Notes: generated from the sequence alone by a model not told the origin. DNA of 64,000 bases from Paracoccaceae bacterium (GCA_020832705.1 JAFIEE010000002.1:478-64477), one strand, 5' to 3'. Counted from the stretch's first letter, positions 1 through 64,000 are shown. Numbers and translations are program-made.

Positions 1-1
1 C

Positions 2-172
2 GACATCAAGGCCGCCTGCGCCCGGTTCGAGCGCCTGGGCGTGACCTTCCAGAAGAAGCTGGGCGCGGGCGGAATGAAGGAAATCGCCTTCATCCGCGAC
101 CCCGATGGCTACTGGATCGAGGTGGTGCAGCCGGACCTGATGGAGGGGCTGGTGGGGCCGTTCAGGCGCTGA
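2..172 (+). CDS. gloA: Lactoylglutathione lyase (glyoxalase I), C-terminal part, truncated by window edge
   Basis: Frame 2 reads DIKAACARFERLGVTFQKKLGAGGMKEIAFIRDPDGYWIEVVQP...*; the FIxDPDGYWIE motif is typical of glyoxalase I. Confidence 0.85.
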   Translation, partial: DIKAACARFERLGVTFQKKLGAGGMKEIAFIRDPDGYWIEVVQPDLMEGLVGPFRR

Positions 173-250
173 GGTGTCGCAGCGCATCAGGGCTGCGCCC
201 GGCCGCGTTCTGCGCTATATGGCGAAGCTGTCCCGCACAGGTGCCCGACC

Positions 251-1390
251 ATGAGCCCCGAGCAGTTCCGCAAGCTGAGCGCAGCCCTGCCCTTCTGGGT
301 CTCGCTGGGCTTTCTGCCGCTGATCGCCGCCGCTGCGGTCTGGGGCGGCTGGTGGCTGCTGGCGATGCCGGTCTATGGCTGGGGCGTGTTCACGCTGATG
401 GATTTCCTGACCGGGCTGAACGAGGACAACCCGGATGTGGAGACGCCGCTGGCGGACCTGTTCTGGTACCGGGCAATCACGCTGATCTGGTTTCCGGTTC
501 AGTTCGGGGTGATCTTCGGCGCGCTGTGGTGGGTCTCGGTCACTGATCATCTGCACTGGGCCGAGGTGGTGGCGCTGTTCTTTGGCGTCGGTGTCATGTC
601 CGGGGTGATCGGCATCGTCTATGCCCATGAGTTGCTGCACCAGCGCACCCGGCTGGAGCGCTGGCTGGGTGATCTGCTGCTGGCCTCGGTGCTCTACAGC
701 CATTTCCGGTCCGAGCATCTGCTCGTGCATCATGCCTGGGTAGGCACCCCGCGCGACCCTGTCACGGCGCGGCTGGGCGAGGGGTTTCAGGCCTATTTCT
801 GGCGCGTGCTGCGCGACTGCCCCCCCTCGGCCTGGCGGGCCGAGGCGGCGATGCTGGCGCGCCGGGGCCTGCCTGCGTGGCACTGGCGCAACCCGTTCTG
901 GCGTTACGCCGCGCTGCAGGGCGGGTTTCTGGCGCTGGCGTTCTGGATTGGCGGCTGGGCGGGGCTGGGGCTGTTTCTGTGGCAGGCCTTCATTGCGATC
1001 TGGCAGCTTGAGCTGACCAATTACATCGAGCACTATGGGCTGACCCGGCGCCATCTGGGCGAGGGGCGCTATGAGCCGGTGCGCCCGCACCATAGCTGGA
1101 ACGCGGCGCACCGGGCCTCGAACTGGCTGATGATCAACCTGCAGCGCCATTCGGACCACCATTACAAGCCCGAGCGCCGCTTTCCCCTGTTGCAGACCTA
1201 TGCCGAGGACGCGGCGCCGCAACTGCCCTACGGCTATCCGGCGCTGACCACGCTGGCGATGATCCCGCCCCTGTGGCGGCGGTTCATGAACCCGAAGGTC
1301 CGCGCCTGGCGGCGGCGGTTCTATCCGGATATCGCGGACTGGGCGGCGTATGATGCCCATGCAACGCCCATGCCGCGCGGGGCGCACTGA
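251..1390 (+). CDS. alkB: Alkane 1-monooxygenase (membrane diiron)
   Basis: His boxes HELLH, EHLLVHH, NYIEHYGL and LQRHSDHH, plus multiple TM segments. Confidence 0.9.
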   Translation: MSPEQFRKLSAALPFWVSLGFLPLIAAAAVWGGWWLLAMPVYGWGVFTLMDFLTGLNEDNPDVETPLADLFWYRAITLIWFPVQFGVIFGALWWVSVTDHLHWAEVVALFFGVGVMSGVIGIVYAHELLHQRTRLERWLGDLLLASVLYSHFRSEHLLVHHAWVGTPRDPVTARLGEGFQAYFWRVLRDCPPSAWRAEAAMLARRGLPAWHWRNPFWRYAALQGGFLALAFWIGGWAGLGLFLWQAFIAIWQLELTNYIEHYGLTRRHLGEGRYEPVRPHHSWNAAHRASNWLMINLQRHSDHHYKPERRFPLLQTYAEDAAPQLPYGYPALTTLAMIPPLWRRFMNPKVRAWRRRFYPDIADWAAYDAHATPMPRGAH

Positions 1391-1407
1391 GGGCAGGCGT
1401 CGGAGGA

Positions 1408-1470
1408 GGGCGCCGCCCCCGGCCCGGCTGCGCCGGGCCTCCCCCCGGAGTATTTTGCGGCAAGATGAAG
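1408..1470 (+). repeat. Intergenic REP/MITE-like element, copy 1
   Basis: GGGCGCCGCCCCC + hairpin + CTCCCCCCGGAGTATTTTGCGGCAAGATGAAG; same architecture as the reverse copy at 40325-40396. Confidence 0.75.
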
Positions 1471-1485
1471 GGGGGTGGGCGCGGG

Positions 1486-1872
1486 TCAGTTCGGGGGTGG
1501 CTCGAGCCTGGTGACGGTGTCGATGCTCAGATAGACCTGCGCGCCACGAATCTCGACCGTGCCGGTGCCTTCGATGGCGCAGGTGCGGCGGCGGTCGACC
1601 ATGAAGCTGCTTTGCTGGCAGTTGGCCTCGATCTCTTCGCGAATGGCGCGGCCGGCGTCGATGACGGCGCCGTGAATGCCGCGTTCACCGTGGCGCAGGA
1701 AGCCGAAGCCGCCGCCGGTGCTGGAGGGGTCGAAGTAGATGTGGCCCTCGAAACTGACCGGGGTGCGGTCCATTTCGGCGAGGTAGGCGTCGAAACTGAT
1801 GGGCGGTTCGGCGCTTGTGCTGCTGGCGGCGACGAGGGCGAGCGCGGTGGCAGTGGCGGTGATGGGTTTCAT
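1486..1872 (-). CDS. Hypothetical secreted protein (128 aa)
   Basis: MKPITATATALALVAASSTSA signal peptide, AGGA RBS-like upstream, two Cys in the mature part. Confidence 0.65.
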   Translation of the reverse strand: MKPITATATALALVAASSTSAEPPISFDAYLAEMDRTPVSFEGHIYFDPSSTGGGFGFLRHGERGIHGAVIDAGRAIREEIEANCQQSSFMVDRRRTCAIEGTGTVEIRGAQVYLSIDTVTRLEPPPN

Positions 1873-1928
1873 GACCGGGTCCTCCTGCCGGTCAGTCTGG
1901 CGCGATGGGGCGGGCACGGCAAGGCCGC

Positions 1929-2792
1929 TCAGCGCTTGCGCCGTGCGGGCAGCGAGACGGCGATGACGATGGCGAGGCCCGCGAAGCTGAGCCAGGGCAA
2001 CGCCTCGCCCCGGAAAACCCAGCCGAACACCACCGCGAAGCCCGGCATCAGGAACATCACCAGCGAGGCGCCGTTGGCGCCCGCGCGCCGCACCAGCATG
2101 TAGTTCAGCAACGCAGGCGCCACGGTGGCCAGCACCACCAGCGCGGTCAGCACGACCCAGACCGAGGGCGCTTCAGGCAAGGCGCGGGCGCCGTCGATCA
2201 CAAGCGCGGCGGGCAGCATCAGCACTGCCCCCACAGCGAACATGGCGGCGCTCAGCACCAGCGGCGGCAGGGGCGCGCGGCGGCGGAACCAGACGTTCCC
2301 GGCGGCATAGCTGAGCGGCGAGAGCAGCGTCAGGAACGTGCCCCACCCGGCCTGCCCCATCCCGTCGGCCACCAGCGCAGGCCCGGCAATCAGCACCACC
2401 CCCGCCAGCCCGAGCACGATCCGGATCACCTGCGCGCGGCTGACGGGTTCATCGCGCAGCGCCACCGCCGCCAGTCCCAGCGTGAACAGCGGCATGGTGG
2501 CATAGAGCATGCCGCCCAGCCCCGAGGGGATGTATTGCATCCCCGCCGCCATGGTCACGAACGGGATCGCGATCACCAGCACGCCGCCCACCAGCGCGGT
2601 CACCAGATCGGACGCCGCATAGCGCCGCCGCGAAGCCAGAAGCAGCGCCGCCACCACCAGCAGCGGCAGACCCAGCACGGCGCGGAGCGCGCCCAGCGTG
2701 AAGGGCGGGAAATGCTGGACCGAGAGCGTGATCAGCAGCGGCGCGGCGCCGAAGCCCGCCGCCGTGAGCAGCAGCAGAAGCGGGGCCGGCAC
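1929..2792 (-). CDS. DMT/EamA family transporter
   Basis: 287 aa, about 10 TM segments, two EamA-like halves (P-FTLGALR; YATMPLFT; FLMPGFAVVFG). Confidence 0.85.
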   Translation of the reverse strand: MPAPLLLLLTAAGFGAAPLLITLSVQHFPPFTLGALRAVLGLPLLVVAALLLASRRRYAASDLVTALVGGVLVIAIPFVTMAAGMQYIPSGLGGMLYATMPLFTLGLAAVALRDEPVSRAQVIRIVLGLAGVVLIAGPALVADGMGQAGWGTFLTLLSPLSYAAGNVWFRRRAPLPPLVLSAAMFAVGAVLMLPAALVIDGARALPEAPSVWVVLTALVVLATVAPALLNYMLVRRAGANGASLVMFLMPGFAVVFGWVFRGEALPWLSFAGLAIVIAVSLPARRKR

Positions 2793-2813
2793 GCCTGACC
2801 CTGCGCGGGCGGA

Positions 2814-4040
2814 TCAGCCGTCCATCTCGAATCCCAGGTGCCGGGCGACGGTGAAGATGTCCTTGTCCCCGCGCCCGCACATGTTCATCACCAGCAGGTG
2901 ATCCTGCGGCAACGCGGGCGCGATCTTCAGCACATGGGCCAGCGCGTGGCTGGGTTCCAGGGCCGGGATGATCCCTTCGAGCGCGCAGCAGCGCTGGAAG
3001 GCATCGAGCGCCTCGTCGTCGGTGATGCTGACATATTCGGCGCGGCCGGTTTCATGCAGCCACGCGTGTTCCGGGCCGATGCCGGGGTAATCGAGGCCCG
3101 CGCTGATCGAATGCCCTTCGAGGATCTGGCCGTCGGCGTCCTGCAGCAGATAGGTGCGGTTGCCGTGCAGCACGCCCGGACGCCCGCCGGTGAGGGAGGC
3201 GCAATGCTCCATCCGGTCATCGACGCCGCGGCCCCCGGCCTCGACCCCGATGATGCGCACCGACGGATCATCGAGGAACGGGTGAAACAGCCCCATGGCG
3301 TTGGAGCCGCCGCCAATGGCCGCGACCAGCGAATCCGGCAGGCGGCCTTCGCGCTCCATGATCTGGGTGCGGACCTCCTTGCCGATGATCGACTGGAAAT
3401 CACGTACCATGGCCGGATAGGGGTGCGGACCGGCCACGGTGCCGATGCAGTAGAACGTGTCGCGCACATTGGTCACCCAGTCGCGCAAGGCATCGTTCAT
3501 GGCGTCCTTCAGCGTGCCGCGCCCCGAGGTCACGGGCACGACCTCGGCGCCCAGCAGCCGCATGCGGAACACATTGGGCTTTTGCCGCTCCACGTCATGG
3601 GCGCCCATGTAGACGATACATTGCAGCCCGAAGCGCGCGCAGACCGTGGCGGTGGCCACACCATGCTGCCCGGCCCCGGTTTCGGCGATGATGCGGGTCT
3701 TGCCCATGCGCATGGCCAGCAGGATCTGGCCCAGCACGTTGTTGATCTTGTGCGCGCCGGTGTGGTTCAGCTCGTCGCGCTTCATGTAGACCTTGGCGCC
3801 TCCCAGCGCCTCGGTCAGGCGTTCGGCGAAATAGAGCGGGCTGGGGCGGCCGACATAATGGGTCCACAGATCATCCATCTGCGCCCAGAAGCGCTCGTCG
3901 GTCTTGGCGCGCTCATACTCGGCTTCGAGTTCGAGGATCAGCGGCATCAGGGTCTCGGACACGAAACGCCCACCGAAGATGCCGAAGCGGCCCTTCTCGT
4001 CGGGGCCGTTCATGAAGGAATTGATCAGGTCGTCGGGCAT
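2814..4040 (-). CDS. trpB: Tryptophan synthase beta chain
   Basis: PLP-lysine motif [39 protein letters not shown]. Confidence 0.97.
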
Positions 4041-4513
4041 GTCGTGTCCTCCGCTGGGCTGAGTTCGCGTTTAAAGCCGATATGGCTTGGCGTAAAGCCG
4101 AGGCGGGCGTAAAACGCCCGCGCATCGCGGCGGCTGGCGTTGGTTGTCAGTTGCATGAGCGCGCAGCCTGCAGCGCGGGCGCGCGCGGCGGCGTCATCGA
4201 ACATCCGCGCACCAAGACCGGTGCCGCGCATCCGCGATGCCACGCGCACGCTTTCGATCTGCGCGCGCCGGGTGGCGCCCAGCGACAGCCCGGTGATGAA
4301 GGTGATCTGATAGGTGGCGACCGGTGCGCCGTCGATTTCGCCCAGGATCACGTGATTGTCCGGCTCAGCCAGCAGGCGGGCGAAGGCGCTGGCGTAGGCG
4401 GTGTCGCCCGCGTCCTCGCGCATGGCGCCCAGCCGGTCATCGCGCAGAAGCGCAAGGATTGCGGGCAGGTCATCCGCCCGCGCCTGCCGGAACATCACCG
4501 CGCCGCTTCCCAT
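4025..4513 (-). CDS. GNAT family N-acetyltransferase
   Basis: [13 protein letters not shown] acetyl-CoA motif A and [10 protein letters not shown] motif B; overlaps the trpB start. Confidence 0.85.
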
Positions 4514-4594
4514 GCCGCCCCTCGCCGCCTGCCAGAGGTGCAGATGTAGCCCCCGCCCCCGGCGCGGTAAAGCGCGCGGGTGACGCAGCGACCG

Positions 4595-5413
4595 TCAGGC
4601 GCGGGTGGCGATGGTCAGCAGGTAATCGGTCTGCATGCGCACCGTGCCGTCATCGGCGCGGTTGTGGGCGGCGATGACCCGGCCCAGATCGGCGCGCAGG
4701 GCATCGGCGCCATCGGCACCGACCACCTGCAGCGCGCGGATGGTGGGGCCGAAATACGCGGCGAACACATCCAGCGCGTGATCGACCGAGCGGAAGAAGG
4801 CATAGCCGGTGCCGCGCTGGAAGGTGAAGTCACCGGCCCCGTCCCCCAGCAGGGCCGTGATTCCCGCTTCACTGCCCCAGACCAGCGGCGAGGGCGCGCC
4901 TTCGGGCGGGGGCGCGTGGCGGGCGTGGGCGCCGAAGAAATCGCGCCCGAAGCCTTCGGGCATCCAGTTCGCCAGCACCAGCCGCCCGCCGGGGCGCGTG
5001 ACGCGCAACGCTTCCGTGGCGGCCCGGCGCTGGTCCGGGGCGAACATGATCCCGAAGGCCGAGGTGACCATATCGAAGGCACCGGCATCAAAGGGCAGGT
5101 CCTGTGCATCGCCGGTGCGGAAATCGATCTCGCTGCCCTCGGCGGCGGCGCGGCGGCGTGCGGCGTCGATCAGGTTCGCGGCGATATCGATTCCCGCGAC
5201 CGCGCAATACCGGCGCGCGGCAATGAGGGCGATGTTGCCGCTGCCACAGGCGATATCGAGCACGCGCGCGCCGGGGCGCGGATCGGCGATGCGGACCAGA
5301 TCCTCGGCGATCATCATGGTCTGGCGGGCGATCACGTTGAAGTCACCGCTTGACCACAGCTTGCGCCCGGCCTGGGTCAGAGCGGCAGTGTCCGGCACGG
5401 AGGCACCTTGCAT
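4595..5413 (-). CDS. Class I SAM-dependent methyltransferase
   Basis: VLDIACGSG, GDAQDLPF..FDMV, LRVTRPGGRL. Likely start at MQGASV; the N-terminal part of the 685-aa ORF is the antisense shadow of the regulator. Confidence 0.88.
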   Translation of the reverse strand: MQGASVPDTAALTQAGRKLWSSGDFNVIARQTMMIAEDLVRIADPRPGARVLDIACGSGNIALIAARRYCAVAGIDIAANLIDAARRRAAAEGSEIDFRTGDAQDLPFDAGAFDMVTSAFGIMFAPDQRRAATEALRVTRPGGRLVLANWMPEGFGRDFFGAHARHAPPPEGAPSPLVWGSEAGITALLGDGAGDFTFQRGTGYAFFRSVDHALDVFAAYFGPTIRALQVVGADGADALRADLGRVIAAHNRADDGTVRMQTDYLLTIATRA

Positions 5414-5596
5414 GGCCTTTCTCCCGGCTGGAAAAGGCGGCAGCATAGCACATTTTGCCCAGTTCCGCAGCCCCTGGCCTGTATCGCCCCCGGAAATGGC
5501 GGATGCGGCGCGGTCGCGCGCTGGCGTCGGTTCCGCTTGAAGGCGCCCGGAAAAACTGATTTTGTGCCGCCCGATCATCCGCGCTCGCAGGCCCGC

Positions 5597-6670
5597 ATGT
5601 CCAGACCCGCCCCCCGCCGACCCGAGAGCGCCCGCCAGCCCGGCGGTGCGGCCGCCAGTCCACGCCATTTCGTTTTCCTGCTGCTGCATCGCTTTTCGAT
5701 GCTGGCCTTTGCGTCGGCGCTGGAGCCGCTGCGACTGGCCAACCGGGCCGCCGGGCGCACGCTCTACACCTGGCGGCTGGTGGGCGAGGACGGCGCCGAG
5801 GCGGAGTGCTCCAATCGCACCCGCTGCCGGCTGGATGGCGGGTTGGGCGATATCGAGCATGGCAGCATCGTGCTGGTCTGCGGGGGGATCGACGTGCAGC
5901 AGGCGACCACGCCCGCGATCGTGAACTGGCTGCGCCGTCAGGCCCGCCACGGCGCCGCCATGGGCGGCATCTGCACCGGCGCCCATGCACTGGCCCGCGC
6001 CGGGTTGCTGGACGGGCGCGAGGCCACGATCCACTGGGAAAACCATGACGGCTTCGCCGAGGCCTTCGACGCGGTCACGCTGAACAAGACGGTGTTCGTC
6101 ATCGATGCCAACCGCATGACCAGCGCGGGCGGCACCGCCTCGCTGGACATGATGCTGACCCTGATCGCCGATCATCACGGCAAGGACCTGGCCAACAATG
6201 TGGCCGACCAGTTGATCTATTCCGCCATCCGCACCCACCGGGACACGCAGCGTCTGTCGATCCCCACACGCATCGGCGTGCGTCATCCCAAGCTGGGCCG
6301 CGTGATCGAGATCATGGAAAGCCATATCGAGGATCCGATCAGCCCCGCCGACCTGGCGCATGAGGTGGGCATGTCCACCCGGCAACTGGAACGGCTGTTC
6401 CGGCGCTACCTGAACCGCAGCCCGAAGCGCTATTACATGGAACTGCGGCTGGCCCGGGCGCGCAACCTGCTGATGCAGACCGACATGAGCGTGATCAACG
6501 TGGCGCTGGCCTCGGGGTTCACCTCGCCGTCGCATTTCTCCAAATGCTACCGGGCGCATTACAACACCACGCCCTATCGCGAACGCGGGGCGCAGGGCAG
6601 CGGCTCCCCCAGCGGGTCCGAGGATACCGACAGCGCCACCGCCCGGGCACACCTGACGGACAGCGGCTGA
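5597..6670 (+). CDS. GlxA family transcriptional regulator (DJ-1/PfpI + AraC HTH)
   Basis: FSMLAFASALEPLRLAN, GICTGA..LARAGLL, TIHWEN, STRQLERLF, GFTSPSHFSKCYR; start uncertain. Confidence 0.9.
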   Translation: MSRPAPRRPESARQPGGAAASPRHFVFLLLHRFSMLAFASALEPLRLANRAAGRTLYTWRLVGEDGAEAECSNRTRCRLDGGLGDIEHGSIVLVCGGIDVQQATTPAIVNWLRRQARHGAAMGGICTGAHALARAGLLDGREATIHWENHDGFAEAFDAVTLNKTVFVIDANRMTSAGGTASLDMMLTLIADHHGKDLANNVADQLIYSAIRTHRDTQRLSIPTRIGVRHPKLGRVIEIMESHIEDPISPADLAHEVGMSTRQLERLFRRYLNRSPKRYYMELRLARARNLLMQTDMSVINVALASGFTSPSHFSKCYRAHYNTTPYRERGAQGSGSPSGSEDTDSATARAHLTDSG

Positions 6671-6797
6671 GCGCGCCGCGCGGGGGGAGCGGCGCGCGGC
6701 TCCGGCGGGACTTCAGGCCGACACCGCGTGCGCGGGCGTCAGGCGCGCAGGCGGCGCATCCGGGGCGCGCGCAGTCATGGCCAGCCCGCAAACCGGT

Positions 6798-7862
6798 TCA
6801 GTCCAGCTCCAGCGGTTCCGAAGGGCGTGCGGCGGCGCGAAACGCAGCCTCGACCAGTGCCATGGTGGCATAGGCATCCTCGATCCCGCTGAACAGCCGG
6901 TCATCCTCGCCCGCGTCGAACCGTTGCAGGTTGCGCATCGGCCCCATGAACGAGTCGATGAACCAGCCGCCGCGCAGCGGCACCGCCTCCCAGTCGCCGC
7001 CCTTGCGGCACAGCCACAGCTCGTCCGGTTCGCCGTTGGGATAGTCGTAGCAGACGCCGAGCTTGATCATCGCCGCGCCCTCGGTGCCCTCGATCCGCCA
7101 CCAGGCACTCTGGAACTTCCGCCCGAACGGGTGGTTGTGATTGATCGACATGAGCGCGCGCAGGGGCGCGGGGTAGTCCAGGATCAGCGAGGTGCGCGTC
7201 TGCGCGAATTCGGGCGCGCGCGGGTCGGCGATGGTGCGCGCGAACACGCCCGAAGGCGTGCCCGCCAGCGCGCGCAGCGTGTCCAGGTAATGGATCGAAT
7301 GCACGGCAATCTCGACCCGCTCCATGGGGATCAGGAACGGAAAGATATGCCAGGGCGTGTAGATGTTCAGATGCACCTCGACCTCCAGCAACTCGCCCAG
7401 CAGCCCCTGTTCAATGGCCGCCCGCGCCGCCATCATCATGGGCGAGAACCGGAGCTGGAAATTCATCGCCGCCTTCAGCCCCTTGTCGCGGCAGATCGCG
7501 CGGATCGTCCGGGCCGCCGCCTGATCCGGCCCCATGGGCTTCTGGATCAGCACCGCCGCGCCATCAGGCAGAGCGGGCAACACATCGGCGATGGCCCCGG
7601 GCGGCAATGCCAGGTCATAGACCGCGCCTGTGCCGAAGGCTTCGGCCGCCGCCGCCGCGCTGTCGAACACGCGCGCGATCCCCTGCGCCTTGGCCACGGC
7701 TTCGGCGCGGGCGCGGTCGATATCCACCGCTGCCGCCACCGGCAGATCGGCCATCGCATAGGCGGGCAGATGCGCATCCTTCACGATACCGCCGGTGCCG
7801 ATGATGACGATGGGTTTCGGCGCGGCGGGGGCGGGCCAGAACTGGGGCAGGTCCGGGGTCAT
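6798..7862 (-). CDS. Gfo/Idh/MocA family oxidoreductase
   Basis: IIGTGGIV Rossmann motif, IQKPMG, HSIHYLD; ATGA overlap with the upstream MaoC gene. Confidence 0.88.
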
Positions 7863-8311
7863 GCCGCAGGCTCCTTGCGTTCGACCAGCAGGATATGTTC
7901 GCAATACATCACCGTGCGGCCCTCCTGATTCAGGGTTTCGCAGATTTCCACCACCTGCCCGTGACCGGGGCGTTTGGGATCGTCGCGCTTCTCGCCGATG
8001 GTGACGCGGGTGCGGATGGTGTCGCCCGCATGCACCGGGGCGGGAAAGCGCAGCCGCTCGTAGCCATAGGTGAAGGCGCGCGGGTTGATCACCGTGGCGG
8101 TCAGCCCGATACCGATGGCAAAGGTCATGGTGCCATGGGCCACGCGCCGGCCGAAGGGTTGCGTCGCGCACCATTCGGCATCCATGTGATGCGGGAAGAA
8201 GTCGCCCGAATGTCCGGCATGAAAGACGATATCCGCCTCGGTGATGGTGCGGCCAAAGGTCTCGCGGCTGGCGCCGGTCTCGTAGTCCTCGAAGTACTGT
8301 TCGTGCTGCAT
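7859..8311 (-). CDS. MaoC family (hot-dog fold) dehydratase
   Basis: [23 protein letters not shown] (D-x4-H), [17 protein letters not shown]. Confidence 0.88.
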
Positions 8312-8409
8312 CTCCCCCCCTATTTCGCCTGCGCAAGGCATTTTGCCCTGTCGAATCGATACCCTGCCCATAGCGATGGCAAACACCCTTCTCCTGTGCA
8401 AGCGTTTTG

Positions 8410-8448
8410 TTCATGAAAAAGTTTTTGACATAGCAAAAATCTTGTGAA
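8410..8448. promoter_or_regulatory. Divergent promoter/operator of the sugar-acid/CoA island
   Basis: AT-rich patch with inverted repeat TTTTTG-ACATAG-CAAAAA (8422-8439) containing TTGACA (8425-8430), and palindrome TTCATGAA (8410-8417), between divergent MaoC genes. Confidence 0.6.
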
Positions 8449-8485
8449 ATGCATCTGGCAGGGATGTCAACGGGGGGAGTTCGGA

Positions 8486-9058
8486 ATGGCAGAGATCGGC
8501 GTGCATGCACGGGGCCTGCCGGGCCTGCCCGAGGATCACGCGGCGGTGCCCGTGTGGAACGCCGAGGACTGGTATTTCGAGGATTTCGAGATCGGCGACC
8601 GCATCCGCTCGATCCGCCGGACCATTTCCGAGGGCGAATCGATGCTGTTCAACAGCCTTGTGATGGACCACCACCCCTATGTCTCGGACGAACGCTTCGC
8701 CGCCGAGGCCGGCGTATTCGGGCGTCGGCTGGTTGCGGGGGCGATGGTGTTTTCCTATGGGCTGGGACTGGCGGCGACAAACTGCCTGAACTCTTTTTCC
8801 TATGGCTATGACCGGCTGCGCTTCATCAAGCCGGTGTTCATCGGCGACAGCATCTACACAATCCGCGAAAACCTGTCCAAGCAGGTCCATAACGACACCA
8901 TGGGCAAGCTGCGCGTCAGCTATTCGGTCTACAAGGGCGAGGGCGAACTGGCGCTCTATGCCGAGCATCTGCTGACCGCGCTCTACCGTGATCCGGCCGC
9001 CCATGCGGAGGCGGTCGCCGCAGCGCGGGCCGAACGCGAGGGCGCGCGCCATGGCTGA
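8486..9058 (+). CDS. MaoC family protein (second copy)
   Basis: [38 protein letters not shown]; GGGAG RBS. Confidence 0.85.
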
Positions 9059-10187
9059 GATCACCCTGCGCGGCATGACCTGGGACCACGCGCGCGGCTA
9101 TGACCCGATGGTGGCCACCGCAACCGAATGGGCGCGCCGAAACCCCGGCGTGCGGATCATCTGGGAAAAGCGCTCGCTGCAGGCCTTTGCCGACCGCCCG
9201 ATCCGCGAGATGGCCGATACATACGACCTGATGGTGATCGACCACCCGCATGTGGGCGAGGTGGCGGCCGAAGGCAACCTGCTGGCGCTGGACGGCTGCG
9301 GCCATGATGACGCGCTGGCCGCACTGGCCGCGCAGACGGTGGGCCAGTCGCATGCCTCCTACAATTTCGGCGGGCGGCAATGGGGGCTGGCGATCGACGC
9401 CGCAACGCCGGTTGCCGCCTTCCGCCCGGACCTGCTGGACGAAGCGCCCACCCGCTGGGAGGATGCGCAGGCGCTGGCCGCGCAGGGGCGCGTGGCTTTC
9501 GCGTTGGTGCCGATCAACGCGCTGATGACGCTGTTCGGGCTGGCGCGCAATCTGGAGTATCCCGTGGCCGAACACCCCGAGCATTTGCTGGCCCGCGACC
9601 ACGGCGCGCATGTGCTGGGCGAGTTGCGCGCCATGGCCGCAAATCTGGACCCGCGCTGTTTCGACTGCGACCCCATCGCCATCTATGACTGGCTGAGCGG
9701 CGACGCGGACGCGCCCGCCTATTCGCCCTTCGGCTATGGCTATACGAATTACAGCCGTGACGGGTATTGCCCGCATCCGCTGGTCTTTGCCGACGCGCCG
9801 GGCTTTGGCGACAACGGGCCGCGCGGCACGGTGCTGGGCGGGACCGGGATCGCCGTCTCGGCCCGCACGCGCCACCCCGAAGCCGCGATGGCCTATGCCT
9901 TCTGGATCGCCGGGGCGGAATGCCAGAAGGGGCTGTTCTTCGCGGCAGGCGGCCAGCCGGGCAACGCGGTCGCCTGGGAAGACCCGGCCTGCAACGCCGC
10001 GTGCCGCAATTTCTTCACCAATACCCGCGCCACACTGGAAACCGCCTGGCTGCGCCCGCGCTACAACGGCTACATGGCCCTGCAGGACCGCGCGGGCGAT
10101 GTGGTGCGGGCCTGCCTGAAGGGTGAGCTGGCGGTGCCGACCGCGCTGGATACGCTGGACCGGCTTTACCGGGAGACGCGCGCATGA
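9051..10187 (+). CDS. ABC-type solute-binding-fold protein lacking a signal peptide
   Basis: [45 protein letters not shown]; SBP_bac_1-like with no hydrophobic N-terminus. Confidence 0.75.
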
Positions 10188-11407
10188 CCCCGCTGGCGCA
10201 GGCAAGCCGCCCGCTGGACGGGCTGGTGGTGGTGGATTTCTCGCAGTTCCTGTCAGGGCCTTATTGCGCGCTGAAGCTGGCCGATCTGGGCGCGCGGGTG
10301 ATCAAGATCGAACGCCCCGGCGTGGGCGATCTGTGCCGCACGCTGTATCTTTCGGACACCGATATCGGCGGCTCCAACAGCCTGTTCCACGCCATCAACC
10401 GCAACAAGGAAAGCTTCACCGCCGATCTGCGCGACGCTGGCGACCGCGCGCGGCTGCGCCACCTGCTCGCGCAGGCCGATGTGATGATCCAGAACTTCCG
10501 CCCCGGCGTGATCGAGCGGCAGGGGTTCGGGCATGACGCGGTGCGCGCGCTCAACCCCGCCATCGTCTATGCCTCGATCTCCGGCTATGGCGAGGACGGG
10601 CCATGGGCCGGGCTGCCGGGGCAGGACCTGCTGGCGCAGGCGCGGTCGGGGCTGCTGTGGCTGAGCGGCAGCCGCGACGACCCGCCGATGCCCATGGGGC
10701 TGGCGGTGGCGGACATGCTGGCGGGCGCGGCGCTGGCACAGGGTGTGCTGGCCGCGCTGGTCGGTCGGTTCCGCACCGGGCGCGGGGCGCATGTGCAGAC
10801 CAGCCTGCTGGAGGCGATGATCGATTTCCAGTTCGAGGTGCTGACCACGCATCTCAACGATGGCGGGCGGCTGCCGCAGCGCGCGGCCGAGGGGGGCGCA
10901 CATGCCTATCTGGGTGCGCCCTACGGGGTGTATCAGACCGCCGATGGCTGGCTGGCGCTGGCCATGACGCCCTCGCTGGAGCGGCTGGCGGGTCTGCTGG
11001 ACCTGCCCGCGCTCAAGCCCTATTGCGACGATCCGCGCAAGGCGATGACCGCGCGCGATGCTATCCGCACACTGATCGCCGGGGCAGTCGCCAGCCGCAG
11101 CACGCAGGCCTGGCTCGATGTGCTGCAACCCGCCGACATCTGGTGCGCCGAGGTGCTGGACTGGCCGCAACTGATGGCGTCCGAGGCGTTCCGGAGGCTG
11201 GACATGGTGCAGCCTATCGCCGGGCCAGGCGCGGCGCTGCAGACCACCCGCGCGCCCCTGCGCGTGGACGGGCAGACGCTGGCCAGCCCCCGCGCGGCCC
11301 CGGAGCTGGGCGCGGACCGGGCGGCGATCATTGCGGAATTCGGACTTGACGGTGCGCAGGATGATGCACCGGCAGCAGGGATCATGGCGCGAGGCACTGC
11401 GCGATGA
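10184..11407 (+). CDS. CaiB/BaiF family III CoA-transferase
   Basis: PLDGLVVVDFSQFLSGP, LADLGARVIKIERP, NRNKES, QNFRPG, catalytic Asp region LAVADMLAG. Confidence 0.92.
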   Translation: MTPLAQASRPLDGLVVVDFSQFLSGPYCALKLADLGARVIKIERPGVGDLCRTLYLSDTDIGGSNSLFHAINRNKESFTADLRDAGDRARLRHLLAQADVMIQNFRPGVIERQGFGHDAVRALNPAIVYASISGYGEDGPWAGLPGQDLLAQARSGLLWLSGSRDDPPMPMGLAVADMLAGAALAQGVLAALVGRFRTGRGAHVQTSLLEAMIDFQFEVLTTHLNDGGRLPQRAAEGGAHAYLGAPYGVYQTADGWLALAMTPSLERLAGLLDLPALKPYCDDPRKAMTARDAIRTLIAGAVASRSTQAWLDVLQPADIWCAEVLDWPQLMASEAFRRLDMVQPIAGPGAALQTTRAPLRVDGQTLASPRAAPELGADRAAIIAEFGLDGAQDDAPAAGIMARGTAR

Positions 11408-11452
11408 CGGGCGGGGCACACCCCCGCCGCATGACAACTGGGGAGGAATGAC

Positions 11453-12778
11453 ATGGGACGATCACTGAAGGCACTGACCCTCGGCGTGTCGGCCACGGCG
11501 CTGATTGCCGGGGCAGCGGCAGCCGAAATCGACTTCGGGAACTTCGATGGCTACACCCTGCGGGTGAAGCTGATCGGCGGCGCGCAGTATGAACCGCTCT
11601 ACGCCGAAATCGGCGCATGGGAGGAAATGACCGGCGCCACGGTGCAGATCCTGTCGCGGCAGAACCATTTCGAACTGGACCGCGAGATCAAGCAGGACAT
11701 CGCCGCCGGAACGCTGAACTGGTGCGTGGGGTCCAACCACACCAGCTTCGCGCCACAATACGGCAACATCTACACCGACCTGAATGACCTTATCCCGCAG
11801 GAGGTGCTTGACGCTTTCGTGCCGCTGGTGCTGGAGCATTCCACCGTCGGCGGGCGGCTGGTGCAGTTGCCGCGGCATTCGGATGTGTCGAACCTGTTCT
11901 ACATCCGCTCGCTCTATGAGGACGAGGCGCGCGCGGCCGCCTTCGAGGCGGAATACGGCTACCCGCTCGCCCCGCCCGAGACATGGGAACAGGTGCGCGA
12001 TCAGGCGATGTTCTTCGCCGATCCGCCCAATTTCTTCGGCACCCAGTTCGTGGGCCGGGACGAGGCGATCACCGGGCGCTTCTACGAGATGCTGGTGGCC
12101 GAAGGCGGGCAGCTCTTCACCGACGACTGGGAACCCGCCTTCAACTCCGAAGCCGGGGTGCGGGCGCTGTCCTGGTTCGTGGACCTGTATGAAGCCGGGG
12201 CCGTGCCTGCGGGGGTGCCGAACTACCTGTGGGATGACACCGGGCTTGGCTTTGCCTCGGGGTCGGTGGCGCTGAACCTCGACTGGGCGGGCTGGGCGGC
12301 CTTCTTCAACTCCGAAGAGGATTCGGCCATCGGCGGCAATGTCGGCGTGACCCGCGCGCCCATGGGCGCGGCCGGGGTGCGCACCGGATGGTCGGGCAGC
12401 CACACCTTCTCGGTCACCGAAACCTGCGACAACAAGGAAGCCGCCGCCTCCTTCGTCACCTTCCTGACCGACCACGACCGCCAGATGGTCGAGGCGCGGC
12501 GCGGCCTGCTGCCCACCCGCACCGCCGTGTGGGAAAGCGCCATGGGCGAGTTCCGCGACGCAGGGGACGATTTCATGGTCGAGGTGTTCGAGACCTTCCA
12601 GACCTCGATGGCCGAAGACGCCTTCACGCCGCCGCTGATCGCCGAATGGATCGAGGTGTCGAACGAGCTGTGGCCGCGCCTTCAGGCCGCGATGGTCGGC
12701 GACATGACCCCGCAGCAGGCGCTGGACGAGGCCGCCCGCGAGGCGCTGGTCATCATGGAAGACGCGGGCTACCGCTGA
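11453..12778 (+). CDS. Carbohydrate ABC transporter substrate-binding protein
   Basis: Signal peptide MGRSLKALTLGVSATALIAGAAAA, PPETWEQ motif, GGAGG RBS; precedes permeases. Confidence 0.88.
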   Translation: MGRSLKALTLGVSATALIAGAAAAEIDFGNFDGYTLRVKLIGGAQYEPLYAEIGAWEEMTGATVQILSRQNHFELDREIKQDIAAGTLNWCVGSNHTSFAPQYGNIYTDLNDLIPQEVLDAFVPLVLEHSTVGGRLVQLPRHSDVSNLFYIRSLYEDEARAAAFEAEYGYPLAPPETWEQVRDQAMFFADPPNFFGTQFVGRDEAITGRFYEMLVAEGGQLFTDDWEPAFNSEAGVRALSWFVDLYEAGAVPAGVPNYLWDDTGLGFASGSVALNLDWAGWAAFFNSEEDSAIGGNVGVTRAPMGAAGVRTGWSGSHTFSVTETCDNKEAAASFVTFLTDHDRQMVEARRGLLPTRTAVWESAMGEFRDAGDDFMVEVFETFQTSMAEDAFTPPLIAEWIEVSNELWPRLQAAMVGDMTPQQALDEAAREALVIMEDAGYR

Positions 12779-12789
12779 GCCGACAACTG

Positions 12790-12818
12790 CCCGGCGCGCG
12801 GCCTGTCCGCGCGCCGGG
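12790..12818 (+). terminator. Stem-loop after the SBP gene (mRNA stabiliser or partial terminator)
   Basis: 12-bp stem CCCGGCGCGCGG-cctgt-CCGCGCGCCGGG, no U tract. Confidence 0.5.
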
Positions 12819-12841
12819 GCCGCAATCACGAAGGACACCCC

Positions 12842-13753
12842 ATGCTGCGCGCCCTTCGCGTGCGCCAGACGGCGCTTGCCCCCCTGATCCTGCTGACACC
12901 GGCTTTCACGGTGATGCTGTTCGTGGTGGCCCTGCCGCTGGCGTTTTCGCTCTATACCTCGATGACGCCCTACCGGCTGATCCGGCCCGAAACGCTCGAT
13001 ATCTTCATCGGCACCCGCAACTATGTCCGGCTGTGGGACAATGCCGCGTTCTGGGCGGCGTTCTGGCGCACGATCCTGTTCCTGGCCATCGCCCTGAACG
13101 CGGAGCTGCTGCTGGGGCTGGGGATTGCGCTGCTGATCAACAAGCTGACCTGGGGCCAGCGCACGCTGCGCACGATCATGATGTTCCCGATGATGTTCTC
13201 GCCCATCCTGGTGGGCTTCCAGTTCAAGTTCATCTTCAACGACAACATCGGCATCGTGAACAATGCGCTGCAATCGCTGGGGCTGACCGACCGCGCGATT
13301 CCGTGGCTGGTGGATGCGCAGCTTGCCATGTTCTCGATCATCGTGGCCGAGGTGTGGATGTCCACCTCGATCTTCGCCATCCTGCTGCTGGCGGGGCTGC
13401 TGGCCATGCCGCGCGACCCGGTCGAGGCCGCGAAGGTCGATGGCTGCAATTCATGGCAGGTGTTCCGCCACATCACCCTGCCCTTCCTGATGCCCTTCAT
13501 CTTCATCGCCATGACGATCCGCAGCCTGGACGTGGCGCGGGCCTATGACATCGTGCATGTGATGACCGGCGGCGGCCCGGCGGGCCGCACCGAGCTGTTG
13601 TGGACGCTGATCGCGCGGGTCGGATACGACAACGCCCGCATGGGCGAGGCCAATGCCATGGCCTATGTCTCGACGCTCCTGTCCATCGCCTTCACCGTGT
13701 TCTTCTTCCGCAAGCTGATGGCGGCGCGGCGCTACATGGGGGGTGCGGAATGA
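12842..13753 (+). CDS. Carbohydrate ABC transporter permease (MalF/UgpA-like)
   Basis: EAA loop VEAAKVDGCNSWQVFRHITLP; 6 TM segments. Confidence 0.92.
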   Translation: MLRALRVRQTALAPLILLTPAFTVMLFVVALPLAFSLYTSMTPYRLIRPETLDIFIGTRNYVRLWDNAAFWAAFWRTILFLAIALNAELLLGLGIALLINKLTWGQRTLRTIMMFPMMFSPILVGFQFKFIFNDNIGIVNNALQSLGLTDRAIPWLVDAQLAMFSIIVAEVWMSTSIFAILLLAGLLAMPRDPVEAAKVDGCNSWQVFRHITLPFLMPFIFIAMTIRSLDVARAYDIVHVMTGGGPAGRTELLWTLIARVGYDNARMGEANAMAYVSTLLSIAFTVFFFRKLMAARRYMGGAE

Positions 13754-14607
13754 CCCGGGCGCTGAAGCAGCGGCTGTCGGCGGCGGCGCTGTGGCTGGTC
13801 ACCTTCCTTCTGATGGTGATCATGTGCATCCCGGGGCTGTGGGTGGTGCTGTCGGCCTTCCGCCCCAACCGCGAGATCCTGGCGCGCCCGCCCGTGTGGG
13901 TGCCCGAGCGGCTCACGCTGAACAACTTTGCCAAGATCTTCGGGCTGGGAGAGGCGCAGGTAGCGATCCCGGTGGGGTCCTATTTCATGAACTCGCTGGT
14001 GATCGCGCTGACCTCCACCTTCGTGGCGCTGGTGATCGGCATGGCGGGGGGCTACGCCTTCGCGCGCTTCCGCTTCCGGTTCAAGAATTCGCTGTTCCTG
14101 TCGCTGATGCTGCTGCGCACGGTGCCCGCGATCGCGCTGTCGCTGCCGCTCTTCATGCTCTGGAGCCGGCTTGGCATCATCGACACGCAGATGGGGCTGA
14201 TCATCGTCTATATTGCGCTCAACGTGCCCTTTACCATCTGGCTGATTGACGGGTTCTTCCGCCAGATCCCGATGTCGCTGTCCGAGGCCGCGCAGGTCGA
14301 TGGCTGCACCCGCTGGCAGGCGTTCTGGAAGATCGAGTTTCCGCTGGCCAAGGGCGGGATCGCCGCGGCCGGGGTCTTTGCGTTCCTGACCTCGTGGAAC
14401 GAATACGCGCTGGCGGCGCAGCTCACCCGCTCCACGGACAGCAAGACCCTGCCGGTGGGGCTGATGGACTTCACCGCGCAGTTCACCATCGACTGGGCGG
14501 GCATGAGCGCCATGGCCGTCATCATCATCGTCCCGGCCCTGATCCTGACCTTCCTGGTTCAGAAACACCTGATCCGCGGGCTGACCTTTGGCGGCGTGAA
14601 AGGGTAA
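13750..14607 (+). CDS. Carbohydrate ABC transporter permease (MalG/UgpE-like)
   Basis: EAAQVDGCTRWQAF, FLTSWNEY, TLPVGL; ATGA overlap. Confidence 0.92.
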   Translation: MTRALKQRLSAAALWLVTFLLMVIMCIPGLWVVLSAFRPNREILARPPVWVPERLTLNNFAKIFGLGEAQVAIPVGSYFMNSLVIALTSTFVALVIGMAGGYAFARFRFRFKNSLFLSLMLLRTVPAIALSLPLFMLWSRLGIIDTQMGLIIVYIALNVPFTIWLIDGFFRQIPMSLSEAAQVDGCTRWQAFWKIEFPLAKGGIAAAGVFAFLTSWNEYALAAQLTRSTDSKTLPVGLMDFTAQFTIDWAGMSAMAVIIIVPALILTFLVQKHLIRGLTFGGVKG

Positions 14608-14609
14608 CC

Positions 14610-15704
14610 ATGGCCGAGATTTCACTGAAGAAAGTCGTCAAGTCCTACGGGCGCACCCCGGTTGTCCATGGCATCGACCTGGAAATCGCGGACAATGAAT
14701 TCGTGGTGCTGGTGGGGCCTTCGGGCTGCGGCAAGTCCACCACGCTGCGGATGATCGCGGGGCTCGAGGATATCTCGGACGGCGAAATCCGCATCCGCGG
14801 GCGACTGGTCAACGACCTGCCGCCGCGCAAACGCAACATCTCGATGGTGTTCCAGAACTACGCGCTTTACCCGCACATGAGCGTGCGCGACAATCTGGGC
14901 TTCGGGCTGAAGATCGCGGGGCAGTCCAGATCCGTGGTCGCCGAACGCGTGGCCGAGGCGGCGGGCATCCTGGGCCTGTCGGACCTGCTGGACCGGTTGC
15001 CTGCGGAACTGTCGGGCGGGCAGCGCCAGCGTGTCGCCATGGGGCGTGCCATCGTCCGCCACCCCGATGCGTTCCTCTTTGACGAACCGCTGTCGAACCT
15101 GGATGCCAAGCTGCGCGGCCAGATGCGTGCCGAGATCAAGAAGCTGCACCAGAAGGTCGCCAGCACCATCGTCTATGTCACCCATGACCAGATCGAGGCG
15201 ATGACCCTGGCCGACCGGATCGTTGTCATGCGCGACGGCCATATCGATCAGGTCGGCACCCCGATGGAGGTGTTCAACCACCCGGTCAACACCTTCGTCG
15301 CCGCCTTCATCGGCTCGCCGCCCATGAACCAGTTGCCCGCGGTGGTCGATGCTGGCCGTTTGCGGCTGGAGGATGGCACCACCATCGCCGTACCCGAACG
15401 GCTGCGCGCGCGCGTGCGGGCGGGCCAGAAGCTGATCCTGGGCGTGCGCCCGGACGATATAAGCCCCGAAGGCTACGGGTTGATGGAGGACGGCGAAAGC
15501 GACCGTGTGGACCTGCTGGTCGACATCGCCGAGCCGCTGGGCATGGAAAGCCTGATCTACTCGCGCCTTGCCGGGCAGGAGGTGCAGGCCAAGCTTTATG
15601 GCCCGCGTCTGGTCGCACCCGGCGAGCGGCTGACCTGCCGCATTTCGCTTTCGCGCGCGCATCTGTTCGACGCCGGAACCGGCCGCAACCTGGAGGCCGA
15701 GTGA
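14610..15704 (+). CDS. Carbohydrate ABC transporter ATP-binding protein (MalK/UgpC-like)
   Basis: Walker A GPSGCGKST, signature LSGGQRQR, DEPLSNLD, C-terminal TOBE-like domain. Confidence 0.95.
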   Translation: MAEISLKKVVKSYGRTPVVHGIDLEIADNEFVVLVGPSGCGKSTTLRMIAGLEDISDGEIRIRGRLVNDLPPRKRNISMVFQNYALYPHMSVRDNLGFGLKIAGQSRSVVAERVAEAAGILGLSDLLDRLPAELSGGQRQRVAMGRAIVRHPDAFLFDEPLSNLDAKLRGQMRAEIKKLHQKVASTIVYVTHDQIEAMTLADRIVVMRDGHIDQVGTPMEVFNHPVNTFVAAFIGSPPMNQLPAVVDAGRLRLEDGTTIAVPERLRARVRAGQKLILGVRPDDISPEGYGLMEDGESDRVDLLVDIAEPLGMESLIYSRLAGQEVQAKLYGPRLVAPGERLTCRISLSRAHLFDAGTGRNLEAE

Positions 15705-16822
15705 TGGCGCGGATCGAACGCATCGCCCTGGCCATGGTGGATCTGCCGCCGCAGACCCTGCGCACCGATGCGATCCAGAGCTTTGTCAGTCAGGAAACCC
15801 CGCTGCTGACCATCACCGACGCCGATGGTGCCGAAGGCACAGGCTATGCCTATACCATCGGCACCGGGGGCCCGGCGGTGATGAGCCTGTTGCGCGACAC
15901 GCTTGCGCCCCGTCTGATCGGACGCGAGGCCGAGGAAATCGAGGCGATCTGGCGCGACCTGCTGTTTGCCACCCATGCCACGGCGGTCGGCGCCATCACC
16001 TCGCTGGCGCTGGCGGCGGTGGATACGGCGCTGTGGGACCTGCGCTGCCGCCGGGCGGGGCTGCCGCTGTGGCGCATGGCGGGGGGCGCGAAACCTTCGG
16101 TCCCGGTCTATTCGACCGAAGGCGGCTGGCTGCATATCGACACGCCCGCGCTGGTGGATGACGCGCAGGCGGTGCAGGCGCAGGGCTTCGCCGGCGCCAA
16201 GGTCAAGATCGGCAAACCGCATCTGGCCGAGGATGCCGCCCGGCTGGGGGCCGTGCGCGCGACGGTCGGCGATGCGTTTCATCTGATGGTCGATGCCAAC
16301 CAGGCCTTCACGCTCAACGCGGCGATGATGCGCGCCGACATGCTGGCCGGGCACGGGATCACATGGTTCGAGGAACCCATGCCCGCCGACGATATCGGCG
16401 CCCATGCAAGGCTTGCTGCGCACTCTCGCGTGCCGGTGGCGGTGGGCGAGAGCCTTTATTCCGCCAGCCAGTTCAAGGATTACCTCGACCGGGGCGCGGC
16501 TTCGGTGGTGCAGGTGGATGCGGCACGCATCGGCGGGATCACGCCCTGGCTGAAGGTCGCGCACATGGCCGAGGCGTTCAACATTCCGGTCTGTCCGCAT
16601 TTCCTGATGGAGCTGCATGTCAGCCTTGTCTGCGCGGTGCCGAACGGCTGGATGCTGGAATACATCCCGCAGCTTGATGCGATCACCACCTCGCGGCTGG
16701 ACCTGCGCGACGGGCGCGCGCACGCGCCGCAGACGCCGGGACTGGGGATCGACTGGGACTGGCAGGCCATCGCCGCCCGCACCGTGGCGGGCAGCGCAAG
16801 CGAGATCGCACAGGGAGGATGA
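15704..16822 (+). CDS. Mandelate racemase/enolase superfamily enzyme (probable sugar-acid dehydratase)
   Basis: KVK, DAN, WFEEP, GES, QVDAARIGG, CPHF; start could be GTG 15701. Confidence 0.88.
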   Translation: MARIERIALAMVDLPPQTLRTDAIQSFVSQETPLLTITDADGAEGTGYAYTIGTGGPAVMSLLRDTLAPRLIGREAEEIEAIWRDLLFATHATAVGAITSLALAAVDTALWDLRCRRAGLPLWRMAGGAKPSVPVYSTEGGWLHIDTPALVDDAQAVQAQGFAGAKVKIGKPHLAEDAARLGAVRATVGDAFHLMVDANQAFTLNAAMMRADMLAGHGITWFEEPMPADDIGAHARLAAHSRVPVAVGESLYSASQFKDYLDRGAASVVQVDAARIGGITPWLKVAHMAEAFNIPVCPHFLMELHVSLVCAVPNGWMLEYIPQLDAITTSRLDLRDGRAHAPQTPGLGIDWDWQAIAARTVAGSASEIAQGG

Positions 16823-16823
16823 C

Positions 16824-17153
16824 ATGCAACGGATGGGAATGGTGATCGGGCTGAAACCCGAAAAGGTCGAAGTCTACAAGCGCCTGCACGCCGATGTCTG
16901 GCCCGATATTCTGGCCATGATCAGCGCGTGCAACATCACCAATTATTCGATCTTCCTGAAGGAGCCGGAAAACCTGCTGTTCGGCTACTGGGAATACACC
17001 GGCGCGGACTTCGAAGCCGACGCGGCCAGAATGGCCGCCGACCCGCGCACGCAGGAATGGTGGGATGTCTGCATGCCGTGTCAGGTGCCGCTCGACACCC
17101 GCAAGGACGGCGAATGGTGGGCGATGATGGAAGAGGTGTTCCACCATGACTGA
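16824..17153 (+). CDS. L-rhamnose/L-fucose mutarotase family (RhaM-like)
   Basis: YKRLHADVWP, NYSIFL, LFGYWEY, TQEWW, MEEVFH. Confidence 0.88.
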   Translation: MQRMGMVIGLKPEKVEVYKRLHADVWPDILAMISACNITNYSIFLKEPENLLFGYWEYTGADFEADAARMAADPRTQEWWDVCMPCQVPLDTRKDGEWWAMMEEVFHHD

Positions 17154-17799
17154 TGCCGACCGCCTGGCGCAACTGCAGGGGTGTTACACGTCGGTCATCC
17201 ATGACGTGATGCGCGCCATGGGGCTGCGCAACTTCACCCTGCCCCCTCGCATCCGCCCGCTGCAGCCCGAGGCCGTGCTGACCGGCCCGGCATTCACCAT
17301 CCAGGGGCGGCTGGACGAGACAGCCGACCCGCACGAAACCCTGCTGGCCTGGACCGGACTGCTGTCGCAGGCCCCGGCGGGGCATGTCTGGACCTGCCAG
17401 CCGCATACGCATCTGGTGGCGCAAATGGGCGAGCTTTCGGCCGAGACGCTGCACCGCAAGGGCGTTCTTGGCTGCGTGGTCGATGGCGCGCTCAGGGACA
17501 CGAATTTCCTGCTGCGGCTGGGTTTCCGCGCCTGGGGCACGCACCACACCCCGCGCGATGTGGTGGGCATGTGGCTGCCCACCGCCACCGGGGCCAAGAT
17601 CATGATCGGCGAAGTGGCGATTGCCCCCGGCGACTGGCTGCACGGGGACCGCGACGGCATGGTGCGCATCCCCGCCGCAAGGCTGGACCCGGTGATCGCG
17701 GCCGCCGTCACCGCGATGAACACCGAAAGCATGGTGCGCAAGGCGATCCTGGAGGGCATGGACCCGCAGGACGCCTATGTGAAACACGGCAAGTTCTGA
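17146..17799 (+). CDS. RraA family protein (HMG/CHA-type class II aldolase-like)
   Basis: GPAFT, MGELSA, VVDGALRD, PGDWLHGDRDGMVRIP. Confidence 0.85.
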   Translation: MTDADRLAQLQGCYTSVIHDVMRAMGLRNFTLPPRIRPLQPEAVLTGPAFTIQGRLDETADPHETLLAWTGLLSQAPAGHVWTCQPHTHLVAQMGELSAETLHRKGVLGCVVDGALRDTNFLLRLGFRAWGTHHTPRDVVGMWLPTATGAKIMIGEVAIAPGDWLHGDRDGMVRIPAARLDPVIAAAVTAMNTESMVRKAILEGMDPQDAYVKHGKF

Positions 17800-18905
17800 T
17801 GCGAATCGCCGCGCTGGATATCCGCGCCTGCCGCCTGCCGCCCCTGCCCGGGGCGGACAGCCTGCGGGGCGGCACCGGCGGCGCGATGGATTGCGTGGTC
17901 TACACCCTGCGCACCGACTGCGGGCGCGAAGCCGCGATGCTGGGCTTTGCCGGCCGCTCGGCACTCGGCACGGCGCATACCGCCGCAGCCTCGCTGCGCC
18001 CGTTCCTTGCAGGGCGCAACGCGCTGGACCGCGAAGCGATCTGGCACGACTGGCGCCGCGCCGACCGCTGGTGGCATCACCTGCCGATCTTTGGCTGGGG
18101 GCCGGTGGATGCCTGCCTGTGGATCCTGGCGGCCGAGGCCGCGGGCCAGCCGCTGTGGCGCTATATCGGCGGGGCGCGGGCCGAGGTGCCGGTCTATGCC
18201 TCGTCGCTGGTGCTGGACGGGCCGGACGCCTATGCCGCCGAGGCCCGCGCGGTGCAGGCCGCGGGCATGGCGGGATACAAGATCCACCCCCCCGGCCACA
18301 GCCTGCACGCCGATATCGAGATCCACCGCGCCGTGCGTGATGCCGTGGGGGACGGGTTCGCGCTGATGTCCGACCCGGTGCAGCCCTATACCTTTGACGA
18401 GGCGCTGCGCCTTGGGCGCGAGCTCGAACGGCTGGGCTATCTGTGGTACGAGGAACCCCTGCCAGACGAGGCCATGGGCGCACTGGCCGAACTGACCCGC
18501 ACGCTCGACATTCCGGTGGTCGGCACCGAGGTTCTGGCGAAGCATCCTTATTCCGTGGCCGATGTGGTCGCCCGCCGGGTGGTGGACGCCGTGCGCGCCG
18601 ATGTCTCCTGGAGCGGCGGCGTGACCGGCGCGCTCAAGACCGCGCGGCTGGCCGAAGCCTTCCACATGAACTGCGAAATCCACACCGCCATCTTCCACCC
18701 GCTGGAGATGGTGAACCTGCACCTGTGCGGCGCGGTGCAAAACAACACCTTTTTCGAACTCCTGTGGCCGATGGAGCCCTTCGGCTTCGGGCTTGCGGGC
18801 GCGCTGCCGGTGGCACAGGGCGTAGCCCGCCTGCCCGAGACCCCGGGCCTGGGCGCCGCGCTGGACCGCGACGCAATAGAAAACGCGACACTGGAGGTTG
18901 TCTGA
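17799..18905 (+). CDS. Second mandelate racemase/enolase superfamily enzyme
   Basis: YKIH (KxH), MSDP, WYEEP, GTE, RADVSWSGG, CEIH; TGATG overlap. Confidence 0.85.
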   Translation: MRIAALDIRACRLPPLPGADSLRGGTGGAMDCVVYTLRTDCGREAAMLGFAGRSALGTAHTAAASLRPFLAGRNALDREAIWHDWRRADRWWHHLPIFGWGPVDACLWILAAEAAGQPLWRYIGGARAEVPVYASSLVLDGPDAYAAEARAVQAAGMAGYKIHPPGHSLHADIEIHRAVRDAVGDGFALMSDPVQPYTFDEALRLGRELERLGYLWYEEPLPDEAMGALAELTRTLDIPVVGTEVLAKHPYSVADVVARRVVDAVRADVSWSGGVTGALKTARLAEAFHMNCEIHTAIFHPLEMVNLHLCGAVQNNTFFELLWPMEPFGFGLAGALPVAQGVARLPETPGLGAALDRDAIENATLEVV

Positions 18906-18906
18906 C

Positions 18907-19227
18907 ATGGCCGCCACAGACTCCCGCCTGCTGCTGCTCTCGCCCGGCGACAGCGTCTATGTGCTGCGCGACCAGGTTGCGGCGGGCGAGGTCATCGCGG
19001 TTCAGGGCCGTCATGTCACCGTGCCGGTGGCGCTGGGGCTGGGCCACAAGATCGCCCGCGTGGCGATTGCCGCCGGAGAAAAGGTCATCAAGTACGGCGC
19101 GCCGATAGGATCGGCCAGCACCGCGATTGCACCGGGCGAGCATGTGCATCTGCACAACCTGCGCAGCGATTACACGCCGACCCATTCGCGCGATGCCGCC
19201 TCGGACACAGGGGAGGAAACCGCATGA
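18907..19227 (+). CDS. UxaA family dehydratase small (SAF-domain) subunit
   Basis: GHKIA, VIKYGAPIG, GEHVHLHNL. Confidence 0.88.
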   Translation: MAATDSRLLLLSPGDSVYVLRDQVAAGEVIAVQGRHVTVPVALGLGHKIARVAIAAGEKVIKYGAPIGSASTAIAPGEHVHLHNLRSDYTPTHSRDAASDTGEETA

Positions 19228-20438
19228 ACAACGCTGCGAAGACCGCGCCCGCCCTGCGGGGCTATCCGCGCCGCGACGGGCGCAAGGGCATCCGCAACGT
19301 GATCGCGGTGGCCTATCTGGTGGAATGCGCCCATCACGTCGCCCGCGAAATCGCCGGGATCGACCGCGCGGCGGCGCATGTCATCGGCTTTCCCGGCTGC
19401 TTTCCCAACGTTTACGCACAGAAGATGATGGAGCGGCTGTGCACGCATCCGAATGTGGGCGCGGTGATGATCGTTTCGCTGGGCTGCGAAAGCTTCGACC
19501 GCGACCGGCTGGCGCGCGTGGTGGCCGAGAGCGGCCGCCCGGTGGAAACGCTGGTGATCCAGAATGCGGGCGGCACGCGCAGCACCATCGCCGCCGGGCA
19601 GGACTGGGTGCGCGCGCGGGCCGCCGAGCTGGCCGCCGCGCCTACCGTGCCGATGGATGTGTCGGAACTGGTGGTGGGCACGGTCTGCGGCGGGTCGGAC
19701 GGCACCTCGGGGATCACCGGCAACCCGGCGGCGGGCGTGGCCTTCGACCGGCTGGTGGCAGCGGGCGCGACCTGCATCTTCGAGGAAACCGGCGAGCTGA
19801 TCGGCTGCGAAGAGATCATGGCCGCCCGCGCCGCCACGCCCGAACTGGCCGTGGAGCTACGCGCCAGCGTGGACAAGGCCGCGCGCTATTACGCCACGCT
19901 TGGCTTCGGCAGTTTCGCCGTCGGCAATGCCGAAGGCGGGCTGACCACGATCGAGGAGAAATCGCTCGGCGCCTACATGAAATCCGGTCAGTCGCCCATC
20001 TCGGGGCTGATCAAGCCCGGTGACATCCCGCCGCGCGGCGGGCTTTACCTGATGGATGTGGTCCCCGACGGCGAGGTGCGCTTCGGCTTTCCCAACATCT
20101 CGGACAATGCCGAGATCGTCGAGATGATGGCCTCGGGGGCGCATTGCACGCTGTTCGTCACCGGGCGCGGGTCGGTGGTGGGTTCGGCGCTGGCGCCGGT
20201 GATCAAGATCGCCGCCAACCCGCATATGTACCGCCGCCTGGCCGAGGACATGGACATCAACGCCGGACGCATTCTAGAGGGCGCTGCCTCGGTTGCGGAG
20301 GTCGGCGCGGAGATCTTCGATTTCGTCTCTGCCCTGGCCGCCGGCAAACAAAGCGCGTCCGAGGCGCTGGGGCATCAGGAGTTCATCCTGACCTACAAGA
20401 GTTTCGAACCGATCGGACCGGCCTGTCTGCCGGTTTGA
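19224..20438 (+). CDS. UxaA/GarD family dehydratase large subunit
   Basis: GYPRRDGRKGIRN, HPNVGAV, SLGCE, CGGSDGTSG, GNAEGGLTTIEEKSLG, FVTGRGS. Confidence 0.9.
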   Translation: MNNAAKTAPALRGYPRRDGRKGIRNVIAVAYLVECAHHVAREIAGIDRAAAHVIGFPGCFPNVYAQKMMERLCTHPNVGAVMIVSLGCESFDRDRLARVVAESGRPVETLVIQNAGGTRSTIAAGQDWVRARAAELAAAPTVPMDVSELVVGTVCGGSDGTSGITGNPAAGVAFDRLVAAGATCIFEETGELIGCEEIMAARAATPELAVELRASVDKAARYYATLGFGSFAVGNAEGGLTTIEEKSLGAYMKSGQSPISGLIKPGDIPPRGGLYLMDVVPDGEVRFGFPNISDNAEIVEMMASGAHCTLFVTGRGSVVGSALAPVIKIAANPHMYRRLAEDMDINAGRILEGAASVAEVGAEIFDFVSALAAGKQSASEALGHQEFILTYKSFEPIGPACLPV

Positions 20439-20456
20439 ATGAACGATGAGGGACCC

Positions 20457-21206
20457 ATGGGACGACTGAACGGCAAGACCGCGCTGCTGAGCGCGGCGGG
20501 ACAGGGGATCGGGCGCGCTTCGGCGCTGGCCATGGCGCGGGCGGGCGCGCGGATCATCGCAACCGACATCAACCCGGATACGCTGGCCTCGCTGAGCACC
20601 GAGGCCGAAGGGCTGGCGCTGGAAACACGCCTGCTGGACGTGCGCGACCCGGACGCGGTGGCCGCGCTGGCCGCCGACCTGCCCGCCCCGGATGTGCTGT
20701 TCAACTGTGCGGGCTTTGTCGCACATGGCACGATCCTGGATTGTGACGAGGACGCCTGGGCCTTCAGTCTGGATCTGAACATGACCGCCATGTACCGGAT
20801 GATCCGCGCCTTCCTGCCCGGGATGCTGGCCGCGGGCGGTGGCAGCATCATCAACATGGCCTCGGTCGCCTCGTCGATCATCGCCGCGCCCAACCGTTTC
20901 GTCTATGGCGCGACCAAGGCGGGGGTGATCGGCATGACCAAATCGGTGGCGGCGGATTTCGTCACGCAGGGCATCCGCTGCAACGCCATCTGCCCGGGCA
21001 CGGTGCAAAGCCCCTCGCTGGAGGATCGGCTGTCGGCCACCGGCGACTATGAAAGCGCCCGCGCGGCCTTCATCGCGCGCCAGCCCATGGGCCGGATCGG
21101 CACGCCCGACGAGGTGGCGGCGCTGGTGGTCTGGCTCGCCAGCGACGAAAGCGCCTTTGTCACCGGGCAGGCGCATGTCATCGATGGCGGTTGGGCGAAC
21201 ACCTGA
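20457..21206 (+). CDS. SDR oxidoreductase (2-keto-3-deoxy-L-fuconate dehydrogenase/BDH2-like)
   Basis: SAAGQGIG, LFNCAGFVAHG, NRFVYGATK (YxxxK), ICPGTVQSPSL. Confidence 0.85.
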   Translation: MGRLNGKTALLSAAGQGIGRASALAMARAGARIIATDINPDTLASLSTEAEGLALETRLLDVRDPDAVAALAADLPAPDVLFNCAGFVAHGTILDCDEDAWAFSLDLNMTAMYRMIRAFLPGMLAAGGGSIINMASVASSIIAAPNRFVYGATKAGVIGMTKSVAADFVTQGIRCNAICPGTVQSPSLEDRLSATGDYESARAAFIARQPMGRIGTPDEVAALVVWLASDESAFVTGQAHVIDGGWANT

Positions 21207-21245
21207 GTCCGCACCGCTGAACGCAAGGAGAAAGGGAGGCACGCC

Positions 21246-22097
21246 ATGGAGTTCATCGACACCCACCAGCACCTGATCTATCGCGACCGGCTGGGCTATG
21301 GCTGGACCGCAGGCATCGACGCGCTGGCGACCGGCGATTTCACGGTCGCGGATTACCAGACGCTGACCGAAGGGCGCGGCATCGCCGGAACCGTGTTCAT
21401 GGAATGCGCGGTGGATGACGCCGATTATCAGGCCGAGGCGCGGTTCATCGCCGGGCTGATGCGGCAGCCCGGATCAGGGATTCTGGCGCAGATCGCCTCG
21501 TGCCGCCCGGAGACCGAGGCCGGGTTCACCGACTGGCTGGACGAGGCGGCGGACCTGGGCGCGGTGGGTTTTCGCCGGGTGCTGCATGTGGTCCCCGACG
21601 AGGTCTCGCAAAGCCGGACATTCCGCGCCGGGGTGGCCGAGATCGGCCGGAGGGGGCTGAGTTTCGATGTCTGCGTGCTGGCGCGGCAACTGCCCATCGC
21701 CCGCGCGCTGGCGGCGGCCTGCCCGGATACGGTGATGGTGCTGAATCATTGCGGCGTGCCCGATATCGCCGGGGGCGCCTTCGACGCCTGGGCGGCCGAA
21801 ATCACGGCGCTGGCCGCGCATGAGAACATGCATGTGAAGCTGTCGGGGCTGACGGCCTATTGCGCGCCGGACAAGCGTGATCTGGACACGCTGCGTCCCT
21901 GGGTGGGGCATGTGCTGGACGCCTTCGGGCCGGCGCGCATGGTCTGGGGCGGCGACTGGCCGGTGGTCAACCTGGGCTCCGGTCTGCCGGACTGGATCGA
22001 CCTGTCGCGCGCGCTGCTGTCGCCGCTGTCGGCCGACGAGGCAACGGCGATTGCGCAACACAACGCGCGGCGGGTCTATCGCCTTCCGGACAGCTGA
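21246..22097 (+). CDS. Amidohydrolase_2 family sugar lactonase (L-fuconolactonase-like)
   Basis: IDTHQH, VLNHCGVP, VKLSGL, FGPARMVWGGDWPV. Confidence 0.85.
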   Translation: MEFIDTHQHLIYRDRLGYGWTAGIDALATGDFTVADYQTLTEGRGIAGTVFMECAVDDADYQAEARFIAGLMRQPGSGILAQIASCRPETEAGFTDWLDEAADLGAVGFRRVLHVVPDEVSQSRTFRAGVAEIGRRGLSFDVCVLARQLPIARALAAACPDTVMVLNHCGVPDIAGGAFDAWAAEITALAAHENMHVKLSGLTAYCAPDKRDLDTLRPWVGHVLDAFGPARMVWGGDWPVVNLGSGLPDWIDLSRALLSPLSADEATAIAQHNARRVYRLPDS

Positions 22098-22271
22098 TCG
22101 CGCCGAACGGCGCAAGTTTGCGACAGCGACAGGCGCGCGCGGCGAAACCATGGCGGTCATGGCCATGACGAACAGGACATTGCACAGCCCCTGTCGCCCG
22201 CGCTGTCTGCCGTGCTGTTGCCGCACCGGGAAATCGGGCACAGCGGCTGCGAGGCGCTGCCGAGCGCGGCC

Positions 22272-24656
22272 TCACACGGGGCGGCGGCGCGTATAGAGCA
22301 CCGCCATGCTGTCATGCAGGGTGATCGGCCCGCCCAGATAATCGCTGCCGATACCGGGCGTGCGCAGGGCCACATGCCAGCCGCCCCCCTCCAGCCCCGG
22401 CACCGGCATCGTGACGGGGTCGATATCCATCAGCGGCTTGCCCTCCAGATGCGCGATCATGAACACCTGTTCACCGTCCGGCCCGTGTCGCAGCGCGCGA
22501 AAGGCGACGGTGCCACCCGTCGGCGTGTGATAATCGATCACGTCGCCCGGACCGTAGTTGTCCCGCAGCCAGGGCCGCGCAGACCGGAAGCTGCGCAGCT
22601 TCAGCATGTAGCCGGTATGCGCATCGCCCAGCCGGTCCAGATACTTGGCGACATTGCAATAATCGTGCATGTCATCCATCCACGCGCGCGCCACGCGCTT
22701 CAGCGCGCCCGCATCATAGGGTGCGGGCCCGTCCAGCGGCGGGTCGACGGCGTTCAGGAGCGCTGCCATCACGTCCAGATCGTATTCCGTGGCCTCGACA
22801 AGCGCGGGCAGCGTCATCATGAACCGGCCCAGCGCCGCGCGGTCGGCAAACCCCAGCGCCTTGAGCCGGGTGAAGTTGCCCGGCTCGGAATAGGTGTATT
22901 CATCCACCTGCCAGTTGAGCGAGATCGCCTCCTCGGCCACGACCTTCACGCCATACTGATCATCCTGATTGCGGATGAACCCCCAGCTTGCCCGCGCCAT
23001 GGCGTTCAGGAAATCCATCGGCACGCCGGGAAAGGCCACATAGGTCAGCATCTGCGCCGCCGGATGGTCATAGGCCTTGTCCAGGATCTCCATCCGCGTG
23101 TCGCCAAGGCGCGTGTTGATGTTCAGCTTCGGGCTGATCTGGGTGCCCCGGCGCAGCGTGTCGTGGTTGGCGCAGCCGGAAATCCAGTTGGCCCCGTGGC
23201 GCACGATTTCCTGAATGCGCCAGAACTTCGACAGCCAGAAGGTATAGAGGAACGGCGTATTGTGCGCGAAGGTCAGCGGGCCCCACTGGAACACGTCATC
23301 GTCGCGCTGGGCCTCGAGCACCGCGCGATAATCCGAGCTCAGCTCCCAGTCCTCGTCGGGCCAGGGGCGGCCATCCTCGAACACGAACCAGGGGCGGTAT
23401 TTCCGGCCCGCGACCTCCTGCACGATATCGGCCATTTCCTGCAGATACGCGTCGTCATGGCGCAGCATCTGGGCGTCGGCGTCCCACCACTTGAAATCCT
23501 GCGCCCCGTCCACCCGCACGCCGTCGGCACCGAAATTCACCTTGCGGCGCTGCATTTCCAGCAGGATCGCGCGCACGACGGGGTGACGGTAGTTCATGTT
23601 CTGGCCATACATGTTCGGCCCGGCGAAATAGTGGTGGCTGAGGCCGCGCAGACCCTGATTGTCGCTGTGCCCGAAGACCACATCCAGGATCAGCTTCTTT
23701 GGCCCGCCGGGGAAATTGTGCAGCACCGCGGCCAGGTCCACCAGTTCGTCGGGCCTGTCGGTTTCCAGCAGCGAGGGGTTCACCGCCGCCATGCCGGTGA
23801 TCACCACGTCATACCCCCAGTTGGTGGTGTCGGGGCGGCGGATATCGACCATCAGCCGGTCGTCCTGATCCTCGACCTCGGTCCAGAAATCGGGCCCGGC
23901 CTCGTAGACGGTCGTCGGCTCCACCGGCAGCAGTTGCACCGCGTCATAGCCCAGAAAGATGCGCTCGGACGGCTCCAGCGGCCCGCCCTGGCCGACCCTT
24001 TCGGCCAGAGCCTCGAACTGCCGGGTCAGCCCGGCGATGCTCATGCTTGCCGTCGCCGTGGGGACATGGATCTGCAGGATGTTCGACGGCGGGCCGAACT
24101 TGTGGACCGCGTCCTGAGGTAGCGCGGCGTAATAGCCCTTGTCGGCCCGGGCCGCCTGCATGGCGTCGATGTCGTAATACTCGGCCGGGGCGAAGGGACC
24201 GAACGGCACCGAGGCCGACAGCGGGTCGAGGCTCCGGTTCCAGCGGTTTTCGGCATCGCGCCAGACCAGCGAATAGAAGCTGCCGATACGGTCCCGGGTG
24301 CCCGCCTGCATGCCGTCGATGGCCGCCACGCACCACGCATCGACCCGCGCCACCGGAATACGGGTGCGGCGAAAGGTCAGCGTCTGGCGCGACCGCAACA
24401 GCGCCGCCGCGCCGTCGATGTCCAGCACCTCGATGAAGATGTCATCGTCGTAGACCCGGCGCTCCTGAAGTTCGGGCGCCCAGAACACCACTTCGCAGCG
24501 GGCGCCCCGGCGCTGCGCGCCCATCCGGCGGGCGATGCGGCGCGCCGCGTCGAAGGCGGTGGCGCCGCTGTGCAGTGTCTCGCGCAGCCAGTCCGCCAGC
24601 GCGGCCGTGGCTTCGGTGTCCTGCGAAATGGCACTGTTGCTTCCGGTCTCGGACAT
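22272..24656 (-). CDS. gghA: Glucosylglycerol hydrolase-like protein (alpha-amylase fold)
   Basis: NWGYDVV, LDVVFGHSDNQ, GADGVRVDGAQDFK, FEDGRPWP, GCANHDT; ~795 aa; family recognised from motifs. Confidence 0.8.
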   Translation of the reverse strand: MSETGSNSAISQDTEATAALADWLRETLHSGATAFDAARRIARRMGAQRRGARCEVVFWAPELQERRVYDDDIFIEVLDIDGAAALLRSRQTLTFRRTRIPVARVDAWCVAAIDGMQAGTRDRIGSFYSLVWRDAENRWNRSLDPLSASVPFGPFAPAEYYDIDAMQAARADKGYYAALPQDAVHKFGPPSNILQIHVPTATASMSIAGLTRQFEALAERVGQGGPLEPSERIFLGYDAVQLLPVEPTTVYEAGPDFWTEVEDQDDRLMVDIRRPDTTNWGYDVVITGMAAVNPSLLETDRPDELVDLAAVLHNFPGGPKKLILDVVFGHSDNQGLRGLSHHYFAGPNMYGQNMNYRHPVVRAILLEMQRRKVNFGADGVRVDGAQDFKWWDADAQMLRHDDAYLQEMADIVQEVAGRKYRPWFVFEDGRPWPDEDWELSSDYRAVLEAQRDDDVFQWGPLTFAHNTPFLYTFWLSKFWRIQEIVRHGANWISGCANHDTLRRGTQISPKLNINTRLGDTRMEILDKAYDHPAAQMLTYVAFPGVPMDFLNAMARASWGFIRNQDDQYGVKVVAEEAISLNWQVDEYTYSEPGNFTRLKALGFADRAALGRFMMTLPALVEATEYDLDVMAALLNAVDPPLDGPAPYDAGALKRVARAWMDDMHDYCNVAKYLDRLGDAHTGYMLKLRSFRSARPWLRDNYGPGDVIDYHTPTGGTVAFRALRHGPDGEQVFMIAHLEGKPLMDIDPVTMPVPGLEGGGWHVALRTPGIGSDYLGGPITLHDSMAVLYTRRRPV

Positions 24657-24806
24657 GGTTTCCCCTGATGTGCTGCGGCGGGCGTGCGCGCAGGTCTGCC
24701 CGATGAAGCTAGAGGATATGGCGCGCCGGTCCAGCACCCCGCCGGACCGGTCAAGGCATTCGGGGCGGGGCGGTTGCGGGCCAGGGCCGGACGGGCGAAA
24801 CCCGGC

Positions 24807-25511
24807 TCAGACTTCGCGGACGGGCTGGACGCCGGGCTTCCACAGGTAGCGCAGCACCATCTGCACCGCCTGTGCCTCGCGTTCCTGGATCATGGTGGTG
24901 GCGCCCAGGTCGCGTTCGAAGATCACCGACAGGGTCTTCATGTTCGAGACGTAGAAATAGCCCAGCGCGGCGATCGAGATGTAAAGCTGGATCGGGTCGA
25001 TCCCGTCGCGGAAGATGCCTTCCTGCCTCCCCTGATCAAGGATCTTCTCGATCTGCCCGACCAGCGGCGAATGCAGGGCCGGGATGTCCGGCAGGGACTT
25101 CAGGTAGGCGGCATTCTGCACGTTCTCGGTGGAAAGCAGGCTGGTGAACCACGGCTTGTCCAGGAAATGGCGGAAGGTGAAGCGCACCAGCCGGTCCATC
25201 GCCTCGTCCGGGCTGAGCGCCTCCAGGTTGAGTTCGCGCTCACCCGCGCGGATCTCGGCATAGGCATCCAGCAGGACCGCGCGATAGAGGTCCTCCTTGT
25301 TGCCGAAATAGTGGTAAAGCAGCCGCTTGTTGGCGCCCGCGCGTTCGGCAATCGCATCCACCCGCGCGCCGCCCAGCCCGTGCTCGCAGAATTCGGCGCG
25401 CGCAGCCGCAAGGATCGCCTCCTTGGTGCGCTCCGAATTCCGCGTCCGGCGGGGACGCTCAGCCGCCCCCGGTCTGCGGGCCGCGGTCCTTGATGAAGAG
25501 ACGTGTGACAA
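24807..25511 (-). CDS. TetR/AcrR family transcriptional regulator
   Basis: ILAAARAEF..GLGGARVDAIAERAGANKRLLYHYFGNKEDLY; TTG start lies within the tctA 3' end, start uncertain. Confidence 0.9.
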   Translation of the reverse strand: MSHVSSSRTAARRPGAAERPRRTRNSERTKEAILAAARAEFCEHGLGGARVDAIAERAGANKRLLYHYFGNKEDLYRAVLLDAYAEIRAGERELNLEALSPDEAMDRLVRFTFRHFLDKPWFTSLLSTENVQNAAYLKSLPDIPALHSPLVGQIEKILDQGRQEGIFRDGIDPIQLYISIAALGYFYVSNMKTLSVIFERDLGATTMIQEREAQAVQMVLRYLWKPGVQPVREV

Positions 25512-26985
25512 GGCGTTGGATCACCGGAATGCTGAACAGGATCGACAGGACGACCAGCCCGCAGATAACCGCAGACACCGGCCGGGTAAAGAACGGGGTC
25601 AGATCGCCGTTGGACAGCGCCAGGCCGCGGCGCAGGTTCACATCCAGCAGCGTGCCAAGGATGATGCCCATCACCAGCGGCGCCATGGGATAACGCATCT
25701 CGCGCAGGAAGAAGCCGATGATGCCGAAGGCCAGCATCACATAGACATCGAACATGCGCTGCGCGATGGCGAAGGAGCCGACCACACACAGCACATAGAC
25801 CACCGGCATCAGCCGTTCGCGCGGCACGGTCATCACCCGCAGCAGCACCCGCGTCAGCAGCAGTCCCAGCACCAGGATCGCCAGCGTGGCCAGCGCCAGC
25901 ATGGCCACGACCTTGTAAAGGAAGGGCGCGTTTTCCACCATCAGCATCGGGCCGGGGCGGATGCCGTGGATATACATGGCCGCAATCAGCACCGCCGCCG
26001 CCGCCGAACCCGGCAGGGCCAGCGTCAGCGTGGGGATCATGGAGCCGGGAATGGCGGCGCTGTTGCCGGTCTCGGCGGCGATCAGCCCTTCCAGGCTGCC
26101 CTTGCCGAAGCGGTCGGCCTCGGCGCTCTTGCGCTTGGCGGCGGCATAGGACCCCCAGGCGCCGATATCCTCGCCCACGCCGGGGACGATGCCGACAAAG
26201 GTGCCGATTATCCCGGAGCGCACCGTGGTCCGGCGGTATTTCCACACGTCCTTGATGCGGGGCACCACCCGGTCCGAAGCGTCGATGATATGCGCCGAAA
26301 CCCGGCGCTTCATCACCACCAGAATCTCGGCCAGCCCGAAGGCGCCCACCATGGCCGGGATCAGGTCGATGCCGCCGCCCAGCGCCGGCACGCCGAAGGT
26401 GAAGCGGCGAAAACCGTGCAGCCCCTCCATGCCGATCATCGCCACCAGCAGGCCCAGCAGCCCCGCCACATACCCCTTGATCGGATCGTCGAACGCCGTC
26501 AGCCGCCCCGAAATCACCACCCCGAAAAGCGCCAGCCAGAAGAATTCATAGGAGCCGAAGTTGAGCGCGGCTTCGGTCAGCAGCGGGGCCAGCAGCGCCA
26601 GGCAGACGATCCCTACCAGGGTGCCCAGCGCCGACGAGGTGGTGGCCAGCCCCATCGCCAGCCCGCCCTTGCCCGAAAGCGCCAGCGGGTGCCCGTCCAG
26701 CGTGGTGGCGGCGCTGGCGGGCGTGCCGGGAATGGCCAGCAGGATCGCCGTGCGGCTGCCGCCATAGATGGCACCCACATAGATGCACATCAGGCTCAGG
26801 ATCGCCTGATCCGGCGCCATGGGATAGGTCAGCGTGACCAGCAGCGCCACGCCCATGGTTGCCGTCAGCCCCGGCAACAGCCCGATGATGATCCCCAGCA
26901 GCGTGGCCCAGAGCACGTTGAACAGCGACTGCCAGGTCAGGAAATGCGCAACGCCGTCGCCCAGAAGGGCCAGACCCTCAAGCAT
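25459..26985 (-). CDS. tctA: Tripartite tricarboxylate transporter large permease TctA
   Basis: GLLPGLTATM, YGGSRTAIL.IPGTPAS, AETGNSA, LALPGS, GIRPGP. Confidence 0.92.
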   Translation of the reverse strand: MLEGLALLGDGVAHFLTWQSLFNVLWATLLGIIIGLLPGLTATMGVALLVTLTYPMAPDQAILSLMCIYVGAIYGGSRTAILLAIPGTPASAATTLDGHPLALSGKGGLAMGLATTSSALGTLVGIVCLALLAPLLTEAALNFGSYEFFWLALFGVVISGRLTAFDDPIKGYVAGLLGLLVAMIGMEGLHGFRRFTFGVPALGGGIDLIPAMVGAFGLAEILVVMKRRVSAHIIDASDRVVPRIKDVWKYRRTTVRSGIIGTFVGIVPGVGEDIGAWGSYAAAKRKSAEADRFGKGSLEGLIAAETGNSAAIPGSMIPTLTLALPGSAAAAVLIAAMYIHGIRPGPMLMVENAPFLYKVVAMLALATLAILVLGLLLTRVLLRVMTVPRERLMPVVYVLCVVGSFAIAQRMFDVYVMLAFGIIGFFLREMRYPMAPLVMGIILGTLLDVNLRRGLALSNGDLTPFFTRPVSAVICGLVVLSILFSIPVIQRLVTRLFIKDRGPQTGGG

Positions 26986-27021
26986 GATGCCCGTCTTTCG
27001 TTTGCTTGCCGCCCGTCGCGG

Positions 27022-27609
27022 TCATGGCAGGCGCACCAGAAATCCGGTTTCGAACACCACCGACACCGCCACACCGACGATCACCGCCTGCACCGCGGCG
27101 GTCAGCGCCGTGCGCCAGAGCGGATGCGGTGAGGGCGCGAAGACCCGTTCGAACAGCACGATGAAGACGAAGACGAACACCGCCGACGCCGCCCAGAACG
27201 GCAGCCATCCCACCAGCACCAGCGCATAGCCCAGCGCCAGCGCCATGGTCACCGCCACCCGTGCGGCCTGCGAGGTCACGAACCCCGCGCCGAAGCGGCG
27301 CCATCCCGCGCCATCGCCAGCCACCCGGACCGAGCGCGCTGCAAGGATCGCGCCGCAGAGCGCCAGCGCAATCCCCAGCAGGCCCGGGACAAGTCCCGGC
27401 ACCGTGGCGGGGTGGATGCGCCGCACCTCCAGCCGTGGCATCTCCCACGACATCCAGACCACCGCGACTCCAAGCACCAGCAGGACAACTCCCGTCAGCA
27501 GATCGGCGCGCACCATGTGCGCGCCGTCGCCCTCGGCTTCCGGGGGCTGGTCCGGCACCGGACCGCCCGCACCCGGGGGCGCGGACGGATCTGGAGACTC
27601 GCGGCTCAC
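27022..27609 (-). CDS. tctB: Tripartite tricarboxylate transporter small permease TctB
   Basis: 4-5 TM segments, PGLVP motif, C-terminal VFETGFLVRLP; between tctC and tctA. Confidence 0.85.
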   Translation of the reverse strand: MSRESPDPSAPPGAGGPVPDQPPEAEGDGAHMVRADLLTGVVLLVLGVAVVWMSWEMPRLEVRRIHPATVPGLVPGLLGIALALCGAILAARSVRVAGDGAGWRRFGAGFVTSQAARVAVTMALALGYALVLVGWLPFWAASAVFVFVFIVLFERVFAPSPHPLWRTALTAAVQAVIVGVAVSVVFETGFLVRLP

Positions 27610-28640
27610 TGGGCGCTGACCTCGCTCATGGTGTCACAGTCGAAGCCCAATTCGATGGGATCAATCACCGCTTCGCCGCGCGCGGCCTTGCCGCAGGCAT
27701 CCGCAATGGCGATGGGGATCGACCTTTCGCGCGCCAACTCGCCCCAGGACGGCGCCAGCACGGCGCCGAAGCCCTCGGCATAGTCGCGCAGTGCCTCCGA
27801 GGTGGCGACGTGGTTTTCCCAGATGTCGTCCATCGTGGCGATCACCTCGTCCGGCACACCGCGCGGGATGAAGATGCCGAAGTAGTCAGGCGCCAGCGGC
27901 ATGTCCAGCCAGTCGGTGATCGGCGGCACCGGGTCCATGCCTTCGACCACCAGCGGCTGATCCGACAGGATGGCCAGCGGCCGCAGGCGCCCGCCGCGCG
28001 CAAGTTCGATCTGCTCAACGGCAAGCTGCGTGGTCACCATCGCCTCGCCTGCGGCCGTTGCGGTGGCCGCCGGTGCGCCGCCATCATAGGTGATCATGCG
28101 GAAGTCGAAATCGCCCGCCGTGGCCAGGCTGGAAATCGCCGTCCCGCCCGAGGAGGTCACCCCGGCGGTGGCGACCGTGATCTCGTCCCCGCGCGTGCGG
28201 AACGCTTCGAGCAGCGCGCCGAAATCCTCGAACTCGCTGTTCGCGGGCACGCTGACCATGGGCGCATTGGCCACCGAGAGGTAGATGTGCCAGTCGTCGA
28301 TCGAGGTATCCTCGATCAGCCCGCTGACCGCATAGGTGGCGTTGTTCTTGATGGCGTTGGCGGTCCAGGTCATCCCGTCACGGGGCGCGTTCAGCACTTC
28401 CTGCGTGCCGATGGAGCCCGAGGCGCCGGGCTGGTTGACGATCACCACGTTGACGCCCAGCGCCTCGGCGATGATCGGCGCGGTGACGCGGGTGACCTGG
28501 TCGGTGGACCCGCCCGCGCCCCAGGGCACGATGATGTTGATGGGGCCGCCGGGCTCCCAGTCCTGCGCCATGGCGCCGGTGGCCAGTGCGAAGCTTGCCA
28601 GCGCCCCCGCGGCAAGCCGCGATCCAAATCGATGTGTCAT
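27606..28640 (-). CDS. tctC: Tripartite tricarboxylate transporter substrate-binding protein (TctC/Bug)
   Basis: Signal peptide, IIVPWGAGGSTD, NQPGASGSIG, YDGGAPA; GGAGG RBS. Confidence 0.9.
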   Translation of the reverse strand: MTHRFGSRLAAGALASFALATGAMAQDWEPGGPINIIVPWGAGGSTDQVTRVTAPIIAEALGVNVVIVNQPGASGSIGTQEVLNAPRDGMTWTANAIKNNATYAVSGLIEDTSIDDWHIYLSVANAPMVSVPANSEFEDFGALLEAFRTRGDEITVATAGVTSSGGTAISSLATAGDFDFRMITYDGGAPAATATAAGEAMVTTQLAVEQIELARGGRLRPLAILSDQPLVVEGMDPVPPITDWLDMPLAPDYFGIFIPRGVPDEVIATMDDIWENHVATSEALRDYAEGFGAVLAPSWGELARERSIPIAIADACGKAARGEAVIDPIELGFDCDTMSEVSAQ

Positions 28641-28724
28641 TGTTCCGGTTCTCCTCCCAGGCAACTGCCGCGCAACGGGCAGCACGCGGGCAAGCCTGTG
28701 GCGGTCGGGCGCATCTGTCAAGCC

Positions 28725-28744
28725 ATAAGTAACCATCCGGTTCA
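28725..28744. promoter_or_regulatory. Putative TetR operator upstream of tctC
   Basis: ATAA-GTAACC-ATCC-GGTTCA; shares ATAAGTAACCAT with 30545-30556; adjacent minus-strand TTGACA at 28716-28721. Confidence 0.7.
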
Positions 28745-28781
28745 TTTTCGTTCAGGGCAGCCCGCCGGGTCTGGCACCGGG

Positions 28782-29621
28782 TCAGCCTGTCGCTGCACCC
28801 TCCAGCCCCTCCAGCACCCCACGCAGATAGCCAAGCGAAGCCGCCGCCGTCGTGGCGCCATCGGGGACATAGACGAAGGGTTCCACCGCCACCGGGTGCG
28901 GCCAGTGCGCCGCGCGCAGCGCGGCCAGGAACGGCGCCATGCGATCCGCCCCCTGCCCCGGTCCGCGCCGGTTGCTGTCATTGAGTTGCACATGGGCGAT
29001 GCGCCCGGTGGGCAGCCAGCGCGCGGCCAGATCGGCCAGTGGCTCGGCCTCGCCGCGCAGCGCGTGGCCGGTGTCGATCATCAGTTGCAGCCCCGGCTCG
29101 GCCACCGCGTCCAGCAGCGCCGCACCTTCGGCCAGGGTGGTGATGAAATCGGCTTCGTCGGCCGAGATCGGCTCGATGCAATAGACCATCCCGGCCGCCC
29201 GCGCCCGCGCCCCGGCGGCGGCCCAATGCTCCAGCGCCACCGCCCGCGCGCGCTCCGGGTCTGGGCCCAGACGGCGCTGCTTCGGCGATCCATGGACCAG
29301 CACGCGGCCCCCCAGCCCCGCGCAAAGGTCCACCAGCGCCGCCAGCGCATCGCTCACGCATGCGCGCATCGCCGGGTCCGGGTCGGTGATCGACAAACCC
29401 TCGGGCGCGATCAGCAGCCAGTGCAGCCCCGTCACCTCCAGCCCGTGATCGGCGACAATCGCGCGGGCCTCGGCAACCTGGCGGTTGGTCATCCGCGTGG
29501 GGTCCGGGGCCAGCGTGTAGGGCGCGATCTCCAGCCCCGCATAGCCCATCGCGGCGGCCATGCGGCACTGCTCGGCCAGGCCCACCCCGGCCAGAACCTC
29601 GTTGCACAGGCTGAATTTCAT
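28782..29621 (-). CDS. Sugar phosphate isomerase/epimerase (ketose 3-epimerase-like TIM barrel)
   Basis: GYAGLEIAP, CIEP, DTGH, HVQLND.NRRGPGQG, VEPF metal ligands. Confidence 0.85.
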   Translation of the reverse strand: MKFSLCNEVLAGVGLAEQCRMAAAMGYAGLEIAPYTLAPDPTRMTNRQVAEARAIVADHGLEVTGLHWLLIAPEGLSITDPDPAMRACVSDALAALVDLCAGLGGRVLVHGSPKQRRLGPDPERARAVALEHWAAAGARARAAGMVYCIEPISADEADFITTLAEGAALLDAVAEPGLQLMIDTGHALRGEAEPLADLAARWLPTGRIAHVQLNDSNRRGPGQGADRMAPFLAALRAAHWPHPVAVEPFVYVPDGATTAAASLGYLRGVLEGLEGAATG

Positions 29622-29762
29622 CGCTAACCCCTCTTATGCCGCCGTGTTTGGGCGCCGTATTGGCACGGTCCCTGCCAGGCGCATGCTGGGGCGGCACGGC
29701 CCGCCCTGTCAATCGCCCGACGCCGCATCGACGCCCCGGGCCGGACCGTCGAAAGGACGCGC

Positions 29763-30503
29763 ATGGACCTTCAGATGCTGTTCTGGCTGACGCTTGCGCT
29801 GGGCGCGGGGGCGATTTCCAAGGGCGCCACCGGGCTGGGCCTGCCCTTGATTGCGCTGCCGCTGCTGACGGCGGTTGTGGGGCTGCAGCAGGCCATCGGC
29901 ATCATGCTGGTGCCGATCCTGGCCACCAACATCTATCAGATATGGGCCTATCGCGCGGCGCGGGCGCTGCCGGGGCTGGCGTTCCTGCCGTGGTTTCTGG
30001 GCCTTGGCGCGGTGGGGATCGGGCTGGGCACCTGGGCGCTGGACACGCTGCCCGAGCGGACGCTCGAGGCCGGTCTGGGTGCAATGCTGCTGGCCTATGT
30101 GGGGCTGCGGCTGGCGCGCCCCGGTTTCGTGCTGTCGGCGCAGGCGGCGCGGCGGCTGGGTCCGGTGGCGGGGCTGGCGGCGGGCACGCTGCAGGGCGCC
30201 ACCGGGATCGCCGCGCCTGCGGGCGTGACCTTCATGCACGCGCTGGGGCTGGAGCGGCAGGCGACGGTTTTCGCGGTCTCGGCCATGTTCCTGGGCTTTG
30301 CCCTGGTGCAGTTGCCGGCGCTGGTGGTGGCGGGCATCTATCAGGCGCACTGGCTGTGGCTGGGGCTGTTTGCGTGCATTCCGGTCTTTGTCTTCATGCC
30401 CGTGGGGGCCTGGCTGGGTCGGCTGAGCAGCCCGCGCGCCTTCGACCTGATGATCCTGGCCTTCCTGACGCTGGCCGGGGCGCGCATGGTGATCGGCGCC
30501 TGA
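29763..30503 (+). CDS. TauE/SafE (TSUP) family permease
   Basis: KGATGLGLPLI and GTLQGATGIAAP half-repeats, ~8 TM segments. Confidence 0.85.
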   Translation: MDLQMLFWLTLALGAGAISKGATGLGLPLIALPLLTAVVGLQQAIGIMLVPILATNIYQIWAYRAARALPGLAFLPWFLGLGAVGIGLGTWALDTLPERTLEAGLGAMLLAYVGLRLARPGFVLSAQAARRLGPVAGLAAGTLQGATGIAAPAGVTFMHALGLERQATVFAVSAMFLGFALVQLPALVVAGIYQAHWLWLGLFACIPVFVFMPVGAWLGRLSSPRAFDLMILAFLTLAGARMVIGA

Positions 30504-30521
30504 GCGGCGCGACATTCACGC

Positions 30522-30564
30522 TTGACCGAAGCGCCGCGCCGGGGATAAGTAACCATAAGGTTAC
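30522..30564 (+). promoter_or_regulatory. Promoter with palindromic operator for the Gfo-DUF993 operon
   Basis: TTGACC (30522-30527), 17-nt spacer, ATAAGT, overlapped by GTAACC-ATAA-GGTTAC (30549-30564). Confidence 0.75.
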
Positions 30565-30611
30565 ATAAGGGCACACCAGCGGCGTGCCATCAATCAGAAA
30601 GGACGGGGGCG

Positions 30612-31763
30612 ATGGGCGAACAGCGGCTTGGCCTGATCATGCATGGCGTCACCGGGCGCATGGGCTACAACCAGCACCTGGTGCGTTCGGTCCTGGCGAT
30701 CCGCGATCAGGGCGGGATCATGCTGCAGAACGGCGACCGGCTGATACCGGACCCGATCCTTGTGGGCCGCAATGCCGACCGGGTGCGGGCAGTGGCCGAA
30801 CGCCACGGGGTCACGCGCTGGTCCGACGATCTGGACGCCGCGCTCGCCAACCCGGACGACACCGTGTTCTTCGACGCGGGCACCACGCAGATGCGCGCGC
30901 AACTGCTGGAACGCGCGCTGGCGGCGGGCAAGCATGTCTATTGCGAAAAGCCCACCTCGGACGATCTGGACACGGCGGTCAGGCTTGCCCGCACGGCGCG
31001 GGCCTCGGGGCTGAAACACGGCGTGGTGCAGGACAAGCTGTTCCTGCCCGGCCTGATGAAGCTGGCCATGCTGCGGGACGCCGGGTTCTTCGGCAAGATC
31101 CTGTCGGTGCGGGGCGAATTCGGCTATTGGGTGTTCGAAGGCGACTGGCAGCAGGCGCAGCGTCCCTCGTGGAATTACCGCCTGGCCGATGGCGGCGGCA
31201 TCATCCTCGATATGCTCTGCCACTGGCGCTATGTGCTGGACAACCTGTTCGGCGAGGTGCGCGCGGTCTCCTGCCTTGGCGCCACCCATATCCCCGAGCG
31301 CGTGGACGAAGCGGGCAACTGCTACACCGCCGATGCCGACGATGCCGCCTATGCCACGTTCGAACTGGAGGGCGGGGTGATCGCGCATATCAACTCGTCC
31401 TGGACAGTGCGGGTGCGGCGCGATGATCTGGTGACCTTTCAGGTGGACGGCACACACGGGTCCGCGGTGGCGGGGCTGCACAAGTGTTTCACCCAGCACC
31501 GGGTGAACACGCCCAAACCCGTCTGGAACCCGGACCAGCCGCAGACCATGAACTTCCTTGATGACTGGGAGGAGGTGCCCGACAACTGGCCCGCCGACAA
31601 CGGCTTCAAGGTGCAGTGGGAAATGTTCCTGCGCCATGTCGCCGAGGATGCGCCCTGGCCCTACGGGCTGGAAGCGGGCGCCAAGGGCGTGCAACTGGCC
31701 GCGCTTGGCCTGCAATCATGGAAGGAACGCCGCTGGCTGGACGTTCCCGCGCTGGAGTTCTGA
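30612..31763 (+). CDS. Gfo/Idh/MocA family oxidoreductase
   Basis: MHGVTGRMG, HVYCEKP, GGGIILDMLCHW. Confidence 0.9.
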   Translation: MGEQRLGLIMHGVTGRMGYNQHLVRSVLAIRDQGGIMLQNGDRLIPDPILVGRNADRVRAVAERHGVTRWSDDLDAALANPDDTVFFDAGTTQMRAQLLERALAAGKHVYCEKPTSDDLDTAVRLARTARASGLKHGVVQDKLFLPGLMKLAMLRDAGFFGKILSVRGEFGYWVFEGDWQQAQRPSWNYRLADGGGIILDMLCHWRYVLDNLFGEVRAVSCLGATHIPERVDEAGNCYTADADDAAYATFELEGGVIAHINSSWTVRVRRDDLVTFQVDGTHGSAVAGLHKCFTQHRVNTPKPVWNPDQPQTMNFLDDWEEVPDNWPADNGFKVQWEMFLRHVAEDAPWPYGLEAGAKGVQLAALGLQSWKERRWLDVPALEF

Positions 31764-31766
31764 GAC

Positions 31767-32936
31767 ATGCCCGCCATCACCCTGCCCCACCCGGACGGCA
31801 CGCTGAAACCCCACACGCTGACGGGCGCGCCGGTGCCGCTGGCGCGCCGCCGCGCCGATGCTTTCCCGCGCGTGGTCTTTGCCGCGGCGCATGTGGTGGC
31901 CGATCCGCTGGCCGTGCATGACCCCTGGCTGACCCCCGCGATCGACTGGGACCGGACGCTGGCGTTCCGGCACCGGCTGTGGGACCTTGGCCTGGGCGTG
32001 GCCGAGGCGATGGACACCGCGCAGCGCGGCATGGGGCTGGGCTGGGCGGAGGCGCAGGAACTGATCCGCCGCGCGCTGGCCGAAGCCGCCAGCCGCGATG
32101 ATGCGCTGATCGCCTGCGGTGCCGGGACCGACCATCTGGACCCCGGGGCGGGCATCGGCATCGATGATATCCTGCGCGCCTATGACGAGCAGTTCGCGGT
32201 GATCGAAGGCTATGGCGGGCGCATCATCCTCATGGCCAGCCGCGCGCTGGCCGCCGCCGCGCGCGGGCCCGATGATTACGCCCGCGTCTATGACCATGTT
32301 CTGAGCAACAGCAAGGAGCCCGTCATCATCCACTGGCTGGGCGAGATGTTCGACCCGGCGCTGGCGGGCTACTGGGGCCACGGCGACCACATGGCGGCGA
32401 TGGAGGTCGCGCTCGACGTGATCGCCGCGCATGCGGACAAGGTCGACGGGATCAAGATCTCGCTTCTGTCCAAGGAAAAGGAAATCACCATGCGCCGCCG
32501 CCTGCCGCCGGGCGTGCGCATGTATACGGGCGATGATTTCAACTATGCCGAACTGATCGCAGGCGACGAACAGGGCCATTCGGACGCGCTGCTGGGCATT
32601 TTCGATGCCATCGCGCCGGTGGCCTCGGCGGCGATGGAGGCACTGGGGCAAGGCGACGAAGGCACCTTTCACAGCCTGCTGGCGCCCACCGTCCCGCTGT
32701 CGCGCCACATCTTTGCGGCGCCGACGCGGTTCTACAAGACCGGGGTGGTGTTCATGGCCTATCTGAACGGGTTGCAGGATCATTTCACCATGGTCGGCGG
32801 ACAGCAGAGCGCGCGGTCGGTGCAGCATCTGGCCGAGCTGTTCCGGCTGGCCGATGCCGCCGGATGTCTGGCCGATCCGGACCTGGCCACCGACCGCATG
32901 GCGCGCGTGCTGGCGGTCCATGGCGTGACCCCGTGA
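31767..32936 (+). CDS. DUF993 family (DHDPS-like TIM barrel) protein
   Basis: FAAAHVVADP, GVAEAMDTAQRGMG, GAGTDHL, HWLGEMFDP, GIKISLL, YTGDDFNY, SDALLGIFD. Confidence 0.85.
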   Translation: MPAITLPHPDGTLKPHTLTGAPVPLARRRADAFPRVVFAAAHVVADPLAVHDPWLTPAIDWDRTLAFRHRLWDLGLGVAEAMDTAQRGMGLGWAEAQELIRRALAEAASRDDALIACGAGTDHLDPGAGIGIDDILRAYDEQFAVIEGYGGRIILMASRALAAAARGPDDYARVYDHVLSNSKEPVIIHWLGEMFDPALAGYWGHGDHMAAMEVALDVIAAHADKVDGIKISLLSKEKEITMRRRLPPGVRMYTGDDFNYAELIAGDEQGHSDALLGIFDAIAPVASAAMEALGQGDEGTFHSLLAPTVPLSRHIFAAPTRFYKTGVVFMAYLNGLQDHFTMVGGQQSARSVQHLAELFRLADAAGCLADPDLATDRMARVLAVHGVTP

Positions 32937-34369
32937 CCACCCATTCGAATGACGCGCCGCGCCTGCGGGTGGTCGAAGCGGCGGCCTTCGAACGGCCCGT
33001 GACCTTCCGCTTCCCGTTCCGCTTCGGCGCGGCCTCGGTCGCAGCCGCCCCGCAGGCGTTTGTCCGGGTGGTGGTGGAGGATGCGCAGGGCCGCCGCGCC
33101 ACCGGCTGGGCCGCCGAGATGATGATGCCGCGCTGGTTCGACAAGTCGCCCGACCTGAGCGTGGCAGACAACATCGACCAGTTGCGCCGCGCCCTGCGGC
33201 TGGGGCTGGACGCGCTTCTGGGCGCGGGCAGCGCAACGGCGTTCGGCCTGCACGCCAGCGCCGCGCCGGGGCACGCGGCGGCTTGCGCGGCGCAGGGCAT
33301 GGGCGGGCTGATCGCCTCCTTCGGGATGGCGCTGCCGGACCGGGCGGTGCTGGATGCGCTGTGCCGTCTGCACGGGGTTCCGGCGGTGGCGGCGCTGCGC
33401 GCCAACCTGCCGGGGCTGGATACATCCCTGACCCCGGACCTTGCGGGGTTCGACATGGCCGCCTTCCTCGCCGCCCGCCCCGCCCCGGACCGGATCGCCC
33501 TGCGCCATACCGTGGGCCTGGGCGATGCGCTGACGGTGGAGGAGATCGAAACCCCGCTGGGGGATGGGCTGCCGCAAAGCCTCGATCAGGTGATCGGCAC
33601 CTGTGCCCCGCGCTATTTCAAGCTCAAGCTTTCCGGCGACCCGGCGGCGGATACAGAACGGCTGATCCGGATCGCGGCGGTTCTGGACGCGCGCGCCCCC
33701 GGCTGGCAGGCCACGCTGGACGGGAACGAACAGTATCCCGGTCCGGACCCGCTGGCCGACCTGCTGGACCGGATCGCCGCGCATCCGGCACTGGCGGGGC
33801 TGCGCGCGGGGCTGCTGTTCGTGGAACAGCCCATGGCGCGCGCCGTGACACTGGGAACCGACGTGTCCGCCCTTGCCGCTCGCGTGGCGCTGGAGATCGA
33901 CGAATCCGACGCCGATCTGACCTCTTTCCCGCAGGCGCGCGCACTGGGCTATACCGGCGTGTCGTCCAAGTCCTGCAAGGGGGTCTATCGCGCGCTGCTG
34001 AACGCGGCGCGGGTCGCGCAGGGCAATGCGACCGGCGCGCGGCTGTTCCTGTCGGCCGAGGATCTGACCGTGCAGCCGGGCCTTGCCCTGCAACAGGATC
34101 TGGTGCTGGCGGCCGTGACCGGCAACACCCATGTGGAACGCAACGGCCACCATTTCGTCGCCGGAATGGGCCCCGCGCCCGAGGCCGAACAGACCCGCTT
34201 CGCGCAGGCGCATCCGGACCTTTACACCGTCAGGGCCGGGCAGACCCGCCTGCGGATTGACGGCGGCATGATCGCACTGACCAGCACACTGGCGGCGCCG
34301 GGCCTCGGCTGCGCGCTGGCGCCGGACGCGGGCGCGTTGGCCCCCCTGAAGGAAGGACCCGCCGCATGA
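32933..34369 (+). CDS. Divergent enolase-superfamily protein
   Basis: PFRFG, YFKLKL (KxK), LDGNEQY, FVEQP, IDESD, SSKSCKG, HVERNGHH; GTGA overlap. Confidence 0.75.
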   Translation: MTTHSNDAPRLRVVEAAAFERPVTFRFPFRFGAASVAAAPQAFVRVVVEDAQGRRATGWAAEMMMPRWFDKSPDLSVADNIDQLRRALRLGLDALLGAGSATAFGLHASAAPGHAAACAAQGMGGLIASFGMALPDRAVLDALCRLHGVPAVAALRANLPGLDTSLTPDLAGFDMAAFLAARPAPDRIALRHTVGLGDALTVEEIETPLGDGLPQSLDQVIGTCAPRYFKLKLSGDPAADTERLIRIAAVLDARAPGWQATLDGNEQYPGPDPLADLLDRIAAHPALAGLRAGLLFVEQPMARAVTLGTDVSALAARVALEIDESDADLTSFPQARALGYTGVSSKSCKGVYRALLNAARVAQGNATGARLFLSAEDLTVQPGLALQQDLVLAAVTGNTHVERNGHHFVAGMGPAPEAEQTRFAQAHPDLYTVRAGQTRLRIDGGMIALTSTLAAPGLGCALAPDAGALAPLKEGPAA

Positions 34370-35199
34370 GCGACAATATCCTGTCCATCAACCTGGCCAC
34401 CACGCGCCAGAAATGGGGCTTCGCCGAAGCCGTGGATGGCTGCCTGGCGCGCGGGATCACCGCGATTGCGCCCTGGCGCGACCAGATCGCCGCCATCGGC
34501 CTGGCCGAGGCCGCGCGGATCGTCCGCGCCAACGGGTTGCGGCTGACCGGGGTGTGCCGGGGCGGCATGTTCCCCGCCGCCGATGCCGCAGGGCGCAGCG
34601 CCGCGCTTGAGGACAACCGCCGCGCGGTGGACGAGGCGGCGGAACTGGGCGCCGATTGTCTGGTGCTGGTGGTGGGCGGGCTGCCCGAAGGGTCGCGCGA
34701 CATCGCAGGCGCGCGGGCGCAGGTGGCCGAGGGGATTGCCGCGCTGCTGCCGCATGCGCGCGCATCGGGCGTGCCGCTGGCGATCGAACCCCTGCACCCG
34801 ATGTATGCCGCCGACCGCGCCTGCGTGAACACGCTCGATCAGGCGCTGGACCTGTGCGCGGCGCTGGGGCCCGGCGTGGGTGTGGCCATCGATGTCTATC
34901 ACGTCTGGTGGGATCCGGGGCTGGCGGCGGCGATTGCGCGGGCGGGGCGGATGGGTGCGATCATGGCGCACCATATCTGCGACTGGCGGGTGCCGACCCG
35001 CGATCTGCTGCTGGACCGCGGCATGATGGGCGACGGGGTGATCGACCTGCCCGGCATCCGCGCCATGATCGAGGCCGCAGGCTGGAACGGCCCGCAGGAG
35101 GTCGAGATCTTCTCGGCCCAGGACTGGTGGCAACGCCCCGGCGACGAGGTTCTGGCCGTCTGTCAGGAACGTTTCGAAAGCGTCTGTCAGGCGGGGTGA
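34366..35199 (+). CDS. Sugar phosphate isomerase/epimerase (IolE/AP endonuclease 2-like)
   Basis: LSINLAT, CRGGMF, AIEPLHPMY, DVYHVWWD, HICDW, DRGMMGDG, EVEIFS. Confidence 0.88.
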   Translation: MSDNILSINLATTRQKWGFAEAVDGCLARGITAIAPWRDQIAAIGLAEAARIVRANGLRLTGVCRGGMFPAADAAGRSAALEDNRRAVDEAAELGADCLVLVVGGLPEGSRDIAGARAQVAEGIAALLPHARASGVPLAIEPLHPMYAADRACVNTLDQALDLCAALGPGVGVAIDVYHVWWDPGLAAAIARAGRMGAIMAHHICDWRVPTRDLLLDRGMMGDGVIDLPGIRAMIEAAGWNGPQEVEIFSAQDWWQRPGDEVLAVCQERFESVCQAG

Positions 35200-35255
35200 A
35201 CGCACACCTGCGCGCGGCCAGCGCCACAGTTGACCCGCTGCCGGCGCGCGGCGTG

Positions 35256-35966
35256 TCAGAATGTCGTCGTCAGCCGGTAGCCGGGCGCGTAATGCTGCGT
35301 GACCTGCGTGATCGCGTGCTCCCCCGTCCACGTGATCCGCGCCATCGTGAAGACCGCGCTGCCCGGCGCGCAGGCCAGCGCGTCGGCAATGGCCGCATCG
35401 GCGGCAACGGCGCCAAGGGCCAGATCGCCGCGCGTGAAGGCCACGTTCTGCACCAGCCAGGAGTTGGCATCGACCTGCGCCAGGTCGATGTCCAGGATCG
35501 CGGGCACGGCGACCGGGTTGATCCAGCGATCTTCGTAGACATGCGGCGCGCCATCGCTCAGATGCAGCGCACGCACCCGCAAGAGCCGTGTCTCCGGCGC
35601 AAGCGCCAACGCACGGCACACCCCGGCCGGGGCGGTACCAAGCGCGCGCGCAATCAGGGCATAGCCGTGGGCAGCGCCGCGCGCCTCGACCTCCTGCCGG
35701 ATCACCGGGATCGCCAGCGTCGCCTTGCGCAACGGGGTCATGACCACCCGCGTGCCGCCCTTGCGTCGCCGTTCCAGCAGCCCGGCCTCGGCCAGATCGC
35801 GCAGCGCGCGGTTCACGGTGGCGCGCGCGCAGCCCCACTCGGTGGCCAGTTCGGCCTCGTTCGGGATCAGCGCGCCCGGCGGCCATTCGCGCGCCCGGAT
35901 ACGCCGCAGCGCCTCGTCGCGCGCGTGCTGCCAGCCAAAGGCGCCCGACGGCCGGTCAGAGGGCAT
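35256..35966 (-). CDS. hutC: Histidine utilization repressor (GntR + UTRA)
   Basis: IPNEAELA..GCARATVNRAL..L..GLLERRRKGGT; UTRA domain; directly downstream of hutF. Confidence 0.85.
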   Translation of the reverse strand: MPSDRPSGAFGWQHARDEALRRIRAREWPPGALIPNEAELATEWGCARATVNRALRDLAEAGLLERRRKGGTRVVMTPLRKATLAIPVIRQEVEARGAAHGYALIARALGTAPAGVCRALALAPETRLLRVRALHLSDGAPHVYEDRWINPVAVPAILDIDLAQVDANSWLVQNVAFTRGDLALGAVAADAAIADALACAPGSAVFTMARITWTGEHAITQVTQHYAPGYRLTTTF

Positions 35967-37317
35967 CGCGCAGCCCCTGCAGCGTGCGCAGATAGGCCGC
36001 CGTGATCGCCGCGCGGGCCCGGTGGCGCCCGCCCCGGACCAGATGCCGCCCGGCGGACCAGACCTCGGCCACCGCGCGGTCGTCACCGGCGAATATCCAG
36101 GCGTCCAGAGCCGTGTCGCCCTGCCGACCGACCAGGTCCACCGCCCCCCCGTCCAGCGCCAGAAGATCCGCCCAGCACCCCGGCGCAATCGCCCCGCTGT
36201 CGCGCCCTGCCGCCTGCGCCCCGCCGCGCGCTGCGCCTTCGAACAGCACCCGCCCGGTGGACCGCCCGGGCCTGGCCAGCGCCGCGCGCGACCGGTCGCG
36301 CAGGCGCTGCGAATACTCCAGCGTGCGCAACTCCTCGGTCAGTGCGATACGGATGTTGCTGTCCGACCCCACGCCAAAGGCCCCGCCCGCGCCGAGCCAG
36401 CGCACCCCGTCGAAGATGCCGTCCCCCAGCGAGGATTCGGTGATCGGGCAGAGCCCCGCCACCGCGCCGGTGGCCGCCAGCGCCAGCGTCTCGTCCGGGA
36501 CCATCTGCGTGCAATGGATCAGACACCAGCGCGGGTCCACCGGCGCATGGTCCAGCAGCCAGCGCACGGGCCGCGCGCCATGGGCCGCCTGCACCTCCTC
36601 GACCTCGGCCACCTGTTCGGCCAGATGCATGTGGATCGGCCCGTCCCCCAGAGCGACCGCCGCCGCCAGCCCCTCGGGCGTGACCGCACGCAGACTGTGC
36701 GGCGCCACACCCGGAACCGTATCGGCGGGCAACCCTGCCAACGCCGCGCGCGTGCCCTCCATCAACCGGGCAAAGCGGTCGGGATCATTGCCGAACCGCA
36801 CCTGCCCGGCCCCCAGCGCCCGCCCGTCGCAGCCGCCCTGCTGATAAAGCACCGGCAGCAGCGTCAGCCCTATTCCCGACTGTTCCGCGGCGGCGGCAAT
36901 CCGCGCCACCATTTCCGCCAGATCGGCATAGGGCGCCCCGCCGGGGCGGTGGTGCAGGTAATGGAATTCCACGTTGCAGGCATAGCCCGCTTCCAGCATC
37001 TGCATCTGCACGAAGGCGGCGATGGCCTGCACGTCCTCGGGCGTCAGCCGGTCCAGAAACCGGAACATCAACTGCCGCCAGGTCCAGAAACTGTCGCGCG
37101 GGTCGGGGCCGCGCGCCTCGGTCAGCCCGGCCATGGCGCGCTGGAAGGCATGGCTGTGCAGGTTCGCGGGCGCGGGCAGCAGGATGTCCAGCCGCTGCCC
37201 GCCCGGCGCGGAGTCGCGTGCCACCGCGCCGATCCGCCCGTCTGCGCCGATCTCGACCCGCACATCGCGTGCCCAACCGTCCGGCAGAAGCGCCTGTTGC
37301 GCAAAAAGGGTTGTCAT
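35956..37317 (-). CDS. hutF: Formimidoylglutamate deiminase
   Basis: NLHSHAFQRAMAG, SFWTWR, EFHYLHH, APHSLRAV, HLAEQ, GSDSN. Confidence 0.95.
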   Translation of the reverse strand: MTTLFAQQALLPDGWARDVRVEIGADGRIGAVARDSAPGGQRLDILLPAPANLHSHAFQRAMAGLTEARGPDPRDSFWTWRQLMFRFLDRLTPEDVQAIAAFVQMQMLEAGYACNVEFHYLHHRPGGAPYADLAEMVARIAAAAEQSGIGLTLLPVLYQQGGCDGRALGAGQVRFGNDPDRFARLMEGTRAALAGLPADTVPGVAPHSLRAVTPEGLAAAVALGDGPIHMHLAEQVAEVEEVQAAHGARPVRWLLDHAPVDPRWCLIHCTQMVPDETLALAATGAVAGLCPITESSLGDGIFDGVRWLGAGGAFGVGSDSNIRIALTEELRTLEYSQRLRDRSRAALARPGRSTGRVLFEGAARGGAQAAGRDSGAIAPGCWADLLALDGGAVDLVGRQGDTALDAWIFAGDDRAVAEVWSAGRHLVRGGRHRARAAITAAYLRTLQGLRDAL

Positions 37318-37340
37318 GGCGGGCTCCGGCGTGTGGACGG

Positions 37341-37372
37341 TTGACAGCATCTATTATGTGCAGACATATTAT
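37341..37372. promoter_or_regulatory. hutF/hutI divergent promoter with HutC operator
   Basis: TTGACA at 37341-37346; palindrome TATGT-GCAG-ACATA (37355-37368) resembles the HutC TGTA-N2-TACA type box. Confidence 0.7.
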
Positions 37373-37434
37373 CCGAAGCGGGACGCAAGGCAAGCCGATT
37401 CGCCCGGCCGCGCCCGACACCGGAAAGGGACCCC

Positions 37435-38631
37435 ATGGCGGATGCACTGCTGACCAATGCCCGGCTGGCCACGCTGGACGGTCCCGGTTACGGGCTGATC
37501 GAGAACGGCGCGCTGGCCATCGCGGGCGGGCGCATCCGCTGGGCCGGGTCCGGCGCCGACCTGCCCGCCGAACATGCCGCCCTGCCCCGGCATGACATGG
37601 ACGGGCGCCTGGTCACCCCCGCGCCCATCGACTGCCACACGCATCTGGTCCACGGCGGCGACCGCGCGCGCGAGTTCGAATTGCGCCTGCAGGGCGCCAG
37701 CTACACCGAGATCGCGCGCGGGGGGGGCGGCATCCTGTCAACCGTCGCCGCCACCCGCGCGGCGGACGAGGACGCGCTGGTCGCCACCGCCCTGCCCCGG
37801 CTCGATGCCCTGCTGGCCGAAGGCGTGGCCACGGTCGAGGTGAAATCCGGCTACGGCCTCGACCCGGCGACCGAATTGCGCATGCTGCGCGCCGCCCGGC
37901 GGCTGGAGACCCTGCGCCCGGTGCGCATATGCACCACCTTCCTGGGCGCCCATGCCTGCCCGCCCCAGACCGACCCCGACAGCTACATCGACGATATCTG
38001 CCTCCCCACGCTGCACGCCGCCCATGCCGAAGGGCTGGTCGATGCGGTGGACGGGTTCTGCGAAGGGATCGGATTCACCCCCGCCCAGATCGCCCGCGTC
38101 TTCGACACCGCCCGGGCACTGAACCTGCCGGTCAAGCTGCACGCCGAACAGCTCAGCCACACCGGCGGCACGGCCCTTGCCGCCCGCTACAACGCGCTCT
38201 CTGCCGATCATGTCGAATACGCGACCGAGGATGACGCGCGCGCCATGGCCGCCGCCGACACCGTGGCCGTGTTGCTGCCCGGCGCCTTCTACACCCTGCA
38301 TGAAACGCAGGCGCCCCCCGTTGCCGCGTTTCGCGCCCACGGGGTGAAAATGGCGCTGGCCACCGATGCCAACCCCGGATCCTCGCCGCTGACCTCGATC
38401 CTGCTGGCCATGAACATGGGCTGCACCCTGTTCCGCCTGACACCCGAGGAGGCGCTGCGCGGCATCACCACCCACGCCGCCGCCGCGCTGGGCCTGACCG
38501 ATTGCGGGCGGCTGGCACCGGGGCTGCGGGCCGATCTGGCGGTCTGGAACGTGCAGAACCCCGCCGAACTCGCCTGGCGCATCGGCTTCAACCCGCTTCA
38601 TCAACGCTGGCTCAACGGTGCCCCATGCTGA
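37435..38631 (+). CDS. hutI: Imidazolonepropionase
   Basis: [51 protein letters not shown]. Confidence 0.95.
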
Positions 38632-40315
38632 CCCTCACCCCCGGCGCCACGGCGCTTGCGCAACTTGAAACCCTCTGGCGGCAGGGGCTGCCCGCGCGGC
38701 TGGACCCGGCCACCGCCGGTCCCATCGCCGCCGCGGCCGCGCAGGTGGGCGCGGCGGCGGCGGGTGGCGCGCGGGGGGATGGGCGGCCCACCCGGGTCGG
38801 GCAGCACGCCCCCGGGAAGAAAGCCGCCGCCGCTAACCCCCCCCCGCCGCGCCAGGGGCGGGGGGGGGGTGGGGGGGGCCCCCCCGGGGGGGCCCCCCCG
38901 CCGCGGGGGCGGGGGGGGGGGGCGCGGCGGCGGCGGGTGGCGCGGCGGTCTATGGCGTCAACACCGGCTTCGGCAAGCTCGCCTCGGTCAAGATCGCCGC
39001 CGCCGATACCGCCACCCTGCAGCGCAACCTGATCCTCAGCCATGCCTGTGGCGTGGGGGAAGCGCTCGATATCCCCACCACCCGGCTGATGATGGCGCTC
39101 AAACTCCTCAGCCTCGGGCGCGGGGCCTCGGGCGTGCAGCCGGAAACCGTGGCGCTGATCGAAGGGATGCTGGCAAGGGGCGTCACCCCGGTGATCCCGG
39201 TGCAGGGCTCGGTCGGCGCCTCGGGCGATCTGGCCCCGCTCGCGCACATGACGGCGGTGATGATCGGCGCGGGGGAGGCCATGCTGGAGGGCGAAACTCT
39301 CCCCGGCGACGCGGCGCTGGCGCAAGCGGGCCTCGCCCCGGTCACGCTCGGGCCGAAGGAAGGGCTCGCGCTGATCAACGGCACGCAATTCTCCACCGCG
39401 CTGGCGCTGGCGGGGCTGTTCGATGCCTGGCGGCTGGCGCGCGAAAGCCTGGTCATCGCCTGCCTGTCCACCGATGCCATCATGGGCTCCACCGCGCCCC
39501 TGCAAGCCGAAATCCACGCCCTGCGCGGCCATCGCGGCCAGATCGAGGCGGCGGCGGCCATGCGCGCCCTGATGGACGGCTCGCAGATCCGCGAAAGCCA
39601 CCGCGACGGCGACACCCGCGTGCAGGATCCCTATTGCATCCGCTGCGCGCCGCAGGTGCTGGGGGCGGCGCTGGACCTGCTGCGCTTTGCCGCCACCACA
39701 CTGGAAACCGAGGCCAACGCGGTCACAGACAACCCGCTGGTCACCGCGGCCGGCATCATCTCGGGCGGCAATTTCCACGCCGAACCGGTGGGCTTCGCCG
39801 CCGATATCATCGCGCTGGCCATCGCCGAGACCGGCGCCATCGCCCAGCGCCGGGTGGCGCTGATGGTCGATCCCACGCTCAGCTTCGACCTGCCGCCGTT
39901 CCTGACGCCGGATCCCGGCCTCAACTCCGGCCTGATGATCGCCGAAGTCACCACGGCGGCGCTGATGAGCGAGAACAAGCACCTCGCCAACCCCTGTTCC
40001 ACCGACAGCACCCCCACCTCGGCCAATCAGGAGGATCATGTCTCCATGGCCGCCCATGGCGCCCGCCGCCTGCACCGCATGACCGCCAACCTCGCCCCCA
40101 TCCTCGGAATCGAGGCGCTTTGCGCCGCCCAGGGCATCGAATGCCGCGCGCCGCTCACCACCGCCGCCCCGCTGCAGGCGGCGCTCGCCACCCTGCGCGC
40201 GCAGGTGCCGCCCCTGGATCAGGACCGCTACCTCGCCCCCGACATTGCCGCCGCCGCCACCCTCACGCGCGCGGGCGCCTTCGCCCGCGCCACCCGGCTG
40301 GAGTTCCCGCTGTGA
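38625..40315 (+). CDS. hutH: Histidine ammonia-lyase, frameshifted in this sequence by a 173-nt low-complexity insertion (probable assembly artefact)
   Basis: N-terminus MLTLTPG... in one frame, [12 protein letters not shown] and the MIO motif [12 protein letters not shown] in another. Removing 173 nt between the 25-nt direct repeats gives 1518 nt, an intact 505-aa ORF. Confidence 0.88.
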
Positions 40316-40324
40316 TCCATTCCA

Positions 40325-40396
40325 TCATTTTCTTGCCGCAAATACTCCGGGGGGAGTCCAGCCCCCTTGCGGGGCTGGACGGGGGGCAGCGCCCCC
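40325..40396 (-). repeat. Intergenic REP/MITE-like element, copy 2
   Basis: Reverse complement reads GGGGGCGCTGCCCCCC + GTCCAGCCCC/GGGGCTGGAC hairpin + TCCCCCCGGAGTATTTGCGGCAAGAAAATGA. Confidence 0.75.
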
Positions 40397-40444
40397 CACC
40401 ACCGCCCGCCACCGGGCACCGCGCCCAACCGGGGGCACCCCCCC

Positions 40445-41296
40445 ATGAGAACCTGCGCCGAAAGCTTTCAGGGCTATTTCCTGCGCCCGCTCGGGCGCGA
40501 CTACGGCGAAAGGCTGCTGCCGCGCGGGCTGGACATCACCTTCTGCGATCAGCTCTTCCTGATCGGTGGCGGGCTGCTCTGGAATATCTATTTCGCGGCG
40601 CTGGCGGTGGGGTTCGGCTTCTTCCTCGCCATCGGTGTGGCGCTGATGAAGTTCAGTGACAACGCCTGGCTCTGGCGCCCGGCCTCGGCCTTCGTGTTCC
40701 TGTTCCGGGGCTCGCCGCTGTTCATCCAGTTCTTCTTCTTCTATTCCGCCTTCATCCTGCTGCCGCGCACCGGGATCGAGGTTCCGCTGGGCTTCACCAC
40801 GCTCACCGTGCAGACCTCGGCGCTGACCACGGCGCAGGTGGGCGGGCTTTTCGTGCTGATCCTGAACACCACCGCCTATTCCGCGGAACTCTTCTATGGC
40901 GCGCTGCGGTCGGTCCCCAAGGGTGACCTGGAAGCCGCCGACGCCTATGGCATGGGCGGCCTGACGAAATTCCGCCGCGTGATCTGGCCGAACATGCTGC
41001 GGCTCGCCTGGCCCAGCTACACCAACGAGGTGATCTTTCTGACCCATTCCACCACGCTGGTGTTCCTCTCGGCCTTTCCCGCCCGCCAGCAATCGGGCGA
41101 GGCGTTCTATTACGCGCGCTATTTCGTCGACCAGACCTTCAACCCCTTCGTCGCCTATCCGCTGGTGGCGGCGTATTTCATCGTGCTGACGCTGGCGATC
41201 ATCGGGCTGTGCGGGCTGGTCAACCGGCGACTGAACCGGCATCTTCCGCAGGCGCGGCGCCAGCGCATCCGCTTCCGGCCGCAATACATCAGGTAG
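40445..41296 (+). CDS. Polar amino acid ABC transporter permease (HisM-like)
   Basis: FRGSPLFIQ, LNTTAYSAE, EAA loop DLEAADAYGM. Confidence 0.88.
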   Translation: MRTCAESFQGYFLRPLGRDYGERLLPRGLDITFCDQLFLIGGGLLWNIYFAALAVGFGFFLAIGVALMKFSDNAWLWRPASAFVFLFRGSPLFIQFFFFYSAFILLPRTGIEVPLGFTTLTVQTSALTTAQVGGLFVLILNTTAYSAELFYGALRSVPKGDLEAADAYGMGGLTKFRRVIWPNMLRLAWPSYTNEVIFLTHSTTLVFLSAFPARQQSGEAFYYARYFVDQTFNPFVAYPLVAAYFIVLTLAIIGLCGLVNRRLNRHLPQARRQRIRFRPQYIR

Positions 41297-41299
41297 ATC

Positions 41300-42634
41300 A
41301 TGCTCGACTGGCTTGCCGCGCACCCCGAGGTGCGCAACATCCGAATCGCCGCCACCGACCTGAACGGACAGGCGCGCGGCAAACGCATTCCCGTGGCCAA
41401 CGCCGCCAAGATGGTCCGGGACGGTGCGCGGTTTCCCTTCTCGGCGCTCAACCTCGATGTCTGGGGCCATGACATCGAGGACAGCCCGCTGCTGTTCGAC
41501 ACGGGCGATGCCGACGGCGTGCTGCGCCCCACCGGGCGCGGGCCGCTGCCCATGCCCTGGATCAGCCCGCAGGCGGCACTGCTGCCGATCTGGATGTTCC
41601 ATGACGATGGCCGCCCCTTCGCCGGGGACGCGCGCCACGCCCTGGACCGGGTGCTGGCGCGGTATCGCGCAAGCGGGATCACGCCGGTGATGGCGACCGA
41701 ACTGGAATTCTATCTGATCGACGATTCGGGCGAGCACTTCCGCCCGCCGCCCTCGCCGGTCTCGGGGCGGCATTATCAGGGCGCCGACACGCTGGCGCTC
41801 CGCGCGCTCGATGCCTTCGACGGGTTCTTCAACGACCTTTATGACGCCTGCGCGGCCATGGACATCGCCGCCGACACCGCCAGTTCCGAAGCCGGGCCGG
41901 GGCAGTTCGAGATCAACCTGCTGCATGGCCCCGACCCGATGAAGATGGCCGATGACACCTGGCTGTTCAAGCTGCTGGTCAAGGGGCTGGCGCGCCGGCA
42001 CGGATTCGCGGGCTCGTTCATGGCCAAGCCTTATGACGATCAGCCGGGGAACGGGCTGCACCTGCATTTCTCCCTGCTGGACGCGGAGGGGCGCAACCTG
42101 TTCGACGATGGCGGGCCAGATGGCACCGACATGCTGCGCCACGCGATTGCCGGGTGCATGGACGCGATGCCCGGCAGCACGCTGGTCTTTGCCCCGCACG
42201 CAAATTCCTATGCCCGCATGGTGCCCGGCGCGCATGCGCCGACCGGCGTCTGCTGGGCCTATGAGAACCGCACGGCCTCGATCCGGGTGCCCGCGGGCAG
42301 CCACAAGGCGCGGCGGATCGAGCACCGCGTGGCGGGGGGGGACGTGAATCCGTATCTGATGATGGCCGCGGTCCTTGGTGCGGCATTGAACGGGATCGAG
42401 GACGCCGCCGATCCACCCGCCCCGATCACCGGCAACGCCTATGCGCAGGCGATGCCGCATCTGCCCTCGGACTGGGCGGCGGCGGTGGCGGCGTTCGGGA
42501 CCTGCCCGCAGGTGGCGCGGATTTTCGATGCGCATCTGATCGACAACATGCTGCGCACCAAGCGCCAGGAAATGCGCGACGCCGCGGCGCTGGACGCGGA
42601 CGCGCTGCGGGACCTTTATCTGGAAACCACCTGA
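41300..42634 (+). CDS. Glutamine synthetase family protein (gamma-glutamyl-amine ligase, PuuA-like)
   Basis: DLNGQARGKR, ATELEFYL, SEAGPGQFEINL, FMAKP, GNGLHLH, ENRTASIR, RIEHR. Confidence 0.9.
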   Translation: MLDWLAAHPEVRNIRIAATDLNGQARGKRIPVANAAKMVRDGARFPFSALNLDVWGHDIEDSPLLFDTGDADGVLRPTGRGPLPMPWISPQAALLPIWMFHDDGRPFAGDARHALDRVLARYRASGITPVMATELEFYLIDDSGEHFRPPPSPVSGRHYQGADTLALRALDAFDGFFNDLYDACAAMDIAADTASSEAGPGQFEINLLHGPDPMKMADDTWLFKLLVKGLARRHGFAGSFMAKPYDDQPGNGLHLHFSLLDAEGRNLFDDGGPDGTDMLRHAIAGCMDAMPGSTLVFAPHANSYARMVPGAHAPTGVCWAYENRTASIRVPAGSHKARRIEHRVAGGDVNPYLMMAAVLGAALNGIEDAADPPAPITGNAYAQAMPHLPSDWAAAVAAFGTCPQVARIFDAHLIDNMLRTKRQEMRDAAALDADALRDLYLETT

Positions 42635-42654
42635 GCGCGGGCGCTGTCGCTGTC

Positions 42655-42812
42655 GCAGGCGGAAAGGGGGGCTCCCGCCCGTCTTCGCCCCTGTCGGGGC
42701 TCATCCCGTTGGGCCGGGCAGCGCGGCGGGGCCGCGCTGCGTGGGGTCCAGTGCGGAGGCGGCGTGCATGATCCGACGCGGGTTGCATTGAGTATTTTCA
42801 GCAAGAAAATGA
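42655..42812 (+). repeat. Structured intergenic element ending in the shared repeat tail
   Basis: Hairpins (e.g. GCAGCGCGGC-ggg-GCCGCGCTGC) followed by GAGTATTTTCAGCAAGAAAATGA at 42790-42812. Confidence 0.55.
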
Positions 42813-42882
42813 ACGGGCTTAGTGGGGCTTGCGCGGTATTTCGGGGACGGTAGGGTAGTGCGAGGTTGAACGGGAGGCGGGC

Positions 42883-43830
42883 ATGGCGGCGGCGCGGCGC
42901 AAGATCATCATCGACACCGATCCGGGGCAGGATGACGCGGTGGCGATCCTGCTGGCGCTGGCCAGCCCGGACGAGATCGATCTGCTGGGCATCACCTGCG
43001 TGGCCGGGAATGTGCCGCTGGCGCTGACGGCGCGCAACGCGCGGGTGGTGTGCGAACTGGCCGGGCGGGCGGATGTGAAGGTGTTCGCGGGCTGCGACCG
43101 GCCGCTCCGGCGCCCGCTGGTCACGGCCGAGCACGTGCATGGCAAGACGGGGCTGGACGGGATCGACCTGCCGGACCCGGAGATGCCCTTGCAGGGCGCC
43201 CATGCGGTGGATTTCATCATCGAGACCCTGCGCGCCGCGCCGCCGGGCAGCGTGACGCTGGTGCCGATCGGCCCGCTGACCAATATCGCCACCGCCTTTG
43301 CCCGGGCGCCGGAGGTGGTGGCGCGGGTGGCGGAGATCGTGCTGATGGGCGGTGCCTATTTCGAGGTCGGCAACATCACTCCCGCGGCGGAGTTCAACAT
43401 CTACGTGGATCCGGAGGCCGCAGCGGCGGTGTTCGGCGCCGGCGTGCCGCTGGTGGTGATGCCGCTGGATGTGACCCACAAGGCGCTGACCACGCGCCCG
43501 CGGGTCGAGGCGTTTCGCGCGCTGCCCGGGCGCGTCGGTCCGGCGGTGGCGGCCTGGACCGACTTCTTCGAACGCTTCGACAAGGAGAAATACGGGTCCG
43601 AAGGGGCGCCGCTGCATGACCCCTGCACGGTGGCGTATCTGTTGCGCCCGGACCTGTTCACGGGGCGGCACATCAATGTGGAGATCGAAACCGAGGGCCG
43701 CTTTGCCCTGGGCATGACGGTGGCCGACTGGTGGCGGGTGTCAGGCCGCGCGCCGAACGCGCGCTTCATGGGCGATGTGGATGCGGACGGCTTCTTTGCC
43801 CTGCTGACCGAGCGGCTGGCGCGGCTGTAG
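42883..43830 (+). CDS. Nucleoside hydrolase (IunH family)
   Basis: IIDTDPGQDDA, VAGNV, VHGKTGL, GPLTNIA, AEFNIYVDP, PLHDP. Confidence 0.95.
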   Translation: MAAARRKIIIDTDPGQDDAVAILLALASPDEIDLLGITCVAGNVPLALTARNARVVCELAGRADVKVFAGCDRPLRRPLVTAEHVHGKTGLDGIDLPDPEMPLQGAHAVDFIIETLRAAPPGSVTLVPIGPLTNIATAFARAPEVVARVAEIVLMGGAYFEVGNITPAAEFNIYVDPEAAAAVFGAGVPLVVMPLDVTHKALTTRPRVEAFRALPGRVGPAVAAWTDFFERFDKEKYGSEGAPLHDPCTVAYLLRPDLFTGRHINVEIETEGRFALGMTVADWWRVSGRAPNARFMGDVDADGFFALLTERLARL

Positions 43831-43831
43831 C

Positions 43832-43910
43832 GGGGGCGCCGCCCCCCCGCACCCCGCGGGGCGGGCGCGGGGTGCGCGGCCCCCACGGCCCCGAACGACG
43901 GGCCGTGGGC
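43832..43910. repeat. Partial repeat head plus two hairpins between convergent genes (possible bidirectional terminator)
   Basis: GGGGGCGCCGCCCCCC head, GCACCCCGCG/CGCGGGGTGC and CCCACGGCCC/GGGCCGTGGG stems. Confidence 0.5.
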
Positions 43911-43924
43911 GCCGTATTGCAGCT

Positions 43925-46420
43925 TCAGCCGTCCACGCGCAGCCGGGCGTTTTCCGGGTCATGCGGGCTGTCGGCGGTGACGGTTGCGTCCCAGAGCCGG
44001 TCCAGCATCCGGACCTTGAGCCTTGTGCCCTCGGCGGCCAGGTCGGGGCGGACATAGCCCATCCCGATGGATTTTCCGAACACCACCGAATACCCGCCCG
44101 AGGTCAGGCGACCGACCTTTTCGTCGCCCGCGTAAAGCGCCTCGCGGCCCCAGGGGTCGGCATCGTCCGGCCCGTCGATGAGCAGCGTGCAGCATTTGGA
44201 GCGGATGCCGGTGGCGGCCATGGCGTCCTTGCCGAGGAAATCCTTGGTCATGTCCACGAAGCGCGGCAGGTCGGCTTCAAGGGGCGTGGCATCGCGGCCC
44301 AGTTCGTTGCCGAAGGCGCGGTAGCTCTTTTCCTGCCGCAGCCAGTTCTGCGCCCGCGCGCCGACAAGTTTCAGCCCCGCGCCCTCGCCCGCTGCCATGA
44401 GCTGGTCGAACAGGTGGTTCTGCATCTCGATGGGGTGGTGGAGCTCCCAGCCCAGTTCACCGGTATAGGCGACGCGGACCGCGCGGACCGGGCACATGCC
44501 CAGTTCGATATTGCGCATCGACAGCCAGGGGAAGCGCTTGTTGGACAGTACGGTCGCGGGGTCGGCATCCTTGACCAGCTTGCCCAGCAGATCGCGCGAT
44601 TTCGGACCCGCCACGGCAAAGACACCCCATTGCGTGGTGACGTCATGGATATCGATCCAGCCGAAATCGCTCCTACGGTCCTCGGCGGCCTTGCGCAGGT
44701 AGTCGCCGTCATAGGCCGTCCAGGCGCCCGCCGAGATGAGGTAATACTCGTTCTCGGCCAGCCGGACGATGGTGTATTCGGTGCGCGTGGTCCCGGCTTC
44801 GGTCAGGGCATAGGTCAGGTTGATCCGTCCCACCTTTGGCAGGCGGTTGCAGGTGAACCAGTCCAGAAACGCCGTGGCGCCGGGCCCGCGGACCAGATGC
44901 TTGGTAAAGGCGGTGGCGTCGATCATGCCCACGCCCGCGCGGATGGCCCTTGCCTCGTCGACCGCATATTGCCACCAGCCGCCGCGGCGGAAGCTGCGCG
45001 CGTCATGGTCGAAGCTGTCAGGCGCATCCAGCGGGCCGAAATAGTTGGGCCGTTCCCAGCCGTTGACCTGCCCGAACTGGGCGCCGCGCGCCTTCATCCG
45101 GTCATAGCTGGGCGCGGTGCGCAGGGGGCGGCAGGCTTCGCGTTCTTCATCCGGGTGGTGGAGGATGTAGACGTGTTCGTAACATTCCTCGTTCTTGCGC
45201 GCGGCGTATTCGGTGGTCATCCAGTCGCCGTAGCGCTTGGGGTCCAGCGCGGCCATGTCGATCTCGGCCTCGCCTTCGGTCATCATCTGGGCGAGGTAAT
45301 GGCCGGTGCCGCCCGCGGCGGTGATGCCGAAGCTGAAGCCCTCGGCCAGCCACATGTTGCGCAGCCCGGGCGCGGGGCCGACCAGCGGGTTGCCGTCCGG
45401 GGTGTAGCAGATGGGGCCGTTGTAATCATCCTTCAGACCCACGGTTTCCGAGGACGGAATCCGGTGGATCATGGACATGTATTCTTCCTCGATCCGTTCC
45501 AGATCCAGCGGGAACAGGTCGGCGCGGAAGCTTTCGGGCACGTCATACAGGAACCGCGCCGGGGCGTTGCGCTCATAGGGGCCAAGGATCCAGCCGCCGC
45601 GCTCCTCGCGCACATACCATTTCGCATCGGCATCGCGCAGGACCGGGTGTTCGGGGTTGTCCTTGCGATACGCCTGCAGCATCGGGTCCGGTTCGGTGAC
45701 GATATACTGATGCTCCACCGGAATCGCCGGGATCTTGATCCCCAGCAGCCGCGCGGTGCGCTGCGCGTGGTTGCCGGTGGCGGTCACCACGTGCTCGGCG
45801 GTGATCTCGAACCGCTCGTCCGAGGGCACCAGATTGCCGCCCTTCTCCACCATCCTGGTGCAGGACACCACCCATTCCGACCCGGTCCAGCGGTAGCCGT
45901 CCACCTGCACGCGGCGCATGATCTCGGCCCCGTGCTGGCGCGCCCCCTTGGCCATGGCCTGGGTCACGTCGGCGGGGTTTATGTAGCCGTCGGTCGGGTG
46001 ATAGATCGCGCCTTGCAGGTCTTCGGTCCGGACCAGCGGCCAGCGGTCCTTGATCTGGGCGGGCGTCATCCACTCGTAGGGGATGCCCACCGTTTCGGCG
46101 GTGGAAGCATAGAGCATGTATTCGTCCATGCGCGCGCGGGTCTGCGCCATGCGCAGGTTGCCGACGACATAGAACCCCGCGTTCAGCCCGGTTTCCGCCT
46201 CGAGCTGCTTGTAGAACTTCACGCTGTAGTCGTGGATGTGGCTGGTCGCGTAGCCCATGTTGAACAGCGGCAGCAGCCCCGCCGCGTGCCAGGTGGAGCC
46301 CGAGGTCAGCTCGTCACGTTCCAGCAGGGTGCAGTCCCATCCCGCCCGCGCCAGATGATAGGCGATGGAGGCGCCGACCGCCCCGCCTCCGACGACAAGT
46401 GCCTTGACATGCGTTCTCAT
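43925..46420 (-). CDS. GcvT-family FAD oxidoreductase (dimethylglycine/sarcosine dehydrogenase-like)
   Basis: VVGGGAVG, TSGSTWHAAG, YTPDGNPLVG, GWERP, VAYTGELGWELH; 831 aa. Confidence 0.92.
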   Translation of the reverse strand: MRTHVKALVVGGGAVGASIAYHLARAGWDCTLLERDELTSGSTWHAAGLLPLFNMGYATSHIHDYSVKFYKQLEAETGLNAGFYVVGNLRMAQTRARMDEYMLYASTAETVGIPYEWMTPAQIKDRWPLVRTEDLQGAIYHPTDGYINPADVTQAMAKGARQHGAEIMRRVQVDGYRWTGSEWVVSCTRMVEKGGNLVPSDERFEITAEHVVTATGNHAQRTARLLGIKIPAIPVEHQYIVTEPDPMLQAYRKDNPEHPVLRDADAKWYVREERGGWILGPYERNAPARFLYDVPESFRADLFPLDLERIEEEYMSMIHRIPSSETVGLKDDYNGPICYTPDGNPLVGPAPGLRNMWLAEGFSFGITAAGGTGHYLAQMMTEGEAEIDMAALDPKRYGDWMTTEYAARKNEECYEHVYILHHPDEEREACRPLRTAPSYDRMKARGAQFGQVNGWERPNYFGPLDAPDSFDHDARSFRRGGWWQYAVDEARAIRAGVGMIDATAFTKHLVRGPGATAFLDWFTCNRLPKVGRINLTYALTEAGTTRTEYTIVRLAENEYYLISAGAWTAYDGDYLRKAAEDRRSDFGWIDIHDVTTQWGVFAVAGPKSRDLLGKLVKDADPATVLSNKRFPWLSMRNIELGMCPVRAVRVAYTGELGWELHHPIEMQNHLFDQLMAAGEGAGLKLVGARAQNWLRQEKSYRAFGNELGRDATPLEADLPRFVDMTKDFLGKDAMAATGIRSKCCTLLIDGPDDADPWGREALYAGDEKVGRLTSGGYSVVFGKSIGMGYVRPDLAAEGTRLKVRMLDRLWDATVTADSPHDPENARLRVDG

Positions 46421-46638
46421 GGTGCGCCTCCGGCATGGAATTCTGGCCTGTCATTGGCGCATTCCCGCGCCTCCCGCGAAGGCGGCCACGACGCATGGGC
46501 GCGCGAAAGCGACAAGCGCATGCGGCGTCGGCGCACGAGGGGTGGTGCAGGGGAGGATGCGCCGGACGGCGAAACATTGGCCGCGGCGTTACTCTTTATC
46601 AATATATTGCGGTCAAGCTGCCCGAAGCACCAACATGC

Positions 46639-46667
46639 TTGATTTTGTTCCCCTCATGTTCTACATT
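46639..46667 (+). promoter_or_regulatory. sigma70 promoter with alphaproteobacterial LexA (SOS) box
   Basis: TTGATT(46639-44)-17 nt-TACATT(46662-67); GTTC-CCCTCAT-GTTC at 46647-46661 fills the spacer. Confidence 0.8.
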
Positions 46668-46693
46668 TGGCGCAGAGTAACGGAGGTTTGGCC

Positions 46694-46999
46694 ATGTCAA
46701 CGGACCAGATGACGACCGAACAGACCCTGCCCGCGACTGAAAAGCAGCTTGTCTATGCCCGCAAGCTGGCGCTGCGCAACCGCGTGGTGCTGCCGTGGAA
46801 GGTGCAGCAGGACCGGCGCGAATTGAGCCGCTGGATCCGCACCCAGGCCGCGCTCCGCCCGGCCGAGCGCCCGGACACGCCCAGCGCAAAGCAGGTCGCC
46901 TTTGCCGAGCGGCTGGCCCGGATCAAGCAACGTCAGGTCCCCGAGGAGTGTTTCCGCGACCGCGGGCTGATGTCGCGCTGGATAGACAGCAACCGCTGA
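46694..46999 (+). CDS. Hypothetical basic 101-aa protein with two internal repeats, predicted SOS-regulated
   Basis: GGAGG RBS at 46682; repeats PATEKQLVYARKLA..DRRELSRWI and PSAKQVAFAERLA..DRGLMSRWI. Confidence 0.8.
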   Translation: MSTDQMTTEQTLPATEKQLVYARKLALRNRVVLPWKVQQDRRELSRWIRTQAALRPAERPDTPSAKQVAFAERLARIKQRQVPEECFRDRGLMSRWIDSNR

Positions 47000-47011
47000 G
47001 CCTGTGGCGGC

Positions 47012-47818
47012 CTATCGCTGCAGCCGCGCCTGACGGCGCAGCATCCAGCCGACGATCAGCACCGCCACGGTGACGATTCCGATGATGATCGTCGCCAGCG
47101 CGTTCACGTCCGGGCTGACGCCCAGCCGCACCTTGGAGAAGATCACCATGGGCAGGGTGCTGGCGCCGGGGCCGGAAACAAAGCTGGCGATCACCAGATC
47201 ATCAAGCGACAGCGTGAAGGCCAGAAGCCAGCCGGAGACCAGCGCGGGCGTGATCACCGGCAGCGTGATATCGAAGAACACCCGCACCGGCCCGGCGCCG
47301 AGGTCGCGCGCCGCTTCTTCAAGGCTTTCGTCCATGTCGCGCAGCCGCGATTGCGCGATCACGGCCACGAAGGCCGCGCAGAAGGTGGTATGCGCGATGA
47401 TGATCGTGGTCAGGCCGCGCCCGGCGGGCCAGCCCAGCGTCAGTTCCATGGACACGAACAGCAGCAGCAGCGACAGGCCGGTGATCACCTCGGGCATGAC
47501 CAGGGGCGCGGTGATCATGCCGGTCAGCAGCAAACGGCCAAAGAACTGCCCCATCCGCACCAGCACAAACGCCCCCAGCGTGCCGATGATCACCGCCAGG
47601 TTCGCCGACCAGAAGGCCACCTTCAGGCTGACCCAGGCTGCGCCCAGGATCTGCCGGTCGCGCAGCAACTCGCCATACCAGCGGGTGGAAAACCCGCCCC
47701 AGACCGTGACCAGGCGGCTTTCGTTGAAGGAAAACACCACCAGCGAGATGATCGGCGCGTAGAGGAACACGAAGCCGAAAACCACCGCCAGCGGCAGGAC
47801 CCAGCCGCGCCCGGTCAT
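47012..47818 (-). CDS. potI: Polyamine ABC transporter permease (PotI/PotC-like)
   Basis: FLYAPI, GFSTRWY, LEEAARDLGA, AFTLSLDD. Confidence 0.85.
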   Translation of the reverse strand: MTGRGWVLPLAVVFGFVFLYAPIISLVVFSFNESRLVTVWGGFSTRWYGELLRDRQILGAAWVSLKVAFWSANLAVIIGTLGAFVLVRMGQFFGRLLLTGMITAPLVMPEVITGLSLLLLFVSMELTLGWPAGRGLTTIIIAHTTFCAAFVAVIAQSRLRDMDESLEEAARDLGAGPVRVFFDITLPVITPALVSGWLLAFTLSLDDLVIASFVSGPGASTLPMVIFSKVRLGVSPDVNALATIIIGIVTVAVLIVGWMLRRQARLQR

Positions 47819-48780
47819 TTCAGCTCCCTTCGGTTCTGGACCGATTGCAGCCACATGATCGGCGCCACCACCAGCACCAGCATGACGATCGCCACCGCCG
47901 AGGCCACCGGCCAGTCGCGCGCCTGAAAGAACTCGTCCCACAGCACGCGGCCGATCATCAGCGTGTCAGGCCCCCCCAGCAGCGCCGGGATGACGTATTC
48001 GCCGATGGCCGGAATGAACACCAGCATGGAACCCGCCACGATCCCCGGCAGCGACAGCGGCAGGGTGACGGTAAAGAACGTCACCATGGGCGAGGCGCCC
48101 AGATCCGCCGCCGCCTCCAGATGCGCGTCATCCAGCTTGGTCAGGTTCGCATAGAGCGGCAGGATCATGAACGGCAGATAAGTATAGACGATCCCGATAT
48201 AGACCGCGAAATCGGTCTGCAGCATGGTCAGCGGGCTGTCGATCACCCCGGCCCAGATCAGGAAGTTGTTGATCACGCCTTCGCGGCGCAGAAAGCCCAT
48301 CCAGGCGTAGACCCGCAGCAGGAAGCTGGTCCAGAACGGCAGGATCACCAGCAGCAGCAGGATCGACCGGCGCGGTTCCGGCGAGCGCGCGATGAAATAG
48401 GCCATCGGATAGCCGATCAGCAGCGCGAAGATGGTGGAGACGACGGCAATGCGGATCGAGGACAGATAGGCATTGGCGTAAAGCCGGTCCTGCACCAGCC
48501 AACGGTAGTTTTCCAGCGTGGCGATGATCTGCAGCGTCCCGTCGGCATCGCGCTCCCAGAGCGGCGTGTAGGGCGGGCGGGCGATGATCGCCTCGGCCAG
48601 TGAAATCCGACCCAGCACAAAGAACGGGACCAGGAAGAAGACCAGCAGCCAGAGCATCGGAATCGCGATGACCAGCGTGCGCCCGCTGATCCCCAGCCAG
48701 CCGAACACCCGCACCGTGCCGCGCCAGGGCGCGCTGCGGGTCAGGGCGTTTCCCGGGGGCGCGGCGGGGTCGGCGCTCAT
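47815..48780 (-). CDS. potH: Polyamine ABC transporter permease (PotH/PotB-like)
   Basis: LPFWTSFLLRVYAW, YLPFMILPLY, LEAAADLGA, RDWPVASA. Confidence 0.85.
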   Translation of the reverse strand: MSADPAAPPGNALTRSAPWRGTVRVFGWLGISGRTLVIAIPMLWLLVFFLVPFFVLGRISLAEAIIARPPYTPLWERDADGTLQIIATLENYRWLVQDRLYANAYLSSIRIAVVSTIFALLIGYPMAYFIARSPEPRRSILLLLVILPFWTSFLLRVYAWMGFLRREGVINNFLIWAGVIDSPLTMLQTDFAVYIGIVYTYLPFMILPLYANLTKLDDAHLEAAADLGASPMVTFFTVTLPLSLPGIVAGSMLVFIPAIGEYVIPALLGGPDTLMIGRVLWDEFFQARDWPVASAVAIVMLVLVVAPIMWLQSVQNRRELK

Positions 48781-49913
48781 TCGGTCAGCACCCTGAAGGC
48801 TTCCGGGCGGAAGCTGGCCCAGACACGTTCATCCCAGCTTATCGGCTTGCCCTCGCGCAGGTTGTTGGGTTCGGTCACGCGCACCATGCGGCCGGTGTCC
48901 AGCACCACGCGGAAGGTGGACATGTGGCCGACATAGCCCACATCCTCGACCGTGCCCTGCACCGCGTTGCGCGCGCTTTCGGGGCGTTCGCGGCTGAGCG
49001 TGATCCGTTCGGGCCGCAGCGCGCCCCAGACGGTCTGCCCGCGCGTCAGCCCTTCCTGCGGGGGCACCAGAACCGCGCCCCCGACATCCGGGCAGGTCAG
49101 CCGCATCATGTCCGGCGCGGCGGCCTCCACCGTGGCCTCGAACAGGTTCACCGAGCCGATGAAATCGGCGACGAAGCGGGATTTCGGGTGCTCGTAGATA
49201 TCGCGCGGCTCGCCCACCTGTTCGATCACCCCGTCACGCATGACGCCGATCCGGGTGGCCAGCGTCATCGCCTCGTCCTGGTCATGGGTCACCACGATGA
49301 AGGTCACGCCCAGGGTTTCCTGAATGCGGATCAGCTCGAACTGGGTTTCCTCGCGCAGTTTCTTGTCCAGCGCGCCCAGGGGTTCGTCCAGCAACAGCAC
49401 CTTGGGTTGCTTGATCAGCGCGCGGGCCAGCGCGACCCGCTGGCGCTGGCCGCCCGAAAGCTGGTGCGGCTTGCGCCGGGCGAAGGGTTCCAGTTTCACC
49501 AGCTTCAGCATCTCGGCCACGCGGGCATAGGCTTCGCGCTTCGGTTTCCCCTCGCGCAGAAGGCCGTAGGCCACGTTCCTTTCCACCGTCATATGCGGAA
49601 ACAGCGCATAGGACTGGAACATCATGTTGGTGGGGCGCCGGTCAGGGGGCACGCGGGCCATGTCCTGCCCGTCGATCAGGATGGCGCCTTCGGTCGGGGT
49701 TTCGAACCCGGCCAGCATCCGCAGGAGCGTGGACTTGCCGCAGCCTGACCCGCCCAGCAGGCAGAACAGTTCGCCCCGGTGGATGCCCAGCGACACGTCA
49801 TTGACGGCGGTGAAATCGTCGAACCGCTTGGTGATGTTCCTGATCTGGATGAAGGGCCGGGCGGCGGGGTCACGCCACGGTCGGGTATCGGCGGCGATCT
49901 GCGAATCGGGCAT
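48777..49913 (-). CDS. potG: Polyamine ABC transporter ATP-binding protein (PotG/PotA-like)
   Basis: GGSGCGKST, MMFQSYALFPH, LSGGQRQR, DEPLGALDKKLRE. Confidence 0.88.
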   Translation of the reverse strand: MPDSQIAADTRPWRDPAARPFIQIRNITKRFDDFTAVNDVSLGIHRGELFCLLGGSGCGKSTLLRMLAGFETPTEGAILIDGQDMARVPPDRRPTNMMFQSYALFPHMTVERNVAYGLLREGKPKREAYARVAEMLKLVKLEPFARRKPHQLSGGQRQRVALARALIKQPKVLLLDEPLGALDKKLREETQFELIRIQETLGVTFIVVTHDQDEAMTLATRIGVMRDGVIEQVGEPRDIYEHPKSRFVADFIGSVNLFEATVEAAAPDMMRLTCPDVGGAVLVPPQEGLTRGQTVWGALRPERITLSRERPESARNAVQGTVEDVGYVGHMSTFRVVLDTGRMVRVTEPNNLREGKPISWDERVWASFRPEAFRVLTE

Positions 49914-49940
49914 GGCGGGCGCCTGGCGGCTGGAGGGGGG

Positions 49941-49969
49941 CCCTGCCCGTGCGCGGCGCGCGGGCAGGG
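49941..49969 (-). terminator. Stem-loop after potF
   Basis: CCCTGCCCG...CGGGCAGGG inverted repeat just after the potF stop. Confidence 0.45.
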
Positions 49970-49977
49970 TGGTTCGC

Positions 49978-51069
49978 TTACTGGCCGGTGCGCACCCGCG
50001 TCCACAGCCGCGTCACCGTGCGGTCGGTGCGGGTGTCATAGGTGACACCGGTAAACAGCGTTTCGCTGACTTCCTCGGTCGGGAAGATCGCCGGATCGGT
50101 GAAGATATCTTCCTCCACAAACTCCCACGATGCCGCGTTGGCGTTCGGAAACCACACGTAATTGGTGATCATCGCGGTGATTTCCGGCTCCATGATGAAG
50201 TTGATGAAGGCGTGCGCGTTCTCGGGGTTCGGGGCATCCGCCGGGATCGACATCATGTCGAACCACTGCATGGCGCCTTCGCGCGGGATCGCATACCACA
50301 CATTCACGCCGCGGTCGGCTTCCTCGGCCCGTTCGGCGGCCTGAAGCACATCGCCGGACCAGCCCACGGCCACGCAGATTTCGCCATTGGCAAGGTCCGA
50401 GATATACTGCGAATTGTGGAAGTAGCGGACATGCGGGCGCGCGGCCATCATCATCTCGGTCGCGGCTTCGAAGTCGGCGGCGTCGGTGGACTGGGGGTCC
50501 TTGCCCATCCAGGCAAAGGCGGCCGGGAACATGTCGGTGGGCGAATCCAGCCAGGTGATGCCACAATCGGCCAGTTGCGCGGCGACTTCCGGGTCGAAGA
50601 TCATGTCCCAGGTGTCGACCTCGAAATCCTCGCCCAGGCGTTCGGCCACCATGTCGATGTTGTAGCCGATCCCGGTGGTGCCCCACATGTAGATCAGCCC
50701 GTGTTCGTTGCCCGGGTCATGGCTGGCCGCGGCGGCCATCAGGTCGGCGTCCATATGGGCCCAGTTGGGGATCAGATCGCGGTTGAGCGGCTGATACACC
50801 CCGGCGGCGATCTGGCGCTGCATGAAGGTCGCCGTGGGCACCACCACATCGAACCCGGAAGAACCCGCCAGCAGCCGCGCCTCCAGCGTGTCGTTGCTGT
50901 CGAACACGTCATAATTGACGGTGATGCCGGTTTCGGCGGTGAAGCGTTCCAGCACCTCGTCGGTGATGTAATCCGACCAGTTGAACACATTGACCACATC
51001 GGCCTGCACCGCGCCCGCCTGGGCGATGATGGCGGCGCAGGCGGCCATGACGAAACGGTTTTTCTGCAT
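49978..51069 (-). CDS. potF: Polyamine ABC transporter substrate-binding protein (PotF-like)
   Basis: Signal peptide, FNWSDYI, YDVFDSND, YMWGTTGIGYN, GWSGDV, LWTRVRTG. Confidence 0.88.
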   Translation of the reverse strand: MQKNRFVMAACAAIIAQAGAVQADVVNVFNWSDYITDEVLERFTAETGITVNYDVFDSNDTLEARLLAGSSGFDVVVPTATFMQRQIAAGVYQPLNRDLIPNWAHMDADLMAAAASHDPGNEHGLIYMWGTTGIGYNIDMVAERLGEDFEVDTWDMIFDPEVAAQLADCGITWLDSPTDMFPAAFAWMGKDPQSTDAADFEAATEMMMAARPHVRYFHNSQYISDLANGEICVAVGWSGDVLQAAERAEEADRGVNVWYAIPREGAMQWFDMMSIPADAPNPENAHAFINFIMEPEITAMITNYVWFPNANAASWEFVEEDIFTDPAIFPTEEVSETLFTGVTYDTRTDRTVTRLWTRVRTGQ

Positions 51070-51205
51070 GGGTGAAGCTCCCTGACGGTTGGTGGCGGCG
51101 GCCACGATCACTTTGGGGCGTTGTCCGCCTCTGGGGGAAAGTCTAAGGGGCGGCGACGGCGTTTCACAAGCCAAAAGCTGCGTGATCGGGCGCGCCGTGG
51201 GCAAA

Positions 51206-51215
51206 TTTGATCAAA
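51206..51215. promoter_or_regulatory. Palindromic operator candidate upstream of potF
   Basis: Perfect palindrome TTTGATCAAA in an AT-rich patch. Confidence 0.45.
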
Positions 51216-51223
51216 AACCCGGC

Positions 51224-52516
51224 TCAGCCCAGCATCGCCCGGCGCAGGCGCACGGCCTGCGCAGCCTCGTCCAGCTTCACATCGGCCATGGCCAGCACCT
51301 CGCCCGCCGCCACATCGCGCCTGAGCGCCACGCCATGCGCCAGCCCGATGGGCAGCAGCGCCCCCGCCCGCGACCGCGCCGCCGGCACCGCCTTGCCCCA
51401 GACGGTCCAGCCGCCTTCGCCGTCCAGCACCGCGCCGGCGCGCAGGTCCCGCTTGGCCACCGCCACCGCATCCCCGCGCCATGCCCGCGTCGCGCCCGTG
51501 GCCTCACCACGCAGGGCCGCCGAGAGAACGGAAACCGACAGCTCCAGCCCGATCAGGTGAAAGGGTTTGTACATCGCCGCGTAACGCCCGGTGGAATCGG
51601 TCGGCAGCCCGTATTGGCGAAAGCACGCGGCGGCATAGTCACTGGGCGCCTTCAGCACCACATAGACGCCCCAGCGCAGGTCCCGGAACACCGGGCGGCC
51701 ATCGCGTTCCAGGCTGGACACCACCTCGACCATCCCGTCGCGGTCCAGTTGCCCGCCCAATTCGCGCGGGCGCAGCACATGGGCCAGATCATCCACCCCG
51801 CAGGGCGGAAAGGCCAGCCCATCCTCGGGCACGTCCAGCCCGCAGGCATTGGCAATCGCCGCCATTTCGATCGCGGACTTGGTGCCATCCAGAAAGCTGT
51901 TGAACATCTGCGGGTTCATTCCGGCCTCGGCGGCCTGCGCAGGTGTCAGCCCGTAGTGGGACCAGACGTCATCGGGCGTTACCGCGTGATAGGCGGGCAG
52001 GTATTTCGTGCCCTTCCCGGCGGCAGCGACCTCGAACCCCGTGGCGCGTGCCCAATCCACCATTTCCGACACCAGCGCGGGCTGATCGCCATAGGCCATG
52101 GAATAGACCACCCCCGCCGCGCGCGCGCGGTCAGCCAGCACCGGCCCGGCCAGCACATCGGCCTCCACATTCACCATCACCACATGCGCGCCTGCGTCGA
52201 AAGCCGCCAGCGCATGGGCGATGCCGGGTCCGGGGGCGCCGGTGGCCTCGATCACCACATCGGCGCCTGCCTGCGCCGCCGCAACGCCGCTGTCCAGAAA
52301 CCGCGTTCCCGCAATCCGCCCGTCATCCCATCCCACAGCGCGACAGGCCGCCCGCGCCCGGTCGGGGTCCAGATCGGCGATATGGGTGACTTCCAGCCCC
52401 GCGATATGCGGCACCTGCGCCAGAAACATCGACCCGAACTTGCCCGCGCCGATCAGCGCCGCCCGCACCGGGCGGCCTGCAGCCTCGCGTTCCGCCGCCA
52501 GCCGTGCCAGATTCAT
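51224..52516 (-). CDS. Homoserine dehydrogenase-like NAD(P) oxidoreductase with C-terminal SAF domain
   Basis: LIGAGKFG, VNVEAD, YGDQP, AAGKG, SFLDGTK, LDGEGG, LPIGLA. Confidence 0.85.
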   Translation of the reverse strand: MNLARLAAEREAAGRPVRAALIGAGKFGSMFLAQVPHIAGLEVTHIADLDPDRARAACRAVGWDDGRIAGTRFLDSGVAAAQAGADVVIEATGAPGPGIAHALAAFDAGAHVVMVNVEADVLAGPVLADRARAAGVVYSMAYGDQPALVSEMVDWARATGFEVAAAGKGTKYLPAYHAVTPDDVWSHYGLTPAQAAEAGMNPQMFNSFLDGTKSAIEMAAIANACGLDVPEDGLAFPPCGVDDLAHVLRPRELGGQLDRDGMVEVVSSLERDGRPVFRDLRWGVYVVLKAPSDYAAACFRQYGLPTDSTGRYAAMYKPFHLIGLELSVSVLSAALRGEATGATRAWRGDAVAVAKRDLRAGAVLDGEGGWTVWGKAVPAARSRAGALLPIGLAHGVALRRDVAAGEVLAMADVKLDEAAQAVRLRRAMLG

Positions 52517-52623
52517 CGCCCTCTCCCCTCCTCGACGCCTTCGAAGGCGGGCGCCAACCGCGCGCAGCGTCAGCGAAGCGCCAGAAGGCTTGCGCGCGGA
52601 TCGCGCGCCCCGCCCGGCTCACG

Positions 52624-53217
52624 CTACAGAAACACCATCGCCGCCGAAAGCGCCAGCAAGAGCGCCATGATCCGCATGAACACCTGCCACCGGCGCGGAG
52701 AGTGCAGGAGCGTTGTCAGCAGCGCCCCGGCCGAGGTCCAGAACAGGCACACGCCCAGGTTCACGCTGGAAAACGCCGTGGCCAGCCGCGCGGCCTCCCA
52801 CAGCGGCGCCATGCCCGCGCCATACCCGGCCGAGGCCGCAAAGGCCACGGCCCAGACCTTCGGGTTGATCCACTGGAACAGCACCGCCTGCCACAGGGTC
52901 ATGGGGGTGCCTTCGTCCTCGACCATCCCGGCCGGGCTGCGCGTGGCCTTGTAGTAGTTCCACGCCATATACAGGATCCAGGCCGCCGCCAGTCCCCGCA
53001 GCACCGTGCCCAGAACGGGGCTGGCCAGCACCAGCGCGCCCACGCCCAGCGCCGTCACCGCGCCGATCACCCCCACCCCCAGCACCACGCCGAACAGATG
53101 CGGCAGGCTGGCCCGGAACCCGAACCGCGCCCCCGAGGCCGTGAGCATGATCACGTTCGGCCCCGGCGAGAACAGGCCGAGGAACAGAAAGGCGTAGAGC
53201 AGCGGGTCAAGGAACAT
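52624..53217 (-). CDS. LysE family translocator
   Basis: FSPGPNVIML..SGARFG, FQWINPKVW. Confidence 0.9.
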   Translation of the reverse strand: MFLDPLLYAFLFLGLFSPGPNVIMLTASGARFGFRASLPHLFGVVLGVGVIGAVTALGVGALVLASPVLGTVLRGLAAAWILYMAWNYYKATRSPAGMVEDEGTPMTLWQAVLFQWINPKVWAVAFAASAGYGAGMAPLWEAARLATAFSSVNLGVCLFWTSAGALLTTLLHSPRRWQVFMRIMALLLALSAAMVFL

Positions 53218-53290
53218 CTGGTGCAGCACCCCGGAAAAAGGCCGGCGGAACACCCGCCGGCCAGATCATCAGATCATCTGGTCAATACCG

Positions 53291-54676
53291 CTATCCACCA
53301 AGGATGTAACTGGGGAACCACAGCACGATCGCCGGGAAGGCGACACACATTGCCAGCCCGAAGACCTGCAGCGCCACAAAGGGAATGATCCCCTTGTAGA
53401 TCTGCTGGATCTTCACCTCGGGCGGGGCCACCCCCTTCATGTAGAACAGCGCGAAACCAAAGGGCGGTGTCAGGAAACTGGTCTGCAGGTTCACCGCCAC
53501 CAGGATCAGGAACCAGATGATGATCGGATTGCTGATCCCGTCCCAGGTGCCCACATGGCCGCCGAAATCCAGCAGCGCGACGATGGGCGCAAAGATCGGC
53601 AGCACGATCAGCGTGATCTCGATCCAGTCGAAGAAGAAGCCCAGCAGGAACACCATGGCCAGCAGCACGAACAGGATCGACCACGGCCCCACGCCGGTAT
53701 CGCGGATGAAGTTGACGATCAGGGTTTCGCCGCCGATGGCCTTGAAGACAAAGGCAAAGGCCGTGGCCCCGACGAAGATGCCGAACAGCATCGCCACCGT
53801 CAGTGCCGAGCGCTTGCAGACCTCCAGGAAATTCGCCCAGGTCAGGCGCCGGTTGTAGGCCGCCAGCAGGATCGAGCCGAAGGCGCCAACCCCCGCAGCT
53901 TCGGTCGGCGTGGCAATCCCCATGAAGATCGACCCCAGCACCATGGCGATCAGGAAGATCGGCGGCAGGAAGCTGGAAAAGATCATCTTCCAGAACTCGG
54001 TCCGGGTGGAGGGGCCGATATCATCGGCCATGGGCGGCGCCAGCTCAGGGCGGAATCCGCACAACAGCAGGATATAGACGAAGTAGAGCGCAGCCAGCAG
54101 CAACCCCGGCATGAGGGCGGCAATGAACACCGTCCCCACCGGCACCGTCAGCAGGTCCGCCATGATCACCAGCATGATTGAAGGCGGGATCAGGATACCA
54201 AGCGTCCCCGAGGACGCGATGGTCCCCGTGGCCAGCGGCATGTTGTAGCCCGCCTTCATCATCACCGGCAGCGCCATCAGGGTGATCATCACCACCGAGG
54301 CGCCGATGATCCCAGTGGTGGCCGCCATGATGGTGCCCATCAGCGTGACCGACAGCGCCAGTCCCCCCGGCACCCGGCGCAGAATCACCTGCAGCGCATA
54401 GAGCAGATCGCGCGCGGCGCCGGATTTCTCCAGCATGGTGCCCATGAAGGTGAACATCGGGATCGCCACCAGCACCAGGCTCTCCATGGTCCCGCCATAG
54501 ATGCGCAGCGGGATCAGGGTCAACTGCTGCAACCGGAAGGTGCCGAAGACATCGCCCAGCACCGCGAACAGCAGCGCCACACCGCCCAGGATGAAGGCCA
54601 CCGGATAGCCGGTGAACAGGAGCATCGCCAGAACGGCGAACATCACCAGCGGCAGATAGGTTACGAGAAATTCCAT
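53291..54676 (-). CDS. TRAP transporter large permease (DctM)
   Basis: GYPVAF, AIPMF, GTLGILIPPSI, ATPTEAA, LTPPFG. Confidence 0.92.
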   Translation of the reverse strand: MEFLVTYLPLVMFAVLAMLLFTGYPVAFILGGVALLFAVLGDVFGTFRLQQLTLIPLRIYGGTMESLVLVAIPMFTFMGTMLEKSGAARDLLYALQVILRRVPGGLALSVTLMGTIMAATTGIIGASVVMITLMALPVMMKAGYNMPLATGTIASSGTLGILIPPSIMLVIMADLLTVPVGTVFIAALMPGLLLAALYFVYILLLCGFRPELAPPMADDIGPSTRTEFWKMIFSSFLPPIFLIAMVLGSIFMGIATPTEAAGVGAFGSILLAAYNRRLTWANFLEVCKRSALTVAMLFGIFVGATAFAFVFKAIGGETLIVNFIRDTGVGPWSILFVLLAMVFLLGFFFDWIEITLIVLPIFAPIVALLDFGGHVGTWDGISNPIIIWFLILVAVNLQTSFLTPPFGFALFYMKGVAPPEVKIQQIYKGIIPFVALQVFGLAMCVAFPAIVLWFPSYILGG

Positions 54677-54696
54677 CTAACGGGTTCCCTCTCCGC

Positions 54697-55743
54697 TCAG
54701 GCGTTCTGCTGTGCAGGCGCCGGGGCGCCCTCTTCGGGCGGCGCCGGGTTCTGGTGGCTGTGCGCGTAATAGTTCGACGCCGATTTCAGCGACGGCGGGC
54801 CGAACAGGTAGACCATGCACTTCAACGCCACCGACATGCCCGCCAGCGCGATCAGCGCAAAGCCCAGCGGCAGCATCGCCTTGATCACGAACCGGTTCGG
54901 AAGCCCGGTCTGCGCCGCCGATCCTTCGCCGATATTCCACGACCGCATGGCATTCTCGATCCCGTACTGCATGACGACATAGCAATAGGGCACCATGAAC
55001 AGCAGGCACCCGGCCAGTTCGATCCAGACGCGGGTGCGCGGGCGCAGGTTGTCGCGCACCAGTTCGATGCGCACATGTGCGTCCTTCACATAGGCATAGC
55101 CCAGGCAGAACAGGAACAGCGCCGCGTGCAGGTGCCACTCAAGCTCCTGAACGCGGGTGGCCGAAAACATCCGGTACCAGTCGGTGCGGGTCCATTGCGG
55201 GTTGAAACCCAGATACTGGCGCTGGACCACGTCATACATGATGGCGAAGATCAGCGCCGAAAACAGCACCACCGCTGCGGTGACCCCCACACGGGTCAGG
55301 AACGTGGCCAGCCCGTTGCTGGCATCCAGCATGTTCTGGAATATCGTCAGCCGCCCCCGTGCCATGCCATAGGCGAACATGCCCAGGATGATGACGGTCA
55401 GCGCCAGCATCAGGTAGGCAGAATAAGGGGTCATGGTTTCGTAATAGGCCAGCAGCGCCTCGGCCTGTTCGTCGCCGCGGTTGGCCAGGCGGCGCAGCGC
55501 GTTGATCTCGCGCGTGGTCAGCGCAAAGGGCTGGGCGAACATGACGGCAAACCAGCCCAGCACGCTGGCGGCGGCAAAGGTCGCCGGATTGCCGCGCAGG
55601 ACTGTGGACGCCACAAGCCCCAGCACCAGCACCCCGACGGTTGCGAAAATCATGGTGGAATCGGACGGCAGCACCACCAGCCAGAAGGCTGCGGCAAGCG
55701 AGATGATGCCGCCTGCGGTTCCAAGGGTCTCGCGCAGGGCCAT
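54697..55743 (-). CDS. TRAP transporter small permease (DctQ) with long N-terminal membrane extension
   Basis: C-terminal QELEWHL, YAYVKDAHVRIE; 348 aa total. Confidence 0.85.
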   Translation of the reverse strand: MALRETLGTAGGIISLAAAFWLVVLPSDSTMIFATVGVLVLGLVASTVLRGNPATFAAASVLGWFAVMFAQPFALTTREINALRRLANRGDEQAEALLAYYETMTPYSAYLMLALTVIILGMFAYGMARGRLTIFQNMLDASNGLATFLTRVGVTAAVVLFSALIFAIMYDVVQRQYLGFNPQWTRTDWYRMFSATRVQELEWHLHAALFLFCLGYAYVKDAHVRIELVRDNLRPRTRVWIELAGCLLFMVPYCYVVMQYGIENAMRSWNIGEGSAAQTGLPNRFVIKAMLPLGFALIALAGMSVALKCMVYLFGPPSLKSASNYYAHSHQNPAPPEEGAPAPAQQNA

Positions 55744-55864
55744 GGAGCGGTTCCTTTCGCGTCATGTGCAACCGCGCGCGGCCAGAAAGCGCCCCCGGCA
55801 GTGTGACGGGAAACGTTACGGGGTCACGAGCTTAACCCACGGAACCCACTTAGCCCCACAGACC

Positions 55865-56860
55865 CTAGTTATACCGGAAGGTGGCGTAGCTCTCATAGAC
55901 CCGCGCAAAATCAGGGTCGGCGGCCGATTCTTCCGCGATCACTTCGTTCCAGGCGGCCTCGAGCGCCTCCAGGATCTCGTCGCTGAAGGTGTGCAGCGTA
56001 ACGCCGCGCTCTTCCAGTTCGGCCAGGGCGTCGAACTGGATCGCCTCGCCTTCGACAAAACCGTACAGCAGGTTGGCCTGGCAGACGGTTTCGATCTTGA
56101 ACTGGGTCAGTTCGTCCAGGCTTTCCCACAGGTCCAGGTTGATCATCAGATCGAACAGGGTGGACTGCTGGTGCCAGCCGGGCAGGTAATAATGCTGCGC
56201 CACCTGATAGAAGCCGAGGTTCAGGTCGATGGCCGGCATGGAGAATTCGGCAGCATCGATCGTGCCCAGTTCCAGCGCCGGGAAGATGTCACCGGCGGCC
56301 AGAAGCTGGGTCGAGGCGCCCATCTTCTCCATCACCTTGGCGCCAAGGCCGAAGAAGCGCATGGTCAGGCCCTGGAAATCATCGACCGATTCGATGGGCG
56401 CGCGGAACCATCCGGCACCTTCGGGGGCCAGAACGCCGCACATGAGCGACTTGATGTTGTGCGGCTCGTAAAGCTCGTCCATCAGCTCCTGCCCGCCGCC
56501 ATAGAAGAACCACGCCAGGTATTCGCCGGTTTCCGGGCCAAAGGGCACCGAACCCATGAACTGCAGCGCCGGAACGCGCCCGGCCCAGTAGCCGGGGGTG
56601 GACCAGGCCATTTCCACCGCGCCGGTGCCAACGGCGTCAAAGGCTTCCAGCGCCGGGACAATGCCGCCGGGCTCCTGGAACTGGACCGTGATTTCCCCGT
56701 CCATGATCCGGGTGATGTTTTCGGCAATGCGCACGCCCAAAGTGCCAAGCTGCGTCAGCGACCCGGGATAGGTCGATTGCAGTTGCCAGGTTTCCTGCGC
56801 CTGTGCGGCCGGCGCGACCATGGCCATGCAGATTGCGCTTGTGGTCAGAAGTTTCTTCAT
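55865..56860 (-). CDS. TRAP transporter substrate-binding protein (TakP/DctP-like); last ~11 codons appear corrupted
   Basis: Signal peptide, PGYWAG, SVPFG, GWFR, MRFFGLG, AEFSMP, YYLPGWHQ. Confidence 0.88.
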   Translation of the reverse strand: MKKLLTTSAICMAMVAPAAQAQETWQLQSTYPGSLTQLGTLGVRIAENITRIMDGEITVQFQEPGGIVPALEAFDAVGTGAVEMAWSTPGYWAGRVPALQFMGSVPFGPETGEYLAWFFYGGGQELMDELYEPHNIKSLMCGVLAPEGAGWFRAPIESVDDFQGLTMRFFGLGAKVMEKMGASTQLLAAGDIFPALELGTIDAAEFSMPAIDLNLGFYQVAQHYYLPGWHQQSTLFDLMINLDLWESLDELTQFKIETVCQANLLYGFVEGEAIQFDALAELEERGVTLHTFSDEILEALEAAWNEVIAEESAADPDFARVYESYATFRYN

Positions 56861-57004
56861 GGGTCTCCCCCCTGGTTTGAAGTCCGTATCCGGCATGGTG
56901 CCGGGGCATTGTCCTTTGCATGTTGCCATGCGCAGGGTGCTTCGGATGGTCAGGAAATACGTGCGACGGTCTTTGCGCCGCTTACGAGCTCCCCCCGGGT
57001 CAGG

Positions 57005-57023
57005 TGGTAAAAGTTTTTTACCA
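57005..57023. promoter_or_regulatory. FadR/GntR-type operator candidate upstream of the TRAP operon
   Basis: Perfect 8-bp inverted repeat TGGTAAAA-GTT-TTTTACCA. Confidence 0.6.
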
Positions 57024-57175
57024 ATCTGTCCACGAAAAATTTCACCCGGATCCTGGCATCCTGTTGCGCGGCGGTTGCCCGGTCCCATGCGCAGTGTTGC
57101 CGCGCCTGCGAAAGTCCCCCGCCGCACATGCAACATGCACCGGAAAATCACACCGGTCCACCCCGTAACGCAACT

Positions 57176-57997
57176 TTATTGCCGCGCTGTCCGGCTGAGC
57201 GAAACATTCCGCCGGGTGTAGAATTCCCCCATCAACCCCAGCACCAGCACCGCCAGCGCAAAATACAACGGATAGGCCAGCGAGGTGTTGAACGGGTTGT
57301 AATTGATGAACGTGTAGCCGCGCGCCTGATCGATCAGGTGAAACAGCGGGTTCCAGGTGAAATAGGGCAGGAAACTGGCGGGCAGGGTGTTCGCCACCAG
57401 CATCTTGCCCGAGGCGATCATGTTGAACCGCGTGTAGATCTGGGTCACCAGCTTGACCGCATTCGGCGCCCAGGGCTTGATTGCCAGCAGCACCATGCCG
57501 ATGGCCACGCCCGCCAGCCATGCCAGGAGCAGCACGCCAAAGGCTGCCGCAGGCTGGTGCACCTCCAGTGGTGTCCAGAGCGCGTGATACAGGAACAGCA
57601 CCGCAAACAGTGACAAAACCTGAATGTAAAGCTCGCCCAGCGCCGCGCCGCCGATGGCGACGATGGTGTTCATCGGCGCGTGCTTCATCATCGGCGAGGT
57701 CGGCCCCTCGGACCCCGCGACCGCCGACAGCGCCTTGACGTGGCACATGAACAGGAAGATGCCGGTCATCAGGAACAGCAGGAAATCGCCCCTGAGCCCC
57801 GCGCCCCGCAGCCCGATGAAGGCAAACACCGCCCAGAATACCAGCACCAGCGCCAGGGTCTGGGCAATGTTGATCATCAGCCCGACAAGCGCGTTGCCAT
57901 GCCCCTTGCGGATCGACCGCACCGCAGCGTGAAAGATCAGCTCCAGCAGGCCGATGGTGACCAGCACGGCGGGGTCGCGGCGGGGATGGCCTGTCAT
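57176..57997 (-). CDS. ABC-2 type polysaccharide export permease (KpsM-like)
   Basis: GDFLLFLMTGIFLF, MIASG, WNPLFHLIDQARG; next to cysQ/galU; start uncertain. Confidence 0.8.
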   Translation of the reverse strand: MTGHPRRDPAVLVTIGLLELIFHAAVRSIRKGHGNALVGLMINIAQTLALVLVFWAVFAFIGLRGAGLRGDFLLFLMTGIFLFMCHVKALSAVAGSEGPTSPMMKHAPMNTIVAIGGAALGELYIQVLSLFAVLFLYHALWTPLEVHQPAAAFGVLLLAWLAGVAIGMVLLAIKPWAPNAVKLVTQIYTRFNMIASGKMLVANTLPASFLPYFTWNPLFHLIDQARGYTFINYNPFNTSLAYPLYFALAVLVLGLMGEFYTRRNVSLSRTARQ

Positions 57998-58100
57998 GCG
58001 CGTAAGGGTCCGTTCCTTGCCAGCAGTCGCAAGAGGCAGCATAAGGCAACGGCTGCAACTACTCAACTTTATCCCCCGATTGCGCAGAAAGGGTTACCAT

Positions 58101-58895
58101 ATGCCGTCCGACCAGATCGAAACCGTGTTCCGTGACCTTGCACTAAAGGCAGGAGCCGCGATCATGGCGATCCATGACCAGCCCGATATCGCGGTGCGCG
58201 CCAAGTCCGACGACTCGCCGGTGACCGCCGCTGACATGGCCGCTGACCGGGTCATCGCCGAAGGGCTGGCGCAGGCATTCCCGGACATTGCGCTGATCAC
58301 CGAGGAGCGCGCCGAGAGCCACAGCACGCAGGCGTCGCGCTTCATCATCGTGGACCCGCTGGACGGCACCAAGGAATTCGTGCGCCGCGGGGGGGATTTC
58401 ACGGTGAATATCGCGCTGGTCGAGGGCGGCGTGCCGGTGCGCGGCGTCGTCTACGCCCCGGCGCGCGGGCGGCTGTTCCTGACCCGCGCCGATGGCACCA
58501 GTGTCGAGGAAACCGGCCCCTTCGGCCCGGCACCCGGCACGCTCAAGCCACTGCGCGTGGCCACGCCCGACAATGCCGCGTTGCGCGTGGTGGCGTCGAA
58601 ATCGCACCGGGATGCCGCGACCGACGCCTATATCGCCCGCTACCGGGTTGCCGACATGGTCAGTGCCGGATCGTCGCTCAAGTTCTGCCTTGTTGCGGCG
58701 GGCGAGGCCGATCTCTACCCGCGGCTCGGGCGGACGATGGAATGGGACACCGCCGCCGGAGATGCGGTGCTGCGCGGCGCGGGCGGCACGGTGCTGCGCT
58801 TCGATGACCATAGCCCGCTGACCTATGGCAAGCCGGGTTTCGAAAACCCGTTCTTCATCGCGCACGCGCCGGGCGTTGCGCTGGTATCAAGCTGA
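58101..58895 (+). CDS. cysQ: 3'(2'),5'-bisphosphate nucleotidase
   Basis: KSDDSPVTAAD, VDPLDGTKEF, FTVNIAL, GSSLKFC, TMEWDTAAG. Confidence 0.93.
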   Translation: MPSDQIETVFRDLALKAGAAIMAIHDQPDIAVRAKSDDSPVTAADMAADRVIAEGLAQAFPDIALITEERAESHSTQASRFIIVDPLDGTKEFVRRGGDFTVNIALVEGGVPVRGVVYAPARGRLFLTRADGTSVEETGPFGPAPGTLKPLRVATPDNAALRVVASKSHRDAATDAYIARYRVADMVSAGSSLKFCLVAAGEADLYPRLGRTMEWDTAAGDAVLRGAGGTVLRFDDHSPLTYGKPGFENPFFIAHAPGVALVSS

Positions 58896-59207
58896 AGCCG
58901 CCCTGACCCGGTGCGCAGCCGCAGGCTTCCCATGGCCGACAATACGTCCGGGGAAGTGGCCGCTTAAGGGTGACGCGGGCAGCGCCCCCACCTTTCCCGA
59001 CGACAGGCGGCGAGCGCGCACGCTCCGGTTGCAGTGCTGCAAATGTGGCGGGCAGGCTGCGCATTTTCCCAGCAATTTTCACGATCCACGCCGATTCGGC
59101 CGCAAATACGCCCCGAACCGGGGCCAGAAGCTTGCCTTGCGGCACATGTGGCACAGGCTCAGCGGTGCACGTGAAGGCAGCAATGAAAAGCAGATGGAGT
59201 TTCCTGA

Positions 59208-60101
59208 ATGAAACATAAGGTGACCAAGGCCGTCTTTCCCGTCGCAGGTATGGGGACCCGGTTCCTTCCGGCCACGAAATCCGTTCCCAAGGAGATCATG
59301 ACGCTGGTGGACCGCCCGCTGATCCAGTACGCGATCGACGAGGCCCGCGCCGCCGGGATCACCGAATTCATCTTCGTGACCTCGCGCGGGAAGGGCGCGC
59401 TGGAGGATTACTTCGACCGCGCGCCGGAGCTTGAAGCCTCGCTCCGCGCGAAGGGCAAGACCGAGCTTCTGGAGACGCTGGAAGCAACCAACATGGATTC
59501 AGGTGCCATCGCCTATGTGCGCCAGCATCAGGCGCTGGGGCTGGGCCACGCCGTGTGGTGCGCGCGCCATCTGATCAAGGACGAGCCCTTTGCCGTGCTG
59601 CTGCCCGATGACGTGATTGCCGCCGAAAAGCCCTGCCTGAAGCAGATGGTCGAAGCCTATGCCGATACCGGCGGCAGCATGGTCGCGGCGATGGAGGTGC
59701 CGCGCGACAAGGTTCATGCCTATGGCGTGCTGGATGTGCACCCGGCGATCCGGTCGGTGCTGCCGGTCAAGGGGATGGTGGAAAAGCCCGCCGCAGGCAC
59801 CGAGCCGTCGAACCTGGCGGTGATCGGTCGTTACATCCTGTCGCCCGACGTGATGCGGCATCTGGACAATGTCACCCCCGGCGCGGGCGGCGAGATCCAG
59901 TTGACCGACGCCATCGCCGCCCAGATCGCGGCCACCAACAACGTCTATGGCTACCGCTTCAATGGTCAGCGCTTCGACTGCGGCTCCAAGGCCGGATTCC
60001 TGCAGGCGACGCTCGCCTTCGGACTGGCGCGGGATGACCTGCGCGACGAACTGGAAGCCTACATGCACGACCTGATCGCCCTGCGGCAGGCGGCCGAGTA
60101 G
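59208..60101 (+). CDS. galU: UTP--glucose-1-phosphate uridylyltransferase
   Basis: AVFPVAGMGTRFLPATKSVPKE, LGLGHAV, VEKP, GEIQLTDA, FDCGSK. Confidence 0.96.
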   Translation: MKHKVTKAVFPVAGMGTRFLPATKSVPKEIMTLVDRPLIQYAIDEARAAGITEFIFVTSRGKGALEDYFDRAPELEASLRAKGKTELLETLEATNMDSGAIAYVRQHQALGLGHAVWCARHLIKDEPFAVLLPDDVIAAEKPCLKQMVEAYADTGGSMVAAMEVPRDKVHAYGVLDVHPAIRSVLPVKGMVEKPAAGTEPSNLAVIGRYILSPDVMRHLDNVTPGAGGEIQLTDAIAAQIAATNNVYGYRFNGQRFDCGSKAGFLQATLAFGLARDDLRDELEAYMHDLIALRQAAE

Positions 60102-60143
60102 GGCCGCCGCCCGCGAGAGGCTGAAGGCGACCGGCACGGAAAG

Positions 60144-60202
60144 GCCGGAAACGGCGCGCGCCGTTTCCGGCGTCTTGTTTGAGTATTTCTGGCAAGAAAA
60201 TG
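60144..60202. terminator. Perfect 28-bp palindrome (likely bidirectional terminator) followed by the repeat tail
   Basis: GCCGGAAACGGCGCGCGCCGTTTCCGGC (60144-60171), then GAGTATTTCTGGCAAGAAAATG (60181-60202), between convergent galU and fabI. Confidence 0.65.
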
Positions 60203-60245
60203 CAGGGGGCGTGCGGCAGGCTGGCGCAACCGTCACCGGAGCGGG

Positions 60246-61034
60246 TCAGATATTGTCCGCCCGCGGCATGCCCATGATGTGATAGCCGCCGTCCACATGC
60301 ACGATCTCGCCGGTGGTGTGGCGGCCGTAGTCCGAGGCCAGCCAGGCGGCCGCGCCGCCCACGGCATCGAGCGCGGCATTGGTGCGCAGGGGGGCGTTTT
60401 CCTCGGCGTGGCGATAGGTCTTGCGCGCCCCGCCGATGGCCGCCCCGGCCAGTGTCTTCATCGGGCCGGGGCTGAGCGCGTTGACGCGGATGCCCTGCGG
60501 GCCGAGGTCATTGGCGAGGTAGCGCACAGTCGATTCCAGCGCCGCCTTGGCCACGCCCATGACGTTGTAGAAGGGCGTGACCCGGTTCGATCCCTGAAAG
60601 GTCACGGTCAGCAGCGTGCCGCCCTCGGGCATGAGTTCCGAGGCCCGGCGCGCGGCATCGATGAAGCTGTAGCAGGAGATATCCAGCGAATTGGCGAAAT
60701 TGGCGCGGCTGGTGTGGATGAAACGCCCGGTCAGTTCCGACTTGTCCGAAAACGCGATGGCGTGGACCAGGAAATCCAGCGTCCCCCAGCGATCGGCCAG
60801 CGTGGCGAAGGCGGCGTCCATGGCGGCATCATCGGACACATCCACATCCAGCAGCAGGTCGGACCCCACGCTTTCCGCCAGCGGCGCCAGACGGCGCCCG
60901 AAGGCCTCGCCCTGATGGGTGAAGGCCAGTTCGGCGCCCTCGGCGGCCATGACCTGCGCGATGCCCCAGGCGATGGAGCGTTCGTTCGCCACGCCCATCA
61001 CCAGCCCGCGTTTGCCGCGCATCAACTCTGCCAT
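60246..61034 (-). CDS. fabI: Enoyl-ACP reductase
   Basis: GVANERSIAWGIA, VHAIAFS, YNVMGVAKAALE, SPGPMKTLA. Confidence 0.93.
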   Translation of the reverse strand: MAELMRGKRGLVMGVANERSIAWGIAQVMAAEGAELAFTHQGEAFGRRLAPLAESVGSDLLLDVDVSDDAAMDAAFATLADRWGTLDFLVHAIAFSDKSELTGRFIHTSRANFANSLDISCYSFIDAARRASELMPEGGTLLTVTFQGSNRVTPFYNVMGVAKAALESTVRYLANDLGPQGIRVNALSPGPMKTLAGAAIGGARKTYRHAEENAPLRTNAALDAVGGAAAWLASDYGRHTTGEIVHVDGGYHIMGMPRADNI

Positions 61035-61049
61035 GCCCCGTTCCCCCGC

Positions 61050-62279
61050 TCAGCCGTCGAACCGGCTCATGACCAGCGTGGCGTTGGTGCCGCCGAAGCC
61101 GAAGCTGTTGGACAGCACGCTGTCGAATTCCACGCCTTCGCGCAGTTCGGTGGCGATTTCCGCGGGGCGGATACCGGGGTCCAGCTCGGTCACATTGGCC
61201 GAGGCCGCGATGAACCCGCCCTGCATCATCAGCAGGGAATAGATCGCCTCGTGCACGCCGGTGGCGCCGAGCGAATGCCCGGTCAGCGACTTGGTCGAGG
61301 CGATGGGCGGCACGTTGCCTTCGCCGAAGATGCGGCGCACGGCTTCGACCTCGGTCACATCGCCCGCCGGGGTCGAGGTGCCATGGGCGTTGATGTAGCT
61401 GATCTTGCGCCCCTCCGGCAGGGTGTCCAGCGCGAGCCGCATGGAGCGCTCGCCCCCCTCGCCCGAAGGTGCCACCATGTCATGCCCGTCCGAGGTGGCG
61501 CCATAGCCCGTCAGTTCGGCATAGATCTTCGCGCCGCGCGCCTTCGCGTGCTCCAGCTCCTCCAGCACCAGCACCCCCCCGCCGCCGCCGATCACGAACC
61601 CGTCGCGGGTGGCATCGAACGGGCGCGAGGCGGTTTCCGGCGCGTCGTTGTACTTGCTGGACATGGCACCCATGGCATCGAAGAGGCACGAGAGCGTCCA
61701 GTCCAGTTCCTCGCCGCCGCCGGCAAAGACGATGTCCTGCTTGCCCATCTGGATCAGCTCGGCGCCGTTGCCGATGCAATGCGCACTGGTCGAACAGGCC
61801 GAGGTGATGGAGTAGTTCACGCCCTTGATCTTGAATGGCGTGGCCAGACAGGCCGAATTGGTGGAGGACATGCAGCGCGTGACCATGAACGGCCCCATCC
61901 GCTTGGGGCTGCCCTTTTCCACCACGATCTTGTGGGCGCTGAACAGTTGCGAGGTGGACGGCCCGCCCGAGCCCACCACCAGCCCGGTGCGCGGGCTTGA
62001 CACGTCGCCCGGCTCCAGCCCGGCGTCGGCGATGGCCTGTTCCATGGCAATGAAGTTATAGGCCGCACCCGGCCCCATGAAGCGCAGGTTGCGCTTGTCG
62101 ATATGGTCTTCCAGCGTGATCTGCGGCAGGCCATGAACCTGGCTGCGGAACCCGTGTTCGGCGTATTCGGGCGCAAAGACGATCCCCGAACGCCCCGCGC
62201 GCAGGCTTTCGCTGACCTCGGCGGCGGTGTTGCCGATGGGCGAGACCACGCCCAGCCCGGTGATGACGACGCGACGCAT
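61050..62279 (-). CDS. fabB: Beta-ketoacyl-ACP synthase I
   Basis: [43 protein letters not shown]. Confidence 0.95.
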
Positions 62280-62502
62280 GGCGCCTCCCTTCGCTTGTTC
62301 GCACCCGTGTGTAGGGAAGTTGCGGCCATGGGGCAAGCGCGAAGCCGGACGCGCGGGGGTCGGCAGGCGGGCGTGCCGTGGCGGTCAGCCGCTAAACCTG
62401 TTGCGCGGTAAACGGTCGCTCGCTAGTCTCCGACCCGGTGTTGCGCCCGCCGGTCAACCGGCGAAGGGCGCACAACCCAAGACCAGAAACCTTTGGGAGG
62501 AT

Positions 62503-63465
62503 ATGATGACCTACAGATTTGCGGCGCTGGCCACGGCGGCAGCGCTTCTTGCGGCGCCGGTGCAGGCGCAGGACCTTTCGATCGCCACCGGCGGCACCGG
62601 CGGGGTGTATTTCCCGTATGGCGGCGGTCTGGCCGAAGTGATCAACCGCCACGTGGACGGGGCCACCGGCAGCGCCGAAGTCACCGGTGCCTCGGTCGAG
62701 AACGTGGCGCTGGTGTCGCGCGGCGACAGCGACCTTGCGCTGGCGCTGGCCGATACCGTGTATCAGGCGTTCCACGGCGAAGGCGCGTTCGAGGGCCGTC
62801 AGGTGGACGAGATCCGCGCGCTGGCGTCGATCTATCCCAATGCGGTGCAGATCGTCACGCTGGCCGACAGCGGAATCGAGAGCATCGACGACCTGCGCGG
62901 GCAGCGGGTGTCGGTGGGGGCGCCGGGGTCCGGCACCGAGGTCAGCGCCCAGACACTGCTGGCCGCCAACGGGATCACCTATGACGATTTCACGCCCGAG
63001 CGGCTGAACTTCAACGAAACGGCAGATGCGCTGCGCGATGGCGACATCGCCGCCGGGTTCTGGAGCGTGGGCCCGCCGACCAGCTCGATCATGAACCTGG
63101 CGACCACGCGCGACATCCGCATCGTCGCGCTGACCGAGGACCAGATCGCCGCCGCCATCGCGGCCGAGCCGACATTCGCCCCCTACACGCTGCGGGCGGG
63201 CACCTATGACGGCATGGACGAGGGCGTGCTGACGATCTCGACCCCGAACGTGCTGATCGTGCATGAGGATATGGACGACGATCTGGCCTACAATATCACC
63301 CGTGCCATGTTCGAAAACGTGGAGGAACTGATCGCCATTCACCCGGCGGCCAACGATACCACGATCGAATTCAGCATCGATTCGACTCCGATCCCGTTCC
63401 ATCCCGGCGCCATGCGCTACTTCGAGGAAGTCGGCGCGACGCCGCAGGACCACCAGCGTCCGTGA
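62503..63465 (+). CDS. TAXI family TRAP solute-binding protein
   Basis: IATGGTGGVYFPYG, TGASVENV, VSVGAPGSGT, IPFHPGA; GGAGG RBS. Confidence 0.92.
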   Translation: MMTYRFAALATAAALLAAPVQAQDLSIATGGTGGVYFPYGGGLAEVINRHVDGATGSAEVTGASVENVALVSRGDSDLALALADTVYQAFHGEGAFEGRQVDEIRALASIYPNAVQIVTLADSGIESIDDLRGQRVSVGAPGSGTEVSAQTLLAANGITYDDFTPERLNFNETADALRDGDIAAGFWSVGPPTSSIMNLATTRDIRIVALTEDQIAAAIAAEPTFAPYTLRAGTYDGMDEGVLTISTPNVLIVHEDMDDDLAYNITRAMFENVEELIAIHPAANDTTIEFSIDSTPIPFHPGAMRYFEEVGATPQDHQRP

Positions 63466-63935
63466 CCGACAGGTGCGCAGGGCGGGCAGCGATGTCCGCC
63501 CTGTTCGCGCTTGCCGTGCTTGCGGCGCCATCGTCGGTCGCCGGAACGCTGGTGATCGACACTCCGGATGGTCCGTTCGCCAGCGCCCCCATGCCCGAGG
63601 GGCAGGAACTGTGCCTTGAATGGGCGCATTCGGTGACCGGCGGCGCCGTGGCCGATTGCTTCGAGAACCGCGCCGGTCAGATGGTGCTGACACGCAGCTT
63701 CCTGCACGATTTCGCCGCCGGGCTGGGGATGCATCCGGAGCGCGGCACGCTGGTTTCCGCCCCCGGCGGCGGCTACTGGATCGAAGGGCTGGACACGGCC
63801 CTGCCCGGCAACCGGCTGGTCCTGCGCAGCGGCGGCGCGGCAGTCGGGCACCGCCTGACCCTGCCGGACGGCACCGGACTTGCCTTGCCGCGCCGCACAC
63901 GGCTGGTGCTGACCCTGACCCCTGCGGATGGATGA
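63462..63935 (+). CDS. DUF1850-like protein of the TAXI-TRAP operon
   Basis: LEWAHSVTGGAVADCF, HDFAAGLG; immediately follows the TAXI SBP. Confidence 0.7.
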   Translation: MTDRCAGRAAMSALFALAVLAAPSSVAGTLVIDTPDGPFASAPMPEGQELCLEWAHSVTGGAVADCFENRAGQMVLTRSFLHDFAAGLGMHPERGTLVSAPGGGYWIEGLDTALPGNRLVLRSGGAAVGHRLTLPDGTGLALPRRTRLVLTLTPADG

Positions 63936-64000
63936 CAGGCTGACATAATGACCCGGGGGCCCGGGCGCGGGGGCGGGGAGGCGGCCGGGCCGCGGGAGCG

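Follow-up and report, generated by a model that had tools for sequence, protein, structure and literature searches.

A conserved island for oxidation of an L-fucose-type sugar in a Paracoccaceae bacterium, and a possible CoA-dependent module for dehydration of the sugar acid

A 64 000-nt stretch of DNA from a Paracoccaceae bacterium (GCA_020832705.1; referred to here as the window) carries a gene island that is real and widely conserved, and that imports and oxidizes an L-fucose-type sugar by a known route. The backbone of the island has been described before; the undescribed part is a module formed by MaoC, a signal-less protein of SBP fold and CaiB. The CoA genes belong with the sugar-acid genes in a conserved unit, and their proximity is not due to chance. 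We propose, tentatively and with some doubt, that CaiB, the MaoC hydratase and the cytoplasmic SBP-fold protein constitute a new kind of sugar-acid dehydratase, which would act via aldonyl-CoA and replace enolase, UxaA or IlvD enzymes in L-fucose- and L-rhamnose-type oxidative breakdown in many phyla. If true, non-phosphorylative sugar oxidation would have its first CoA-dependent step, and the SBP fold a new cytoplasmic use.

Organization of the island

The locus at 6798–22097 consists of 17 divergent, tightly packed genes. Pfam and NCBIfam scans recovered, each in its place, the families that an initial annotation of this DNA had listed. The features are as follows.

6798–7862, minus strand: Gfo/Idh/MocA oxidoreductase (PF01408, PF22725)
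7859–8311, minus strand: MaoC1, hotdog protein of the catalytic (R)-hydratase type (PF01575, 74.8 bits)
8312–8485: divergent intergenic region of 174 bp, with an AT-richer core
8486–9058, plus strand: MaoC2, hotdog paralogue (NCBIfam PaaZ and RipB MaoC-domain matches)
9051–10187, plus strand: SBPlike, cytoplasmic protein of sugar-SBP fold (weak PF13416 match)
10184–11407, plus strand: CaiB/BaiF family III CoA-transferase (PF02515, 336 bits)
11453–12778, plus strand: periplasmic SBP of a CUT1-type sugar ABC importer, with signal peptide (PF01547, PF13416; hydrophobic N-terminus)
12842–13753 and 13750–14607, plus strand: two ABC permeases (PF00528 twice)
14610–15704, plus strand: MalK-type ABC ATPase (PF00005, PF17912, PF08402)
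15704–16822, plus strand: enolase A, enolase-superfamily protein (PF13378, PF02746)
16824–17153, plus strand: RhaM-family mutarotase, FucM step (PF05336, 113 bits)
17146–17799, plus strand: RraA-like protein (PF03737, 84.5 bits)
17799–18905, plus strand: enolase B, enolase-superfamily protein (PF13378, 165 bits)
18898–19227 and 19224–20438, plus strand: split UxaA/GarD-type dehydratase, SAF small subunit (PF08666) and large subunit (PF04295 and PF20629, 263 bits)
20439–21206, plus strand: SDR, L-2-keto-3-deoxyfuconate (L-KDF) 4-dehydrogenase orthologue, FucF step
21246–22097, plus strand: Amidohydro_2 (cog3618-type) protein (PF04909, 162 bits)

Adjacent plus-strand genes are spaced by −8 to +63 nt, and at nine of these junctions the genes overlap or lie 0–2 nt apart; the divergent arrangement with many start/stop overlaps that had been described is thus confirmed. 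Start and stop codons overlap at MaoC2/SBPlike (8 nt), at SBPlike/CaiB (4 nt) and at MaoC1/Gfo (4 nt, MaoC1 stop with Gfo start). Both promoters are presumably in the 174-bp intergenic region. The initial annotation was also correct in that neither a sugar kinase nor an FAH gene is present within the island. Its count of up to five dehydratase-like activities needs correction for the plus-strand MaoC (MaoC2), whose hydratase-2 motif has Val in place of the catalytic His.

A known route of L-fucose oxidation

As judged from the sequences, the backbone is that of the known non-phosphorylative L-fucose route, with RhaM mutarotase, Gfo dehydrogenase, lactonase, split UxaA and SDR. An undescribed main route had been suggested; instead, the backbone maps onto the characterized L-fucose route 3. 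The SDR scores 311 bits against the crystallized Herbaspirillum huttiense L-KDF 4-dehydrogenase (8XWK/8Y11) vs 292 bits against human DHRS6/BDH2, and the alignment keeps all four substrate-binding residues, Arg148, Arg192, Arg214 and Trp252. Trp252 is the contact to the C6 methyl of L-KDF, and its retention argues for a 6-deoxyhexose as substrate. A branched, deoxy or substituted sugar had been envisaged; there is no pointer to a C4-branched one.

The Gfo protein is likely the sugar 1-dehydrogenase (FucA step) and is the sole candidate for it within the island, where no L-fucose 1-dehydrogenase of the characterized SDR/AKR type is found, the only SDR being the FucF orthologue. It has no close solved relative (best match 45 bits). 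Orthologues are present in 53 of 57 alphaproteobacterial loci and, at about 288 bits, in 30 of 34 long metagenome loci (those of 12 kb or more). It should be pointed out that the Gfo enzyme is unlike any characterized L-fucose dehydrogenase, which stands against the backbone reading.

The mutarotase, lactonase and aldonate dehydratase all belong to families used by characterized route-3 clusters, at the family level only, as equivalog cut-offs are unmet. RhaM scores 51 bits with TIGR02625 (YiiL; cut-off 99.6). The split UxaA is likely the L-fuconate dehydratase of the FucC step (TIGR03248, 181 bits, cut-off 731), and the Amidohydro_2 protein is probably the sugar lactonase of the FucB step (NF052480 L-fucono-1,5-lactonase, 95 bits, cut-off 400; 4DLF, 52 bits).

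Enolase A falls in the mandelate-racemase subgroup, TalrD/GalrD-ACI group (NF047820, 288 bits, cut-off 500), and its best solved match is 3,6-anhydro-L-galactonate cycloisomerase (5XD7, 248 bits). Aligned to 2PP0 and 5XD7, it keeps the KxK motif, the D/E/E metal ligands and the D-H dyad, and is likely an acid-sugar dehydratase or cycloisomerase. Enolase B has its best solved match in an Agrobacterium tumefaciens protein (1RVK/4HCD, 142 bits) and is found in only 33 of 56 alphaproteobacterial loci. The RraA-like protein is probably an enzyme that acts on a 2-oxo acid, with aldolase, decarboxylase and dehydratase as candidate activities. The Arg-Asp pair R123/D124 of HMG/CHA aldolase (3NOJ) aligns to RD in this protein, and its scores are under all equivalog cut-offs (NF006731, 60 vs 179; TIGR02798, 47 vs 304). 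It occurs in 51 of the 56 alphaproteobacterial loci and, outside Alphaproteobacteria, in two of the 34 long metagenome loci.

The FAH hydrolase (FucG, 2,4-diketo-3-deoxy-L-fuconate hydrolase) is not encoded within the window, and an FAH copy (66% identity) is present on another contig (C184) of the same genome. In five isolate genomes the FAH gene directly follows that of the SDR and ends the operon; these proteins are 64–81% identical to the FAH of the P. lutimaris cluster (L001). FAH also ends the operon in L001, L052, L067 and L070. The 2,4-didehydro-3-deoxy-L-rhamnonate hydrolase model gives 425 bits with the P. lutimaris cluster FAH and 409 bits with the copy in this genome. The absence of FAH from the island is a local loss, peculiar to this genome.

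Proteins of the CoA module

MaoC1 has the hydratase-2 motif GDFFPHH, with catalytic Asp and His both kept, and shares 58–61% identity with the MaoC of low-GC loci, which have only one. MaoC2 has the motif MDHHPYV and is 36% identical to MaoC1; a 60% MaoC2 orthologue is also present in L102. The motif suggests that MaoC2 is probably a non-catalytic partner of MaoC1.

SBPlike is encoded between MaoC2 and CaiB and is not partnered with permeases. Its AF2 model (pLDDT 89.5) has a MalE/SmoF-type fold, with a TM of about 0.8 at 13–18% identity. No export signal is found here, and in two homologue searches the relatives are full-length from the first residues. The family comprises 525 clusters of 50% identity at E<1e-30, nearly all about 360–430 aa in length and aligning from the first ~20 residues. 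Some relatives (33–47% identical) adjoin a Gfo, enolase, SDR or DHDPS-family gene without CaiB or MaoC, and therefore the SBP-fold protein has a role that is independent of the CoA enzymes.

The CoA_transf_3 match extends over the full length of CaiB. Asp177, the catalytic residue, does not vary among 17 orthologues, and every paralogue has it too; together with the Asp and His of MaoC1 it is conserved across phyla. CaiB is under the cut-off of every NCBIfam equivalog and is placed in no subfamily of known substrate (mesaconate, glutarate, oxalate, formyl-CoA, carnitine), with scores of 204 (the best), 192, 190 and 81 bits vs cut-offs of 700, 750, 522 and 413.

Conservation and genomic context

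The initial annotation would have fallen if the CoA genes did not accompany sugar-acid genes in other genomes. The MaoC/SBPlike/CaiB module is present with sugar genes in all of the sampled alphaproteobacterial loci (80/80), and synteny is kept across the 80 species genomes. At least one metal-dependent dehydratase is kept in 54 of 56 alphaproteobacterial loci, and hence in this group the module does not merely replace such an enzyme.

The module recurs beside Gfo, lactonase, RhaM and RhaT in unrelated metagenome loci that range in GC from 0.35 to 0.67 and display several operon orders. Among the 34 long loci, CaiB is found in 31, MaoC in 30 and lactonase in 24, and two CaiB paralogues are present in 29. 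An enolase is encoded in one, and UxaA and IlvD/Edd in none, such that 33 of 34 have none of these within about 8 kb, a count that refers to the neighbourhood and not to the whole genome. CaiB directly adjoins SBPlike in 46 of 50 metagenome cases.

Nine metagenome loci encode lactonase, SDR, Zn-ADH, FAH and Gfo with the module and without a dehydratase. Three others, L093, L095 and L101 (GC 0.35, 0.49 and 0.66), have unrelated flanks and share the set GntR / DHDPS-type aldolase, RhaM, lactonase, Gfo, RhaT / SBPlike, CaiB, CaiB, MaoC. These are complete aldolase-type clusters in which only the dehydratase step (Cj0483 of Campylobacter jejuni) is absent. In L088 a crotonase-type hydratase is present where MaoC would be, which suggests that the reaction is that of a hydratase and its substrate a CoA ester. 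A Paracoccus variant has a TRAP acid importer and keeps the module, without RhaM, Gfo or lactonase; this places the substrate of the module at or after the aldonate. A literature search found no paper on aldonic-acid CoA esters (aldonyl-CoA) or on the MaoC/SBPlike/CaiB module.

Possible function of the module

The genes of the island may form a single regulon that serves the uptake of an L-fucose-type 6-deoxyhexose and its non-phosphorylative oxidation, with a CoA unit that acts on the aldonate or lactone; we consider the chance of this to be a little short of even. The CUT1 ABC importer would take up the sugar, RhaM would equilibrate its anomers, the Gfo enzyme would oxidize C1 and the Amidohydro_2 protein would open the lactone. 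Split UxaA would form the 2-keto-3-deoxy acid, and the two enolase-family enzymes may do the same with related aldonates. The SDR would then oxidize C4, and the FAH hydrolase, encoded elsewhere in this genome and at the operon end in relatives, would convert the 2,4-diketo acid to pyruvate and L-lactate.

A tentative assignment for the module, deduced from protein families and gene neighbourhoods, is that of a CoA-dependent system that may convert an aldonate to a 2-keto-3-deoxy acid. MaoC1 (with the His-less MaoC2), SBPlike and CaiB would form one functional unit on the aldonate or its lactone. CaiB would form the aldonyl-CoA thioester, the hydratase would take off the 3-hydroxyl, and the product would tautomerize to a 2-keto-3-deoxy acyl-CoA. 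The CoA would be handed on to the next aldonate in the manner of the CaiB/CaiD cycle of carnitine. The role of SBPlike would be to bind the sugar acid or an unstable intermediate. Since the alphaproteobacterial island also has metal-dependent dehydratases, the CoA unit would work alongside these and probably takes a different stereoisomer, whereas other phyla appear to have it as their sole dehydratase.

Several observations run against a CoA dehydratase. The island already has three metal-dependent dehydratase candidates, and the 2-oxoacyl-CoA product would be labile. Also, no CaiC-like ligase is present that could prime the CoA cycle.

Alternative readings of the module and of the island should be considered. 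The module might invert C2 of the aldonate by thioester enolization, in the manner of alpha-methylacyl-CoA racemase, or C3 by dehydration and rehydration, with no net dehydration, and several 6-deoxy or hexose sugars would then be funnelled into one route. The racemase is a member of the family III CoA-transferases, as is CaiB, most of the long metagenome loci (29/34) have a second CaiB, and the alphaproteobacterial islands keep classical dehydratases beside the module. However, the transferase Asp is kept in both CaiB paralogues, and the minimal clusters have no dehydratase to take the epimerized product, and we regard epimerization as unlikely.

Quite unlikely is the reading of the initial annotation, in which a sugar acid that is branched, deoxy or substituted is broken down by a main-line route so far undescribed, with obligatory CoA activation and with an RraA-type aldolase that cuts a C-C bond instead of FAH. 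It draws on the island of the window, which is without FAH, and on the RraA-like protein, which keeps the aldolase Arg-Asp pair and is common in alphaproteobacterial loci. But in relatives the two genes occur together, in the five isolate operons and, for the most part, in L001, L052, L067 and L070, and hence there is no sign of an HMG/CHA-type aldolase that replaces the hydrolase. Also against this route, the SDR is orthologous to L-KDF 4-dehydrogenase and has Trp252 as contact to the C6 methyl, and the RraA-like protein is rare with the module outside Alphaproteobacteria.

Another reading places the module downstream, on a C3 cleavage product: L-lactate, L-glycerate or glycolate would be converted, as a CoA ester, to pyruvate or some other central metabolite. 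The products of route 3 are L-lactate or, with L-galactose-type sugars, glycerate. The 3-hydroxyl of glyceryl-CoA is one that a MaoC enzyme could take off, and the Paracoccus TRAP variant would fit in that it keeps the module. Lactoyl-CoA, however, lacks the 3-hydroxyl on which a MaoC enzyme or crotonase would act. The module is also found in aldolase-type clusters, where the product is an aldehyde and no aldehyde dehydrogenase is in the cluster, and in clusters without any cleavage enzyme (20/34). This role is very unlikely.

That the operon joins two unrelated pathways, an itaconate/mesaconate-type CoA-dependent dicarboxylate route and a sugar route, is highly improbable: the best NCBIfam matches are indeed to mesaconate and glutarate transferases (CaiB) and RipB/Ich (MaoC), all under cut-off, but the Gfo, lactonase, RhaM and RhaT neighbours recur across the whole GC range and several operon orders, no CitE- or HpcH-type lyase is present, and the third module member, SBPlike, has a sugar-binding fold.

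Comparison with known systems

Route 3 (FucM, FucA, FucB, FucC, FucF, FucG) is known from H. huttiense, Xanthomonas campestris and Burkholderia (PMC11199699). The island has counterparts of its RhaM-family mutarotase, of its Amidohydro_2 lactonase, of its aldonate dehydratase (UxaA or enolase type) and of its L-KDF 4-dehydrogenase, the last an orthologue in which the substrate-binding residues are identical. The FAH hydrolase at the operon end is shared with the relatives of the island and is missing from this copy. The sugar dehydrogenase of route 3 is an SDR or AKR enzyme, whereas that of the island is of the Gfo/Idh/MocA family. Seven conserved island genes have no route 3 counterpart: MaoC1, MaoC2, SBPlike, CaiB, enolase A, enolase B and the RraA-like gene.

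The L-fucose locus of C. jejuni (cj0480c–cj0489) is of the aldolase type and encodes a regulator, transporter, mutarotase, dehydrogenase, hydrolase (lactonase), dehydratase and DapA/DHDPS-type aldolase; the family of the dehydratase Cj0483 is not given (PMC6946681). L093, L095 and L101 share this set, but SBPlike-CaiB-CaiB-MaoC stands where the dehydratase is absent. The island of the window, in contrast, follows the SDR branch and is without a gene for DHDPS.

In the carnitine dehydratase system of Escherichia coli, CaiB and CaiD, a family III CoA-transferase and an enoyl-CoA hydratase, dehydrate a 3-hydroxy acid as its CoA ester, with CoA recycled to the next substrate. The module likewise pairs a family III CoA-transferase with a hydratase, and the pairing is conserved (31/34 and 30/34 long metagenome loci for CaiB and MaoC). 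The hydratase of the module is a MaoC hotdog protein rather than a crotonase, except for the crotonase in L088. The module also differs in that it lacks the CaiC ligase and CaiA, has an extra SBP-fold protein and is neighboured by sugar-oxidation genes, and the island CaiB is far under the cut-off of the L-carnitine transferase model (81 vs 413 bits).

The RraA-like protein shares the RraA fold and the Arg-Asp pair with HMG/CHA aldolase (LigK/PcmE, 3NOJ) and with FlDet, an RraA-family KDGR dehydratase/decarboxylase (PMC8563752). Both of these enzymes act on 2-oxo-3-deoxy acids, one of which is a sugar acid. The RraA-like protein reaches only 40–60 bits, however, and no protocatechuate or alginate genes are nearby.

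With the periplasmic MalE/SmoF-type SBPs of CUT1 importers, SBPlike has the whole two-lobe fold in common. It differs from them in sequence and in the absence of a signal peptide, which holds for hundreds of family clusters. It also adjoins CaiB and not permeases, and the island has a separate, exported SBP.

Gene layout of the island

The source genome is a draft of 3.64 Mb in 272 contigs and is about 87% complete. Rhodobacteraceae MAGs are the nearest relatives and share 86–95% protein identity over the island. The 17 island genes (6798–22097) lie in two divergent arms separated by a 174 bp spacer:

6798–7862, minus strand: Gfo/Idh/MocA protein (Gfo; Pfam/NCBIfam)
7859–8311, minus strand: MaoC1, a MaoC hydratase (Pfam/NCBIfam)
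8486–9058, plus strand: MaoC2, first of 15 genes in this arm
9051–10187, plus strand: signal-less protein with a substrate-binding protein (SBP) fold
10184–11407, plus strand: CaiB, a family III CoA-transferase
next, plus strand: four-gene CUT1 ABC importer
remainder, plus strand: enolase A, RhaM, RraA-like protein, enolase B, SAF and UxaA large subunit, SDR, Amidohydro_2

At most junctions the genes overlap; the spacing varies between −8 and +63 nt. Pfam and NCBIfam scans recovered each gene listed in the initial annotation, and they show no kinase or FAH (FAH-family hydrolase) genes in the island. On its left the island is flanked by a regulator of AraC/GlxA type, on its right by a GHL5 glycoside hydrolase. 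The latter is an 821-aa ‘hypothetical glycoside hydrolase 5’ protein (22272–24737, minus strand; 766 bits), which is convergent with the operon end and could release the sugar substrate. The regulator, of AraC type with a DJ-1/PfpI domain (5408–6670), occupies the usual site of an IclR regulator, which is found in 47/57 relatives. The genome's own IclR orthologue (64% identical) is displaced to another contig (C178:5041–5928; L085:2542–3429), between trpA and a histidine kinase.

A fucose-type backbone

For the SDR, the match to the crystallised L-2-keto-3-deoxyfuconate (L-KDF) 4-dehydrogenase from Herbaspirillum huttiense (8XWK, 8Y11) reaches 311 bits, and that to human BDH2 reaches 292 bits. 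Aligned to the former, it keeps Arg148, Arg192, Arg214 and Trp252. In the H. huttiense enzyme the three arginines grip the carboxylate and hemiketal and Trp252 packs on the C6 methyl; the same study found opposite C4 selectivity in L-KDF and L-KDR dehydrogenases (PMC11199699). With its SDR of the L-KDF type, the island accordingly belongs with the fucose-type routes, for sugars of L-fucose, L-galactose or D-arabinose configuration. In characterised fucose clusters, mutarotase, lactonase and dehydratase come from the same families as RhaM, Amidohydro_2 and the split UxaA, a match that holds at the family level only. Gfo is unlike any solved enzyme and is the island's one candidate for the sugar 1-dehydrogenase.

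The island route is the known fucose pathway and not a branched-sugar route. The initial annotation proposed an undescribed route; its backbone is the known one, and what stands of the proposal is that CoA chemistry is coupled to a route for sugar acids, a coupling that is real and undescribed. No description of the CoA module (MaoC, SBP-fold protein and CaiB) was found in the papers searched on RraA with CoA-transferase, lactoyl-CoA with fucose, aldonyl-CoA, rhamnose with MaoC, or fitness.

In enolase A the full set of TalrD/GalrD-group catalytic residues is conserved, and 3,6-anhydro-L-galactonate cycloisomerase (ACI) is its best solved match; enolase B is nearest to the Agrobacterium protein 1RVK. 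The Arg-Asp pair known from HMG/CHA aldolase is present in the RraA-like protein, and one RraA-family enzyme dehydrates and decarboxylates a keto-deoxy sugar acid (PMC8563752). These three genes are largely an alphaproteobacterial addition and may broaden the substrate range.

The TalrD/GalrD-like enolase A, the known RraA-family KDGR dehydratase and a possible lactone isomerase role for Amidohydro_2 prompted consideration of a uronate/aldarate route. The ACI-like character of enolase A brought a route for agar-derived 3,6-anhydro-L-galactose into consideration also. Against either as the main substrate, RhaM, Trp252 and the RhaT-family permease present in 18/80 metagenome loci favour a 6-deoxyhexose, an argument that does not cover the extra enolases.

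The terminal hydrolase

It had been suggested that the RraA-type aldolase replaces the hydrolase. Genomes of Mameliella, Sedimentitalea, Nitratireductor, Roseibium and Maritalea have an FAH 64–81% identical to that of the Paracoccus cluster, located at the end of, or just past, 21-kb loci, where the gene following the SDR would be expected. Scored with the 2,4-didehydro-3-deoxy-L-rhamnonate hydrolase model, the Paracoccus cluster FAH reaches 425 bits and a copy (66% identical) on contig C184 of the source genome 409 bits. With FAH in the relatives and a copy elsewhere in the same genome, the replacement is therefore unsupported; FAH normally ends the operon, and its absence is a peculiarity of the local island copy.

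The FAH on C184 belongs to a second sugar-acid cluster (C184:26448–32198; L084:3449–9199), which encodes an SDR, a 413-aa enolase-family protein, an acetoacetate-decarboxylase-like protein, a D-2-hydroxyacid dehydrogenase, the FAH and a Peripla_BP_4 sugar SBP. The decarboxylase-like gene is unusual for such clusters.

Alphaproteobacterial loci

With one genome searched per species, relatives of the SBP-fold protein turned up in at least 562 genomes. The best 80 of the at least 562 belong without exception to Alphaproteobacteria (Rhodobacterales, Devosia, Hoeflea, Maritalea, Nitratireductor and Roseibium). Genes were counted only in alphaproteobacterial loci with enough flank (57 or 56).

Table. 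Island genes in alphaproteobacterial loci
MaoC2: 55/57
Gfo: 53/57
MaoC1: 50/57
RhaM: 52/56
RraA-like: 51/56
Enolase A: 47/56
UxaA: 46/56
Enolase B: 33/56

The metal-dependent dehydratase candidates (enolase A, enolase B and UxaA) are each dispensable singly, and at least one is kept in 54/56 loci. A variant in Paracoccus lutimaris has a TRAP acid importer in place of the ABC importer and is without RhaM, Gfo and lactonase. It retains the CoA genes, both enolases, RraA, UxaA, SDR and FAH, and therefore everything past lactone opening acts on the acid. In Sedimentitalea nanhaiensis (L020) and in one other locus (L006), TRAP (DctPM) and ABC importers both adjoin the CoA genes. The dual importers of some islands suggest uptake of the sugar and its acid.

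The module in metagenome loci

The metagenome scan was seeded with a narrower alignment, as the 42-sequence alignment was too diverse for a seed, and 80 loci (GC 0.34 to 0.67) were annotated against the seed proteins. Some adjoin GH28, pectinesterase, GH2, GH116 or sulfatase. Among the 34 loci of at least 12 kb, CaiB is found in 31 (two copies in 29), MaoC and Gfo in 30 each, and lactonase in 24. Dehydratases in these 34 amount to one enolase, no UxaA and no IlvD/Edd; a search with the genome's own four IlvD/Edd copies as seeds found none in all 80. Co-occurrence, across alphaproteobacterial and metagenome loci alike, bears out the proposal that the CoA genes belong with the sugar-acid genes.

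Nine loci share the order lactonase, SDR, Zn-ADH, FAH, SBP-fold protein, CaiB, CaiB, second signal-less SBP, Gfo, MaoC, MFS. A minimal cluster, represented by three loci (L093, L095, L101) that differ widely in GC and are flanked on each side by unrelated genes, has the order GntR, DHDPS-type aldolase, RhaM, lactonase, Gfo, RhaT, SBP-fold protein, CaiB, CaiB, MaoC. N-acetylneuraminate lyases, a group of class I pyruvate aldolases, are the closest match to its DHDPS protein. Another locus (L088:125–8230) consists of DUF4432, CaiB, SBP-fold protein, a crotonase-type enoyl-CoA hydratase at the usual place of MaoC, FAH, LacI and an aldehyde dehydrogenase.

The SBP-fold protein

The SBP-fold family forms 525 50%-identity clusters at E<1e-30, and nearly all members have ~360–430 residues. 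Their alignments start within the first ~20 residues, too early to accommodate a signal peptide. The model (pLDDT 89.5) has a full MalE/SmoF-type sugar-binding fold (TM ~0.8, 13–18% identity). A complex prediction with CaiB, with an alignment given for each protein, scored 0.00 and carries no weight either way.

In low-GC loci (L127:11406–12677, also L100, L121, L133 and others) CaiB and Gfo are separated by a second signal-less SBP, of the SBP_bac_1 family, which shares only ~21% identity with the first and has no permease genes nearby. Relatives that are 33–47% identical occur free of CoA genes (L091:6903–11922, L086:8087–11149), one in an AP_endonuc_2, enolase, Gfo, SBP-fold, SDR operon and another downstream of DHDPS-family and LysE exporter genes. 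Orphan genes with no island genes nearby (L046:9992–11134, L073, L076, L078) lack the module and were set aside as relics. The L046 copy has a third-position GC of 0.90 vs ~0.75 in its neighbours, which suggests recent transfer.

Proposed CoA-dependent dehydration

The catalytic Asp of CaiB is intact, as is the hydratase Asp/His motif of MaoC1, which is 58–61% identical across phyla. MaoC2 has no catalytic His and is a probable partner of MaoC1. By homology, the upper enzymes stop at the aldonate, and the SDR and FAH, or the aldolase, begin at the 2-keto-3-deoxy acid. The only conserved genes left for this gap are the CoA-transferase, the hydratase and the sugar-binding-fold protein.

The simplest reading, a tentative one that falls somewhat short of probable, is that the CoA module converts the aldonate to the 2-keto-3-deoxy acid via a CoA ester. 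The aldonate would become its CoA ester, the hydratase would take off the 3-hydroxyl, and after tautomerisation to the 2-oxo form the CoA would be handed to the next aldonate. Several points count against this. Classical dehydratases persist next to the module in the alphaproteobacterial island, a 2-oxoacyl-CoA would be unstable, and distant SBP-fold relatives occur with Gfo, enolase and SDR, or next to a DHDPS-family gene, and no CoA gene. In addition, the genomes from which the metagenome loci derive could carry dehydratases at other sites.

Non-phosphorylative oxidative fucose/rhamnose routes let bacteria of soil, sea and gut, among them pathogens like Campylobacter, feed on glycans from plants, algae and hosts. 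To our knowledge, only metal- or iron-sulfur-dependent enzymes have yet been credited with aldonate dehydration. The module is present in hundreds of metagenome contigs and sits at the dehydratase step of otherwise complete clusters. If CoA-dependent dehydration is true, CoA-thioester chemistry would enter sugar-acid catabolism, a large ‘transporter-like’ family now mis-annotated as ABC substrate-binding proteins would gain a function, and pathway-gap predictions for fucose/rhamnose-type sugars would be corrected.

The CoA steps that we infer here follow the same logic as the carnitine CaiB/CaiD pair. The fucose locus of C. jejuni has the same gene set as the minimal cluster, but where it has a dehydratase the minimal cluster has the four-gene module instead (PMC6946681).
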